NCBI GenBank assembly: GCA_023265105.1
Contig: JAHFUJ010000002.1
Coordinates: forward strand, 16,877-54,250
Length of the DNA: 37,374 bases
Origin: Acidobacteriota bacterium
GTDB taxonomy: Bacteria; Acidobacteriota; Vicinamibacteria; Vicinamibacterales; CAVVIG01
Direction: 5' to 3'
The notes under the pieces were generated by a model. That model worked only from the letters and a program-made list of their open reading frames with translations. It had not been told where the DNA came from and made no database searches. Both the position numbers and the translations under genes were made by a program. Positions 1-37,374 of this stretch are shown here, one piece after another. Within the stretch, counting starts at the first letter, position 1. The number at the start of each line of letters is the position of its first letter.

Positions 1-1554
1 ATCTGGCCGACACCGGCTATTCGCTGGCAAGGCGAGTTGTCCATCGAGCTCGCGGTTTGTCTGCTCGCCTTGTTGGCTGTGACGCGCTGGCTCGGCCCAC
101 CGTCGCGCGCCGCGCTTGTTGGACTGAGTGGGTTGTGGATGCTGCTGGTGATCGGGCGCTACGGGGACGTGACGGCACGCACGTTGTACGGCCGCGATGT
201 CAATCTCTATTGGGATCTGCGATTCGTCCCCGCCGTCACCGCGCTGCTGGCCCGTGCTGCGCCGATGCGGCTCGTCCTGTTGGTGAGCGCTGCCGCTTTG
301 TCGGTCCTCATCCTGCTGTACGTACTCGTCCGGTGGGCCCTGGGTCGCGTCGGCGAGGGGATGGCGAATTCTGGCGAGCGGCGTGCCCTCGGCGTGGTGG
401 GGGCAGCCGCTGCGATGCTGTTCGTTGGCCAATACCTCAGCGCTCGCGTTCCGGCCAGGCCCGTCTTCACGATGCCGGTGACCCAGACCTACGCGCGGCA
501 GCTTCGGCTCGTGACCGAAGCGCTCACCGGTTCGAAGTCGCTCGCCGCCAGCCCGGCGATGGATTCCGATCTTGCGCGCGTGAAGGGCGCGGATGTCTTT
601 CTGATCTTCCTCGAGTCTTACGGCGCCGTCACGTACGATCGGCCGGAGTTCGCGGCGCGCCTGGCGGCAGGTCGCGCGCAGTTCGAGTCGGCGATTCACG
701 CCACGAAGAGGGACGTGGTCTCGGCCTACGTCGAGTCGCCCACGTTCGGTGGGGTGTCGTGGCTGGCACACATCAGCCTGATGTCGGGCCTCGAGGTCCG
801 CGATCCGCAGACCAATGCCCTGCTGATGACCCAGAAGCGCGACACGCTGGTGCCGGCCTTCGCGCGTCACGGCTATCGCACCGTCGCGTTAATGCCCGGG
901 CTGTGGCAGAGGTGGCCGGAAGGGGCGTTCTATGGATTCGACGAGATCTATGGCGGTGCGCGGCTCGATTACCGGGGCCCCTCATTCGGGTGGTTCGACG
1001 TTCCGGATCAGTTTGCCATCGCCCGCTTCGACGCCCTCGAAGTCGGCCGGCCGGCGCGGGCGCCGCTTTTTCTGTTCTTCCCGACGATCAGCACGCACAC
1101 GCCGTACAGTCCGACGCCTCCGTATCAGCCCGACTGGCAGCGCATCCTGACGGATCGACCCTACGACGATGCAGATCTGGACCGCGCTTTCGCGCAGGAG
1201 GTCGACTGGTTGAATCTCGGGCCGAGCTACGCGGACGCCGTGTCGTACGCCTACGCCACGCTCGGCGGCTACCTTCGCGCGCGCGCGGATCGCGACTTTG
1301 TCATGATTCTCATCGGCGACCATCAGCCGCCGGCGCTGGTGAGCGGCGAGGGCGCCCCGTGGGACGTCCCCGTGCACGTGATCGCCAGTCGCCGGCCGCT
1401 CCTCGAGCGCCTCCTGGCCCACGGCTTCCGGCCGGGACTCGCGCCGACGCGTCCGGTCCTCGGCCGCATGCACACGTTGCTTCCGCTGCTGCTCGACGCC
1501 TTCGGCGACCGCGAGTCATCCATGAAGGGCCTCTCCAGTCGATCTGCCCCTTAA
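1..1554 (+). CDS. Membrane-anchored sulfatase/LTA-synthase-like (alkaline phosphatase superfamily) protein, 5' partial
   Basis: Frame is open from base 1. N-terminal TM helices precede a catalytic domain with FLESYG, SPTFGGVSW, STHTPY and IGDHQP metal-binding motifs. Confidence 0.75.
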   Translation: MWPTPAIRWQGELSIELAVCLLALLAVTRWLGPPSRAALVGLSGLWMLLVIGRYGDVTARTLYGRDVNLYWDLRFVPAVTALLARAAPMRLVLLVSAAALSVLILLYVLVRWALGRVGEGMANSGERRALGVVGAAAAMLFVGQYLSARVPARPVFTMPVTQTYARQLRLVTEALTGSKSLAASPAMDSDLARVKGADVFLIFLESYGAVTYDRPEFAARLAAGRAQFESAIHATKRDVVSAYVESPTFGGVSWLAHISLMSGLEVRDPQTNALLMTQKRDTLVPAFARHGYRTVALMPGLWQRWPEGAFYGFDEIYGGARLDYRGPSFGWFDVPDQFAIARFDALEVGRPARAPLFLFFPTISTHTPYSPTPPYQPDWQRILTDRPYDDADLDRAFAQEVDWLNLGPSYADAVSYAYATLGGYLRARADRDFVMILIGDHQPPALVSGEGAPWDVPVHVIASRRPLLERLLAHGFRPGLAPTRPVLGRMHTLLPLLLDAFGDRESSMKGLSSRSAP

Positions 1555-1564
1555 CCGTCAGCTA

Positions 1565-1593
1565 CGTAACGCGCGGGACTCATCGGCGTCTAA
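1565..1593 (+). promoter_or_regulatory. ECF-type promoter motif CGTAACG-N15-CGTC-TAA
   Basis: Matches the recurring motif; lies upstream of RBS AGGAGG and ATG 1624. Confidence 0.65.
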
Positions 1594-1623
1594 CACTCCG
1601 AGTATTGCTTTAGGAGGGAATAG

Positions 1624-2229
1624 ATGCGTGTAAGAACGACCGTCGGCGGAGCCGTGGCGGCGCTCAGTCTATGCACCGCGCAGGCATCGGCTCAAAGCCG
1701 ATTCGATGTCGGGCTGCTTCTCGGGTCAACACAAGCGAGCGATGAAGGATCGGTGCTGCAATTCGATCGAGGCACGACGTATCAAGCGACCTTCGCCTGG
1801 CGTGTCTGGCAAACCGATGGCGTCAATCTCTCTATCGAAGTACCGTTCATCGCGTCACCAGCCTTTACGGTGATCACACCAGGGCCCTCGCTGCCACTGG
1901 AGTACGCATCGCTGTATCTGACGCCAGGCGTTCGCGTGACCGTTGTGCCGAAAGCCGCGGTCTCGTTCTTTGGTGCCGTTGGCGTCGGTTACGCACGATA
2001 CTCTGAGTCGAAGCTCAAGGCCGACAGGACCGCAAACCCGAACCAGCGCGATACGAACGCCGGCGCCCTCCAGTTCGGAGGAGGCGTCGATGTACGCGGC
2101 TTCGGATGGCTGGGGTTCCGGGGCGAAGTGCGGGACGTCTATACAGGTGCGCGCAACTTCTCGATTCGGACGCCGGGCGCACGTGTGCACAACGTGATTG
2201 GCTCCGGCGGTCTCGTCGTCCGGTTCTAG
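1624..2229 (+). CDS. Outer-membrane beta-barrel protein
   Basis: Signal peptide (AQASAQ), alternating amphipathic strands, C-terminal Phe (GLVVRF), good RBS. Confidence 0.75.
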   Translation: MRVRTTVGGAVAALSLCTAQASAQSRFDVGLLLGSTQASDEGSVLQFDRGTTYQATFAWRVWQTDGVNLSIEVPFIASPAFTVITPGPSLPLEYASLYLTPGVRVTVVPKAAVSFFGAVGVGYARYSESKLKADRTANPNQRDTNAGALQFGGGVDVRGFGWLGFRGEVRDVYTGARNFSIRTPGARVHNVIGSGGLVVRF

Positions 2230-2240
2230 GAAACACGACC

Positions 2241-2831
2241 ATGCGGCACGGATTCCTCTTGCGTTGGGCCTTGGTTGCCGCCCTCGTCGGCATCTCCGCG
2301 GCCGCCCGTGCGGAAGCCGAGACTCGTCCGATCGATACCGAGCATTCAACGCTCACCGTGTTTGTGTACAAGTCAGGGCTCTTCTCCGCCTTTGCTGACA
2401 ACCATGTCATCAGCGCGCCGATCGCCAGCGGGTCGATTGCGGAGGGCGCGCCGCTGGGGATCGAGCTCGTGGTCCGTTCTGCCAATCTCCGGGTCCTCGA
2501 TCCGAATCTCTCGCCCGAGCGGCGCGCGGAAGTGCAGGCACGGATGCTCGGAGCAGAAGTCCTGGATGTCACGAGGTTTTCTGACATCACGTTTGCGTCC
2601 ACAGCAATTGACCCTGCGGGGGCCGATCGGTGGAAGGTGGCCGGCCGCCTGACGATACACGGTCAAACCAGAGTCATCACGTTCTCGGTCGTCCAGCTGA
2701 ATGGCAAATATCGTGGTGAAGTTCTCATCAAGCAACGCGACTTCGGCATCGAACCGATCAAGGTGGCAGGCGGAACCGTCAAGGTGAAAGACGAGCTGAA
2801 AATCCAGTTCGAAATTGTGGCCCCTGGCTAA
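2241..2831 (+). CDS. YceI family secreted lipid/polyisoprenoid-binding protein
   Basis: Signal peptide; IDTEHS, LDVTRFSDITF, GRLTIHGQT and QRDFGI motifs. Start taken at MRHGF. Confidence 0.85.
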   Translation: MRHGFLLRWALVAALVGISAAARAEAETRPIDTEHSTLTVFVYKSGLFSAFADNHVISAPIASGSIAEGAPLGIELVVRSANLRVLDPNLSPERRAEVQARMLGAEVLDVTRFSDITFASTAIDPAGADRWKVAGRLTIHGQTRVITFSVVQLNGKYRGEVLIKQRDFGIEPIKVAGGTVKVKDELKIQFEIVAPG

Positions 2832-3406
2832 TACGGCACGCCCTTGCGTCGGGCTTCGCGCAGCGCGTCGGCGTACCATTCCAGTTCGGCGGCGAATCTT
2901 CCGAATCGGCGGTCGAGCGCCTGATCGAGCGCCATTCCACTGTCGTCGACCGCGTTCTGAATCTTCGGGATCGGGAACAAGCTGGAGATGCTCGGCATGC
3001 CGAGCTCGCAGAGCATCGCCCGCAGCTGCATCGCCGCGCGCACCCCGCCGAATCCGCCGGTCGAGTAGCACACAATCGCGGACGGCCGGAAGAAATACTC
3101 CTCCAGGAAATGATCCAGCAGGTTGCTCAACGCGGGAGGGATGCTGTGGTTGTACTCGCCGCTTACGACGACAAACCCGTCAGCTGCCCGATAAAGCGTC
3201 GCGAGCTCTTCGAGAACCGCCGGCGCCTTGCCTTTCTCGTATTCCTTGTACATGCGATCCAGCAGCGGCAATTGCACAGCGACCGGATCGACAATTGCGA
3301 CTTCGTGGCCACGGGCCGCCAGAGACTTTTCGACGTACCGCGCGGCCTTGATGCCTTGCCGATCGGACCTCACGGAACCGACCAGCACCACGAGCTTCAG
3401 ACCCAT
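2828..3406 (-). CDS. NAD(P)H-dependent FMN reductase
   Basis: VLVGSVR, GEYNHSIPPALSNLLD and GGFGGVRA motifs. Start taken at MGLKL. Confidence 0.9.
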   Translation of the reverse strand: MGLKLVVLVGSVRSDRQGIKAARYVEKSLAARGHEVAIVDPVAVQLPLLDRMYKEYEKGKAPAVLEELATLYRAADGFVVVSGEYNHSIPPALSNLLDHFLEEYFFRPSAIVCYSTGGFGGVRAAMQLRAMLCELGMPSISSLFPIPKIQNAVDDSGMALDQALDRRFGRFAAELEWYADALREARRKGVPY

Positions 3407-5379
3407 TGCTGCTCGGCTTTTCCGGCTCGCGCTGCTCGTTTGGGCTCTGGAAGCACGACACGGTCGAGACGTAGCAGCTCGCCAAGCGACCACGCCTGGA
3501 AAGGACAGCCTCTTGGCTCAAACGGTGCTTCCGCGTCGGCAATTTCCGAGACGTGCCCAAGGCCGGCCGCCTGAAGATGCGGGAACAGCGGCTCCATGAA
3601 CCGCCGCCGTGCATCACGCCGTGCGGCGCTCGTATTGCCCCGGACTCGAACCCAGGCCTCGACGAACGGACCCATCAGCCATGGCCAAACGGTCCCCTGG
3701 TGATAGACAGCATCTCGCGCCGAAGAGTCGCCTTCATAGCGCGGCGCATAGCCCGGCTCACCAGGTGCCAGCGACCGCAGACCGAGGGGCGTCAGCAGCC
3801 GCTGCTCGACGGCGTCGACGATTCGTCGCGCGCGTTCTCCTTCGATCAACGCGAACGGCAGCCCTCCAACCGCGAGAATCTGGTTCGGTCGGAACGTGTC
3901 ATCGCGCGTACCGCGAACGTGGTCCACATCAACGACGTCAGCCAGGCGTCCGGTCTCCTCGTTCCAGAACCGATCGAGGAAGGAGGCTCGTCCTCTCTCG
4001 AATGGCTCGCGCCAGGTCGAATCAAGCTGCGATGCCATCGACAGCGCATTCAACCAGAGGGCCTGAACTTCCACCGGCTTTCCGATGCGGGGTGTGATGA
4101 CTCGATCGCCCACTCGTGCGTCCATCCAGGTGAGCTGAACGCCAGGCGCCCCTGCCGACAGCAGGCCGTCCGCGTCCATCCTGATGCCGAATCGAGTGCC
4201 GGCCGCATAACCGCTGACGATCTGCTTGACCGCGGACTCGAGCGCCTGCCGTTGTTCCGACGTGAGAAGCTTCGAACGGCTCGGGGCCAGCTGCAGCAGC
4301 TCGTGGACCGCGACGACGTACCACAAAGAGGCGTCGACAGAATTGAACTCGGGCGCTTCGCCGTGGTCGGGGAACCTGTTCGGCAGCATGCCCTCTGAAA
4401 CGGCTCCGGCCCATTCGACCAAAATATCGCGCGCGTCGCCGAGCCGGCCGGTGGCGAGGCACAGCCCACGAAGGGCGATGAATGTATCGCGGCCCCAGTC
4501 CGTAAACCACGGGTAGCCAGCGACAATCGTGCGCCCGGAGCCGCGCTGTACCAGATACGAATCCGCGGCGCGATCGAGAGGTGTCGCAAGACCCTTGCGT
4601 CGGCGGCGCTCCGCGACGCGCACGTCGCTCACGAGCCTCACGACATCGTCCGCCGTCCGCATCTCCGGCGCTGGGGCTGCAGCTGCCTTGAGAATCCAGA
4701 CCGCCTGCTCGCCAGGCCCGGACAGCGGCCAGCTGAACTCGCCTGGCGACGCGAGATCTTCCGTGTCGTCCAGGCCGCGTTCGCGCTCCGCGGTGTAGAG
4801 AAACTGGCGGTACCAATCCGGCGCGTGCCGATAATCGCCGTTCGACAGCGAGATCACGGCGGGAAGTCCGTCATATGGCCGGAAGGCGACGACCGCAGCA
4901 CTCCGGTCGGCGTCGAAGCGGAACGCCCCGTTTTGGTGATGCATCGAGTGATAGTCGCGGCCGGAGAAGAACGGTCTGACGCGCAGCACGACCGGGCCGT
5001 GGCCCCGCATCAGCGACCAGACCATGACGGTTGCGCCAATGCCGTGCTGAACAAGAAGCTCGTGGGTGATGCATGTTCCGTCCGGCGTTTCGAATTCCCA
5101 CGTGGGCCACGGATCGTGCGAGAAGGTCGTGATGCGCGACGCGCCATCTGGATGAACGACGCCCGGCGCATATCGCTGCGTCGATAACGCAAACGATCCG
5201 CCCGGCGTGTCAACCCATGCGTCGAAGCCGTTCACCAGCACCACTCTGCCTGTTGGGGGTGTGAGCGCCGTCAGCAGCAGCGCGTGATATCTGCGCGTCC
5301 GCACGCCAGAGGTCGTGCCGGACGCAAACCCGCCAAGGCCGTCGGCCTCGAGCCATTCCGTTCGATCGTCGATGTGCAT
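3397..5379 (-). CDS. Glycogen debranching enzyme (amylo-alpha-1,6-glucosidase, GDE_N + GDE_C)
   Basis: EWLEADGLGGFASGT, RRYHALL, AGYPWFTDWGRDTFI, QLTWMDA, YHQGTVWPW and GCPFQAWS motifs. Confidence 0.92.
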   Translation of the reverse strand: MHIDDRTEWLEADGLGGFASGTTSGVRTRRYHALLLTALTPPTGRVVLVNGFDAWVDTPGGSFALSTQRYAPGVVHPDGASRITTFSHDPWPTWEFETPDGTCITHELLVQHGIGATVMVWSLMRGHGPVVLRVRPFFSGRDYHSMHHQNGAFRFDADRSAAVVAFRPYDGLPAVISLSNGDYRHAPDWYRQFLYTAERERGLDDTEDLASPGEFSWPLSGPGEQAVWILKAAAAPAPEMRTADDVVRLVSDVRVAERRRRKGLATPLDRAADSYLVQRGSGRTIVAGYPWFTDWGRDTFIALRGLCLATGRLGDARDILVEWAGAVSEGMLPNRFPDHGEAPEFNSVDASLWYVVAVHELLQLAPSRSKLLTSEQRQALESAVKQIVSGYAAGTRFGIRMDADGLLSAGAPGVQLTWMDARVGDRVITPRIGKPVEVQALWLNALSMASQLDSTWREPFERGRASFLDRFWNEETGRLADVVDVDHVRGTRDDTFRPNQILAVGGLPFALIEGERARRIVDAVEQRLLTPLGLRSLAPGEPGYAPRYEGDSSARDAVYHQGTVWPWLMGPFVEAWVRVRGNTSAARRDARRRFMEPLFPHLQAAGLGHVSEIADAEAPFEPRGCPFQAWSLGELLRLDRVVLPEPKRAARAGKAEQQWV

Positions 5380-5381
5380 AG

Positions 5382-5624
5382 TCAGGGCCTTGAGGCGCGA
5401 AGATACGCGCCCTCTCGGTTCCTGAAGAGGAACCCTGTCGCCGTCAAACCGTCGAGAATCCGTTCGGAGGTCGCGCGATCGAGCGCCCAGAGTCGCGCGG
5501 CCTGGGCGGGCGTCAGCCGTAGTCCTGGCATCTCGAGAAATTCACTGCGAACGCGGTGCAACAGACGTGTGATGCTGTCCTCGTGTGTTGCCCGCTCGCC
5601 AAGGGGAGCCTCCAGCATCATCAT
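5382..5624 (-). CDS. Small conserved hypothetical protein, winged-HTH-like
   Basis: RVRSEFLEMPGLRLTPAQAARLW..GFL pattern; translationally coupled to ndh (ATGA overlap). Confidence 0.7.
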   Translation of the reverse strand: MMMLEAPLGERATHEDSITRLLHRVRSEFLEMPGLRLTPAQAARLWALDRATSERILDGLTATGFLFRNREGAYLRASRP

Positions 5625-6970
5625 CGCTTCACTTCAATTGGAACAGCCATCACCTCTTCCCCACGTGTCTCTGGCGGTTTGGCGTCCGGGATACGCATCG
5701 ACAGGACGGGCGCGCGAACGGTGAGGAACTGGACGAAATCCTTCGAGAACATCAGGTCGAGGGTCCAGTCGATGGCCACGCGACACTTCTTTTCGAACCG
5801 GGGCAACTTGCTGAGATAAATCGTCCGCCACAACCACCACGCCGGGAATCCCGAGAAGTTGAACCCGAAGATCCTTGCAACGCCGGTTCGACGGCCGATC
5901 GCGGCCAACTGCCCGATCGTACGAAAGTCGAATGCGACTGCTGCGCGCCCGCGCATCACAGCGGTGATGTTCGTCGCCACGGTTTTCGCCTCCCGCAACG
6001 CGTGCTGCGCCGTGGGAGGATGCGGCTTACCGGTGCGTCGATCGGGAACGACCGCGCAGTCGCCAAGCGCCCACACGCCCGGCCATCCGGGAACGGCGAG
6101 CGTTTCATCGACGACGATTCGCCCGCGGTCGAGGCCGCACGGCAGATCGTGAATCAGTGGATGCGGCGAGGTGCCGGCGGTCCAGACGACGAGCCGGCTC
6201 GGGATGTGCCGACCATCTTCGAGCGTCACCCCGAGCTCATCGACCCTCGCGACCTTCGCGTTGGTGATGATTTCGACGCCGCGTGCCGCCAGCTTCTTCT
6301 GCGCATAGGCGCCGAGTTTCTCGCCAAGCTCGGGGAGAATCACCGGGCCGGCGTGCACGAGGACCATGCGGATCCGGTCGGGGCTCAGCCGCGGGTAGAA
6401 CTTCAGGGCTTCGCGCACGAAGTCATTGACGCCGGCCAGCGTTTCGACACCCGCAAACCCACCGCCCGCAACGACAAACGTCAGCAGACCGTCACCTTTC
6501 GCGGCGCACTCGGTGTCGCCCTCTTCGAGGGTGGCAATGACCCGATTCCGCAAGTGAATCGCATCACCGAGCGTCTTCATCGTCAGGGCGCGCTGCTCGA
6601 GCCCCGGTAAGCCGTAGAAGTTGGTGATCGAACCCAAAGCGACGACGACGTGGTCGTACTCGAGCTCGTGGCTATGACGCTCGAACCCATGCGACACCAC
6701 GACGCGGCGCCGCCTGAGATCGACCGATTCCACGTCTCCAACGAACACGCTCGTCCGCCGGAGCAGCGTGCGAATAGGGCTGACGATGTGGGTGATGTCG
6801 AGGTCGCTGGCCGCGACCTCGTGAAGCATGGGGGTGAAGAGAAAGAAATTGTCGCGGCTGACGAGTGTGATCTCCACGTCAGGGTCGGCCCGGAGCGCTT
6901 TTTCGAGATGCAGGGCTGCATGGACGCCGCCAAAGCCCCCGCCGAGCACAAGAATTCGGGTCGTTGCCAC
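5621..6970 (-). CDS. ndh: Type II NADH dehydrogenase (NAD(P)/FAD oxidoreductase)
   Basis: GGGFGG FAD motif, FLFTPMLHEVA, second GGGFAGVE, ALGDCA, PPTAQHA and GQLAAIG. Confidence 0.88.
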   Translation of the reverse strand: MATTRILVLGGGFGGVHAALHLEKALRADPDVEITLVSRDNFFLFTPMLHEVAASDLDITHIVSPIRTLLRRTSVFVGDVESVDLRRRRVVVSHGFERHSHELEYDHVVVALGSITNFYGLPGLEQRALTMKTLGDAIHLRNRVIATLEEGDTECAAKGDGLLTFVVAGGGFAGVETLAGVNDFVREALKFYPRLSPDRIRMVLVHAGPVILPELGEKLGAYAQKKLAARGVEIITNAKVARVDELGVTLEDGRHIPSRLVVWTAGTSPHPLIHDLPCGLDRGRIVVDETLAVPGWPGVWALGDCAVVPDRRTGKPHPPTAQHALREAKTVATNITAVMRGRAAVAFDFRTIGQLAAIGRRTGVARIFGFNFSGFPAWWLWRTIYLSKLPRFEKKCRVAIDWTLDLMFSKDFVQFLTVRAPVLSMRIPDAKPPETRGEEVMAVPIEVKR

Positions 6971-6987
6971 GTTGGTTGCCTCGGCCG

Positions 6988-7016
6988 TTGGATGTCACGC
7001 CAGACCAAAGGTTTCA
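6988..7016 (-). promoter_or_regulatory. ECF-type promoter TGAAACC-N15-CATC-CAA for the ndh operon
   Basis: Minus-strand match just upstream of GTG 6970; divergent partner at 7026. Confidence 0.7.
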
Positions 7017-7025
7017 GGCCGCGAC

Positions 7026-7055
7026 CGAAACCTTCGAGGCGGAGCGGGCATCGAA
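7026..7055 (+). promoter_or_regulatory. ECF-type promoter CGAAACC-N16-CATC-GAA for the aquaporin-GMC-VOC operon
   Basis: Motif match ending a few nt before GTG 7064, implying a very short leader. Confidence 0.7.
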
Positions 7056-7063
7056 CGACCGAC

Positions 7064-7867
7064 GTGCGTACCCTCAGCCAACATTGGCCGGAATATGTGA
7101 TGGAGGCGGTTTGTCTGGGCCTGTTCATGGTGTCGGCGGCGGGTTTCGCCACCTTGCTGCAACACCCGCTGTCGCCGTTGTCGGCCTGGCGCGCGTCACC
7201 GCTGGTCCAGCGGATTCCGATGGGCCTCGCGATGGGGCTCACGGCGGCCGCCATCATTTATTCGCCCTTCGGCAGGCGTTCGGGGGCGCACATGAACCCG
7301 GCGCTCACCTTGACGTTTTTGCGGCTTGGCAAGGTCGCCCCCGCGGATGCGTTGGGTTACATCTCGGGACAATTCGTCGGGGGCACGGCTGGAATCATCG
7401 CGGCCGGCTGGTTGTTTCGTGGTCTTCCCGCGGACCCGTCGGTGAATTATGTCGCCACGGTGCCTGGCCCGGGCGGCCCGGCGGTTGCGTTCGTGGCAGA
7501 GGCCGCGATTTCGTTCGGCATGATGCTGATGGTGCTCCAAGTGTCGAACACTCCCCGCCTGGCCCGATTCACGGGTTTGTGCGCGGGCGCGCTTGTCGCA
7601 ACCTACATCACGCTCGAGGCGCCGTTCTCTGGCATGAGCATGAATCCTGCCCGGACACTGGGGCCTGCCATGTTGGCGCACACCGTACGGAGTCTCTGGA
7701 TCTATTTCACGGCGCCGCTCCTCGGCATGCTACTGGCCGCCGAGTCCTTCATCCGCATCCACGGCCACGCGCGCGTCAAGTGCGCAAAGCTTCACCATCC
7801 GCGCAACATCCCCTGCATCTTCAAGTGCAGCTACGGCATGGATCAAGAAACGGGAGCACTCGCATGA
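7064..7867 (+). CDS. Aquaporin/MIP family channel with Cys/His-rich C-terminal tail
   Basis: SGAHMNPA and GMSMNPAR NPA boxes, multiple TM helices, tail CAKLHHPRNIPCIFKC. Start (GTG) is approximate. Confidence 0.88.
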   Translation: MRTLSQHWPEYVMEAVCLGLFMVSAAGFATLLQHPLSPLSAWRASPLVQRIPMGLAMGLTAAAIIYSPFGRRSGAHMNPALTLTFLRLGKVAPADALGYISGQFVGGTAGIIAAGWLFRGLPADPSVNYVATVPGPGGPAVAFVAEAAISFGMMLMVLQVSNTPRLARFTGLCAGALVATYITLEAPFSGMSMNPARTLGPAMLAHTVRSLWIYFTAPLLGMLLAAESFIRIHGHARVKCAKLHHPRNIPCIFKCSYGMDQETGALA

Positions 7868-9435
7868 CGCACTACGACGTGATCATCATCGGCACGGGCG
7901 CAGGCGGCGGAACACTCGCCTACCACCTGGCCCCCTCGGGCAAGCGGATCCTGCTCCTCGAACGCGGCGACTACGTCCGCCGCGAAAAGGACAACTGGAG
8001 CTCCCGCGCCGTCAACGTCGACGGGAAGTACAACACGAAAGAAGTGTGGCAGGACAAAGACGGCAAGCCGCTCCATCCCCACACCAACTACTACGTCGGC
8101 GGAAACACGAAGTTCTACGGCGCGGCGCTGTTCCGGCTTCGCAAGGAAGACTTCGGGGAGATTCGGCACCACGGCGGCGTCTCGCCCGCCTGGCCGATCG
8201 CCTACGAGGAGATCGAGCCGTACTACACGAAGGCCGAATACCTGTATCAGGTTCACGGCGAGCGTGGAGTCGATCCGACGGAGCCGTGGGCCAGCGCGCC
8301 GTATCGATTTCCGGCGGTGCAGCACGAGCCGCGCATCCAGCAGCTTCACGATGACTTGTCGCGGCGCGGGCTGCGTCCCTTCCACGTCCCGCTCGGCATC
8401 TTGTTGGACGAATCGGACCCGCACAAGAGCCGCTGCATCCGATGCAACACGTGCGACGGGTTCCCGTGTTTGGTCCACGCAAAGAGTGACGCACAGGTGA
8501 TCTGCGTCGACCCGGCGCTCGAGCATCCGAACGTGACGCTCCTCACCAACGCGCGTGTGACGCGCCTGGTGACGAGCGCGTCGGGTCGCGAGGTGACGGG
8601 CGTGGCCGTCCAGCGCAACGGCACCGAAGAGACCTTTTCGAGTGACGTCGTCGTCTCGTCGTGCGGGGCCATCAATTCGGCCGCACTGCTGTTGCGTTCC
8701 GCCAACGATCGCCACCCGCGGGGTCTCGCGAACGGATCGGGCGTCGTCGGACGTCATTACATGGGGCACGTCAACTCGGTGCTGCTAGCCATTTCGAAAT
8801 CGCCGAACGCCACGGTGTTTCAGAAGACGCTCGGCGTGAATGACTTCTATCTCGGCGACGATGAGTTCAAGTACCCGATGGGCCACATTTCGTTTGTCGG
8901 AAAGTTGGACGCGATTGCCCTCTCCGCTGGTGCGCCGGCCATCGTGCCAGGAATGACGCTCGACATCATGGCGAAGCACTCGCTGGATTTCTGGCTCACC
9001 TCGGAGGACCTGCCCGATCCCGACAACCGCGTGACGCTCGACCGCGACGGCAACATTGTCTTGTCGTACACGCCGAACAACGACGAGGGCCACAAGCGTC
9101 TGATCAAGAAGCTGGAGTACCTCCTCCAGCACCTGGACATGCATCCGCACCTTGTGCCTCGGAATCTGTTCGTGGGCAATCGCATTCCACTCGCCGGCGT
9201 GGCGCATCAGAACGGCACGGTTCGGTTCGGGCGCGATCCGAACACGTCGGCACTCGATTCGAACTGCAAAGCGCACGAGCTGGATAACTTGTATGTCGTG
9301 GACGGCAGTTTCTTTCCGTCGAGCGGCGCGGTGAATCCGGCGCTGACGATTATGGCCAACGCCCTTCGGGTCGGAGATCACATTCTGGAGCGGTTTGGCG
9401 CGAAGACGAGTGTCGCGCAAGGAGCTGTCGCATGA
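7864..9435 (+). CDS. GMC family flavoprotein oxidoreductase
   Basis: YDVIIIGTGAGGG, VGGNTKFYG, CIRCNTCDGFPC, GAINSAALLL, AHQNGT and NPALTIMANALRVG. Start MTHYD overlaps the aquaporin stop. Confidence 0.92.
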   Translation: MTHYDVIIIGTGAGGGTLAYHLAPSGKRILLLERGDYVRREKDNWSSRAVNVDGKYNTKEVWQDKDGKPLHPHTNYYVGGNTKFYGAALFRLRKEDFGEIRHHGGVSPAWPIAYEEIEPYYTKAEYLYQVHGERGVDPTEPWASAPYRFPAVQHEPRIQQLHDDLSRRGLRPFHVPLGILLDESDPHKSRCIRCNTCDGFPCLVHAKSDAQVICVDPALEHPNVTLLTNARVTRLVTSASGREVTGVAVQRNGTEETFSSDVVVSSCGAINSAALLLRSANDRHPRGLANGSGVVGRHYMGHVNSVLLAISKSPNATVFQKTLGVNDFYLGDDEFKYPMGHISFVGKLDAIALSAGAPAIVPGMTLDIMAKHSLDFWLTSEDLPDPDNRVTLDRDGNIVLSYTPNNDEGHKRLIKKLEYLLQHLDMHPHLVPRNLFVGNRIPLAGVAHQNGTVRFGRDPNTSALDSNCKAHELDNLYVVDGSFFPSSGAVNPALTIMANALRVGDHILERFGAKTSVAQGAVA

Positions 9436-10568
9436 AGCGTCTGATCGTTGCGGTCGCAGTCGCAAGCGTGCTTGCGCCGCTGTATGTAGTGTCCGGCTTT
9501 AGCCGGACCTTGCCGATGGCACCTTCGTACGTGGCGTCCGGCTTGAGCCGGACCTTGCCGACGGCACCTTCGTACGTGGCGTCCGGCTTCAGCCGGACCT
9601 CGGCCGGGTCGACGGAGTCGAATCAGATTCTGCCGGTGACTGCCGTCGAATCAGTCGGCATGACCGTCTCCGATATGGATCGGGCGCTCGCGTTCTACAC
9701 GGGAGTGCTGCCATTCGTAAAAATCTCGGACCAGGAGCTCTCGGGACGCCCGTACGAGCTGCTCACGGGCGTCTTTGGCGCCCGTAGCCACGTCGTCAGG
9801 CTGCGGCTCGGTTCGGAAGAGATCGAGCTGACCGAGTTTCTGGCGCCGAAAGGCCGCCCGATGCCGCCCGACCTTCGCGCGAACGACCGTCTGTTTCAGC
9901 ACATTGCCATTGTCGTGAGCGACATCACGAAGGCGTACGGCGTCCTGAGACAGCATGGAATCGAGCATGCGTCGACCGGACCTCAACGGCTTCCTGACTG
10001 GAACCCAAACGCGGGCGGCATCAGTGCGTTCTATTTCCGCGACCCCGATCGCCACTTTCTCGAGATCATCGCCTTCCCACCCGGTAAGGGCTCGCCACGC
10101 TGGCAGGAGTCGTCCACGGGGCTGTTTCTCGGCATCGATCACACCGCGATTGTCGTCGACGACACCAGCGCATCGCTGCGGTTTTACCGCGACACGCTCG
10201 GGCTAGTGGTTGCCGGCGAGAGCGAGAACTACGACGTCGAGCAGGAACATCTCAACAACGTCTTCGGCGCGCGGCTGCGAATCACCGCGCTTCGTGCGGG
10301 CAAGGGGCCGGGTATCGAGCTCCTCGAGTATCTCGCGCCTCGCGATGGTCGACCGGCCCCGAACGATCTGCTCTCGAACGACATCGCGCACTGGCAGACG
10401 ACGCTCGTTGCCGATCGGCTCGATCCGTTGCTGGGTCTCGCCCGTGACCATCGCGTCTCGCTCGTCTCACCCGGCTCGGTAGATGCCTCATCACTTTCTC
10501 TCGGTTTCCGCACGGGATCGCTCACGCGCGATCCGGACGGGCACGGCATGCGCCTCGTCGCGAGATAA
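9432..10568 (+). CDS. Secreted two-domain VOC/glyoxalase family protein containing an in-frame repeat insertion
   Basis: Signal peptide; GMTVSDMDRALAFY, QHIAIVV, FRDPDRHFLE, IDHTAIVV, IELLEY and RDPDGH. Confidence 0.85.
   Translation: MKRLIVAVAVASVLAPLYVVSGFSRTLPMAPSYVASGLSRTLPTAPSYVASGFSRTSAGSTESNQILPVTAVESVGMTVSDMDRALAFYTGVLPFVKISDQELSGRPYELLTGVFGARSHVVRLRLGSEEIELTEFLAPKGRPMPPDLRANDRLFQHIAIVVSDITKAYGVLRQHGIEHASTGPQRLPDWNPNAGGISAFYFRDPDRHFLEIIAFPPGKGSPRWQESSTGLFLGIDHTAIVVDDTSASLRFYRDTLGLVVAGESENYDVEQEHLNNVFGARLRITALRAGKGPGIELLEYLAPRDGRPAPNDLLSNDIAHWQTTLVADRLDPLLGLARDHRVSLVSPGSVDASSLSLGFRTGSLTRDPDGHGMRLVAR
9482..9600 (+). repeat. Three tandem REP-like palindromes with 45-bp period, inside the CDS
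   Basis: GTAYGTRGYGTCCGGCTTBAGCCGGACCT at 9482, 9527 and 9572, separated by TGCCGAYGGCACCTTC. The core GTCCGGCT/AGCCGGAC is a perfect inverted repeat and encodes YV(V/A)SG(F/L)SRT. Confidence 0.9.
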
Positions 10569-10600
10569 CGCCATCAGACGTCGAGAGGCATGTCGTTACC

Positions 10601-11045
10601 CTAACTCTTGGCGTCAAGTGCACTGGTCGCCGGAACCGGATCGGGCACGTGATTCGTGACCGGTGGAATCGACCGCAGATACGCGAACACCGCCTTCAAA
10701 TCCTCGTCGGTCATGTTGCGATACACCGGCCACGGCATGGGCGGCAAGATCGGGCGTGACGTGGCCATGTGTTTTCCCGTCCGTATCGTCTTTACGTTAC
10801 ATCGCTTCGGGCCAGATTCCGAGCCCGGTGTTCGGGTCCGGCGTGAGGTTTGCCGTGAACGAAACGCCCCAGGGCCCCGCGAACGCGGTGTTCGTGGCCG
10901 AGGTCACGGATTGCCACGAGCCGTTGGCGAGAAAGGTCGGCGAAGGCGACACGTTCACACCCTCGGGATGTCCCGACAACATGCGGCTCATGTCTGGCCC
11001 CGGACCAGTCGGGTCCATCTTCCAGGGCGTATGGCAATTGTGAAG
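10601..11045 (-). pseudogene. Truncated, frameshifted c-type cytochrome (diheme c553-like family)
   Basis: NCHTPWKM..AGPWGVSFTANLTPDPNTGLGIW in one frame. After a frameshift near 10797 it continues VKTIRTGKHM..ILPPMPW..MTDEDLKAVFAYLRSIPPV. The N-terminus and first heme Cys are missing. Confidence 0.8.
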
Positions 11046-11273
11046 GGAGTTTACCAACCGCGAGCTTCGGCTCGACTCGACGCTGCAGCTTCCAGATTAC
11101 AAGGACAATCTCGAAGCCCGCTTGATCCTGCTCCGCCGCCGGCTCGACGAACGCCGGCCCCCTGTTCGCCTCATCAGAAGCGGCCGAGGGCATTTTCGTC
11201 TCCAGGCCGACAAGCATCTTGTGCTCGAGGAGATCGGGCCGTAGGGCGGTCCCTCTTCGATGGTCCGTCGGCC

Positions 11274-11303
11274 TAGACACGCCTGAGCAAAGGAGAGTAA
11301 AAT
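11274..11303 (+). promoter_or_regulatory. Sigma70-like promoter TAGACA-N18-TAAAAT
   Basis: Near-consensus -35/-10 hexamers in a GC-rich background, upstream of ATG 11331. Confidence 0.5.
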
Positions 11304-11330
11304 AGGCACAAGAACTGAGGTTATCTGAGT

Positions 11331-11672
11331 ATGGCAAGAGTCCAGCCTGTGCTGACCCCCACTGAACTTGCGCTGGTCGACCAAATGGCCGAGCTGACGC
11401 GGTCGAAGCGCACCGACGTGATCAAGAGCGCTCTGGGCGTCTACCATTGGTTCGTGCGGCAGGCCTTGACCGGGAGCAAAGTGGTATCCCGCAAACCCAC
11501 CGGCGAGGAAGTCGCTCTCGAGACGGCCGAACTGGCCGCTCTGGAAGGGAGGGGCAATCGCCTCGGTCCTGAAGAGCTCGGTCTGCTCGCCAAGCAACTC
11601 GCCTCCGCGTCTGACCCAATCGACGCCGCTCGTCTAAAGGAACGCCTCACGCGCGGCTTCTACGGCATCTAA
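11331..11672 (+). CDS. Ribbon-helix-helix (CopG-like) protein, putative antitoxin
   Basis: N-terminal strand then two helices (RVQPVL..ELALVDQMAEL..KRTDVIKSAL); first gene of a small bicistron. Confidence 0.6.
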   Translation: MARVQPVLTPTELALVDQMAELTRSKRTDVIKSALGVYHWFVRQALTGSKVVSRKPTGEEVALETAELAALEGRGNRLGPEELGLLAKQLASASDPIDAARLKERLTRGFYGI

Positions 11673-11686
11673 GATTAGAGCGCGTC

Positions 11687-11932
11687 GTGCCGAAGGTCCG
11701 CCGCCACGACATTCCGCCCGCGCTGTTCCAGCATCTGCTCGACCGCATCCAAAGCCGGAAGATCCCAGCAACTCAGCTGGAATTGCTGGCGAAGTGGCTC
11801 GATACCGAACCGGAAGTCCCCGAGGGTCAGTGGTTCAAACGATTCACGGGCATAACGGTTTGCGGCGAAGGAGAGTTGGTCAAGACTTTTCTCCTCCCTG
11901 GTCAGCCCGCCAAAGGCCAGAGGGTCTCATGA
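11687..11932 (+). CDS. Small basic hypothetical protein, putative toxin
   Basis: 81 aa, 14 nt after the RHH gene; HLLDR, PEGQWFKRF and CGEGELVKTFL segments. Confidence 0.55.
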   Translation: MPKVRRHDIPPALFQHLLDRIQSRKIPATQLELLAKWLDTEPEVPEGQWFKRFTGITVCGEGELVKTFLLPGQPAKGQRVS

Positions 11933-14562
11933 AGCGGGGATCGGTCGGGACGTTCCCGCAGATGGCCGCGAGCCGTGCGCATGTACTCGCGAGTTAGGCG
12001 GATGAGCGTGCGCCCGGACGTGGGCGTGATGCCCCGGCGGCGGTTCTCCGCCGCGATCTCGAACGCGATCCGCCACTGCGTCATCAGAACACGATACGCC
12101 CTCGTCAACGGTGTCCCGGGATGGTAGATGTGCGTGGCTTCCGAGGTCACGCCGTTCAACTCGATAATCTTGAACCCGCGCCCATTCCGAAATGCCTCGA
12201 TCCCTCCGTCCACTCGTACATCGAATCGTCCGAAATAGAAGCCATCGAAACCTCGCGCGATCGCGTCGAAGCGCTCTTCGAGCGCCGGTGTGAGCACCCA
12301 CGCGCCGTCGAGGAACATGGCGCCGCGGCAGTGGGTACCGAGCTCCGCGAGCGGGATCGCCTCGCCGACCGACGGCACATCCCCTAGCCTCTCGCGGTGT
12401 CGCTCACAGTAGAGCCGCGCCATGCATACCGCGCGTTCGTCCTGAAGAATCAATTCTTCCAACGTGCGTCGGCCATCGCCTACCACCGTGGGGAACCTCT
12501 TCTCGGTAATAGAAAAGACGTGACCACGTGACTCAGAGGGGTACCGGTAGTAAAAGACGCCGAACTCGGCCCCGGCGACGTACTCCTGGATGATCGTGTC
12601 GACCGACGAGTGTGCGAGACAGTCTTCAAGGGCGTTCGTTGAACGAACGACGATGACACCGGACCCACGTTGACCGTGGTTGGGTTTGAGGACGATCGGG
12701 AACGCCAGCGCTTCATCAGCCATGAAGCGTTGTGCCTCTCGAACTTTCTCGGTCTGGCTCAGACTCCCCGCAATCAGGCGCGAGCGCGCCATGTACTGGC
12801 GGGCACCGGCGAGTGCCTGAAGAATGGCGTATTTCGATTCGCCGACGAAGCCGCCTGCCTCAATCGCTGGATTGGCGGCTGTAAACAGGGTGACACTCCG
12901 ATGCTTCACCATGAGGTACACGATGTACCCGAGCAGCGGCGGATAGAACACCCAGGGCGGCCAGAATTCCCATCTCGTGCACCGTCGCCAAGACGAGACC
13001 AGCAGCCTGCGTCCCTTGGCGGTCGCCGCAAACTGGATGACCTTGAGAGCGAGCGCAACAAGCGCAATGGTGCTCACCGCACGCGCGTACGGAGACAGCA
13101 AAGCCATTGACGGGATGAACAGAACGGAACTGACGAACGCCGAAACGCCGACTGCCAAGGCTGCCCAGATGGCGTTGGCGAGCAGCAACAAAACCATGAA
13201 TCTCCACAGGCCCACGTTCAGCAAACCTGCTGCGACAGTCGCGGTACGCCGCCTGCCCAGTGCGAGCGAACTGAGGTGACGCGTCGCGACGCCGTGCTGT
13301 GAAAGGAACGCGAGGCTCCGTTCGACGGCCTCTGGCGGGAATAGCCATCGCGTCGGCGCCGCCTGGAAGACGCGCCGCCCATAACGGCGACTGCCAAGGA
13401 ATAGCAGCAGGTGGGCGATGCACATGCCAGTGAAGCAGGCGCGCACCGCCAGGGCGGGGCTCACACGTCCACGCGCAACGAGCGCGCCGGCAGCAGCACC
13501 GGTGACATTCTCGGAAACCAATGCGGCGGTCGTCAGAAGTCCACTGAACACCGCCGCGGCGATCCCCCGCACTTGCGGCAGCCGCAACGCGTCAAAGGCG
13601 GGGCTCGCTGCACGGACCCGCTCTGGATCTGCATCCGCGAGCGCCGGCGCCCGGCCCTGTTCCGCGCGATCGACGAACTCGGCAATGAGATTGCCGAGAT
13701 ACGGCGCCCTGGTGAACAGCAGGAAGTGATCTCCGTACGGTATGTGCAGCTCACTTTGAGGAATCAGGCGATGGTGCTCCTGTGCCGCCTCAATCGGCAC
13801 TTGATCGTCGTCGGTACCGTGAACAATCAGGGTCGGCACGGTCACCCGCCGAAGGATGTTGCGAAGAGGTCGTTGATCGGAATCGAAGAAGTTGCGCGCA
13901 TACGGAACATCCAACATGGCGTTGTCGAGACGGCCCATGTGCGGGGTCGCTTCGTGCAGGAGCCACAGCGCAATGAGCTGGACGCCGTGAACCGCGTGGT
14001 TGACGTAATAGTCGCCCGTCAGCTCCATCTCCTGGACGCCGATTGCCGAGAGCATCGTCAGGGACGCGACACGTTCGGGCGCCACGTCGGTCAGGTTCAG
14101 CGCAACGCCGCCTCCCATGCTGAACCCCAGCACGTGCGTCCGCCCGATGCCGAGCTGATCCAGGAGCTGCCGCACATAGACGGCGTGAGCGCGAAATGAA
14201 TAATCCGGCAGCGTGCGCGTGGAAGAACCGAAACCGGGCAGATCGGGCACGATCACCCGGGCGTGTTGCGCCAGGACAGGCGCGAGACGCCCGAAGTCGT
14301 CTTTGCGGCCCGGACTGCCGTGGAGGAGCACGATCGTTTCCTGATCCTGGCCAGAGGGCGGTGCGTACTCTCGATACGCAACGCGGATCGCCTCGGATGT
14401 GAGCCGTGTGCCGTCAACCGCCTGCGCAACGGCGACGCGATCGAATGGGCCGGCATCCGCGAGGGCCTGATGCGAGGATCGGGCGAAGAACGAGACCCCG
14501 AGCAGCAGTCCGTAGGCGCCGACGCCCAACAGTACTCGACCGCGCCGGGTTCGGGCGCTCAT
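11902..14562 (-). CDS. Alpha/beta-hydrolase - DedA/VTT - ATP-grasp fusion protein
   Basis: Hydrolase: LLHGSPG, PDLPGFG, GFSMGG, HGTDD, GDH. Central multi-TM DedA-like region. ATP-grasp: WEFWPPW, GESK, PIVLKPNHGQRGSGV, QEYV, GRFDV, IIELNGVTSE. Start taken at MSART. Confidence 0.85.
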   Translation of the reverse strand: MSARTRRGRVLLGVGAYGLLLGVSFFARSSHQALADAGPFDRVAVAQAVDGTRLTSEAIRVAYREYAPPSGQDQETIVLLHGSPGRKDDFGRLAPVLAQHARVIVPDLPGFGSSTRTLPDYSFRAHAVYVRQLLDQLGIGRTHVLGFSMGGGVALNLTDVAPERVASLTMLSAIGVQEMELTGDYYVNHAVHGVQLIALWLLHEATPHMGRLDNAMLDVPYARNFFDSDQRPLRNILRRVTVPTLIVHGTDDDQVPIEAAQEHHRLIPQSELHIPYGDHFLLFTRAPYLGNLIAEFVDRAEQGRAPALADADPERVRAASPAFDALRLPQVRGIAAAVFSGLLTTAALVSENVTGAAAGALVARGRVSPALAVRACFTGMCIAHLLLFLGSRRYGRRVFQAAPTRWLFPPEAVERSLAFLSQHGVATRHLSSLALGRRRTATVAAGLLNVGLWRFMVLLLLANAIWAALAVGVSAFVSSVLFIPSMALLSPYARAVSTIALVALALKVIQFAATAKGRRLLVSSWRRCTRWEFWPPWVFYPPLLGYIVYLMVKHRSVTLFTAANPAIEAGGFVGESKYAILQALAGARQYMARSRLIAGSLSQTEKVREAQRFMADEALAFPIVLKPNHGQRGSGVIVVRSTNALEDCLAHSSVDTIIQEYVAGAEFGVFYYRYPSESRGHVFSITEKRFPTVVGDGRRTLEELILQDERAVCMARLYCERHRERLGDVPSVGEAIPLAELGTHCRGAMFLDGAWVLTPALEERFDAIARGFDGFYFGRFDVRVDGGIEAFRNGRGFKIIELNGVTSEATHIYHPGTPLTRAYRVLMTQWRIAFEIAAENRRRGITPTSGRTLIRLTREYMRTARGHLRERPDRSPLHETLWPLAG

Positions 14563-14577
14563 AGAGGTGAACGTTCC

Positions 14578-14607
14578 TTGGATGCCGGGGCGCTCGCAAT
14601 CGTTACG
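14578..14607 (-). promoter_or_regulatory. ECF-type promoter CGTAACG-N16-CATC-CAA
   Basis: Minus-strand match just upstream of ATG 14562. Confidence 0.7.
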
Positions 14608-14619
14608 GCATGAGCATTC

Positions 14620-14648
14620 CGAAACCTCCTCAGCGCCACGGAATCCTA
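14620..14648 (+). promoter_or_regulatory. ECF-type promoter CGAAACC-N15-AATC-CTA
   Basis: Divergent partner of the 14578 site; both boxes are conserved in the duplicate at 24267 while the spacer diverges. Confidence 0.65.
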
Positions 14649-14709
14649 GGTTGCGAGCGGTACCAAGACAAGACCGGAAACAACAACCGCAGTGATTCAG
14701 GAGGACAGA

Positions 14710-15138
14710 ATGATTCGTCGCACCATCCGGGCATTTCGTACAGCACTCTTCAGCATCGCGGCGCTCACCATGACGGCGACGTTTGCGCTGGCACAGAGCC
14801 AAACCAGCAAGCCGTTCTCTGGAGCCAAAGTGAACGGCGGCACCATCACACACTCGACGAGGGACGGCCAGGACGTGCTCACGCTGTCGGACGACTTCAA
14901 GGTTCCCGACACACCAGATCCGCACTGGCAGGTGGTCGACTCAAAGGGCAACAACTACCTGCTGCAGCGTCTGGGCGTGAAGAACCTCGGCGGCCTCGCC
15001 AAGGACCGGATCAACATGTCGATCACACTGCCGGCCTACGTCAAGGACGTCGCCAAAGTGCAGATCTACTGCGCGTGGGCGGAAGCGGTCCTCGGCGAGG
15101 CGCCGTTCGGCGCCCCGTTGATGACGATGAACAAGTAG
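14710..15138 (+). CDS. Secreted DM13-like domain protein, copy 1
   Basis: RBS AGGAGG, signal peptide, LTLSDDFKVPDTPDPHW and VQIYCAWAEAVLGEA, resembling the DM13 GPDL and WC..FG motifs. Confidence 0.65.
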   Translation: MIRRTIRAFRTALFSIAALTMTATFALAQSQTSKPFSGAKVNGGTITHSTRDGQDVLTLSDDFKVPDTPDPHWQVVDSKGNNYLLQRLGVKNLGGLAKDRINMSITLPAYVKDVAKVQIYCAWAEAVLGEAPFGAPLMTMNK

Positions 15139-15156
15139 CCGAGCGCACGCGCGCAG

Positions 15157-15211
15157 GGTCGCGCCCTTCGGAGCCCAGGCCGGTATCAGGCCGGGCCCAA
15201 GGGGCGCGATC
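15157..15211 (+). terminator. GC-rich imperfect hairpin after the DM13-like gene
   Basis: GGTCGCGCCCT pairs with GGGGCGCGATC allowing G-U pairs; weak U-tract. Confidence 0.35.
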
Positions 15212-15275
15212 AGTTTAGCGACAGCTCATACTGTCGTGGCTCGGCTCTGCCGCGGCGGCCGATGCTCACAAGGCA

Positions 15276-15305
15276 TGTAACCCGCGGCAACCGGCCGACA
15301 TCAGA
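15276..15305 (+). promoter_or_regulatory. ECF-type promoter TGTAACC-N16-CATC-AGA
   Basis: Motif match directly upstream of the RBS and start 15318. Confidence 0.65.
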
Positions 15306-15317
15306 AAGGCAGAGGGA

Positions 15318-15806
15318 GTGATGAAGCTTCTGACGAATTTCGTGGGCGTCGCGGTTTTCTCGGCGGCAGCGGCAGTCATGACAGCCCAGACCAACGAACC
15401 CTTGGCGCTCGACAAGAAGGTTCTGAGTCTGGCAGCGGCCAGAAAGATCGTCGCCGCCTCTGAAGCCGAGGCGAAGGCTCGCCGTCTGGGTGTCGTCATC
15501 GTCGTCGTAGACGACACCGGGAACATCATCCAGCTCACACGGATGGACGCAGCCCAGGTCGCCAGCGTCAATGTGGGTATCGGCAAGGCACGTACGGCCG
15601 CGATCTACCGGCGTCCGAGCAAAGACTTCGAAGAGCAGATCAAGAACGGTCGCGTGGCGGCACTGGCTCTTGCCGACGCGACCCCGCTCCAAGGCGGCGT
15701 GCCGGTCTGGATTGGCGGCAAGGTGGTCGGAGCGGTCGGCGTGAGTGGAGATTCGCCGCAGGCGGATGAAGAGATCGCCATCGCGGGAGCGAAGGCGATC
15801 CCCTGA
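15318..15806 (+). CDS. GlcG/HbpS family heme-binding protein, secreted
   Basis: IVVVDDTG, RMDAA, GKARTA, LQGGVPV and VGAVGVSG..DEEIA motifs; signal peptide. Confidence 0.9.
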   Translation: MMKLLTNFVGVAVFSAAAAVMTAQTNEPLALDKKVLSLAAARKIVAASEAEAKARRLGVVIVVVDDTGNIIQLTRMDAAQVASVNVGIGKARTAAIYRRPSKDFEEQIKNGRVAALALADATPLQGGVPVWIGGKVVGAVGVSGDSPQADEEIAIAGAKAIP

Positions 15807-15926
15807 CGTGGGTGACTTTTGCGACCCGCCCGCACTTGACGCCAAGAAAGCTGAGGTGGCCGAAGAATTTCACCGCGCGTCCGGCCCGTACGGTATGCTT
15901 TGAGGCTCGATCCTCACGCGCGAGCA

Positions 15927-17723
15927 ATGAGCCTCATTCCGGAAACGGCGCTCCCCGATTCGTTCCCTCCCTACGAGGCGTTCCGGCAGCACTTCGGCTT
16001 CGTGCCGGCAATCTTTCGCGCCCAGAGTCTGCTTCCCCGAGTCATCGAGGCTGAAGCGCAGATGGCCGGCGCGGTCCTGCTGGCGCCTGGCGCCCTGACG
16101 CGCGTTCAGAAGGAAACCATCCTTCTGACGCTGGCATCGCGTCATGCCAACGCGTACTGCGTGACCGCTCATCGCCACTTTCTTGGCGGGCTTGGTGTTC
16201 CGCCGCACCAGCTGGATGTACTGGCGCGCGACTACCACGACGCTGGCCTCTCTTCGGCGGACGTGGCGCTCCTGGATTTCGCGCTCAAGCTGGGAAGCGA
16301 GCCGAACTTCATACACGGAGGCGAGATCGAGGCGCTGCGCGCCAACGGGTTGACCGACGAGCAGATACTGGAAGCCGTCCTGATGACGGCCTTGACGAAT
16401 TTCCTGTGCACACTCTCGGCCGGCCTCGACGTGGCGCCAGATTTCGAGTTATCGCCGATTCGTTGCTCAATCCAAAGTCCGCCGGCGACGCTCGCGTCCC
16501 CTCCGACCGTGGCGACGAAAGGTCCGTACCTGCGTGCTGTAGTTCGAGACCAGAAAGAATTTCCACCGTTCGCATTCTTCCAGGAGAAATTCGGCTTCAT
16601 TCCCAACATCTTTCGAGCCCAAACCCTGCGACCCGACGTGGTCGAGGCCGAAGCGTTCACGGTTGGAACCGTGCTGCTGACCGACGACATCCTCTCCCGC
16701 GTGCGAAAGGAATTCATTCTGCTCGTCATCTCGGCCGCGAACCTCAACACCTACTGTGTCGCGGTGCATTGCGAGATGCTGCGCAACCTCGGCATACCGG
16801 CGGACGCCTCCGACCAGATCGCCGTCGATCACCGCAGCGCCGACCTGGGACAGGCCGACAAGGCGTTGCTCGATGTCGCGCTCAAGGTGGCTCGCCGATC
16901 GCCGACCTTCGGGCAGGCGGACCTGGACGGACTCCGCACCCATGGCTTTACCGACCCCCAAATCCTCGAAGCTGTGGTCATGGCCTCCCTGACCAATTTC
17001 CTTAATACGCTGCAGGTTGGCCTGGGCACCGTCACCGATTTCCACCCGCGGCGGGTCTTTGCGACCAGCGTGAATCTTTTGGAAGACCCGGCCCATCCAA
17101 TGGATCAGGGGACCGGTGGGGCCGAGCCGGCGGGCGACCCGGACACCGAGCTGGTCGCCAGAGCGAAGAGCGGTGACAGAGGCGCGTTCGAGGCACTGGT
17201 GCGAAACCATCATCGCCGGATCTACCGGACGTTGTTGGGCGTGACCGGGAACCCGCCAGATGCGGAGGACGCGACACAGACGGCGTTTCTCAAGGCATTC
17301 CAGCATCTCGGGGACTTCGAAGGACACGCGCGCTTCGGCACCTGGCTGACACGTATCGCCATCAACGAAGGTCTCGAATGCGTGCGTACGCGAAAGCCGA
17401 CGGAGAGTCTTTCGCCCGAGGACGAAGACGGAGGGCCGTTCCGCCCGCGGCTCGTGCTGGGATGGGCGGACGACCCCGAGCGGCTGTATCAGCGCGAGGA
17501 GCTCCGGGCCATGGTGGAACGCGCGGTGACCTCTCTACCCGTCCGTTATCGGATGGCCGTGCTTCTACGCGATCTGGAACAACTGTCGACCGCGGAGGCT
17601 GCGGCAGCGCTGGGATTGGGAATCCCAACCCTCAAAACTCATTTGCTTCGGGGCCGCCTGATGCTTCGCGAAGCGCTGGCTCCCCACTTCATTCCTCGAC
17701 AAGGAGCGGTGGCTCGTGTTTAG
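15927..17723 (+). CDS. Tandem AhpD/CMD-like (peroxidase-related) domains fused to a C-terminal ECF sigma-70 factor
   Basis: Two internal repeats (FGFVPAIFRAQ..NAYCVTAH..GLTDEQILEAV and FGFIPNIFRAQ..NTYCVAVH..GFTDPQILEAV), then sigma region 2 (DAEDATQTAFLKAF, FGTWLTRIAIN) and region 4 (LPVRYR..TLKTHLLRGR). No stop codon between them. Confidence 0.9.
   Translation: MSLIPETALPDSFPPYEAFRQHFGFVPAIFRAQSLLPRVIEAEAQMAGAVLLAPGALTRVQKETILLTLASRHANAYCVTAHRHFLGGLGVPPHQLDVLARDYHDAGLSSADVALLDFALKLGSEPNFIHGGEIEALRANGLTDEQILEAVLMTALTNFLCTLSAGLDVAPDFELSPIRCSIQSPPATLASPPTVATKGPYLRAVVRDQKEFPPFAFFQEKFGFIPNIFRAQTLRPDVVEAEAFTVGTVLLTDDILSRVRKEFILLVISAANLNTYCVAVHCEMLRNLGIPADASDQIAVDHRSADLGQADKALLDVALKVARRSPTFGQADLDGLRTHGFTDPQILEAVVMASLTNFLNTLQVGLGTVTDFHPRRVFATSVNLLEDPAHPMDQGTGGAEPAGDPDTELVARAKSGDRGAFEALVRNHHRRIYRTLLGVTGNPPDAEDATQTAFLKAFQHLGDFEGHARFGTWLTRIAINEGLECVRTRKPTESLSPEDEDGGPFRPRLVLGWADDPERLYQREELRAMVERAVTSLPVRYRMAVLLRDLEQLSTAEAAAALGLGIPTLKTHLLRGRLMLREALAPHFIPRQGAVARV
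17071..17100 (+). promoter_or_regulatory. Intragenic ECF-type promoter TGAATCT-N16-CATC-CAA
   Basis: Sits in the linker immediately before the sigma domain; shares GTGAATCTTTT and spacing with the site at 18001. Confidence 0.55.
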
Positions 17724-17976
17724 CTGCGAAGATGTTCGGGCTGCGCTCAGCAACTATTTGGACGGCGACGTCTCGCCGGACCTTCGCCGCGAGCTGGAGC
17801 GTCACTTGAGCGAGTGCCGAACGTGCCAAGTGCTTTACGACACGACTCGGAAGACCCTGCATATCGTGACGAACGTGGGATCCTTCGACATCCCAGAAGC
17901 CGTGTCGGAACAGCTCGTCAAACGGATCATGAGCAGGCTCACCCTCCCACCGTCCGCCCCGCCGTCTCACTCCTAG
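17716..17976 (+). CDS. zf-HC2 (ZAS) soluble anti-sigma factor
   Basis: CEDV..YLDGD..HLSECRTC (HxxxCxxC); overlaps the sigma fusion stop; no TM segment. Confidence 0.9.
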   Translation: MFSCEDVRAALSNYLDGDVSPDLRRELERHLSECRTCQVLYDTTRKTLHIVTNVGSFDIPEAVSEQLVKRIMSRLTLPPSAPPSHS

Positions 17977-18000
17977 TTCAACGTCGCGCGATCGGCGCGG

Positions 18001-18030
18001 TGAATCTTTTCTCGCAGTCGCTCCGTCTGA
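18001..18030 (+). promoter_or_regulatory. ECF-type promoter TGAATCT-N16-CGTC-TGA
   Basis: Motif match upstream of the second ECF gene (RBS GAGG, ATG 18056). Confidence 0.65.
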
Positions 18031-18055
18031 TTGACGAACGGCGAGGACGGCCACC

Positions 18056-18688
18056 ATGCTTGAATCTAGCGGACACGACACGTTACAGACTGACCGGCCG
18101 GACGAAGCCGCGTGGGTCTGCCTGCTGCAGGCCAGGGATGATGACGCGTTCGAACGATTGGTCAGGACCTTCGGGGGTCGAATGCTGATGGTGGCGAAAC
18201 GCTACGTGAGCAACGAGGAAGATGCGAAAGATATCGTCCAGACGGCCTACCTCAGTGCGTTTCGGGCACTGGACCAATTTGAGGGTGCGGCCCAGCTCTC
18301 GACCTGGCTTCATCGGATCGTCGTCAATACGGCGCTGATGAAGCTCCGCTCAAGACGGCGAAAGCCTGAGGAGTCGATCGAAGACTTGCTACCGACATTC
18401 CAAGAGGATGGGCATCACGTCGAGCAGTTCTCGGAGTGGGGCGCGCCGGCCGATCAACTGATGGAGCGGAAGGAAACGTGCGCGACCGTCCGAGCGTGCA
18501 TCGAGCAGCTCCCGGAAAACTACCGCGCCGTGCTCATGCTGCGGGACATCGAGGAGCTCTCCACGCAAGAGGTGGCCGAGATGCTGACGATGACACCGAC
18601 GGCAGTGAAAGTTCGTCTACACCGCGCGCGCCAAGCGCTGTCCACATTGCTCCGGAAGCAGTACGCAAAGCCGAGCGTAACCTCTTAA
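18056..18688 (+). CDS. ECF RNA polymerase sigma-70 factor
   Basis: DAKDIVQTAYLSAF, LSTWLHRIVVN, LPENYRAVLMLRD and AVKVRLHRAR motifs. Confidence 0.95.
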   Translation: MLESSGHDTLQTDRPDEAAWVCLLQARDDDAFERLVRTFGGRMLMVAKRYVSNEEDAKDIVQTAYLSAFRALDQFEGAAQLSTWLHRIVVNTALMKLRSRRRKPEESIEDLLPTFQEDGHHVEQFSEWGAPADQLMERKETCATVRACIEQLPENYRAVLMLRDIEELSTQEVAEMLTMTPTAVKVRLHRARQALSTLLRKQYAKPSVTS

Positions 18689-18731
18689 CCCGGCGTGACA
18701 TGGAACCGGCAACCTCACATGCCGGGCGATC
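18648..18731 (+). repeat. 84-bp duplicated block, copy A (ECF 3' tail + decayed promoter + first codons of the acyltransferase)
   Basis: Ungapped match to 25343-25426 with 11 mismatches by hand count; the -10 box reads CATG-GAA here instead of CATC-CAA. Confidence 0.85.
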
Positions 18732-19230
18732 TTGACCTCCAGGTCTTGAAGCCCAGAGCAGCAAAGGCGACCCCGAACATGACGCCAGAGCAGACGAAGA
18801 GGGTACTGGCGTCCCCAACGACACTCCCAATAATGCCCACGAGCGTCGAGAGCAGCAGCGTCACAGGTACCCAGGCGGGAAGCCTGTTCGCGGTCCACGC
18901 GCTGACCGCGAGAAGGATCACTCCGCACGCGGTGGCCAATGCGGCAGCAGGATACAGATCGACAGCCGAAATGATGCGACTCGCCCTCACGGCCGCGATG
19001 CCGAGAAGCGCGAGCGCGAGACCGGCAGCACCTCGTCGTCCCAGCCTCTCAGCGTTCAACGCATAAAAAGCGAGGAGTCCCAGGGCTAAACACACATCAA
19101 CCACAAGGTAGAGTGATTCACGCTGGAGATCCGAGCCAACGACGACGGGCGCGAAAGCGGCCGCCGCACGCAGTACGCCACCGGCGATAGCTGCCAGCCC
19201 TCCCGCTCGAACGAGGCTCAGTCTTGTCAT
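18715..19230 (-). CDS. Hypothetical integral membrane protein
   Basis: Several hydrophobic helices. Start taken at MTRLS; the C-terminus runs into the duplicated block. Confidence 0.6.
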   Translation of the reverse strand: MTRLSLVRAGGLAAIAGGVLRAAAAFAPVVVGSDLQRESLYLVVDVCLALGLLAFYALNAERLGRRGAAGLALALLGIAAVRASRIISAVDLYPAAALATACGVILLAVSAWTANRLPAWVPVTLLLSTLVGIIGSVVGDASTLFVCSGVMFGVAFAALGFKTWRSRSPGM

Positions 19231-19331
19231 CCACACTCCGCAACGCCCGACAGGATGCCGAGGACATTGCGCCTGCGTCCTCACTCCTAGGTCACAACGT
19301 GTTCAAGCGTTGGTGAGCGAAGGCTCGACGG

Positions 19332-19949
19332 TCACCTCTTGGCGACGGCGAGGTCGTTTTCGACGCCGAACACGCCAGTCACTTCCCTCGCTCTCACACC
19401 TGCAACACTCTTGTCGCTTTCGCTATCGACGATTCCGAGCAGCATCGTTCGCCCGTTCTTGACGATGATATGGATCGGATACGTTCCAAAGGGTTGCATT
19501 CCCGGGAACCGGGCGAACGAGAGCGCCTCGTATCGCGCACGCATCGCACCGCCAGGGGCATACCGCGAGAGAAAATCATCGGTGTAGATGTTGTAGAAGG
19601 TTGACCATCGGATGCGGTCGTCCTGCTGTGACGCGGGCAAGACCTCGATCTTGTTGGCGACCTCTTCCACGCCAGCCACACGCCTGATGGCGGAAAGGGC
19701 GTCGGCCTTGAGATTCCCGCGGTACGCGAAGCCCCCGATGCTCACGACCCCGCGATCGACGCCAAACACCAGGAAATCGAACACGCCGTAGTACGGCAGC
19801 CGCAACAGCGCGCGTTGCACCATCAAGGCGGTCTCCTTGGTGGCCACAGACTGCGCAGGTGGCGTCGCGGCCGAAAGAACCGTAACGGCGGCGACCAGGA
19901 CCGCGGCGACTGCGCTACGAGTCGCCAGCCGGGGAATTGAAGTCTTCAT
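19332..19949 (-). CDS. Dual BON-domain secreted protein
   Basis: Signal peptide; LPYYGVFD, GVEEVANKIEV, PIHIIVKNG and GVFGVENDL. RBS AGGAG before MKTSI. Confidence 0.85.
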   Translation of the reverse strand: MKTSIPRLATRSAVAAVLVAAVTVLSAATPPAQSVATKETALMVQRALLRLPYYGVFDFLVFGVDRGVVSIGGFAYRGNLKADALSAIRRVAGVEEVANKIEVLPASQQDDRIRWSTFYNIYTDDFLSRYAPGGAMRARYEALSFARFPGMQPFGTYPIHIIVKNGRTMLLGIVDSESDKSVAGVRAREVTGVFGVENDLAVAKR

Positions 19950-20058
19950 CGTGAGCTCCTCTCTAGATCGTCGGAAGATCGTTTCTGGCCATTCGTCTGC
20001 GTGCTCTTTGATGCCGCGCATGACAAGCAGATGCATCTACTCGAGGGCGACTGCCACC

Positions 20059-20087
20059 CGAAACTACTCTGGCGCGCCGGAATCCAA
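20059..20087 (+). promoter_or_regulatory. ECF-type promoter CGAAACT-N15-AATC-CAA
   Basis: Motif match about 180 nt upstream of the gluconolactonase start. Confidence 0.55.
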
Positions 20088-20129
20088 CGCACAAGCAGAC
20101 GCGAACCATGCGTCTGTGATGCCGCTGTG

Positions 20130-20256
20130 CGCCAGCGGCCCGAGCGAGGCGCCGGAGGGGAGCGCGGCGAAGCCGCGCCGCCGAGCGAGAGCCGTCAGCC
20201 GAAGCGCCGGGAGTGGGGCCCCGGCGCCGTGAAAGATGTGGGGCCCCGCAAGCATT
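20130..20256. repeat. Structured intergenic element (REP-like repeat or cis-regulatory leader)
   Basis: Hairpins GCGCGGC-GAA-GCCGCGC (20162-20178) and GCGCCGGG/CCCGGCGC (20204-20227); GTGGGGCCCC at 20213 and 20238. Confidence 0.45.
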
Positions 20257-20270
20257 GATGGAGGTGCACA

Positions 20271-21917
20271 GTGAGATCGCGGATTCCAGCTCGTCGTTCA
20301 ATCGGCGCCGTCGCCGCCGCCGTCCTGGCTCTTGCCATTGCCGAGCTCCATGCGCAGCATGCGGTCCGGAGACCGATCGATGGCAGACCGAGCGCGGTCA
20401 TCGATTTGCGCACAACTGATGGTGTGCGGCTCGTCAAAGGACAGTGGCGATACAGCGACACCACCATCATCGAGGCCGATTTCAACGCTCCAGGCTCCGA
20501 TCTCAGGCCGTCTGGAAAGCCGATCAAGACGTACGACTACACGCCGAAGGCCGGTGCCGCCGACTTCGACGATTCCCGATGGCAGGCCATCGAACCCGCG
20601 GCGCTCGAAGCTCGAAGGTCCACCGGGAAACTCTGCTTCAACTGGTATCGAACTGCCGTGACGATCCCGGAGCGGGTCGGCACGTTTTCGACGGCCGGTT
20701 CCACCGTGGTGTTCGAAATCGTCGTGGACGACTATGCCGAAGTGTGGGTTGACGGCAAACTGCCGAAAACACTCGGCCAGACAGGCGGCGCGCTGATCAA
20801 GGGGTTCAACGCGCCCAATCGCGTGGTGATCACGAACAACGCGCAGCCAGGTCAGACCATTCAGCTGGCGATCTTCGGCGTCAACGGTCCACTGGCCGAT
20901 CCACCGTCGAACTTCATTTGGGTCCGCTCGGCGACGCTGGATTTCTTCAAACCCGGCGCGACCACTGGACCGACAACACCCGCGCAAGTCACGCGGCTTG
21001 ATCCCGCGCTCGACGCGATCGTTCCGCCTGACGCGAAAATCGAGAAGCTCGCCGAAGGATTCCTTTTCACCGAGGGCCCGATCTGGATGCCCGACGGCTA
21101 CCTGCTGTTCAGCGATCCAAACAGCAACACCATCTATCGCTGGTCAGACAATGACGGCTTGTCGGTCTTCCGAACCAAGAGTGGATACACAGGGGTCGAT
21201 GTCGGCGAGTACGGCCAGCCCGGCTCGAACGGGCTGACGCTGGACCGGGACGGCCGGCTGACAATCGACGAGCACGGTAACCGACGGGTCACGCGGCTCG
21301 AAAAAAATGGCTCGCTGACCGTCTTGGCTGACCGCTACGACGGCAAGCGGCTGAACAGCCCGAACGACCTCGTGTACAAGTCGGACGGATCGCTGTACTT
21401 CACGGACCCGCCGTTTGGTCTGCCGAAATTCTTCGACGATCCACGGAAGGAAACGCCGTACAGCGGCGTGTATCGGTGGTTCGATGGGAAGGTGCAACTG
21501 CTCACCACGGATGTCACCGGACCGAACGGCCTGGCCTTCTCACCCGACGAGAGGTATTTCTACCTCGGGAACTGGGATGAGAAGAAGAAGATCGTGATGC
21601 GGTACGAGGTGAAACCGGACGGCACGCTGGCAAACGGCCGGGTGTTCTTCGATATGACGAGCGCACCAGGAGAAGACGCCCTCGACGGGTTGAAAGTCGA
21701 TCGGCAGGGGAACGTCTACGTGTCCGGACCCGGCGGCCTCTGGATTCTGTCGCCGACTGGAAAGCACCTCGGAACGATCGTCGGCCCCGAACACCCGCAC
21801 AATTTTGCGTGGGGCGACGCCGATGGCCGGACGCTCTATCTGACTGCGCAAACCGGACTGTATAGGATTCGACTGGGCATCCCGGGCACCCGTCCGTTGA
21901 CGGTTGCGACGCACTAA
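20271..21917 (+). CDS. SMP-30/gluconolactonase with N-terminal galactose-binding-like domain, secreted
   Basis: RBS GGAGG; N-domain WYRT..VDDYAEVWVDG; FTEGPIW, GSNGL, LNSPNDL, PNGLAFSPDE, DGLKVD and PHNFAWG. Confidence 0.9.
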   Translation: MRSRIPARRSIGAVAAAVLALAIAELHAQHAVRRPIDGRPSAVIDLRTTDGVRLVKGQWRYSDTTIIEADFNAPGSDLRPSGKPIKTYDYTPKAGAADFDDSRWQAIEPAALEARRSTGKLCFNWYRTAVTIPERVGTFSTAGSTVVFEIVVDDYAEVWVDGKLPKTLGQTGGALIKGFNAPNRVVITNNAQPGQTIQLAIFGVNGPLADPPSNFIWVRSATLDFFKPGATTGPTTPAQVTRLDPALDAIVPPDAKIEKLAEGFLFTEGPIWMPDGYLLFSDPNSNTIYRWSDNDGLSVFRTKSGYTGVDVGEYGQPGSNGLTLDRDGRLTIDEHGNRRVTRLEKNGSLTVLADRYDGKRLNSPNDLVYKSDGSLYFTDPPFGLPKFFDDPRKETPYSGVYRWFDGKVQLLTTDVTGPNGLAFSPDERYFYLGNWDEKKKIVMRYEVKPDGTLANGRVFFDMTSAPGEDALDGLKVDRQGNVYVSGPGGLWILSPTGKHLGTIVGPEHPHNFAWGDADGRTLYLTAQTGLYRIRLGIPGTRPLTVATH

Positions 21918-22023
21918 CCAGCACCGATCACCCACGAAGGACATCAAGGAGTGGCTTTTCCGTATGACTCGCGGCGGCTTGAGCATCCAACCGACATCGA
22001 AGGTTCAATCGAGTACCGCAGGG

Positions 22024-22851
22024 ATGCCTGACGAAAATCGAGGCGCCGCCGGGAGGCGGGTCCTACCGCATACCATCATGTGCAGCGAGGTATGGGGTGC
22101 GAACGGCAATGTCGCCCACGCGGTGGAGCTCCCGGGCCTCCTGGGTTGGGTGTACTCGGCGCCGATCGAGCTTGGTCAGAATGGGGGCGATATCCACTAT
22201 CTGTCAGTCTGTGACCACGGTCTGCTCTGTCGGGTCGCGCTTGCCGATGTCAGCGGACACGGCCGCGCAGTCAGCTCGGTGGCCGAGCGCCTGCTCAGCC
22301 TGATGCGACGACACGTTAACCGGATCGAACAGCGAGAATTTCTGCACGAGCTGAGCGATTCGCTTCACAAAATGAACAGCGCAAAAGATATGACGTTTGC
22401 GACCGCGCTGGTTCTGGGGTTCGATTCGAGATCGGGCGAGCTCGTGTTCACCAACGCCGGCCATCCGCCACCGCTCTGGTATCGCGCGGACAAAACTTGC
22501 TGGGGGTGGTTGCAGCAGACCACCTCCGATACCCGTGACGGGCTCCCGCTCGGCATGGATTTCTTCGGGAGCAGTTATGCGGACACTGTCGTCGAGCTCG
22601 GTGTGGGTGACCTGCTGATTTGCTATACGGACGGTCTCTCCGAAGCGGTTGATGCCACTGGACACGAGCTTGGCGGGGACGGGTTAATCGACCTGGCCCG
22701 CACGCTGCCTGTGGAGTCCCCCATGGCAGCCGGTGCGACGTTGCTCGGCCTCGTGGATGCGTTCCGACGAGGTGAGGCTGCCCTCGACGATGAAACGCTG
22801 GTCGTTCTCCAGCGGCCTCGTCTCACGGCCGATCTCTCGGCACATTCGTAG
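22024..22851 (+). CDS. PP2C/SpoIIE (RsbU-like) phosphatase without sensor domain
   Basis: GGDIHY, ADVSGHG, NAGHPPP, YTDGLSEA and DDETLVV. Start uncertain (21964, 22024 or 22078). Confidence 0.85.
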   Translation: MPDENRGAAGRRVLPHTIMCSEVWGANGNVAHAVELPGLLGWVYSAPIELGQNGGDIHYLSVCDHGLLCRVALADVSGHGRAVSSVAERLLSLMRRHVNRIEQREFLHELSDSLHKMNSAKDMTFATALVLGFDSRSGELVFTNAGHPPPLWYRADKTCWGWLQQTTSDTRDGLPLGMDFFGSSYADTVVELGVGDLLICYTDGLSEAVDATGHELGGDGLIDLARTLPVESPMAAGATLLGLVDAFRRGEAALDDETLVVLQRPRLTADLSAHS

Positions 22852-22948
22852 GTAGGCAGGCACGCTCGTCATGTTCTTCGAGGACCGCATTTCGCGGCTC
22901 GGCGAAGCAGCGATCCTCTTTACGCTGAGGCGACCCTGAACCCTGCGA

Positions 22949-24085
22949 TCATCGTGGCCCCAGCACAGTGAGCGCCAGGGTCGCAGGCCGACGGGGTTCG
23001 TCCGCATAGATGGCCGTGAACTCACCGCCGCGGATCTCGAGGGCCGACGCCCGGCCACCGGGGAAGAAGCTTCCGCCCAGCATGCCTGTATCTACCTGAA
23101 GGACGCGGCCCCCAAACCGCGCTGCAATTCGTCCGTTCGGCGCAACCGTATGGCCGATGACGGCTGCGCGCGCCTCGAGGCCGGACAGAATGGACATCAC
23201 CGCGGGCAGAAAGGCCTCTTCGGGCTCCTGCGTGAGACCGCGGTACCACAACGGGCCGACTTCACTCGTCACCAGCAGGGAAGCCGGATCTCGGACCGCC
23301 GCCCGGCTCGCCGCCAACTCGAGGCGAACCGTGTCGTTCATCTGATCACACCGCAGCGACGCCGCGGACGGACTGACACCGCCGTGGAGGTACAGCACGT
23401 CGTTGATCTTGACGAGGACGTGATGGTTTCGGAGCCAGCGTCCGTACTCGCCGTCGGTCCCGAACGCCTGCTGCATCTCGATGGAGCCGAGTGGGACCTC
23501 GTGAAAGAACTGCGCCCTGAACGCGGCCTCCTCGTGAGGGCGGCCGGCCGCTTTCGCCTCGCGGCTCGCTTCGGCCGCCACGACACCGAAGGCGCGTTCA
23601 CGAATCTCCTCCGACGATCCGGTCTGAAAGGCCGCGTACTCTCCGGCGCTGACGTATCGCCAATCGTCGAGCATGCGCATGACTTCGTGGTTGCCGAGCA
23701 GCGCAAACACGCGGCCGCCGGCCTGGGCCGCTTCCCGCTCGAGCCGCCTCAGAAGATCCAGCGCCCGCCTCGAGTCGGACCCGCGATCCAGGACGTCACC
23801 GGTCTGTACCAGAATCGCGCGGCCACCGATCCAGCGGTCGCGCCCGTCGATGAGGGCCGCAGCGCGAAGGATCGCGGCGAACTGTGCATAAGCGCCGTGG
23901 ACGTCGCCTACCGCGACGACCCGTTCGCTGGTCCTCACGTCGCAGGGCGACATGCCACCGGGCTGCGCCAGCGCGCGCTCGTCGAGCGCGAGAGCGGCAA
24001 GGCCCAAGGCCAGGGCCGCTCGGGTGGCCGCGCCACGCGAACGTTTCGAGTAGCGAGAAGACATGGCGACTGCCGCGTTGGGCAT
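22949..24085 (-). CDS. Calcineurin-like metallophosphoesterase (Shewanella-like phosphatase type), secreted
   Basis: GDVHG, GDVLDRG, LGNHE, LHGG, GPLWYR, GHT and VDTG motifs; signal peptide. Confidence 0.88.
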   Translation of the reverse strand: MPNAAVAMSSRYSKRSRGAATRAALALGLAALALDERALAQPGGMSPCDVRTSERVVAVGDVHGAYAQFAAILRAAALIDGRDRWIGGRAILVQTGDVLDRGSDSRRALDLLRRLEREAAQAGGRVFALLGNHEVMRMLDDWRYVSAGEYAAFQTGSSEEIRERAFGVVAAEASREAKAAGRPHEEAAFRAQFFHEVPLGSIEMQQAFGTDGEYGRWLRNHHVLVKINDVLYLHGGVSPSAASLRCDQMNDTVRLELAASRAAVRDPASLLVTSEVGPLWYRGLTQEPEEAFLPAVMSILSGLEARAAVIGHTVAPNGRIAARFGGRVLQVDTGMLGGSFFPGGRASALEIRGGEFTAIYADEPRRPATLALTVLGPR

Positions 24086-24266
24086 CGGAGGTCGCGGACC
24101 CTTGTCCGCATCCGTCAGATGCCAAATCGCCGGAACAGGTAACGGCCAGCGCCGCCCTTCCCGTCAACGGGCAATCACATGACGGGGCATCACGGGCACC
24201 CGTCCGTTCACGGATCCGACCCACTGACTCGCCCCACGATCAACCACGAACTATTCCTGCACGCAT

Positions 24267-24295
24267 CGAAACCTTCTCAACAGGACGGAATCCAA
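24267..24295 (+). promoter_or_regulatory. ECF-type promoter CGAAACC-N15-AATC-CAA
   Basis: Upstream of DM13-like copy 2; paralogous to the site at 14620. Confidence 0.68.
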
Positions 24296-24355
24296 GTGGT
24301 GAGCGGTAGAACGCAGAAAAGATCGGAAACAACCGCAGTGATTTAGGAGGACAGA

Positions 24356-24784
24356 ATGAGTGGTCGCACCATCCAGACAGTTCGTACGGGGCTCTTCAGC
24401 ATCGCGGCGCTCGCCATGACGGCGACATTCGCACTCGCACAGAGCCACACCAGCAAGCCGTTCTCCGGCGCGAAAGTGAACGCCGGCACGGTCACACACT
24501 CGACCAAAGACGGCAGGGACGTGCTCACGCTGTCGGACGACTTCAAGGTGCCCGACACACCCGATCCGCACTGGCAGGTTGTGGACTCAAAGGGCAGCAC
24601 GTACCTCTTGCAGCGTCTCGGCGCGAAGAACCTCGCTGGCCTCGCCAACGACCGGATCAACATGTCGATCACGCTGCCCGCGTACATCAGGGATGTCGCC
24701 AAAGTGCAGATCTACTGCGCGTGGGCGGAAGCGATCCTCGGCGAGGCGCCCTTCAGCGCCCCGTTGATGACGATGAACAAGTAA
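24356..24784 (+). CDS. Secreted DM13-like domain protein, copy 2
   Basis: Close paralogue of 14710-15138, with the upstream leader also conserved. Confidence 0.65.
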   Translation: MSGRTIQTVRTGLFSIAALAMTATFALAQSHTSKPFSGAKVNAGTVTHSTKDGRDVLTLSDDFKVPDTPDPHWQVVDSKGSTYLLQRLGAKNLAGLANDRINMSITLPAYIRDVAKVQIYCAWAEAILGEAPFSAPLMTMNK

Positions 24785-24795
24785 CGGGGAACATC

Positions 24796-25233
24796 ATGCG
24801 TTCATTCATTGCCATCACGATCGCCGTCGTCGCAGCGTATGGTGTCGGGCTCGCGCTGCCGGACGCCAGCTCGAAGGTCACCTACATTCCGGCCGACCAG
24901 GTGAAGGCCGCCTTTGCCAAGGGCGCGGTTCTCATCAACAACGGCAGCTATCAGGTTCACGCAAGCCGCCGCGAAGAGCCCGGGCAGGTCGAAGTCCACG
25001 TGAAGGACACAGACGTCGTCTACATGCTCGAAGGCACCACCACGTTCGTCACCGGCGGCACGATGGTCGGAGGCAAAACGACGGCTCCTGACGAAATCCG
25101 AGGCTCGAACGTGCAAGGCGGCGAGACGCGCACGCTCACAAAGGGCGATGTCATCATCGTCCCCAAAGGCACACCGCACTGGTTCAAAGAGATCTCCGGG
25201 CCGGTCCTCTATTACGTGGTGAAGGTCCAGTAA
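24796..25233 (+). CDS. Secreted cupin-domain protein
   Basis: Signal peptide; EVHVKDTDVVYMLEG and GDVIIVPKGTPHWF cupin motifs. Confidence 0.85.
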   Translation: MRSFIAITIAVVAAYGVGLALPDASSKVTYIPADQVKAAFAKGAVLINNGSYQVHASRREEPGQVEVHVKDTDVVYMLEGTTTFVTGGTMVGGKTTAPDEIRGSNVQGGETRTLTKGDVIIVPKGTPHWFKEISGPVLYYVVKVQ

Positions 25234-25273
25234 GCGTCCTCAGCAGTCCCCGGCGCCCTCCTGCCAGAACGAG

Positions 25274-25304
25274 AACGGCGCGACAAAAACGTCGCGCCGT
25301 TTGT
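25274..25304 (+). terminator. Hairpin, probable intrinsic terminator
   Basis: Perfect 11-bp stem AACGGCGCGAC/GTCGCGCCGTT with a 6-nt loop, after the cupin gene. Confidence 0.6.
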
Positions 25305-25342
25305 CCCCGGCCCTCTTCACAAAGTCTTGACCTCAATCCCGC

Positions 25343-25426
25343 TGCTCCGGAAGTAGTACACACCGCCGGGCGTAACCTCGTAACCCGGCGCGACATCCAA
25401 CCGGCAACACCACATGCCGGGCGATC
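25343..25426 (+). repeat. 84-bp duplicated block, copy B (relic ECF 3' tail + intact promoter + acyltransferase start)
   Basis: Matches 18648-18731; the ECF codon CAG is TAG in this copy. Confidence 0.85.
25371..25400 (+). promoter_or_regulatory. ECF-type promoter CGTAACC-N16-CATC-CAA
   Basis: Motif match 13 nt before ATG 25414. Confidence 0.72.
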
Positions 25427-27192
25427 CATTTCTGATCGACAGCCTGCCAACCACACCCCTCCGTCGCGCGGCGATTGCCGCCGCGCGGCCCCTCCTTTCG
25501 TGGTTGCTGCGGTTGCGCACCTATCGCGCGCTCTACGAGCAAACGCGGGCTGCTCCCGACGAACCGTTTGAGCGTCGCGCGCTCGAAGCACTCGACATAC
25601 GCCCGAGGCTTTTGCCTGGCGACGCAGGTGTGGTTCCGAAGCACGGTCCGCTGGTGATCGCGGCAAATCACCCCCATGGCGCGCTCGACGGGCTTCTGGT
25701 GGCCTCCATTGTCCGACGCACCAGATCGGACGTTCGAATTCTGGCGAATCACCTGCTCTCACGCATTCCCGAGCTGGCAGATTTGTGTTTCTTTGTGGAT
25801 CCCTTCGGAGGCCCAACCGCCGCCGCCCGTAGCGGGGCCGGGCTTCGCGCCGCGCATTTGTGGTTGAGAAACGGTGGAGCGCTTGTCGTGTTCCCCGCAG
25901 GTGAGGTCGCGCACGAGCCACGACCTGATGGATCGTACGCGGACTCGCCCTGGCGACCGACCATCGGTCGCCTGGTGCTCGCGACGGGCGCTCAGGTCGT
26001 CCCTGCGTTCATCGCCGGCACCAACACGAAGGTGTTCTACGCGGCCGGACGGGTACACTCCGCGCTGCGCACAGCGCTCCTCGCGCGCGAGTTGCTGAAC
26101 AAGCGCGGTCAAGCGGTCACGATGCGGCTCGGCCAGCCATTGGCGGCGCGAGATTTTGCCAATGCGGCTGGGGACGCCGCGGCGGCGACGCAAGTCATCC
26201 GCCGAGCCGTCGAGCAGCTGGGAACGGTCCGGCTGAAGCCGGACGCCACGCCTGGCCCGTACGTGGCGTCCGGCTTGAGCCGGACCAACTCGATCGCACC
26301 AGAAATCGCGCACCTGCCAAGGGAATCCTGTCTCGTCGAGAGCGGCGCGTTCCAGGTCTTCTGCGCGGAAGCATTTCAGATACCCTCCGCGCTCCGAGAG
26401 ATCGGTCGCCTGCGTGAGGTCACGTTCCGGGCCGTCGGCGAAGGCACCGGCCGCAGCCTGGATCTGGACGCCTTCGATGACCGCTATCTCCACCTCTTCG
26501 CCTGGGACGGCGAGCGGCAGCAGATTGTCGGCGCGTATCGCATCGGGCAGACCGATCGGATCATGGCGACCGAGGGCGTTGAGGGTCTCTACACGCGGAC
26601 GTTGTTCCGATACGACGAGCGCTTGATGACGCGCCTCTCACCCGCCTTGGAGCTGGGACGTTCCTTTGTCCGGGCCGAATACCAGAAGAACTACAACGCG
26701 CTGCTGCTCCTGTGGAAAGGCATCGGCCAGTTCGTCGTCCGTCACCCGGAATACCGCGTGCTCTTTGGTCCGGTCAGCATCAGCACCAGGTACTCGGACA
26801 GCTCACACCGGCTGCTGATGGCATTTCTCCAGCAGAATCACCTCGACCGTGCGCTCGCCGAGCTCGTGGAAGCGATCAATCCAAGCGCGATGGATCCGGC
26901 GCCGCCAGTCTTGACGGCGATCCCTCAGTCGATTGACGAGGCGAACCGGCTCGTGTCGAAAATGGAAGCCGACGGAAAAGGCGTACCGGTTCTGCTGCGC
27001 CAGTATCTGAAGCTGAACGCGCGCCTGCTTGGCTTCAACCTCGACCCGGATTTCGGCGATGCGCTGGACGCATTGATGATGGTCGACCTCGCAGCCGTCG
27101 ATGCGCCGATCCTGAATCGGTACTTCGGACGGCAAGAGGCCGCCAACTTCCTCGCGAGGCATCGTGGCAGGCAATCGGCACACGCCGCCTGA
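25414..27192 (+). CDS. olsF: Bifunctional PlsC-type acyltransferase + GNAT (Acetyltransf_5) N-acyltransferase, OlsF-like aminolipid synthase
   Basis: NHPHGALD (HX4D) and FPAGEV in the N-domain; EIGRLREVTF, LELGRSFV, LLWKGIG, GPVSIS and PVLLRQYL in the C-domain. Same domain order as OlsF; substrate unproven. Confidence 0.78.
   Translation: MPGDPFLIDSLPTTPLRRAAIAAARPLLSWLLRLRTYRALYEQTRAAPDEPFERRALEALDIRPRLLPGDAGVVPKHGPLVIAANHPHGALDGLLVASIVRRTRSDVRILANHLLSRIPELADLCFFVDPFGGPTAAARSGAGLRAAHLWLRNGGALVVFPAGEVAHEPRPDGSYADSPWRPTIGRLVLATGAQVVPAFIAGTNTKVFYAAGRVHSALRTALLARELLNKRGQAVTMRLGQPLAARDFANAAGDAAAATQVIRRAVEQLGTVRLKPDATPGPYVASGLSRTNSIAPEIAHLPRESCLVESGAFQVFCAEAFQIPSALREIGRLREVTFRAVGEGTGRSLDLDAFDDRYLHLFAWDGERQQIVGAYRIGQTDRIMATEGVEGLYTRTLFRYDERLMTRLSPALELGRSFVRAEYQKNYNALLLLWKGIGQFVVRHPEYRVLFGPVSISTRYSDSSHRLLMAFLQQNHLDRALAELVEAINPSAMDPAPPVLTAIPQSIDEANRLVSKMEADGKGVPVLLRQYLKLNARLLGFNLDPDFGDALDALMMVDLAAVDAPILNRYFGRQEAANFLARHRGRQSAHAA
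26226..26286. repeat. Inverted pair of the same REP-like palindrome, inside the CDS linker
   Basis: GGTCCGGCTGAAGCCGGACGCCACG followed by GTACGTGGCGTCCGGCTTGAGCCGGACC; encodes VRLKPDAT..YVASGLSRT. Confidence 0.9.
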
Positions 27193-27197
27193 GCCAG

Positions 27198-27782
27198 TCA
27201 GTCACAGACAACGCTCATCGTCGAAAGACCGCGGGGTCGCATCGCAAGATCGCGCGCGAGCCGCAAGAGCATCAAGATGCCACCAGCAACCAGTAAGCGT
27301 GGTATCCACCCGAGCCCGACGATGGGCGCAAGGCGTGAGATGAACGCGTCGCCGAGGCTGACCGTCAGGAGGATGATCGTCGGCGTCCAGAGTGTCGCCC
27401 CGAGCAGAGCCCAAAGAGCGAAGACCCTACCCGGCAGCTTCAGGAGCCCGGCAATGACGTAGAGCGGGAGCCGCGTGCCGGGGAGAAACCGGCTGCCGAC
27501 AATCGCACCCGCGGCGTGTTGTTTGAGCCAGAGCTGCATCTCTTCAAATCGTCCTCGCTGGAGCTGACGGGCGACCCAGGGCCATGCCAGAGCCGCACCT
27601 CCAAACACGCGGCCTACTCCCCACAGCCCGAAATCACCAACGAAGATGCCGACGATGCACGCGAGTATGCCCGAGGCGACGCCGAGCTGACCGCGCTGAA
27701 TCAGCAGGCCTGCGGCGATGCAGGTGAGGTCTTCGGAGAGGAGTGTGCCAAACGCAAGTGAAATGAAAATGAGCACGATCAC
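27198..27782 (-). CDS. DedA/VTT family membrane protein, possibly C-terminally truncated
   Basis: LSEDLTCIAAG, GIFVGD and SRFLPGTRLP motifs. Confidence 0.85.
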   Translation of the reverse strand: MIVLIFISLAFGTLLSEDLTCIAAGLLIQRGQLGVASGILACIVGIFVGDFGLWGVGRVFGGAALAWPWVARQLQRGRFEEMQLWLKQHAAGAIVGSRFLPGTRLPLYVIAGLLKLPGRVFALWALLGATLWTPTIILLTVSLGDAFISRLAPIVGLGWIPRLLVAGGILMLLRLARDLAMRPRGLSTMSVVCD

Positions 27783-28579
27783 GCCGCCTCGACCACGACC
27801 GGCCGGCTGCGCGCGCGGTCATATTTCGAATGATGAGCGTTTTTTGCCGGCGAAGCCGGCCTACTAGGAGCGTGTTCCCATTTCTCGGACACGCTCCCAG
27901 AACCGAGTGGTTCGTAGCAAAGTTGGATGGCGCGCGAGCTGACATCGATGACAGTTCGGCTGACAGTGAGCGCATCCGATCGTTCCATGCAGACGCTGAT
28001 TTCCGGCCTTTCCATCCATTGATGACGGTGGAAGCGGAATTGCCCGCATAGCCACCCGCTCTGGTCTGCTACCACCTGCCGCTCGAACAATCTGCGCCTG
28101 GGTTCCTCAACGAGCGCGTCACCAAGCGAGGAGGATGTAAACAACAGTGGAGCGGACATCCTCGAGATTTTGCGCGACAGCCCGTATCCGTCGCTGTTCA
28201 CCACGCCAACGGTGAAGCCGTGAACCAAGACGAGGCGGAACGGCTCGAAGGAGGTCGGATCGAGCCGCTCGGCGGCGGCGATCGCGCGGCGCAGCGATCC
28301 GTGCGCCAACACTGAGGGCACGATGCTTCCGCGGCTGCAGGCGGCTCGCTGGCGCCGCACAGCCCCGTCCATGGTTCGATTGAGGAGCGTAGCCGCGAGA
28401 CCTGCTTCGTTGACGCCAACCCACGTGCCCGCGCCAACGGGATCTACCGGAAAGATCGCCGTTCTGTCCTGCTGGCAGCGGAGCTGCGGCGGCGTTGCCG
28501 CCGGGCGGTCGCGCCGTTCGTCGCGGTTGCAGACCATCCGGAACCCCTCGTCGTGCGGAACGATGGTGACCGTGCACAT
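27779..28579 (-). CDS. NRDE/TANGO2 family protein (Ntn-hydrolase-like)
   Basis: MCT N-terminus, CNRDE, GTWVGVN, SRG, PFRL and TVSRT. Confidence 0.88.
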   Translation of the reverse strand: MCTVTIVPHDEGFRMVCNRDERRDRPAATPPQLRCQQDRTAIFPVDPVGAGTWVGVNEAGLAATLLNRTMDGAVRRQRAACSRGSIVPSVLAHGSLRRAIAAAERLDPTSFEPFRLVLVHGFTVGVVNSDGYGLSRKISRMSAPLLFTSSSLGDALVEEPRRRLFERQVVADQSGWLCGQFRFHRHQWMERPEISVCMERSDALTVSRTVIDVSSRAIQLCYEPLGSGSVSEKWEHAPSRPASPAKNAHHSKYDRARSRPVVVEAA

Positions 28580-28591
28580 GGGTACACGCGA

Positions 28592-29122
28592 TCAGTGTCT
28601 TAGCGGGGTGGACGGGGAGTGGCCGAATCGCTCCGGCACCGAATGGCCGTGGATCTCGAGGAGAACCGCAATCATCGCCTGGTGATGAATCGTGTGGCTC
28701 ACGACGAACGCCAACTCGCGAGCCAGCGTGGACCAGCCGGTCACTGCATCACCCGACCGAGAAATCATCGACGTCACACGAATCGGTTCGTCGAGCGATC
28801 GCCTCGACCAGGCGCTGAGTGCGCCTTTCAATTGCAGAATGTGACGGATCGCCTCGGCGGGATCGCTTTCCACGGCCGTTCCTCGGTGGCGGCGATCGTA
28901 GGACAGCGCCGTGGACGAATCAGCGGCCAGCAGCGCCGAGACGTGATCGAGACAATGCCTGACGTGTTCCCCGATTGTGCCCGAGACGTTCGTCGCGAGC
29001 CCGGCACAGTACACCTCTGGCGCCACTTCCATCAACAGTGAAGCAAGTTCGTCCAAGAGGCGCCACAGTGCCCAGGATGGCGACTCGGTCACGCGCGGGC
29101 GTTCTTCGATGGCTGCGATCAC
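28592..29122 (-). CDS. DinB/YfiT superfamily protein
   Basis: IGEHVRHCLDH, YDRRHR and RELAFVVSHTIHHQA. Confidence 0.85.
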   Translation of the reverse strand: MIAAIEERPRVTESPSWALWRLLDELASLLMEVAPEVYCAGLATNVSGTIGEHVRHCLDHVSALLAADSSTALSYDRRHRGTAVESDPAEAIRHILQLKGALSAWSRRSLDEPIRVTSMISRSGDAVTGWSTLARELAFVVSHTIHHQAMIAVLLEIHGHSVPERFGHSPSTPLRH

Positions 29123-29134
29123 GAAACCTCCGCC

Positions 29135-29545
29135 TCAGGCGAGTTGGAAAAATCGCCCGACAATTGGAATCTGCGACCGCCGAATGACCAGCACGATCGC
29201 ACTGCCGAGGAAGGCCGTCAGCGCGAGTCCGAACAGCAGGCCACCGTCCCCCTTCACTTCAATGCCAAGGATGGTGAGGTGGCTGACAATGGCTCCGCTC
29301 ATGACGCCCATGGTGACGATGGCCCCGAGCGGCGCGGTGGCCGGCGCCAGGAGCAGGAGCGACGCAATCAGCTCGACTACCCCAGAGCCGATGCGCCCCC
29401 AGGGCTCTGCTCCCAGCTTGCTGAAGATGTAGACCGATTCCTCGGCACCCGTGAACTTGAAAAACAGCGTTTGCAAGAGGATGCCGGCGACTGCGAGCTG
29501 CAGGATCCAGCTGACGACGGTTTGAGCTTTTGATAAGTGATTCAT
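29135..29545 (-). CDS. DoxX family membrane protein
   Basis: ILLQTLFFKFTGAEESVYIF, GRIGSGVVEL and GAIVSHL. Confidence 0.88.
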   Translation of the reverse strand: MNHLSKAQTVVSWILQLAVAGILLQTLFFKFTGAEESVYIFSKLGAEPWGRIGSGVVELIASLLLLAPATAPLGAIVTMGVMSGAIVSHLTILGIEVKGDGGLLFGLALTAFLGSAIVLVIRRSQIPIVGRFFQLA

Positions 29546-29551
29546 GTCCCC

Positions 29552-29580
29552 TTAGATGACCCGGACCTCGAGCGGTTACG
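29552..29580 (-). promoter_or_regulatory. ECF-type promoter CGTAACC-N15-CATC-TAA for the DoxX-DinB-NRDE-DedA operon
   Basis: Ends 6 nt before ATG 29545, which suggests a leaderless transcript. Confidence 0.72.
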
Positions 29581-29592
29581 GGGTGACGGCCG

Positions 29593-29621
29593 TGAAACGT
29601 CGCCCCGTTTCAGGCATCCAA
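29593..29621 (+). promoter_or_regulatory. ECF-type promoter TGAAACG-N15-CATC-CAA for the glucosidase operon
   Basis: Divergent partner of the 29552 site. Confidence 0.7.
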
Positions 29622-29657
29622 GTCATGTCGGCCAAAGCTGCCCGACCCGAGGACTTC

Positions 29658-32366
29658 ATGAATTCGACCGTTCAAGAGAAGGAAGCCGCCCCGCCAACCG
29701 CGCGGAGGGCGCCGAAAGAGACCGCAGAAGCCGGCCGTCTCGAGGAGGCCCGGAATCGGACCAAGCACTGGAAGCGGTGGGGGCCGTATGTCAGCGAACG
29801 GGCCTGGGGCAGCGTGCGCGAGGACTACAGCCCGGGCGGCACCGCCTGGGACTACTTCCCCCACGACCACGCCCGCTCACGCGCGTACCGGTGGAACGAA
29901 GACGGCCTGGCGGGCATCTGCGACCGGCACCAGCGGATCTGTTTCGCGATCGCGCTGTGGAATCACCGCGACCCGATCTTGAAGGAGCGGCTCTTCGGCC
30001 TGACCGGCGGCGAAGGGAACCACGGCGAGGACGTCAAAGAGTACTACTTCTATCTCGACAGCACGCCGACGCACTCGTACATGAAGTTCCTGTACAAGTA
30101 TCCGCACGCGCCGTTTCCGTATGCCGATCTGGTCGACGAGAATCGCCGGCGCGACAAGCACGCCCGGGAGTACGAGCTCGTCGACACGGGCGTGTTCAAC
30201 GAGGATCGATACTTCGATGTCGAAGTGGAGTACGCGAAGGCCGATCCCGAAGACATCCTGATTCAAATCCGGGCGACGAATCGCGGACCCGAGGCGGCGC
30301 TTCTGGATATTTTGCCGACCGTGTGGTTCCGAAACACCTGGTCGTGGTTTCCAGACGCGACGCGGCCGTCGTTGGCGCGCGTGCCTGGTCAGAAGAACGC
30401 GGTCGTTCTTGACGAACCGCAACACGGAAAGCGATGGCTCCATTGCGACGGCGATCCCGAGCTGCTTTTCACCGAAAACGACACGAATCTTGAGCGCCTC
30501 TACGGCTACGGCAACGGCGCGAAGTACGCAAAGGACGCCTTCCATCGGTTCGTCGTCAACGGCGAACGCGATGTCGTCAACCCCGAAGAACGCGGCACGA
30601 AGGCTGCGGCGCGTTACACGCTCGTGGTCCCCCCCGGCGAAAGCGTGACGTTGCGCCTTCGGCTGAACGACCGGCAACCGGACTCTCCTTCCGCATTCGG
30701 CAAGGCGTTCGACGATGTGTTCGAGACGCGGATGCGCGAAGCCGACGAGTTCTACGAGACGGTGATTCCGGCCACTCTCTCCACCGATGCGAAGAACGTC
30801 GCGCGCCAGGCGCTCGCGGGCCTGCTCTGGTCCAAGCAGTATTACCACTACGTCGTGAAGAACTGGCTCGAAGGCGATGCGACGCAGCCCGCGCCGCCGA
30901 GCGATCGGCAGCGAGGCCGCAATCACGAATGGACGCATCTTTACAACGCCGACGTCATCTCGATGCCAGACAAATGGGAGTACCCGTGGTACGCGGCGTG
31001 GGACCTGGCGTTTCACTGCGTGCCGCTGGCGCTCGTCGACTCAGACTTTGCCAAGGAGCAGCTCACGCTGCTGCTGCGCGAGTGGTACATGCACCCGAAC
31101 GGCCAGCTGCCGGCGTACGAGTGGGCCTTCGGCGACGTCAATCCGCCGGTTCACGCATGGTCGGCGTGGCGCGTCTACAAGATCGAACAGAAGCGGCGCG
31201 GCAAAGGCGATCTGAAGTTCCTCGAACGCGTGTTCCACAAGCTCCTTCTGAACTTCACCTGGTGGGTCAATCGCAAGGACGCCGAAGGGATGAACGTGTT
31301 CCAAGGAGGATTTCTCGGGCTCGACAACATCGGCGTGTTCGACCGGAGCGCGCCGCTGCCGACGGGCGGCCATCTCGAGCAGTCGGACGGTACGAGCTGG
31401 ATGGCGATGTACTCGCTGAACATGCTCGCGATTGCGATGGAGCTCGCCAAGCACAATCCAGCGTACGAGGACGTGGCGAGCAAGTTCTGGGAACACTTCC
31501 TCAACATCGCGCACGCGATGAGCGGCGGCCGGCTCCACGGCGGCGAGGGACACGATCTTTGGGACGACGAGGACGGCTTTTTCTACGACGTGCTCCACTT
31601 GCCGAACGACTCGCGCAAGCCGTTGAAGATTCGGTCGCTCGTCGGGTTGATCCCGCTGCTCGCGGTCCAGACGCTCGAGCCCGATGTGCTCGAGCGCCAC
31701 GAAGGATTCCGTCGCCGTCTCGACTGGTTCATCGCACACCGCCCGGACCTGACGGACGACGTGGCGTGCATGCGCACACCCGGCCATCGCGAGCGGCGTC
31801 TCCTCGCGGTCGTCGATGGCGATCGCCTCCGTCGCATCCTCAAGGTCATGCTCGATGAACGGGAGTTCCTGTCACCGTACGGGATCCGGGCAATTTCGCA
31901 GAGGCATCGCGATCAGCCGTATGTGCTGCGCGTGAACGGCACCGAGTATCGCGTCGACTACGAACCCGCCGAATCGACGAGTGGTCTGTTCGGCGGCAAC
32001 TCGAACTGGCGCGGACCGATCTGGTTCCCGATCAACTTCCTGCTCGTCGAAGCGCTGCAGAAGTTCCATCATTACTTTGGCGACGACTACAAGGTGGAGT
32101 GCCCGACCGGCTCGGGCCAGATGATGACCCTGTGGGACGTGGCGGCCGAGATCTCGCGCCGGCTCACCCGGATTTTCCTCGACGACGACGGCGGGAGACG
32201 GCCGGTCTTCGGTGGCATCCAACAGTTCGAGAACGACCCGAACTGGCACGACCTGATTCCGTTCCACGAGTATTTTCACGGCGATAGCGGCGCCGGCGTC
32301 GGCGCCAGCCACCAGACAGGCTGGACGGCGCTGGTTGCGAAGCTGCTTCAACAATCAGGGGTGTAA
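29658..32366 (+). CDS. GH63-like (MGH1-like) glucosidase
   Basis: [52 protein letters not shown] and GASHQTGWT. Start taken at MNSTV (RBS GAGGA). Confidence 0.9.
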
Positions 32367-32377
32367 GGAGGCAAGCG

Positions 32378-33475
32378 ATGAAAGCGATAGCAGTCCTGCC
32401 CGGCAAGCCCGGCAGCGTTCACCTCGCGGAACTTGCGAAGCCGTCAGTGTCAGACGTCCCGAGCGGCCGCGGCGTGCTCGTCAAGGTGTTGCGGGTGGGC
32501 GTCGACGGCACGGACCGCGAGATCAACGCGGCCGAATACGGTGCGGCGCCTGAAGGCTATGACTTCCTGATCATCGGTCACGAGGGCTTCGGCCAGGTCG
32601 AAGCTGTGGGACCGAACGTGTCGTTTCTGCGGCCCGGCGACTTCGTCGTCGCGACCGTCCGGCGTCCTGGCAAGAGCCTGTACGACGCGATCGGGCTCCA
32701 GGACATGACGACCGACAGTGAGTACTTCGAGCGCGGGATCAACCTGCGTCACGGCTATCTGACGGAGTACTACATCGAAGACGAAGAGTTCGTCGTCAAG
32801 ATCCCCCAGGGGTTGAAGGAGGTCGGCGTGCTACTCGAGCCGATGACCGTCGCCCAGAAAGGCATCACGCAGGCGTACGAGATTCAGCGCCGCATGAAGG
32901 TCTGGCGGCCTCGAAAAGCAGCGGTGATGGGCGCGGGCACGCTCGGGCTGCTGGCCACATTGGTGCTGCGTCTCCGCGGCCTGGACGTGACGACGTTCGG
33001 CCGGACTCCGAAGCCCTACCTCAATGCCGACCTGCTCGATGCGATCGGAGCGCGGTATGTGAATACGGCCGAACGGAGCATCACCGATGCCGCCACGGAA
33101 TTTGGCCCGTTCGACCTGATCTTCGAAGGAACCGGATCGTCGGCGGTCGTATTCGAGAGCATGCAGGTACTCGGCAAGAACGGTGTGCTGGTGCTGACCA
33201 GCATCACCGGCGGCAACCACAAGTTGGAAGTCCCCGCGGACCGCATCAATCTCGATTTCGTCCTCGGGAACAAGGTGATGGTGGGAAGCGTGAACGCCAG
33301 CCGAGACAACTTCGAGACCGGCGTACGCGACATGTCTCAGGCCGAAGCCGAATACCCGGGCTGGCTGCGTCAGCTCCTCACGCACCCCGTTCGGGGCCTC
33401 GATGGATACCGTGAGCTCTTCGACCGCTTGCAAAATCCCAACGGCGCGATCAAGATCTTCTGTGAGGTGAGCTGA
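32378..33475 (+). CDS. gdh: Glucose 1-dehydrogenase, Zn-dependent MDR family (archaeal type)
   Basis: [35 protein letters not shown] and GSVNA. Confidence 0.85.
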
Positions 33476-33505
33476 CGCATGCCGCGTCGCCCGAGGAGCT
33501 ACTCA

Positions 33506-33748
33506 GTGACGTGCCGCGAATTCGCCGACTTCATGATGGACTACCTGTCGGGCGAGCTGCCGTCTGAGTCGCGAGCCCTGTTCGATCACCACCTGAGTTT
33601 GTGCGCCAATTGCCGGAAGTACCTCACCAGCTATGACGAGACGGTGACGCTCGGAAAGCGTGCGTTCGATGACGAAGAGGCGGCGTTGCCGGCAGATGTC
33701 CCAGAGCAGCTCGTCAAAGCCATTCTCGCCGCGCGCCGTTCGGCCTGA
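33506..33748 (+). CDS. zf-HC2 (ZAS) soluble anti-sigma factor, not adjacent to a sigma gene
   Basis: CREF..DYLSGEL..HLSLCANC; RBS GAGGAG before GTG 33506. Confidence 0.88.
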   Translation: MTCREFADFMMDYLSGELPSESRALFDHHLSLCANCRKYLTSYDETVTLGKRAFDDEEAALPADVPEQLVKAILAARRSA

Positions 33749-33775
33749 AACCAGAACGTCCCTTCCGTCATCTAA
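33746..33775 (+). promoter_or_regulatory. ECF-type promoter TGAAACC-N16-CATC-TAA
   Basis: Motif match upstream of the spondin-LtrA genes. Confidence 0.7.
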
Positions 33776-33845
33776 CCTGCTGGAGGACAGAGAGCTCGCC
33801 CGCGGCAATCGTCCCTGGGCGGCGGGCACCATCACCTCGAGGATT

Positions 33846-34589
33846 ATGAGATCCCGAAGCATGCTCTTATTCGCGGGGTGGGCAGCGACCGCGTTGTTCA
33901 TCGCGGCATGTTCGACAACCCAGAGTCCGAACGCACCGAGTCCGCTGCCCACCGAAACGGCGACGCCGGCCTCGCCGTCACCGCCGACGGCCGCCGCGCC
34001 CACAACTGCGCGGTATCGGGTGACGTTTCAGGCGACGTGGAGCGGTACGACGCATCCTGTAGACTTCCCGTCGAACGCTCACTTGTCTCCTCTGGTCGGT
34101 GGCACCCACAACGCATCGGCAACGTTCTGGAGCGAGGGCACGCTTGCAAGCACCGGCATCAAAGATATGTCCGAACGCGGGCGAACGACGCCGCTCGATC
34201 AGGAAGTTGGCGCCGCCATTGCCGCTGGCACGGCTGAACATCTTCTTCTCGGCGGTGGCATTGAGACATCGCCAGGGTTGGTCAGCCTCGAGTTTGAGAT
34301 GAGCCAAATTTACCCGCTGGTGACGCTCGTGTCGATGATCGCTCCCAGTCCGGATTGGTTTGTCGGTGTCTCGCGGCTGCCACTGTTCGAGAACGGCCGC
34401 TGGGCCGACGAACGGCGGGTCGATCTCGTCCCGTGGGATGCCGGGACAGACAGCGGACTCACGTTCGCGTCGCCGGATCTCGTCACAACACCGCCTCAAC
34501 CGATTTCACGGATCGTGACCGCTCCGTTGTCGCCCGGCGGTCGCGTGACGCCGCTCGGCACCTTCACCTTTGTTCGGCTCCCGTCGTGA
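33846..34589 (+). CDS. Spondin_N domain lipoprotein
   Basis: Lipobox-like IAAC, Pro/Thr linker, YRVTFQATWS, HLSPLVG, MIAPSPDWFVG and DAGTDSG. Confidence 0.88.
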   Translation: MRSRSMLLFAGWAATALFIAACSTTQSPNAPSPLPTETATPASPSPPTAAAPTTARYRVTFQATWSGTTHPVDFPSNAHLSPLVGGTHNASATFWSEGTLASTGIKDMSERGRTTPLDQEVGAAIAAGTAEHLLLGGGIETSPGLVSLEFEMSQIYPLVTLVSMIAPSPDWFVGVSRLPLFENGRWADERRVDLVPWDAGTDSGLTFASPDLVTTPPQPISRIVTAPLSPGGRVTPLGTFTFVRLPS

Positions 34590-35788
34590 AGGGCTTTGTC
34601 GCACCTCTTCGACTCCGATCGCTCGCCGGTGGCGACGCGAGCCGCAAAGTCACCTGGCTCGAGCTGTTCTTCGATCTCATCTTCGTCGCCGCGGTCAGCC
34701 AGGTCGCGGAACCATTGCGCGAGCAGTATTCGCTCATGGGGCTCGTGCGGTTCACGCCGCTGTTCGTGCTGATCTGGTGGGCGTGGACGGGCCATGCCGT
34801 CTTCTCGACGCGCTTCGACACGGATGATGTGGTTCAGCGCGGGCTCACGCTGGTCCAGATGTTCGCCGTGGCCGCGATGGCGGCCAATGCGAAGGACGCG
34901 CTCGACAGCCGGTCCTCGGCCGGCTTCGCCGCTGCCTATGCAGCGGTGCGGTTCGTCCTCGTGGCGCAATACTTCCGCGCCCGTCAGGTACCAGACGCTC
35001 GTCCGCTGACGACGCGCTATCTCGTCGGCCACGGCAGCGCCGCCCTCTTGTGGCTGGCCTCGGCAGTCGTGCCGGCGCCCGGGCGCTTCTGGATTTGGGG
35101 CCTCGCATTTGCCATCGACCTCGGCACGCCCTGGCTGGCCGTTCCCCACAGCGTGAAAGTGCCACCGGACGCGGCCCATCTGCCGGAGCGCTTCGGACTC
35201 TTCACGCTCATTCTGCTCGGAGAATCGGTCGTCGCCGTCATGCAAGGCATGGAAAGCCAGGAGGACTGGACACTCGCGGCGGCGACGTCGGCGTTTCTGG
35301 GAATGGGCATCTCGTTTCTGATCTGGTGGTGGTATTTCGATGGCGCCTCGGGCGCGTCAGAACAGCCGGTCCGCACCCAGCGAGAAGCCGTTCGCTTTCA
35401 TATTTGGAGCTACGCCCATTTTCCCCTGTATCTCGGAATCGTCGTCGCCGGCGTCGGAGTTCAGCGAATCGTCACGGCGGCATCGCGGGCCACGCTGACG
35501 GCGACCGAGGCGACTGTTCTGACCGGTGCAATCGCCAGCGTCATGCTCGCGATGACCGCGATTGGAGCGGCGTCGGCAGGTGGACGGCGAAACGACTCGT
35601 TTGGAATCATGCAGAACGTGGCGCTTGCCGCCGCGACGCTGGCGATCGGACTGGTTGGTCATTTCGGATCGCCAGTTGGCCTGATCGTCGTGATCGCGGC
35701 GCTGTGCCTCGCGCAACTCGGTGTGTCGCTTGCGGGCGCGCCTTCAACTGGCTCGCTCGCGCACGCGGCCGTGGCTCATCACAAATGA
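34586..35788 (+). CDS. ltrA: Low temperature requirement protein A family membrane protein
   Basis: VTWLELFFDLIFV, WWAW, HLPERFGLFTLILLGE, WWWYF and YAHFPL; GTGA overlap with the spondin gene. Confidence 0.88.
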   Translation: MKGFVAPLRLRSLAGGDASRKVTWLELFFDLIFVAAVSQVAEPLREQYSLMGLVRFTPLFVLIWWAWTGHAVFSTRFDTDDVVQRGLTLVQMFAVAAMAANAKDALDSRSSAGFAAAYAAVRFVLVAQYFRARQVPDARPLTTRYLVGHGSAALLWLASAVVPAPGRFWIWGLAFAIDLGTPWLAVPHSVKVPPDAAHLPERFGLFTLILLGESVVAVMQGMESQEDWTLAAATSAFLGMGISFLIWWWYFDGASGASEQPVRTQREAVRFHIWSYAHFPLYLGIVVAGVGVQRIVTAASRATLTATEATVLTGAIASVMLAMTAIGAASAGGRRNDSFGIMQNVALAAATLAIGLVGHFGSPVGLIVVIAALCLAQLGVSLAGAPSTGSLAHAAVAHHK

Positions 35789-35925
35789 CCTGGCTGAACC
35801 ACGACTTGCTTGTGGTTGTGCTCCCTCATCCTCTGATTCTCAGCGTCCGATAAACGATTCGAGGACGCCGGAAGGGCCGCGCGGTTCGCGCGGAGGACCA
35901 CCGCTGTGAAGATTGAGGTGATGAG

Positions 35926-36669
35926 ATGACAAAGTTACTCGCGCCGATCGTTTTGGGCTTGGGCCTCGCCGTGAGCGTCGGGTGTTCGTCGGGAGGCGGG
36001 AGCGCGCAGCCGGAAGCGCGTGCTGCCGGACAGCCGGCTCCCGCTGCCACCAGCTCCCAGTCCGCCACGGGCGGGGCGGCGACGACGACCGGGCTCGCAG
36101 AGAGATCTCCGGCGGTGGTGGCCTCTGAACCGTCGAAGCCTCAGGCGCGCGAAGTGACCGTTCCCGCCGGTACGGCGTTGAACGTGGTCCTCGAAACCGC
36201 CGTGTCTTCGGATCAGAGCAACGTCGAAGACACGGTGCGGGCCAAGCTCACCAAGCCGATTGTCATCGGCGGTACGACCGTCGTCCCCCAAGGCGCTACG
36301 CTCGTTGGCGCTGTGCTCGAAGCCAATCAATCGGGCCGCGTGAAGGGCCGCGCGTCGGTGGCGTTCCGCTTCACGCAACTGCAGGTGGGGAACGAGAACC
36401 AGGCGATTCGCACGCCTCGAATCAGCCGGGAGGCCGAAGCGACCAAGAGCGACGACGCGAAGAAGATCGGTATCGGTGCAGGCGCTGGCGCGTTGATTGG
36501 CGCGGTTGCCGGTGGCAAGAAGGGAGCCGCCATCGGCGGCGCCGTTGGGGCTGGCGCTGGCACGGGCGCCGTGCTCGCGACGCGCGGCAACGAAGTTCGG
36601 CTCGGGGCCGGCACGCGGGTCACGACGGTGCTCCAGGAGCCTGTCAAGATCCTGGTGCCGATCGACTGA
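35926..36669 (+). CDS. Lipoprotein with TrbI/VirB10-like beta domain and glycine zipper
   Basis: Lipobox SVGC; VPAGTALNVVL, SGRVKGRA and GAGAGALIGAVAGGKKGAAIGG. Confidence 0.7.
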   Translation: MTKLLAPIVLGLGLAVSVGCSSGGGSAQPEARAAGQPAPAATSSQSATGGAATTTGLAERSPAVVASEPSKPQAREVTVPAGTALNVVLETAVSSDQSNVEDTVRAKLTKPIVIGGTTVVPQGATLVGAVLEANQSGRVKGRASVAFRFTQLQVGNENQAIRTPRISREAEATKSDDAKKIGIGAGAGALIGAVAGGKKGAAIGGAVGAGAGTGAVLATRGNEVRLGAGTRVTTVLQEPVKILVPID

Positions 36670-36685
36670 ATGAAGCGGCAACCGC

Positions 36686-37374
36686 TTAGTGTTTTTTCGG
36701 TCTGACCACACTGATCGTCGCGCCGCCGCTGGGCGCGGCTACGTATTCAGTATTCGCCAACAACTCGAGGTTGACCGTATAGGTGTCGGCCGCGAGCGCG
36801 ACCGTCGCACTCGCTGTGTTGTCGCTGCCCACGGTCGCTGTCACCGCGATAGCCAAGCGGTTGTTCGATCGGTAAACCGAGAACTTCACTTGTTTGCCGG
36901 GAAGCGTGTTGCCCAGGGAGCCGTCTGCCGCTTCGCCGACAGCCGCGGCAAGCGTGACGCTCGCGGTGGACGCACCTGCTGGCGTCGACGTCGTCGCAGC
37001 TGTATCTCCGGTGTACGAGAGGAACGCGTCCTCGGCGACCACCGTGAGCGTACCTGGCACGAATAACATGAATTGATAGTTGGCGGCCGTCAACGTGCCG
37101 ATCGCCGGCGAAATCGAGTACGTCCCGGGGGCGCTGGCGGTCGTGGCCGTGGTGCCGAGCGAGGGTGCGCCGCTGATCGCGCTCGCCGTATCGCCCAGCA
37201 CAAAGCCGGTAATAGAGGCTGTCAGCACGGGCACCGGATCGCTGTACTGCTTCGACTTCTGGTTCGCCGCCACCGTCAGCAGCGCCTTCGCGATGTTGAA
37301 GGTCTGCGGGACATCAGGCGCGGCCGTGTAGTTTGTATCGCCCGCCTGGGAGGCCGTGATCGTGCAGGCACCTG
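36686..37374 (-). CDS. C-terminal part of an MBG/Ig-like repeat surface protein, 5' partial
   Basis: TITASQAGDTNY..AKALLTVAA..KQYSDPVP..GTYSI..NY..GTLTV pattern; the frame continues toward the window edge. Confidence 0.7.
   Translation of the reverse strand, partial: GACTITASQAGDTNYTAAPDVPQTFNIAKALLTVAANQKSKQYSDPVPVLTASITGFVLGDTASAISGAPSLGTTATTASAPGTYSISPAIGTLTAANYQFMLFVPGTLTVVAEDAFLSYTGDTAATTSTPAGASTASVTLAAAVGEAADGSLGNTLPGKQVKFSVYRSNNRLAIAVTATVGSDNTASATVALAADTYTVNLELLANTEYVAAPSGGATISVVRPKKH

Follow-up and report, generated by a model that had tools for sequence, protein, structure and literature searches.

A probable ECF sigma regulon carried on an accessory genomic island of an uncultured Acidobacteriota bacterium

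One bipartite motif, YGWAAC(C)-N17/18-(C/A)ATCYAA, is confined to a single region in the genome of an uncultured Acidobacteriota bacterium from soil or groundwater (Vicinamibacterales, CAVVIG01), where it occurs at 13 sites oriented towards genes. The window, that is, the whole stretch of DNA analysed, comprises 37,374 nt of contig JAHFUJ010000002.1 (GCA_023265105.1, positions 16,877-54,250 of the forward strand). We consider it likely that the segment from ~1,560 to at least 35,800 of the window is an accessory genomic island of ~34 kb, in which one ECF-type promoter heads nearly all transcription units of a regulon driven by ECF-B, one of two ECF sigma factors encoded there.

Table 1. Sites and genes of the island, by window position. 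Site scores are PWM bits, with the leave-one-out score after a slash; "outside" gives the number of positions as good outside the window; +n is the distance of a candidate start past the -10 hexamer.
Feature	Position (strand)	Details
Site, OMP beta-barrel/YceI operon	1566..1593 (+)	20.5, weak; -10 CGTCTAA; ATG with AGGAGG at +30
OMP beta-barrel	1624-2229 (+)	Pfam OMP_b-brl 1.2e-5, below cut-off
YceI-like	2241-2831 (+)	Pfam YceI 9.6e-18
NADPH-dependent FMN reductase	2828-3406 (-)	Pfam; NDH-2 operon
Archaeal-type glycogen debranching enzyme	3397-5379 (-)	NCBIfam TIGR01561 379 bits; NDH-2 operon
80-aa ORF	5382-5624 (-)	NDH-2 operon
NDH-2 type oxidoreductase	5621-6970 (-)	Pfam; first gene of four-gene operon 2828..6970
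Site, NDH-2 operon	6988..7015 (-)	30.5/25.5, 0 outside, strong; GTG +17; back-to-back with 7027 (+)
Site, aquaporin-GMC oxidoreductase-glyoxalase operon	7027..7055 (+)	27.5/22.0, strong; GTG +8, ATG +44
MIP-family channel (aquaporin)	7064-7867 (+)	NCBIfam MIP 4.2e-34
GMC oxidoreductase	7864-9435 (+)	Pfam
REP-like hairpin repeats	9480-9610	between GMC and glyoxalase genes
Glyoxalase/dioxygenase-fold protein	about 9630-10568 (+)	Pfam
Alpha/beta-hydrolase + VTT (DedA-like) + ATP-grasp	11902..14562 (-)	886 aa; Pfam; ATG +15
Site, hydrolase-VTT-ATP-grasp gene	14578..14606 (-)	28.1/24.3, 0 outside, strong; back-to-back with 14621 (+)
Site, secreted 142-aa gene	14621..14648 (+)	27.3/21.2, strong; ATG with AGGAGG +61
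Secreted 142-aa protein	14710-15138 (+)	paralogue of 24356-24784
Site, HbpS-like/ECF-A/anti-sigma operon	15277..15305 (+)	19.8, weak; -10 CATCAGA; start +12/+15
HbpS-like (GlcG-type) haem-degrading/sensor-like protein	15318..15806 (+)	Pfam PF03928 2.4e-30
ECF-A	15927..17723 (+)	598 aa; two AhpD/CMD-like "peroxidase-related" domains N-terminal to ECF sigma domain (from ~residue 415); Pfam CMD + Sigma70_r2 + r4_2; TIGR01926 183 bits
Variant site, in ECF-A linker coding sequence	17072..17100 (+)	TGAATCTTTT-N-CATCCAA; 7.2
Anti-sigma, soluble zinc-finger (HxxxCxxC)	17716..17976 (+)	86 aa; Pfam zf-HC2 2.6e-11; start overlaps ECF-A stop
Variant site, 25 nt upstream of ECF-B	18002..18030 (+)	TGAATCTTTT-N18-CGTCTGA; <0
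ECF-B	18056..18688 (+)	210-aa ECF sigma; Pfam r2 + r4_2
Decayed site, ECF-B 3' end	18677..18705 (+)	18.1; copy of OlsF promoter
173-aa ORF	18715-19236 (-)	adjoins BON gene
BON-domain protein	19332-20036 (-)	Pfam BON 3.1e-14
Site, SGL/gluconolactonase-like + PP2C genes	20060..20087 (+)	28.2/22.9, strong; GTG with GGAGG +183
SGL/gluconolactonase-like	20271-21917 (+)	Pfam
PP2C (SpoIIE) phosphatase	21904/22024-22851 (+)	Pfam
Calcineurin-like metallophosphoesterase (Metallophos)	22949..24085 (-)	Pfam 2.1e-12
Site, Metallophos gene	24115..24143 (-)	17.6, weak; ATG +29
Site, secreted 142-aa paralogue + cupin	24268..24295 (+)	28.9/22.8, strong; ATG with AGGAGG +60
Secreted 142-aa paralogue	24356-24784 (+)	paralogue of 14710-15138
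Cupin protein	24721-25233 (+)	Pfam
Site, OlsF-like gene	25372..25400 (+)	27.1/23.1, strong; ATG +13
OlsF-like bifunctional aminolipid synthase	25414-27192 (+)	NCBIfam OlsF 9e-118, 394 bits, below 620 cut-off
DedA/VTT	27198-27782 (-)	Pfam; DoxX operon
TANGO2-like	27779-28579 (-)	Pfam; DoxX operon
DinB-like	28592-29122 (-)	Pfam; DoxX operon
DoxX	29135-29545 (-)	Pfam; four-gene operon 27198..29545
Site, DoxX operon	29552..29579 (-)	25.6/20.2, 2 outside, strong; ATG +6, transcript possibly leaderless; back-to-back with 29594 (+)
Site, GH63/MGH1-like + glucose dehydrogenase	29594..29621 (+)	25.8/19.4, 3 outside, strong; ATG +3 or +36
GH63/MGH1-like glycoside hydrolase	29625 or 29658 to 32366 (+)	Pfam
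Glucose dehydrogenase	32378-33475 (+)	Pfam
Site, Spondin_N + LtrA genes	33747..33775 (+)	27.6/22.9, strong; ATG +70
Spondin_N-domain secreted protein	33846-34589 (+)	Pfam
LtrA	34586-35788 (+)	Pfam

The first-pass annotation had placed one motif at 15 positions, all of which carry the sequence reported for them. Twelve fit the motif and yielded the consensus [C/T]G[A/T]AAC(C)-17 or 18 nt-(C/A)[A/G]TC[C/T]AA; a thirteenth site, at 24115-24143 (-) and 29 nt upstream of the Metallophos gene, had been overlooked. Two did not fit: the positions listed as 17071 and 18001 have GAATC as their -35, and the 10-mer that they share, TGAATCTTTT, occurs twice in the genome, only at these two. The former is intragenic, as had been recognized, and lies in the linker-coding part of the fusion gene for ECF-A. 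All 13 canonical sites face an ORF, with a candidate start 3-183 nt past the -10 hexamer (one at 183, the rest 3-70). Variant 18001 overlaps a terminator-like hairpin and T-run (17982-18012). The two variants, which had been taken for the sigma factors' own promoters, form a different class and are doubtful as promoters.

The sites are not all independent. Those at 14621 and 24268 head paralogous genes, and 18677 and 25372 belong to a ~85-nt duplication (about 18647-18732 and 25342-25427 by alignment). The copy at 18676 is indeed decayed, with CATGGAA for CATCCAA and no intact gene downstream. This geneless promoter copy has lost exactly the TC core of its -10, which is natural mutational evidence for the motif.

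The enrichment of the motif was evaluated against shuffled sequence and the remainder of the 4,958,481-nt assembly. The strict form, G[AT]AAC-N17/18-[AG]TC[CT]AA, occurs 16 times in the assembly, and nine of these matches (both strands) lie in the window, 0.75% of the sequence (Poisson P = 9e-18). In 300 dinucleotide-preserving shuffles of the window the mean was 0.07 (maximum 1). Outside, seven matches in 4,921,107 nt correspond to 0.05 per window length and equal the reverse-read control (nine outside, none in the window), which we count as local confinement; as the assembly is ~80% complete, sites beyond the island may be missed. The looser pattern proposed earlier proved less specific: 18 in the window versus 4.39 in shuffles (maximum 12) and 4.28 at the outside rate. 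The ten best PWM scores genome-wide all fall in the window, and 22 of the 29 outside matches of at least 16 bits lie inside crude ORF calls. Because the window itself supplied both the strict pattern and the PWM, the statistics within it are post hoc; in an unbiased 4-mer dyad screen the motif did not stand out once multiple testing was corrected for. Under leave-one-out scoring, 10 of the 12 sites retained 19.4-25.5 bits, matched by only 0-3 positions elsewhere in the genome, and two were weak: 1566 (13.1 bits, 90 outside positions as good) and 15277 (8.4 bits, 705). Overall, 10 of the 13 sites are strong, and 1566, 15277 and 24143 are weak.

ECF promoters combine a -35 AAC core with a -10 GTC or ATC core across a 17/18-nt spacer, and both island boxes fit this pattern, as had been proposed. 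That the motif is instead bound by a conventional transcription factor, or consists of duplicated DNA or a dispersed repeat, is the least probable reading. Four site pairs are divergent, and three are back-to-back with -35 boxes 10-20 nt apart; the latter form GTTTC...GAAAC inverted repeats, a possible dimer site, and two site pairs do derive from duplications. However, single sites with no inverted partner are equally conserved, sites are strictly gene-oriented, and the two boxes are dissimilar and parted by a 17/18-nt spacer whose letters are not conserved among the 12 sites, being unrelated outside the two duplicated pairs.

Site 1566 marks the island's left edge, and synteny of the flank with genomes G004, G005 and G006 stops at window positions 1385-1522; on the right the contig ends, so the extent given is a minimum. 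The distribution of the island is patchy and accessory: 19 of the 118 genomes of the family have an ECF-B orthologue, and the syntenic locus of G006 has no island. About six island genes had no detectable site in a low-threshold scan, including 10792-11932, a Gly-zipper gene, and the BON gene and 173-aa ORF (18715..20036).

Orthologous genes in other genomes have kept the motif upstream, and every motif cluster found is co-located with an ECF-B orthologue. Using a matrix trained on the window only, we found the motif heading orthologous genes of rearranged islands in at least eight other Vicinamibacterales genomes, always around an ECF-B orthologue (G001, G002, G003, G016, G023, G221, G252, G167, G197 and L004/L005). 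G001 has 13 sites of at least 22 bits within 39 kb around this gene, and six of its 16 strict matches fall in 27 kb of 8.3 Mb. There are six sites on an 18-kb contig of G002, six of at least 18.7 bits in 19 kb of G003, and five in a compact island of G016. Despite rearrangement, sites were retained at orthologues of OlsF (in G001, G002 and G003), the DoxX operon, GH63, GMC, LtrA and HbpS-like (24.9 bits in G001); in L004/L005, BON and PP2C genes follow a site beside the ECF-B orthologue. A second set of genomes was picked solely for having an ECF-B orthologue and then scanned. Within 27 kb around this gene lay 8 of the 18 strict matches of G221; on its contig, within 47 kb, lay 5 of the 14 of G252; G167 had two within 5 kb and G197 one adjacent. 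In G208 of this set, and in L006, no site was detected near the orthologue. Among 20 taxonomic relatives, none had more than two strict matches within 30 kb; an ECF-B orthologue is missing from 18 of them and present in G016 and G023. A 21.3-bit site lies immediately upstream of the start of the G023 orthologue, which we count for autoregulation. These comparisons suggest that the conserved partner of the motif, and its probable reader, is ECF-B.

It had been claimed that the ECFs inside the island drive it. This claim probably holds for ECF-B, whereas ECF-A, which only 2 of the 151 genomes examined from the order were found to encode, should not be taken as an equal driver. It is unlikely, though worth weighing, that ECF-A, once freed from its zinc-finger anti-sigma, mainly or also reads the motif, with ECF-B redundant or partial. 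In B. subtilis, SigW, SigX and SigM have overlapping promoter specificity. The sigma domain of ECF-A is 37% identical to ECF-B and shares its top NCBIfam matches with similar scores; its operon lies behind an island-type site (15277), and it has a cognate sensor (zf-HC2 anti-sigma), whereas ECF-B has none in the window. The ECF-A/anti-sigma gene pair recurs in G111, the only other genome in which an orthologue was found, with GAAAC-N17-ATCGAA directly upstream, which fits autoregulation. An ECF-B target is an equally good reading of this site, since two ECF-B-like genes are present in G111, on a different contig from its ECF-A. Moreover, the clusters track ECF-B, and they occur in at least five genomes in which no ECF-A orthologue was found (G001, G002, G003, G016 and G023) and which can thus dispense with it.

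We regard as very improbable a reader encoded elsewhere, such as the core-genome paralogue at C198:22262-22777, with the local sigmas as cargo. Its own promoter, TGTAACCTT-N-GGTCTAACCGTG, is similar and is kept in the same-genus genome G004, and site 1566 (-10 CGTCTAA) is closer to this type than to that of the island. Nonetheless, its -10 is GGTCTAA versus CATCCAA in the island, the gene and its promoter are present in relatives with no motif cluster, and the clusters co-occur with ECF-B rather than with this core gene.

The preferred reading, an island regulon read by ECF-B, was compared with known systems. General stress sigmas include alphaproteobacterial EcfG (GGAAC-N16/17-CGTT), B. subtilis SigB and E. 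coli RpoS, whose regulons are core-genome and scattered round the chromosome; the island regulon is contiguous and accessory. Similarities are an ECF-type promoter with an AAC -35, and genes for BON/OsmY-like, YceI and glyoxalase proteins, glucose dehydrogenase, quinone/FMN reductases and glycogen/compatible-solute enzymes. The ORFs scanned included no PhyR/NepR-type partner switch. The island -35 (TGAAAC/TGTAAC) is identical to that of B. subtilis SigW/SigX/SigM promoters (TGAAAC-N16-CGTA and TGTAAC-N17-CGAC), while the -10 differs. ECF-B and ECF-A score, after PRK11922, best against the SigW, SigM and RpoE models of NCBIfam, but are not members of these families because all scores are below the curated equivalog cut-offs. 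The hrp-box -10 is CCACNNA, unlike the ATCYAA here.

The hrp/hrc pathogenicity cluster of Pseudomonas syringae has an ECF, HrpL, inside an accessory island, where a common bipartite promoter, the hrp box, heads many surrounding operons, and hrpL is transcribed by sigma-54 with HrpR/HrpS (PMC8228185); a like arrangement is inferred for ECF-B. Similarly, in G001, G002 and G003 a small STAS-like gene precedes that for ECF-B; it lies downstream of a sigma-54-type promoter (GGCAT-N5-TTGC) and adjoins a giant kinase-GAF-enhancer-binding protein gene. The window differs in phylum, in its cargo of miscellaneous stress, redox, lipid and sugar genes in place of a secretion machine, and in having another ECF/anti-sigma module in place of the sigma-54/EBP/STAS input. 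HrpL has many targets beyond its island; none above chance was detected here (assembly ~80% complete). The ECF41 group resembles ECF-A in its link to the AhpD/CMD family and a presumed oxidative-stress role, but the carboxymuconolactone decarboxylase (AhpD-like) is encoded by a separate, single neighbouring target gene, the sigma has a C-terminal extension and no anti-sigma, and there is one transcript per regulon (PMC3426412), compared with ~13 in the island. In ECF-A, two CMD-like domains are fused N-terminally and a zinc-finger anti-sigma is present; the three-domain architecture is common to all 120 homologues among the matches listed.

The regulon input appears swappable between genomes. 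A zinc-finger anti-sigma follows ECF-B in G016 and G023. In the window, the HbpS-like/AhpD-like x2-ECF-A/anti-sigma operon, itself behind site 15277, lies directly upstream of ECF-B, which has no canonical site of its own. ECF-A is probably an inserted input module, and its operon suggests a thiol or peroxide input that may feed forward to ECF-B through read-through or a weak promoter. How ECF-B might be switched on in the window is guesswork, because neither a STAS-like nor an anti-sigma gene is adjacent to it.

RNA polymerase with ECF-B would start at all 13 sites and turn on ~28 genes together, in what may be a general-stress-type programme. The earlier reading of a stress regulon agrees with the gene content, with a motif heading nearly every transcription unit, and with its retention upstream of orthologues. 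Specifically, the response would comprise envelope and lipid remodelling (OlsF-like aminolipid synthase, two DedA/VTT, OMP, YceI and LtrA), water or osmotic functions (aquaporin; the BON-domain protein, also in the island, has no site upstream), redox, quinone and thiol functions (NDH-2, FMN reductase, DoxX, DinB, glyoxalase and HbpS-like), and sugar and storage carbon (glycogen debranching enzyme, GH63, glucose dehydrogenase, gluconolactonase-like and GMC oxidoreductase). Since the motif heads almost every island operon and is otherwise absent from the genome, the whole regulon would move as a single accessory block, sigma factor included.

All 15 copies of a predicted bipartite promoter listed in the first-pass annotation were located, and 12 aligned without gaps to [C/T]G[A/T]AAC(C)-17/18 nt-(C/A)[A/G]TC[C/T]AA. 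A PWM built from 12 sites added one that the list had missed, 24115-24143(-), ahead of a metallophosphoesterase gene. All 13 of these canonical sites carry the -35 core G[A/T]AAC and, 17 or 18 nt past GWAAC, a -10 [A/G]TC (ATC, n = 12; GTC, n = 1). Each faces a gene, with candidate start codons 3-183 nt downstream. ECF (group 4 sigma-70) promoters have an AAC-core -35 element, a CGT/GTC-type -10 element and a fixed spacing of 16-18 nt. In -35, -10, spacing and orientation, the canonical sites match the form predicted for ECF promoters.

Counting both strands, the full assembly contains 16 matches to the strict pattern, G[AT]AAC-N17/18-[AG]TC[CT]AA. Nine of these matches lie inside the window (Poisson P = 9e-18), as compared with 0.07 (maximum 1) in 300 dinucleotide-preserving shuffles, so the proposed local enrichment held. 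The looser pattern of the first-pass annotation was enriched as well, but only about four-fold (18 vs. 4.4). The remaining 4.92 Mb contained seven strict matches, as against nine for the same pattern read backwards. Thus, the strict motif is no commoner outside the window than chance predicts, which rules out a housekeeping promoter. Scanned with the PWM, ten window sites (25.6-30.5 bits) ranked highest in the genome, the best outside match scoring 21.0 bits; 22 of the 29 outside matches of at least 16 bits fell within crude ORF calls. To guard against circularity, each site was scored using a matrix of the other eleven. Under this leave-one-out procedure, 10 of the 12 sites retained 19.4-25.5 bits, with 0-3 equally good positions elsewhere in the genome, the weak sites being 1565 (13.1 bits) and 15276 (8.4 bits). 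In an unbiased 4-mer dyad screen, the motif failed to stand out once about 590,000 tests were corrected for; the dyad GAAA..CCAA (gap 20) was found 6 times vs. 0.5, the signal being split because the motif is degenerate and has two spacer lengths. Statistics from within the window are therefore post hoc, and independent support must come from other genomes. Window scans for sigma-70-type promoters and terminators gave 3 vs. 2.9 and 15 vs. 14.2 expected, respectively.

Locations of predicted promoters, genes and repeats (window positions unless a contig or locus is named)
Feature	Location	Strand	Genes or description
Canonical site	1566	+	OMP, YceI
Canonical site	7015	-	NDH-2, 80-aa ORF, glycogen debranching enzyme, FMN reductase
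Canonical site	7027	+	MIP channel, GMC oxidoreductase, glyoxalase-fold protein
Canonical site	14606	-	hydrolase-VTT-ATP-grasp protein
Canonical site	14621	+	secreted 142-aa protein
Canonical site	15277	+	HbpS-like, ECF-A, zinc-finger anti-sigma
Canonical site	20060	+	gluconolactonase-like protein, PP2C phosphatase
Canonical site	24143	-	metallophosphoesterase
Canonical site	24268	+	paralogue of 142-aa protein, cupin
Canonical site	25372	+	OlsF-like aminolipid synthase
Canonical site	29579	-	DoxX, DinB, TANGO2-like, DedA
Canonical site	29594	+	GH63-like hydrolase, glucose dehydrogenase
Canonical site	33747	+	Spondin_N protein, LtrA
ECF-A	15927-17723		AhpD-like x2-sigma fusion
Anti-sigma	17716-17976		zf-HC2
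Putative intrinsic terminator	17982-18012	+	8-bp GC-rich hairpin, then AATCTTTTCT
ECF-B	18056-18688		ECF sigma
Duplication, left copy	~18647-18732		flanks 6.7-kb insertion
Duplication, right copy	25342-25427		flanks 6.7-kb insertion
Secreted 142-aa protein	14710-15138		weak DM13 match, E 0.07
Secreted 142-aa protein, paralogue	24356-24784		weak DM13 match, E 0.07
Putative REP-like repeat	9480-9610		2-3 tandem GC-rich hairpin repeats, core GTCCGGCTTNAGCCGGAC
STAS-like/ECF-B upstream region	L082:8400-8900		G001
STAS-like/ECF-B upstream region	L001:8250-8720		G002
STAS-like/ECF-B upstream region	L085:17150-17430		G003
Core ECF paralogue	C198:22262-22777
Promoter of core ECF paralogue	G000:C198:22067-22095		an outside PWM match
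Promoter of core ECF paralogue	L103:1662		G004:C189
GAAACAAT-N-CCAGTCTAA site	G018:C8:282138/282202
GAAACAAT-N-CCAGTCTAA site	G022:C21:285952/285992
GAAACAAT-N-CCAGTCTAA site	G009:C26:25418
GAAACAAT-N-CCAGTCTAA site	G008:C4:15210
GAAACAAT-N-CCAGTCTAA site	G015:C1:1894507
GAAACAAT-N-CCAGTCTAA site	G221:C4:146471
GAAACAAT-N-CCAGTCTAA site	G252:C556:4024

The anatomy of the island was derived from crude gene calls and from Pfam and NCBIfam scans. From 1.56 to 35.8 kb there are ~35 genes, of which ~28 belong to units headed by canonical sites. Four divergent site pairs are present, three of them back-to-back (7015/7027, 14606/14621 and 29579/29594) with -35 boxes 10-20 nt apart. In a low-threshold scan, 10792-11932, BON with its neighbour and the Gly-zipper gene all lacked a canonical site. 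Several starts lie only 3-17 nt after the -10 hexamer; among them, those at 29545(-), 29625 or 29658(+), 7064(+) and 25414(+) are 3-13 nt from it and lack a Shine-Dalgarno sequence. From these short distances, some of the predicted transcripts may be leaderless or near-leaderless. Each paralogue of the secreted 142-aa protein has its own near-identical promoter and an AGGAGG leader, and G001 and G002, two other Vicinamibacterales genomes, hold one copy each. Separately, the repeat between the GMC and glyoxalase genes had a summed contig depth of ~580-1600 in three of four metagenome runs, vs. ~10 alongside, and forms the junction of dozens of unrelated metagenome contigs. The element appears to be REP-like and very abundant in that community.

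Two of the listed sites, 17071 and 18001, lie at the sigma genes. They share the 10-mer TGAATCTTTT, which is absent from the rest of the assembly, where composition alone predicts about five occurrences. As motif sites they fared poorly, scoring 7.2 bits (17071) and below 0 bits (18001). Site 17071 lies in the coding linker of the ECF-A fusion protein, and 18001 coincides with the region's best terminator-like hairpin and T-run. This hairpin lies six bases past the anti-sigma stop codon and is a plausible intrinsic terminator overlapping the supposed -35 element of site 18001. Both sites should be set aside as putative only. The decayed copy proposed at 18676/18677 was borne out. In G001 and G002, an OlsF-like gene lies directly 3' of ECF-B; in the window, ~6.7 kb is inserted there, carrying genes for BON, a 173-aa ORF, SGL, PP2C, a metallophosphoesterase, a 142-aa protein and a cupin. 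An ~85-nt duplication flanks this insertion; it spans the 3' end of ECF-B, the promoter and the first codons of OlsF. The geneless copy reads CATGGAA, whereas the gene-retaining copy at 25372 reads CATCCAA, the pattern that would be expected if selection keeps the TC core only where a gene is driven.

Other genomes were scanned using the window-trained matrix. In G001, a MAG of 8.3 Mb from long reads whose island lies on a 1.18-Mb contig, 13 sites of at least 22 bits lie within 39 kb around the ECF-B orthologue, plus two at 16.7-17.8 bits; 6 of its 16 genome-wide strict matches fall in 27 kb (control, 9). The 18-kb contig of G002 holds six sites, and G003 has six of at least 18.7 bits in 19 kb, ~6-25 kb from the orthologue on a 2.7-Mb contig. 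Island proteins of the source assembly (G000) and G001 are 60-91% identical, and their orthologous genes retain a site despite changed order and orientation. A compact island with five sites is present in G016 (debranching enzyme, GMC, glyoxalase, ATP-grasp, TANGO2, DinB, DoxX, GH63 and ECF-B). In G023, one arm (21.3 bits) of a divergent site pair directly precedes the start of the ECF-B orthologue, and loci L004 and L005 each have one site ahead of BON and PP2C genes adjoining it. Five further family genomes were chosen solely for having an ECF-B orthologue, and strict matches were counted: 8 of 18 lay within 27 kb around the orthologue in G221, 5 of 14 on its contig in G252, two within 5 kb in G167, one adjacent in G197 and none nearby in G208. 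Among 20 taxonomic relatives, none had more than two strict matches within 30 kb. ECF-B orthologues were lacking in 18 of these (best identity ≤42%), G016 and G023, from other families, having one at 60-62% identity. These comparisons place the predicted target promoters in a cluster within an accessory island around the sigma gene.

On a 54-kb contig, the window (G000:C372:16877-54250) takes up the right-hand 37.4 kb; the assembly has 452 contigs (4.96 Mb, ~64% G+C, ~80% completeness, 0.9% contamination). The closest loci found by local sigma factor are from Acidobacteria gp6/Vicinamibacterales MAGs. Four DNA sequencing runs were listed as containing the window sequence (positions 24000-33900), all groundwater metagenomes from one study, and no RNA run was among them. 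The left 16.9 kb of the contig and window positions 1-1522 are syntenic with same-family genomes G004, G005 and G006 (67-79% DNA identity), and G006 has neither an island gene nor a good site in the 12 kb beyond its sulfatase gene. Together, this synteny and the islandless G006 locus place the left border at ~1,555, just 5' of the first site. One metagenome contig spans this border (760-1782), from a run that may be the source sample and so is not independent. On the right, the island reaches at least ~35.8 kb before the contig ends. Its G+C resembles that of the remainder of the genome. A tRNA scan found no tRNA genes in the window, and Pfam scans of its ORFs revealed no obvious integration gene. 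Mis-binning of the contig was considered and is disfavoured, as the flank is syntenic with the family and other members have islands. Bearing on the same point, G001, G003 and G221 each show the motif confined in the same way on a megabase contig, independently of this assembly. At E ≤ 1e-55, an ECF-B orthologue is carried by 19 of 118 family genomes (counting G000), by 8 of the 56 of high quality and in 12 of 43 genera, patchily inside genera; G004, of the same genus and only 82% complete, has none. On this distribution, the island is an accessory unit within the family.

The first-pass annotation had proposed one stress island driven as a single regulon by the ECFs inside it. This appears right in outline, but the equal standing of the ECFs should give way to a proposed centre on ECF-B. 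ECF-B is a 210-aa protein with Pfam r2 and r4_2 domains and no extension and, judging from the genome comparisons, is the sigma that accompanies the motif from genome to genome. ECF-A, encoded on the plus strand, has 598 aa, with two AhpD/CMD-like "peroxidase-related" domains N-terminal to the ECF domain. All 120 homologues listed of 1826 matches have the same three Pfam domains, most at ~590-630 aa, from which we conclude that the fusion is real. The family is large and conserved at ~600 aa, and NCBI names some members "peroxidase-related enzyme." In the main-text passages of the ECF re-classification, N-terminal extensions are described as rare and short (PMC7826278). In both the window and G111, ECF-A is followed by a soluble zf-HC2 anti-sigma; that of the window (2.6e-11) has the HxxxCxxC motif HLSECRTC in its translation, consistent with a predicted ZAS-type pair. 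ECF-A may also read the island motif alongside ECF-B: its operon has an island-type site in the window, the G111 copy has GAAAC-N17-ATCGAA upstream, and ECF-A and ECF-B match the same NCBIfam models with similar scores. Within the order, ECF-A turned up in 2 of 151 genomes, and G001, G002, G003, G016 and G023 have no orthologue, the best identity being 36-41% over the sigma part only. With ECF-B at the centre, ECF-A should be regarded as a predicted lineage-specific input or co-reader.

Two other ECF-like promoter sequences were observed. A core ECF paralogue on another contig, C198, is preceded by a conserved promoter of its own, TGTAACCTT-N-GGTCTAACCGTG, with an island-like -35 and a different -10; the two systems may therefore cross-talk, for instance at window 1566. 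A second recurrent site, GAAACAAT-N-CCAGTCTAA, sometimes occurs as a divergent pair, is kept across many genomes of the order and presumably serves another, core ECF as its promoter.

The predicted inputs to ECF-B differ between lineages. In G001, G002 and G003, a 97-106-aa STAS-like gene (Pfam STAS_2 at 2.5e-5 and 1.1e-3, below cut-off) overlaps the ECF-B gene. This operon is preceded by GGCAT-N5-TTGC, which we take to be the -24/-12 form of sigma-54 promoters, and by ACGAAAT/ATTTCGT inverted repeats. It adjoins a giant Ser/Thr-kinase-AAA-GAF-sigma-54-activator gene, open over 1849 aa in G003. In G016 and G023, a zinc-finger anti-sigma gene follows the ECF-B orthologue. In the window, the HbpS-like/ECF-A/anti-sigma operon takes the upstream place; no sigma-54 promoter or enhancer-binding protein gene was found upstream of 18056, and tblastn found no STAS homologue in the assembly. 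Were ECF-B autoregulated, the motif would be expected ahead of its own gene; in the window, the variant site scoring below 0 bits is all that lies there, and the preceding operon has the island-type site 15277 in front of it. ECF-B might thus be controlled by read-through from 15277, by a weak promoter at 18002 or by an ECF-A-dependent step. We tentatively propose, at slightly below an even chance, a portable "regulon in a box" with lineage-swapped inputs, including here an ECF-to-ECF cascade. The island would carry an ECF sigma and nearly its whole regulon, ~13 promoters and 28 stress-protection genes, and would have been gained, lost and reshuffled among the Vicinamibacterales. One sigma would be served by a sigma-54/giant kinase-EBP with STAS, by a zinc-finger anti-sigma or by an AhpD-fused ECF with its anti-sigma.

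EcfG, SigB and RpoS control dispersed general-stress regulons, to which the gene content of the island is similar. An EcfG/PhyR system is rejected, as Pfam scans of the window ORFs revealed neither PhyR nor NepR, nor any domain of the response-regulator or sigma-mimic type. HrpL comes closest as an analogue: this ECF, produced under sigma-54 with HrpR/HrpS, reads hrp-box promoters in the hrp/hrc cluster, as described in passages of PMC8228185. By that description, the version in G001-G003 has all three tiers, whereas the window has only the clustered output tier in common. ECF41 sigmas, according to passages of PMC3426412, are linked to CMD genes, have a single target and lack an anti-sigma, and are extended at the C terminus. 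By contrast, ECF-A is extended at the N terminus (CMD x2) and has an anti-sigma beside it, and ECF-B has no extension. Identity with ECF41 is ruled out by this architecture, a large C-terminal SnoaL-like extension and no anti-sigma being expected of that group. The passages retrieved from PMC7826278 mention neither STAS nor carboxymuconolactone; its supplementary tables may classify ECF-B or the CMD-fused ECF-A. The literature passages retrieved held no account of a clustered acidobacterial ECF regulon or of a CMD-fused ECF.

A side result is a large family of ECF sigmas with an N-terminal double AhpD-like domain. To our knowledge, essentially no promoter has been characterised in Acidobacteria subgroup 6, from which the predicted sigma/promoter pair offers a testable case; it may also serve as an orthogonal part in synthetic circuits. 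The usual description of an ECF regulon is either one or two adjacent operons or a stress regulon dispersed over the genome. Here, a whole multi-operon stress regulon would be physically linked to its sigma as an accessory unit (19/118 family genomes). The input to the same sigma has apparently been exchanged between lineages with the output promoters untouched, a modular rewiring, and the island would provide a concrete model for a complete, pre-wired stress response moved or lost in one piece.

Follow-up and report, generated by a model that had tools for sequence, protein, structure and literature searches.

MprF joins an aminoacyl-phosphatidylglycerol synthase to a flippase, uses aminoacyl-tRNA, and has partner periplasmic hydrolases. 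Synthesis genes are known for ornithine and related aminolipids; to our knowledge, neither the gene for ATP-dependent head-group modification of aminolipids nor their route across the inner membrane has been identified. The reactions of LysX/ArgX, RimK, Ddl/VanA and the cyanophycin synthetases either form a dipeptide or extend a terminal carboxylate by an amino acid, with LysX/ArgX and RimK modifying protein C-termini. TANGO2 is a human disease protein of unclear function. According to the available portion of one report, the transfer of taurine to the ornithine lipid carboxyl is ATP-dependent, with the gene unknown (PMC12971839). In the available portion of another, E39, D51, R130 and R136 of the E. 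coli DedA protein YqjA are essential and its N-terminus is cytoplasmic (10.1101/2021.10.18.464800).

The window analyzed here, a 37,374-nt stretch of an Acidobacteriota contig, carries on its minus strand a gene (11902..14562; 886 aa plus stop) that we delimited by reading frame, GC3 and homolog N-termini and that encodes a hydrolase, a relic DedA segment and an ATP-grasp domain. A single open frame spans 11902..14925, and the 886 aa are counted from the ATG at 14562. GC3 is 0.73–0.74 in each of the three domain parts compared to only 0.545 across 14563–14925, and we rejected a 1007-aa form starting at the GTG at 14925 because of this low upstream value. In the alignment, homolog N-termini line up with the Met at 14562, and AAGGAA sits 12 nt 5′ of this ATG. 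The three-domain chain of about 886 aa read in a preliminary description of this locus is therefore real.

Of the 7999 scored candidates, 1694 match, and 1436 clusters (50% identity) match at E ≤ 1e-30. Matches occur in 38 of the 301 genomes in a phylum sample, and in a collection of species genomes 576 of 599 pattern matches encode a relative, so that the spread of the family, as a lower bound, is at least 576 species genomes. Contigs from four DNA runs of one study span the gene without an indel or joint; the sequencing runs listed for this stretch include no RNA run. The preliminary description had worried that the fusion might be absent from other genomes and an assembly artefact; the relatives and the intact coverage rule this out. 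The 886-aa protein thus represents a widespread type of membrane protein, with a serine hydrolase and an ATP-using ligase in one chain. We found no published description of the module in the literature on DedA, ATP-grasp, hydrolase, TANGO2, DinB and ornithine lipid; one review touches on ATP-grasp enzymes in a general way, and another treats DedA and ornithine lipid separately from each other.

An AlphaFold2 model of the whole chain has a mean pLDDT of 88.9. An N-terminal helix (residues 3–30; 14473..14556, minus strand) after the Arg-rich tail MSARTRRGR is read as a signal-anchor, its orientation being predicted. The alpha/beta-hydrolase domain follows (residues about 42–301; 13660..14439, minus strand), with Ser148 in GFSMGG (residues 146–151), Asp252, His279 and HGS at 81–83. 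Abhydrolase_1 (PF00561) matches at 114.3 bits (E 9.7e-33), over the Pfam cut-off of 25.8. Ser148, Asp252 and His279, which we call the triad from the usual fold order along the sequence rather than from their arrangement in space, are invariant in 118/118 full-length relatives among the matches listed, which bears out the serine hydrolase with plausible Asp and His proposed earlier. Foldseek matched esterases, lipases and C–C hydrolases at E about 1e-11 to 1e-12 with target TM-scores of 0.6–0.74. As the search with the whole 886-aa model gave hydrolase matches only, we folded and searched the C-terminal domain alone. About a third of family members wholly lack the hydrolase, without a separate copy nearby, suggesting that hydrolysis does not belong to the core reaction. 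For the hydrolase-less forms, we considered a partner hydrolase encoded elsewhere and dropped the idea, the nearby matches being frameshift pieces only.

The DedA-derived membrane segment (residues about 331–515; 13018..13572, minus strand) is degenerate, reading EN..H..S..R compared to ED..D..R..R in the family. VTT_dom (PF09335) scores 21.3 bits over residues 356–474 in Pfam and 25.8 bits in the genome search, both under the cut-off of 33.9. However, with an HMM made from canonical fused DedA domains of the family, the segment reaches 119 bits, and it nests, on a long branch, inside the fused DedA clade of the tree, pointing to descent from a canonical DedA domain. Three of the five family-conserved charged residues at the hairpin tips, which we mapped to YqjA numbering by motif reading only, are lost (D352, D384 and R432 are replaced by N, H and S), and E351 and R438 are kept. 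The DedA-like membrane domain of the preliminary description thus stands as to ancestry but not as to an intact set of charged residues.

We followed this decay in 118 proteins longer than 780 aa, out of 120 matches listed, leaving out two that were shorter. ED..D..R..R is kept in 78 of these and lost in 40. The DedA/ATP-grasp identity ratio is 1.02 in the 78 canonical proteins (264 pairs) and 0.56 in the 40 degenerate ones (461 pairs, mean of 37 gap columns), and 26 of the 40 are gapped at R432 or have lost larger stretches. With the DedA columns left out of the tree, a single branch (support 99) separates the degenerate proteins from all others, giving a clade of at least 40 members. Judging from alignment, the fused DedA segment in the window's clade has evidently decayed, at about twice the divergence of the other two domains. 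With its 119 bits and the retained E351 and R438, the segment may still have a residual function.

Residues about 516–556 (12895..13017, minus strand) form a Lys/Arg-rich helix and a proline-kinked aromatic hydrophobic segment, WEFWPPWVFYPPLLGYIVYLMV, which is conserved even among ATP-grasp-only relatives and which we read as a re-entrant membrane anchor. The ATP-grasp ligase domain occupies residues about 557–865 (11968..12894, minus strand). Among the matches listed, K626, E666, D781 and N803 are invariant in 118/118 full-length relatives, and R779 and E801 are kept in 117/118; by motif position (VLKP, QEY, FDVR, ELN) we take them to have the ATP and metal roles familiar from Ddl. The RimK ATP-grasp family matches residues 606–665 marginally (21.9 bits compared to a Pfam cut-off of 21), and a profile made from 12 domain sequences finds 7ta5 (E 4.2e-6), as well as CphA, GshAB, RimK and Ddl. 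All 50 matches listed for the model of the C-terminal domain are ATP-grasp-fold proteins; the best is LysX/ArgX 5k2m (VIA-align Z 14.6, rmsd 3.5, 219 residues aligned), RimK, Ddl/VanA and the cyanophycin synthetases are also among the nearest structures, and Foldseek finds D-Ala-D-Ala ligase at E 8e-8. We note that the separate domain model has a mean pLDDT of 72.7 with a poorly modelled insert, a region that is well modelled in the full-length model. The ATP-grasp assignment is thus upheld, and the fold itself is silent on which partner supplies the carboxylate. With this site intact and the fusion present in many genomes, both objections raised by the preliminary description, degenerate catalytic residues and an artefactual fusion, fall away.

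To place the protein in context, we clustered the ORFs neighboring it in 91 loci (L005–L095). Recurrent neighbors are DinB_2 (43), an OlsB-like Acetyltransf_5 GNAT (42), an OlsA-like PlsC-type acyltransferase (30), DoxX_2 (27) and TANGO2 (21+8), usually in the order OlsB>OlsA>DinB>TANGO2>target. Among the neighboring enzyme genes, the OlsB-like and OlsA-like ones recur most often, and they lie directly upstream and co-oriented. HMMs from the neighbor clusters were then scanned on 154 loci with an ATP-grasp match, of which the 86 with ≥3 kb upstream were counted. Canonical three-domain loci (n=51) carry OlsB in 33 cases, OlsA in 28, DinB in 34 and TANGO2 in 22, and two-domain loci (n=20) carry OlsB in 16, DinB in 17 and TANGO2 in 14; the association is seen in all four architectures. 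We found no OlsB-like gene within 10 kb in 18/51 canonical loci, and TANGO2 is Pfam-detectable in only 23 of the 38 ATP-grasp-positive genomes of the phylum sample. ECF sigma, DoxX, GMC oxidoreductase and GH63 genes also recur nearby. The conserved OlsB/OlsA-DinB-TANGO2-target cluster points to amino-acid lipids as the substrate. The aminoacylated lipid guessed at in the preliminary description, which had proposed a neighborhood analysis, gains support from these adjoining OlsB/OlsA or OlsF genes, and the chemistry itself stays conjectural.

In the window, the corresponding gene set lies at 25.4–32.4 kb and includes a DoxX-DinB-TANGO2-DedA operon at 27.2–29.6 kb on the minus strand. The operon begins with a DoxX_2 membrane protein (29135..29551, open frame stop to stop), followed by open frames for a DinB_2-fold protein (28592..29134) and a divergent TANGO2 homolog (27779..28591), which keeps the N-terminal Cys, as its start reads MCTVTIV. 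It also encodes a stand-alone canonical DedA (27198..27818; LSEDLTCIAAG, GDFGLWGVGR, SRFLPGTRLPLY), which belongs to the fused domain's subfamily and fills the slot held by the fused gene in other genomes. This solo DedA scores 120 bits against the family DedA HMM compared to 14–40 bits for the genome's four other DedA paralogs, and gives weak NCBIfam UptA matches; E-D, G-D, S-R and P-G-x-R are kept in 10/10 solo DedAs examined. On the plus strand, 25384..27192 (probable ATG near 25415) encodes a putative bifunctional aminolipid synthase (Acyltransf_2 + Acetyltransf_5). We call it OlsF-like, as it aligns over 27–569 of 570 with NCBIfam OlsF at 394 bits, under the equivalog cut-off of 620.

Of the 71 loci whose ligase has a canonical fused DedA, only 3 have a solo DedA of this subfamily within 10 kb, and 5/11 ATP-grasp-only loci have one. 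In the degenerate clade, it is on the contig in 4/4 loci (the window, at 12 kb, L018, L158 and L168), and all four contigs with enough flank encode it in a DoxX-DinB-TANGO2-DedA operon. Presence of the solo DedA is thus complementary to that of a canonical fused domain.

The target itself is monocistronic and lies outside the cluster, about 12–13 kb from the solo DedA and its operon, and the link within the window therefore rests on homologs, the solo DedA and a shared motif. This promoter-like bipartite motif, GTTTC-N13-CGTAAC, lies 40–63 nt upstream of the target ATG (14602..14625, minus strand), and its only other exact copy in the window lies 24–47 nt upstream of the DoxX open frame (29575..29598, minus strand). 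Two exact copies compare to 0.04 expected; with two mismatches allowed, there are 10 matches compared to 6.35 expected in the window. L018 has the motif upstream of its own DoxX operon. A scan of 11600–15000 for sigma-70 promoters and terminators gave nothing over the shuffled expectation, and a 26-nt stretch upstream of the target has no second copy within the window. The preliminary description also spoke of an "island promoter," which it left without definition; the candidate upstream motif is GTTTC-N13-CGTAAC.

We hypothesize, giving this reading roughly an even chance, that the target is the ligase of an aminolipid module that amidates an ornithine-type head group at the cytoplasmic face, with flipping provided in trans and an outward-facing lipase. 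The substrate, reaction, topology and role of the hydrolase we infer as follows. The gene product would be a polytopic inner-membrane enzyme and the ligase component of a module comprising OlsB/OlsA or OlsF, a DinB-fold protein, a TANGO2 homolog, DedA, ATP-grasp and often DoxX. The proline-kinked hydrophobic hairpin would hold the ATP-grasp domain at the cytoplasmic face, where it may turn a carboxylate into an acyl-phosphate for coupling to a head-group amine of an ornithine-type acyloxyacyl aminolipid. As the carboxylate, the lipid's own free alpha-carboxylate may be the best candidate, extended by an amino acid or amine in a manner comparable to taurine transfer in cerilipin. A DedA protein would then move the product across the membrane; in the window's lineage, this would be the separate gene at 27198–27818, and the in-chain segment would now be a mere membrane linker that lets the serine hydrolase at the N-terminus reach the outer face; there, the hydrolase probably de-acylates the lipid or trims it. 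A placement of the hydrolase and ATP-grasp domains on opposite faces is consistent with the patterns of charge and hydropathy and with how relatives begin at the N-terminus.

Taken literally, the preliminary description makes a single chain responsible for ligation, for flipping by way of the DedA domain within it, and for hydrolysis or transfer across the membrane. This is plausible for the 78/118 relatives with a canonical DedA, whose three domains evolve equally fast, and the two retained charged residues and the family HMM score leave some room for it here. For the window protein, however, it does not hold up well and we consider it quite unlikely: the loss of D352, D384 and R432, the roughly twofold divergence and the frequent deletions (26/40 gapped at R432 or more broadly) all speak against self-flipping, a canonical DedA of the same subfamily sits in the associated operon and is present wherever the flank allows (4/4), and about one-third of the family has neither a hydrolase nor a nearby copy. 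Still less probable, indeed very improbable, is that the gene is a functionless remnant displaced from the operon and heading for loss. Its monocistronic position away from the cluster and the fragmented gene in L016, the closest genome relative, would suit such a fate, but L016 is a long-read MAG contig in which the breaks may be sequencing errors, and the target has an intact frame with coding-type GC3 throughout and belongs to a clade of at least 40 members in which the hydrolase and ATP-grasp domains are 70–80% identical with all catalytic residues kept.

The substrate may also differ from that in our preferred reading. It is rather unlikely, though worth considering, that the enzyme acts on a PE or PG head group, on an undecaprenyl-phosphate-linked intermediate or, much as RimK and LysX do, on the C-terminus of a protein or peptide bound to the membrane or in the periplasm. 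The acyltransferases would then be no more than frequent neighbors in an island for envelope stress. This agrees with the identity of the best fold matches (LysX/ArgX and RimK), with the recurrence of ECF sigma, DoxX, GMC oxidoreductase and GH63 genes, and with the 18/51 canonical loci lacking a nearby OlsB-like gene, as well as with the ties of DedA to undecaprenyl-phosphate and PE transport, seen in the weak UptA matches of the solo DedA and, in the available part of one paper, in PetA (PMC13691511). Yet no enzyme genes neighbor the target more often than the OlsB-like and OlsA-like ones, which lie directly upstream and co-oriented, and the association extends to all four architectures. Alternatively, the ATP-grasp domain could make the lipid, converting a free (3-hydroxy) fatty acid through an acyl-phosphate to an N-acyl amino acid that feeds or by-passes OlsB, a reaction reported for the acyl-histidine ATP-grasp enzyme of Legionella pneumophila. 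A fatty-acid substrate would suit a membrane-embedded hairpin beside the active site, and the accessible part of a review describes N-acyl amino acid formation via acyl-phosphate by ATP-grasp enzymes (PMC11631085). This we regard as unlikely, as a complete OlsB/OlsA or OlsF pair nearly always adjoins the module and already does the N-acylation job, the closest structures are amino-acid or peptide carboxylate ligases, and that part of the review calls it untested whether these enzymes accept 3-hydroxy fatty acids.

Across at least 576 species genomes, the family ties together aminolipid synthases, an ATP-grasp ligase, a DedA transporter and a TANGO2 homolog. Where the fused DedA decays, a solo DedA of the same subfamily is kept, which is comparative evidence that the pathway needs DedA activity, and the window's clade offers a natural split experiment in which ligase, solo DedA and hydrolase are separately removable. 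More speculatively, and with rather less than an even chance, the family might be the missing ATP-dependent ornithine-type head-group ligase, of the class behind cerilipin-like amidated lipids, and make a lipid class undescribed in Acidobacteria and many other phyla. In that case DedA might be an obligatory aminolipid-translocating partner and the decayed in-chain DedA a pseudo-transporter scaffold on which the solo protein may dock.

Among known systems, cerilipin formation in Gluconobacter/Gluconacetobacter cerinus, as described in the available part of the source, consumes ATP to amidate ornithine lipid at its free carboxyl, a chemistry that fits an ATP-grasp ligase; it is an activity without a sequence, whereas the target family is known from genes adjoining ornithine-lipid synthases. 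In the Vibrio cholerae vca0646-0649 operon, the available passages of two papers identify VCA0646 as OlsF2, made at low salinity, in the company of uncharacterised genes, a likeness by description only; in those passages we found no domains or functions for VCA0647-0649. The Pseudomonas aeruginosa phospholipase A PlaF (6i8w), which is anchored in the inner membrane, has the same layout of an N-terminal TM helix followed by an alpha/beta-hydrolase (sequence E 7.7e-12, Foldseek rank 14), but it is only one of hundreds of similar esterase/hydrolase matches, at 23% identity, and has no DedA or ATP-grasp part. The relic helix pattern resembles the model of a TM helix and re-entrant hairpin for YqjA in the accessible part of the DedA literature (E. 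coli YqjA/YghB, UptA, PetA), but differs in the sub-cut-off VTT score and the lost charged residues, and the implied orientation, with the N-terminus outside, would be opposite to that given for YqjA.

The ATP-grasp domain shares its fold with LysX/ArgX, RimK, D-Ala-D-Ala/D-Lac ligases, the cyanophycin synthetase G domain and GshAB (Z 14.6–10.2), together with the conserved Lys and the Asp/Glu/Asn metal site, and shares a GDG..T..LI insert with CphA2 (7ta5). Unlike these ligases, it reaches no curated family cut-off except marginally that of RimK, has only about 70 residues before the ATP-binding Lys, preceded by a membrane-embedded hairpin, and belongs to a membrane-bound protein. No MprF synthase or flippase Pfam family is among the target's 21 matches at E ≤ 1, so the likeness to MprF is one of logic only: a cytoplasmic head-group enzyme joined to a lipid-translocating domain, with a hydrolase on the outer face. 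Compared to MprF, the target would use ATP-grasp chemistry in place of an aminoacyl-tRNA route, and its translocator would be of the DedA type and, in the window's clade, separately encoded.

The gene under study lies on the minus strand in an open frame at 11902..14925, in which the ATG at 14562 gives a protein of 886 residues. This Met matches the N-termini of homologs in the alignment, AAGGAA stands 12 nt ahead of it, and GC3, at 0.73-0.74 throughout the three thirds of the gene, falls to 0.545 over the 363 nt before it. In layout the gene is monocistronic and stands alone. Downstream it faces two small convergent ORFs on the plus strand (11331-11672 and 11687-11932), and upstream a plus-strand gene for a small exported protein (14692-15138) is divergently oriented.

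With Pfam, Abhydrolase_1 scores 114.3 bits on this protein, a RimK-type ATP-grasp domain is found at residues 606-665 (21.9 bits; cut-off, 21), and VTT_dom, the DedA domain, matches residues 356-474 at 21.3 bits, under its cut-off of 33.9. The preliminary description, which had placed a hydrolase, a DedA-like segment, and an ATP-grasp domain in one chain, is confirmed on this point. NCBIfam holds no model specific to the protein; the top match of its C-terminal part is a cyanophycin synthetase, far under cut-off.

The fusion is present in many genomes, which excludes the earlier concern that it might be an assembly artefact absent elsewhere. Among 7999 scored candidates, 1694 match the protein, and nearly all of the 120 matches listed cover 92-99% of it, with lengths of 800-930 aa. 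At 50% identity, 1436 clusters match at E<=1e-30, and at least 576 relatives occur among the 599 pattern matches listed from one-genome-per-species contigs. A match is contained in 38/301 genomes of a phylum sample, with three-domain coverage in 20 of the 38; of the rest, 12 take in DedA plus ATP-grasp, from residue about 316-346 on, and 6 take in ATP-grasp and the preceding hydrophobic segment only, from about 513-529 on. In one study, four groundwater DNA runs, two of them possibly the source of the assembly, yield contigs that span the gene with no indel or joint. By label, the best 80 relatives comprise 48 from Acidobacteriota, 5 from Gemmatimonadota, 4 from Thermodesulfobacteriota, and one record each from Calditrichota, Planctomycetota, Rhodothermota, Kiritimatiellota, Bacteroidota, and Spirochaetota; a further 10 are co-assembly MAGs carrying doubtful 'Bacillota' or 'Actinomycetota' labels. 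We note that MAG records titled Heliomicrobium, Heliobacteriaceae, and Bifidobacterium (species representatives L024, L026, L028, L029, L032, L034, L043, L045, L046, and L018) have genes about 50% identical to Blastocatellia genes, and the organism labels of these bins look unreliable.

For residue-level comparison, we aligned 118 proteins longer than 780 aa from the best 120 of the 1694 matches, leaving out two shorter ones. Hydrolase residues HGS 81-83, Ser148 (in GFSMGG), Asp252, and His279 and ATP-grasp residues K626, E666, D781, and N803 do not vary across the 118 relatives, and ATP-grasp R779 and E801 are kept in 117. A whole-chain AlphaFold2 model built on a 30-sequence alignment has a mean pLDDT of 88.9 and a pTM of 0.66; the C-terminal 365 residues folded alone reach a mean pLDDT of 72.7, with an insert modelled poorly. 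This C-terminal model matches ATP-grasp proteins only: all 50 rows listed by VIA-align have the ATP-grasp fold, including LysX/ArgX (Z 14.6), RimK (Z 13.3), VanA and Ddl (Z about 13), and cyanophycin synthetases (Z 10-11), and Foldseek matches Ddl at E 8e-8. The top match of the ATP-grasp sequence profile is 7ta5 (cyanophycin synthetase 2; E 4.2e-6), which has a GDG..T..LI insert in common with the ATP-grasp domain of this family. Because the catalytic residues are kept in 117-118 of 118 relatives and both fold and profile match, the possibility that the ATP-grasp domain is degenerate does not hold.

The hydrolase domain best matches generic esterases, lipases, and C-C hydrolases, including PlaF, a phospholipase A anchored in the membrane. 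This domain is absent in 55/154 loci, about a third of the sampled family, and the neighbourhood of these loci yielded no separate hydrolase copy. The hydrolase is an accessory domain of the family.

The DedA segment has a different history. The family consensus reads SEDLTCIxAG ... GDxLLxLxGR ... SRFxPGxRLPTYxAAG, and the corresponding positions here read SENVTGAAAG ... IAHLLLFLGSR ... SSLALGRRRTATVAAG. E351/D352/D384/R432/R438 are kept in 78/118 aligned relatives and not in the other 40, which include this protein. In E. coli YqjA, the charged residues E39, D51, R130, and R136, at the tips of two re-entrant hairpins, are reported to be essential (10.1101/2021.10.18.464800). By motif position, the kept E351 and R438 correspond to two of these residues and the lost R432 to a third. 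In pairs with ATP-grasp identity of 0.70-0.85, the DedA/ATP-grasp identity ratio is 1.02 in the 78 (264 pairs, mean 0 gap columns) and 0.56 in the 40 (461 pairs, mean 37 gap columns), among which deletions of 50-60 residues are common in the DedA segment; hydrolase identity is 0.71-0.74 in both groups. On a FastTree of hydrolase and ATP-grasp columns only, a single branch (local support 99) separates the 40 from the others, a single change. Against an HMM of canonical fused DedA domains the segment scores 119 bits; the ligase genes of the 154 loci score 154-309 except for low values of 23, 37, 76, 118, and 134. We therefore regard the in-chain DedA segment as a relic. In L016, a long-read MAG contig from the closest genome relative (75% identity), the gene is broken up at 6133-8483 into two pieces of the hydrolase and one ORF with ATP-grasp alone, and the DedA segment between is almost entirely missing; either real decay or indel errors could account for this.

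To describe the gene neighbourhood, we clustered the ORFs of 91 loci (L005-L095) and named the clusters by Pfam on two representatives each. The recurrent neighbours are DinB_2 (43 of 91 loci), an OlsB-like Acetyltransf_5 GNAT (42), an OlsA-like PlsC-type acyltransferase (30), DoxX_2 (27), TANGO2 (21 + 8), an unnamed family (15), a GH63-like hydrolase (11), and a GMC oxidoreductase (9). The neighbourhood analysis proposed earlier thus places the family beside OlsB/OlsA-like, DinB, TANGO2, and DoxX genes, most commonly in the order OlsB > OlsA > DinB > TANGO2 > ligase gene. We ran cluster-derived HMMs, trained on part of the same loci (the metagenome loci L096-L173 being new to them), on 173 loci and the window; the ATP-grasp domain matched in 154, and neighbours were counted in just the 86 loci with at least 3 kb upstream. 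Canonical three-domain loci (n=51) had OlsB in 33, OlsA in 28, DinB in 34, TANGO2 in 22, and DoxX in 14; for two-domain DedA plus ATP-grasp loci (n=20), the counts were 16, 11, 17, 14, and 13, and for ATP-grasp-only loci (n=11), 7, 2, 8, 7, and 7.

In the phylum sample, a Pfam TANGO2 match is found in 23/38 ATP-grasp-positive genomes. A divergent, low-scoring TANGO2 type occurs in 21 genomes, 17 of them ATP-grasp-positive, a descriptive count given that the genomes are related and non-independent; in at least 12 genomes it shares a contig with the ATP-grasp gene, about 2 kb apart at most. TANGO2 homologs in this sample fall into two score classes against PF05742, about 160-250 bits and about 28-50 bits; the low-scoring class travels with the ATP-grasp gene, and families lacking this gene commonly have the high-scoring class.

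The window carries the same gene set at 25.4-32.4 kb: an OlsF-like fusion at 25384-27192 (plus strand; NCBIfam OlsF, 394 bits end-to-end, under the cut-off of 620), minus-strand genes for DoxX, DinB, TANGO2 (beginning MCTV), and a 206-aa solo DedA, and a GH63-like gene; a GMC oxidoreductase is encoded apart from these, at about 7.9-9.4 kb. The solo DedA directly follows TANGO2, the slot held by the ligase gene in other genomes. Its motifs are LSEDLTCIAAG, GDFGLWGVGR, and SRFLPGTRLPLY. It is 41% identical to a canonical fused DedA domain (E 1e-23), 29% identical to the relic segment (E 6e-7), and 48% identical to the solo DedA of L018, another degenerate-clade locus; the family DedA HMM gives it 120 bits and the genome's four other DedA paralogs 14-40 bits. 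On a DedA tree, the sister of the fused domains (support 96) is a group made up of the ten solo DedAs from the clusters (support 80), and the relic segments sit inside the fused group on a long branch (0.99, support 100); the solo copy is therefore no recent duplicate of the relic. E-D, G-D, S-R, and P-G-x-R are kept in all ten.

Of 71 loci with a canonical fused DedA, 3 have a solo DedA of this subfamily no more than 10 kb from the ligase gene; such a DedA is also present in 5/11 ATP-grasp-only loci (3 of these 11, L098, L072, and L016, being broken genes), and on the contig in 4/4 degenerate-clade loci with enough flank. Its operon divergently adjoins the ligase in two of these four (L158 and L168) and lies 3 kb off in L018 and 12 kb off in the window. 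Small as the numbers are, solo and intact fused DedA are distributed complementarily. The window appears to be a split variant, in which the in-chain DedA is a relic and a predicted working DedA acts in trans. The earlier picture of a one-chain ligate-flip-hydrolyse machine is thus partly supported: the three domains are confirmed and an aminoacylated lipid gains support from the gene context of relatives, but flipping by the chain's own DedA is not supported for this protein.

The motif GTTTC-N13-CGTAAC, probably the "island promoter" of the preliminary description, has two exact copies in the 37 kb window compared to 0.04 expected, and 0/100 shuffles reached two. One copy is 40-63 nt upstream of the ligase ATG and the other 24-47 nt upstream of the DoxX open frame. 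Beside the window's own locus, the only other exact match in 173 loci lies right upstream of the L018 DoxX operon, with a 15-nt spacer. The common motif, a candidate ECF-type promoter or operator, suggests that the ligase gene and the DoxX operon are co-regulated.

Several other features of the window may be recorded. The exported-protein gene at 14692-15138 has an 86% identical paralog at 24347-24784 (plus strand), about 600 nt upstream of the OlsF-like gene; both have a weak DM13-like match (E 0.055), and the DNA at 14682-14981 and 24328-24627 is 88% identical. An 84-nt direct repeat (87% identical, CGTAAC-like boxes in both copies) has one copy at 18648-18731, which takes in the 3′ terminus of an ECF sigma gene (18056-18688), and one at 25343-25426, which includes the OlsF-like gene's probable start codon and 5′ region. 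This sigma gene is the second in the window; 15900-17723 (plus) encodes a 607-aa carboxymuconolactone-decarboxylase-family (CMD)-ECF sigma factor fusion, in which a reader of the ORF would see two CMD-like halves and Pfam gives one best CMD stretch, followed by a zf-HC2 anti-sigma gene (17716-17976, plus). REP-like GC hairpin repeats (GTCCGGCTT.AGCCGGAC) lie in frame within genes: a glyoxalase-fold protein has three tandem 45-nt copies at its N-terminus (9482-9616), and the linker joining the two domains of the OlsF-like gene has two copies (26218-26303).

As to topology, the N-terminal tail MSARTRRGR, with its four Arg, leads into a helix at residues 3-30. Averaged over 78 canonical relatives, hydrophobic helices lie at about 333-349, 373-390, 455-482, and 495-510 and Lys/Arg-rich stretches at 390-445 and 515-533. 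Segment 531-553 is uniformly hydrophobic and proline-kinked; its positive charge at either side and low hydrophobic moment fit a re-entrant anchor rather than a spanning helix. Among nine two-domain relatives, three have a positive tail and an extra N-terminal helix ahead of DedA, one a lipobox-like signal, one a hydrophobic N-terminal helix, and four short acidic or neutral tails, all consistent with a DedA domain that starts at the outer face. From tail charge, helix and charge pattern, and the relatives' N-termini taken together, we infer that the hydrolase would lie outside and the ATP-grasp domain inside.

ATP-grasp enzymes convert a carboxylate to an acyl-phosphate and couple it to an amine, hydroxyl, or thiol; the nearest structural relatives of this domain extend a terminal carboxylate by an amino acid or form dipeptides. 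Both an amine and a free alpha-carboxylate are exposed in ornithine-type aminolipids. The one known carboxyl modification, the taurine transfer that gives cerilipin, depends on ATP, and no gene is known for it (PMC12971839). Together, these points favour head-group amidation: the ATP-grasp domain may amidate an aminolipid head group at the cytoplasmic leaflet, DedA would export the amidated lipid, and the hydrolase would trim it on the outside. The literature searched held no published description of the module. Judged from sequence, the gene encodes a genuine and conserved membrane ligase-hydrolase, so far uncharacterised and linked to aminolipid genes; an aminolipid is its putative substrate and an amidated aminolipid its putative product. 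Among known systems, the Vibrio cholerae vca0646-0649 operon is described in two papers as joining OlsF2 to three genes with no known function, and YqjA is reported to have a cytoplasmic N-terminus (10.1101/2021.10.18.464800), opposite to the DedA orientation predicted here.
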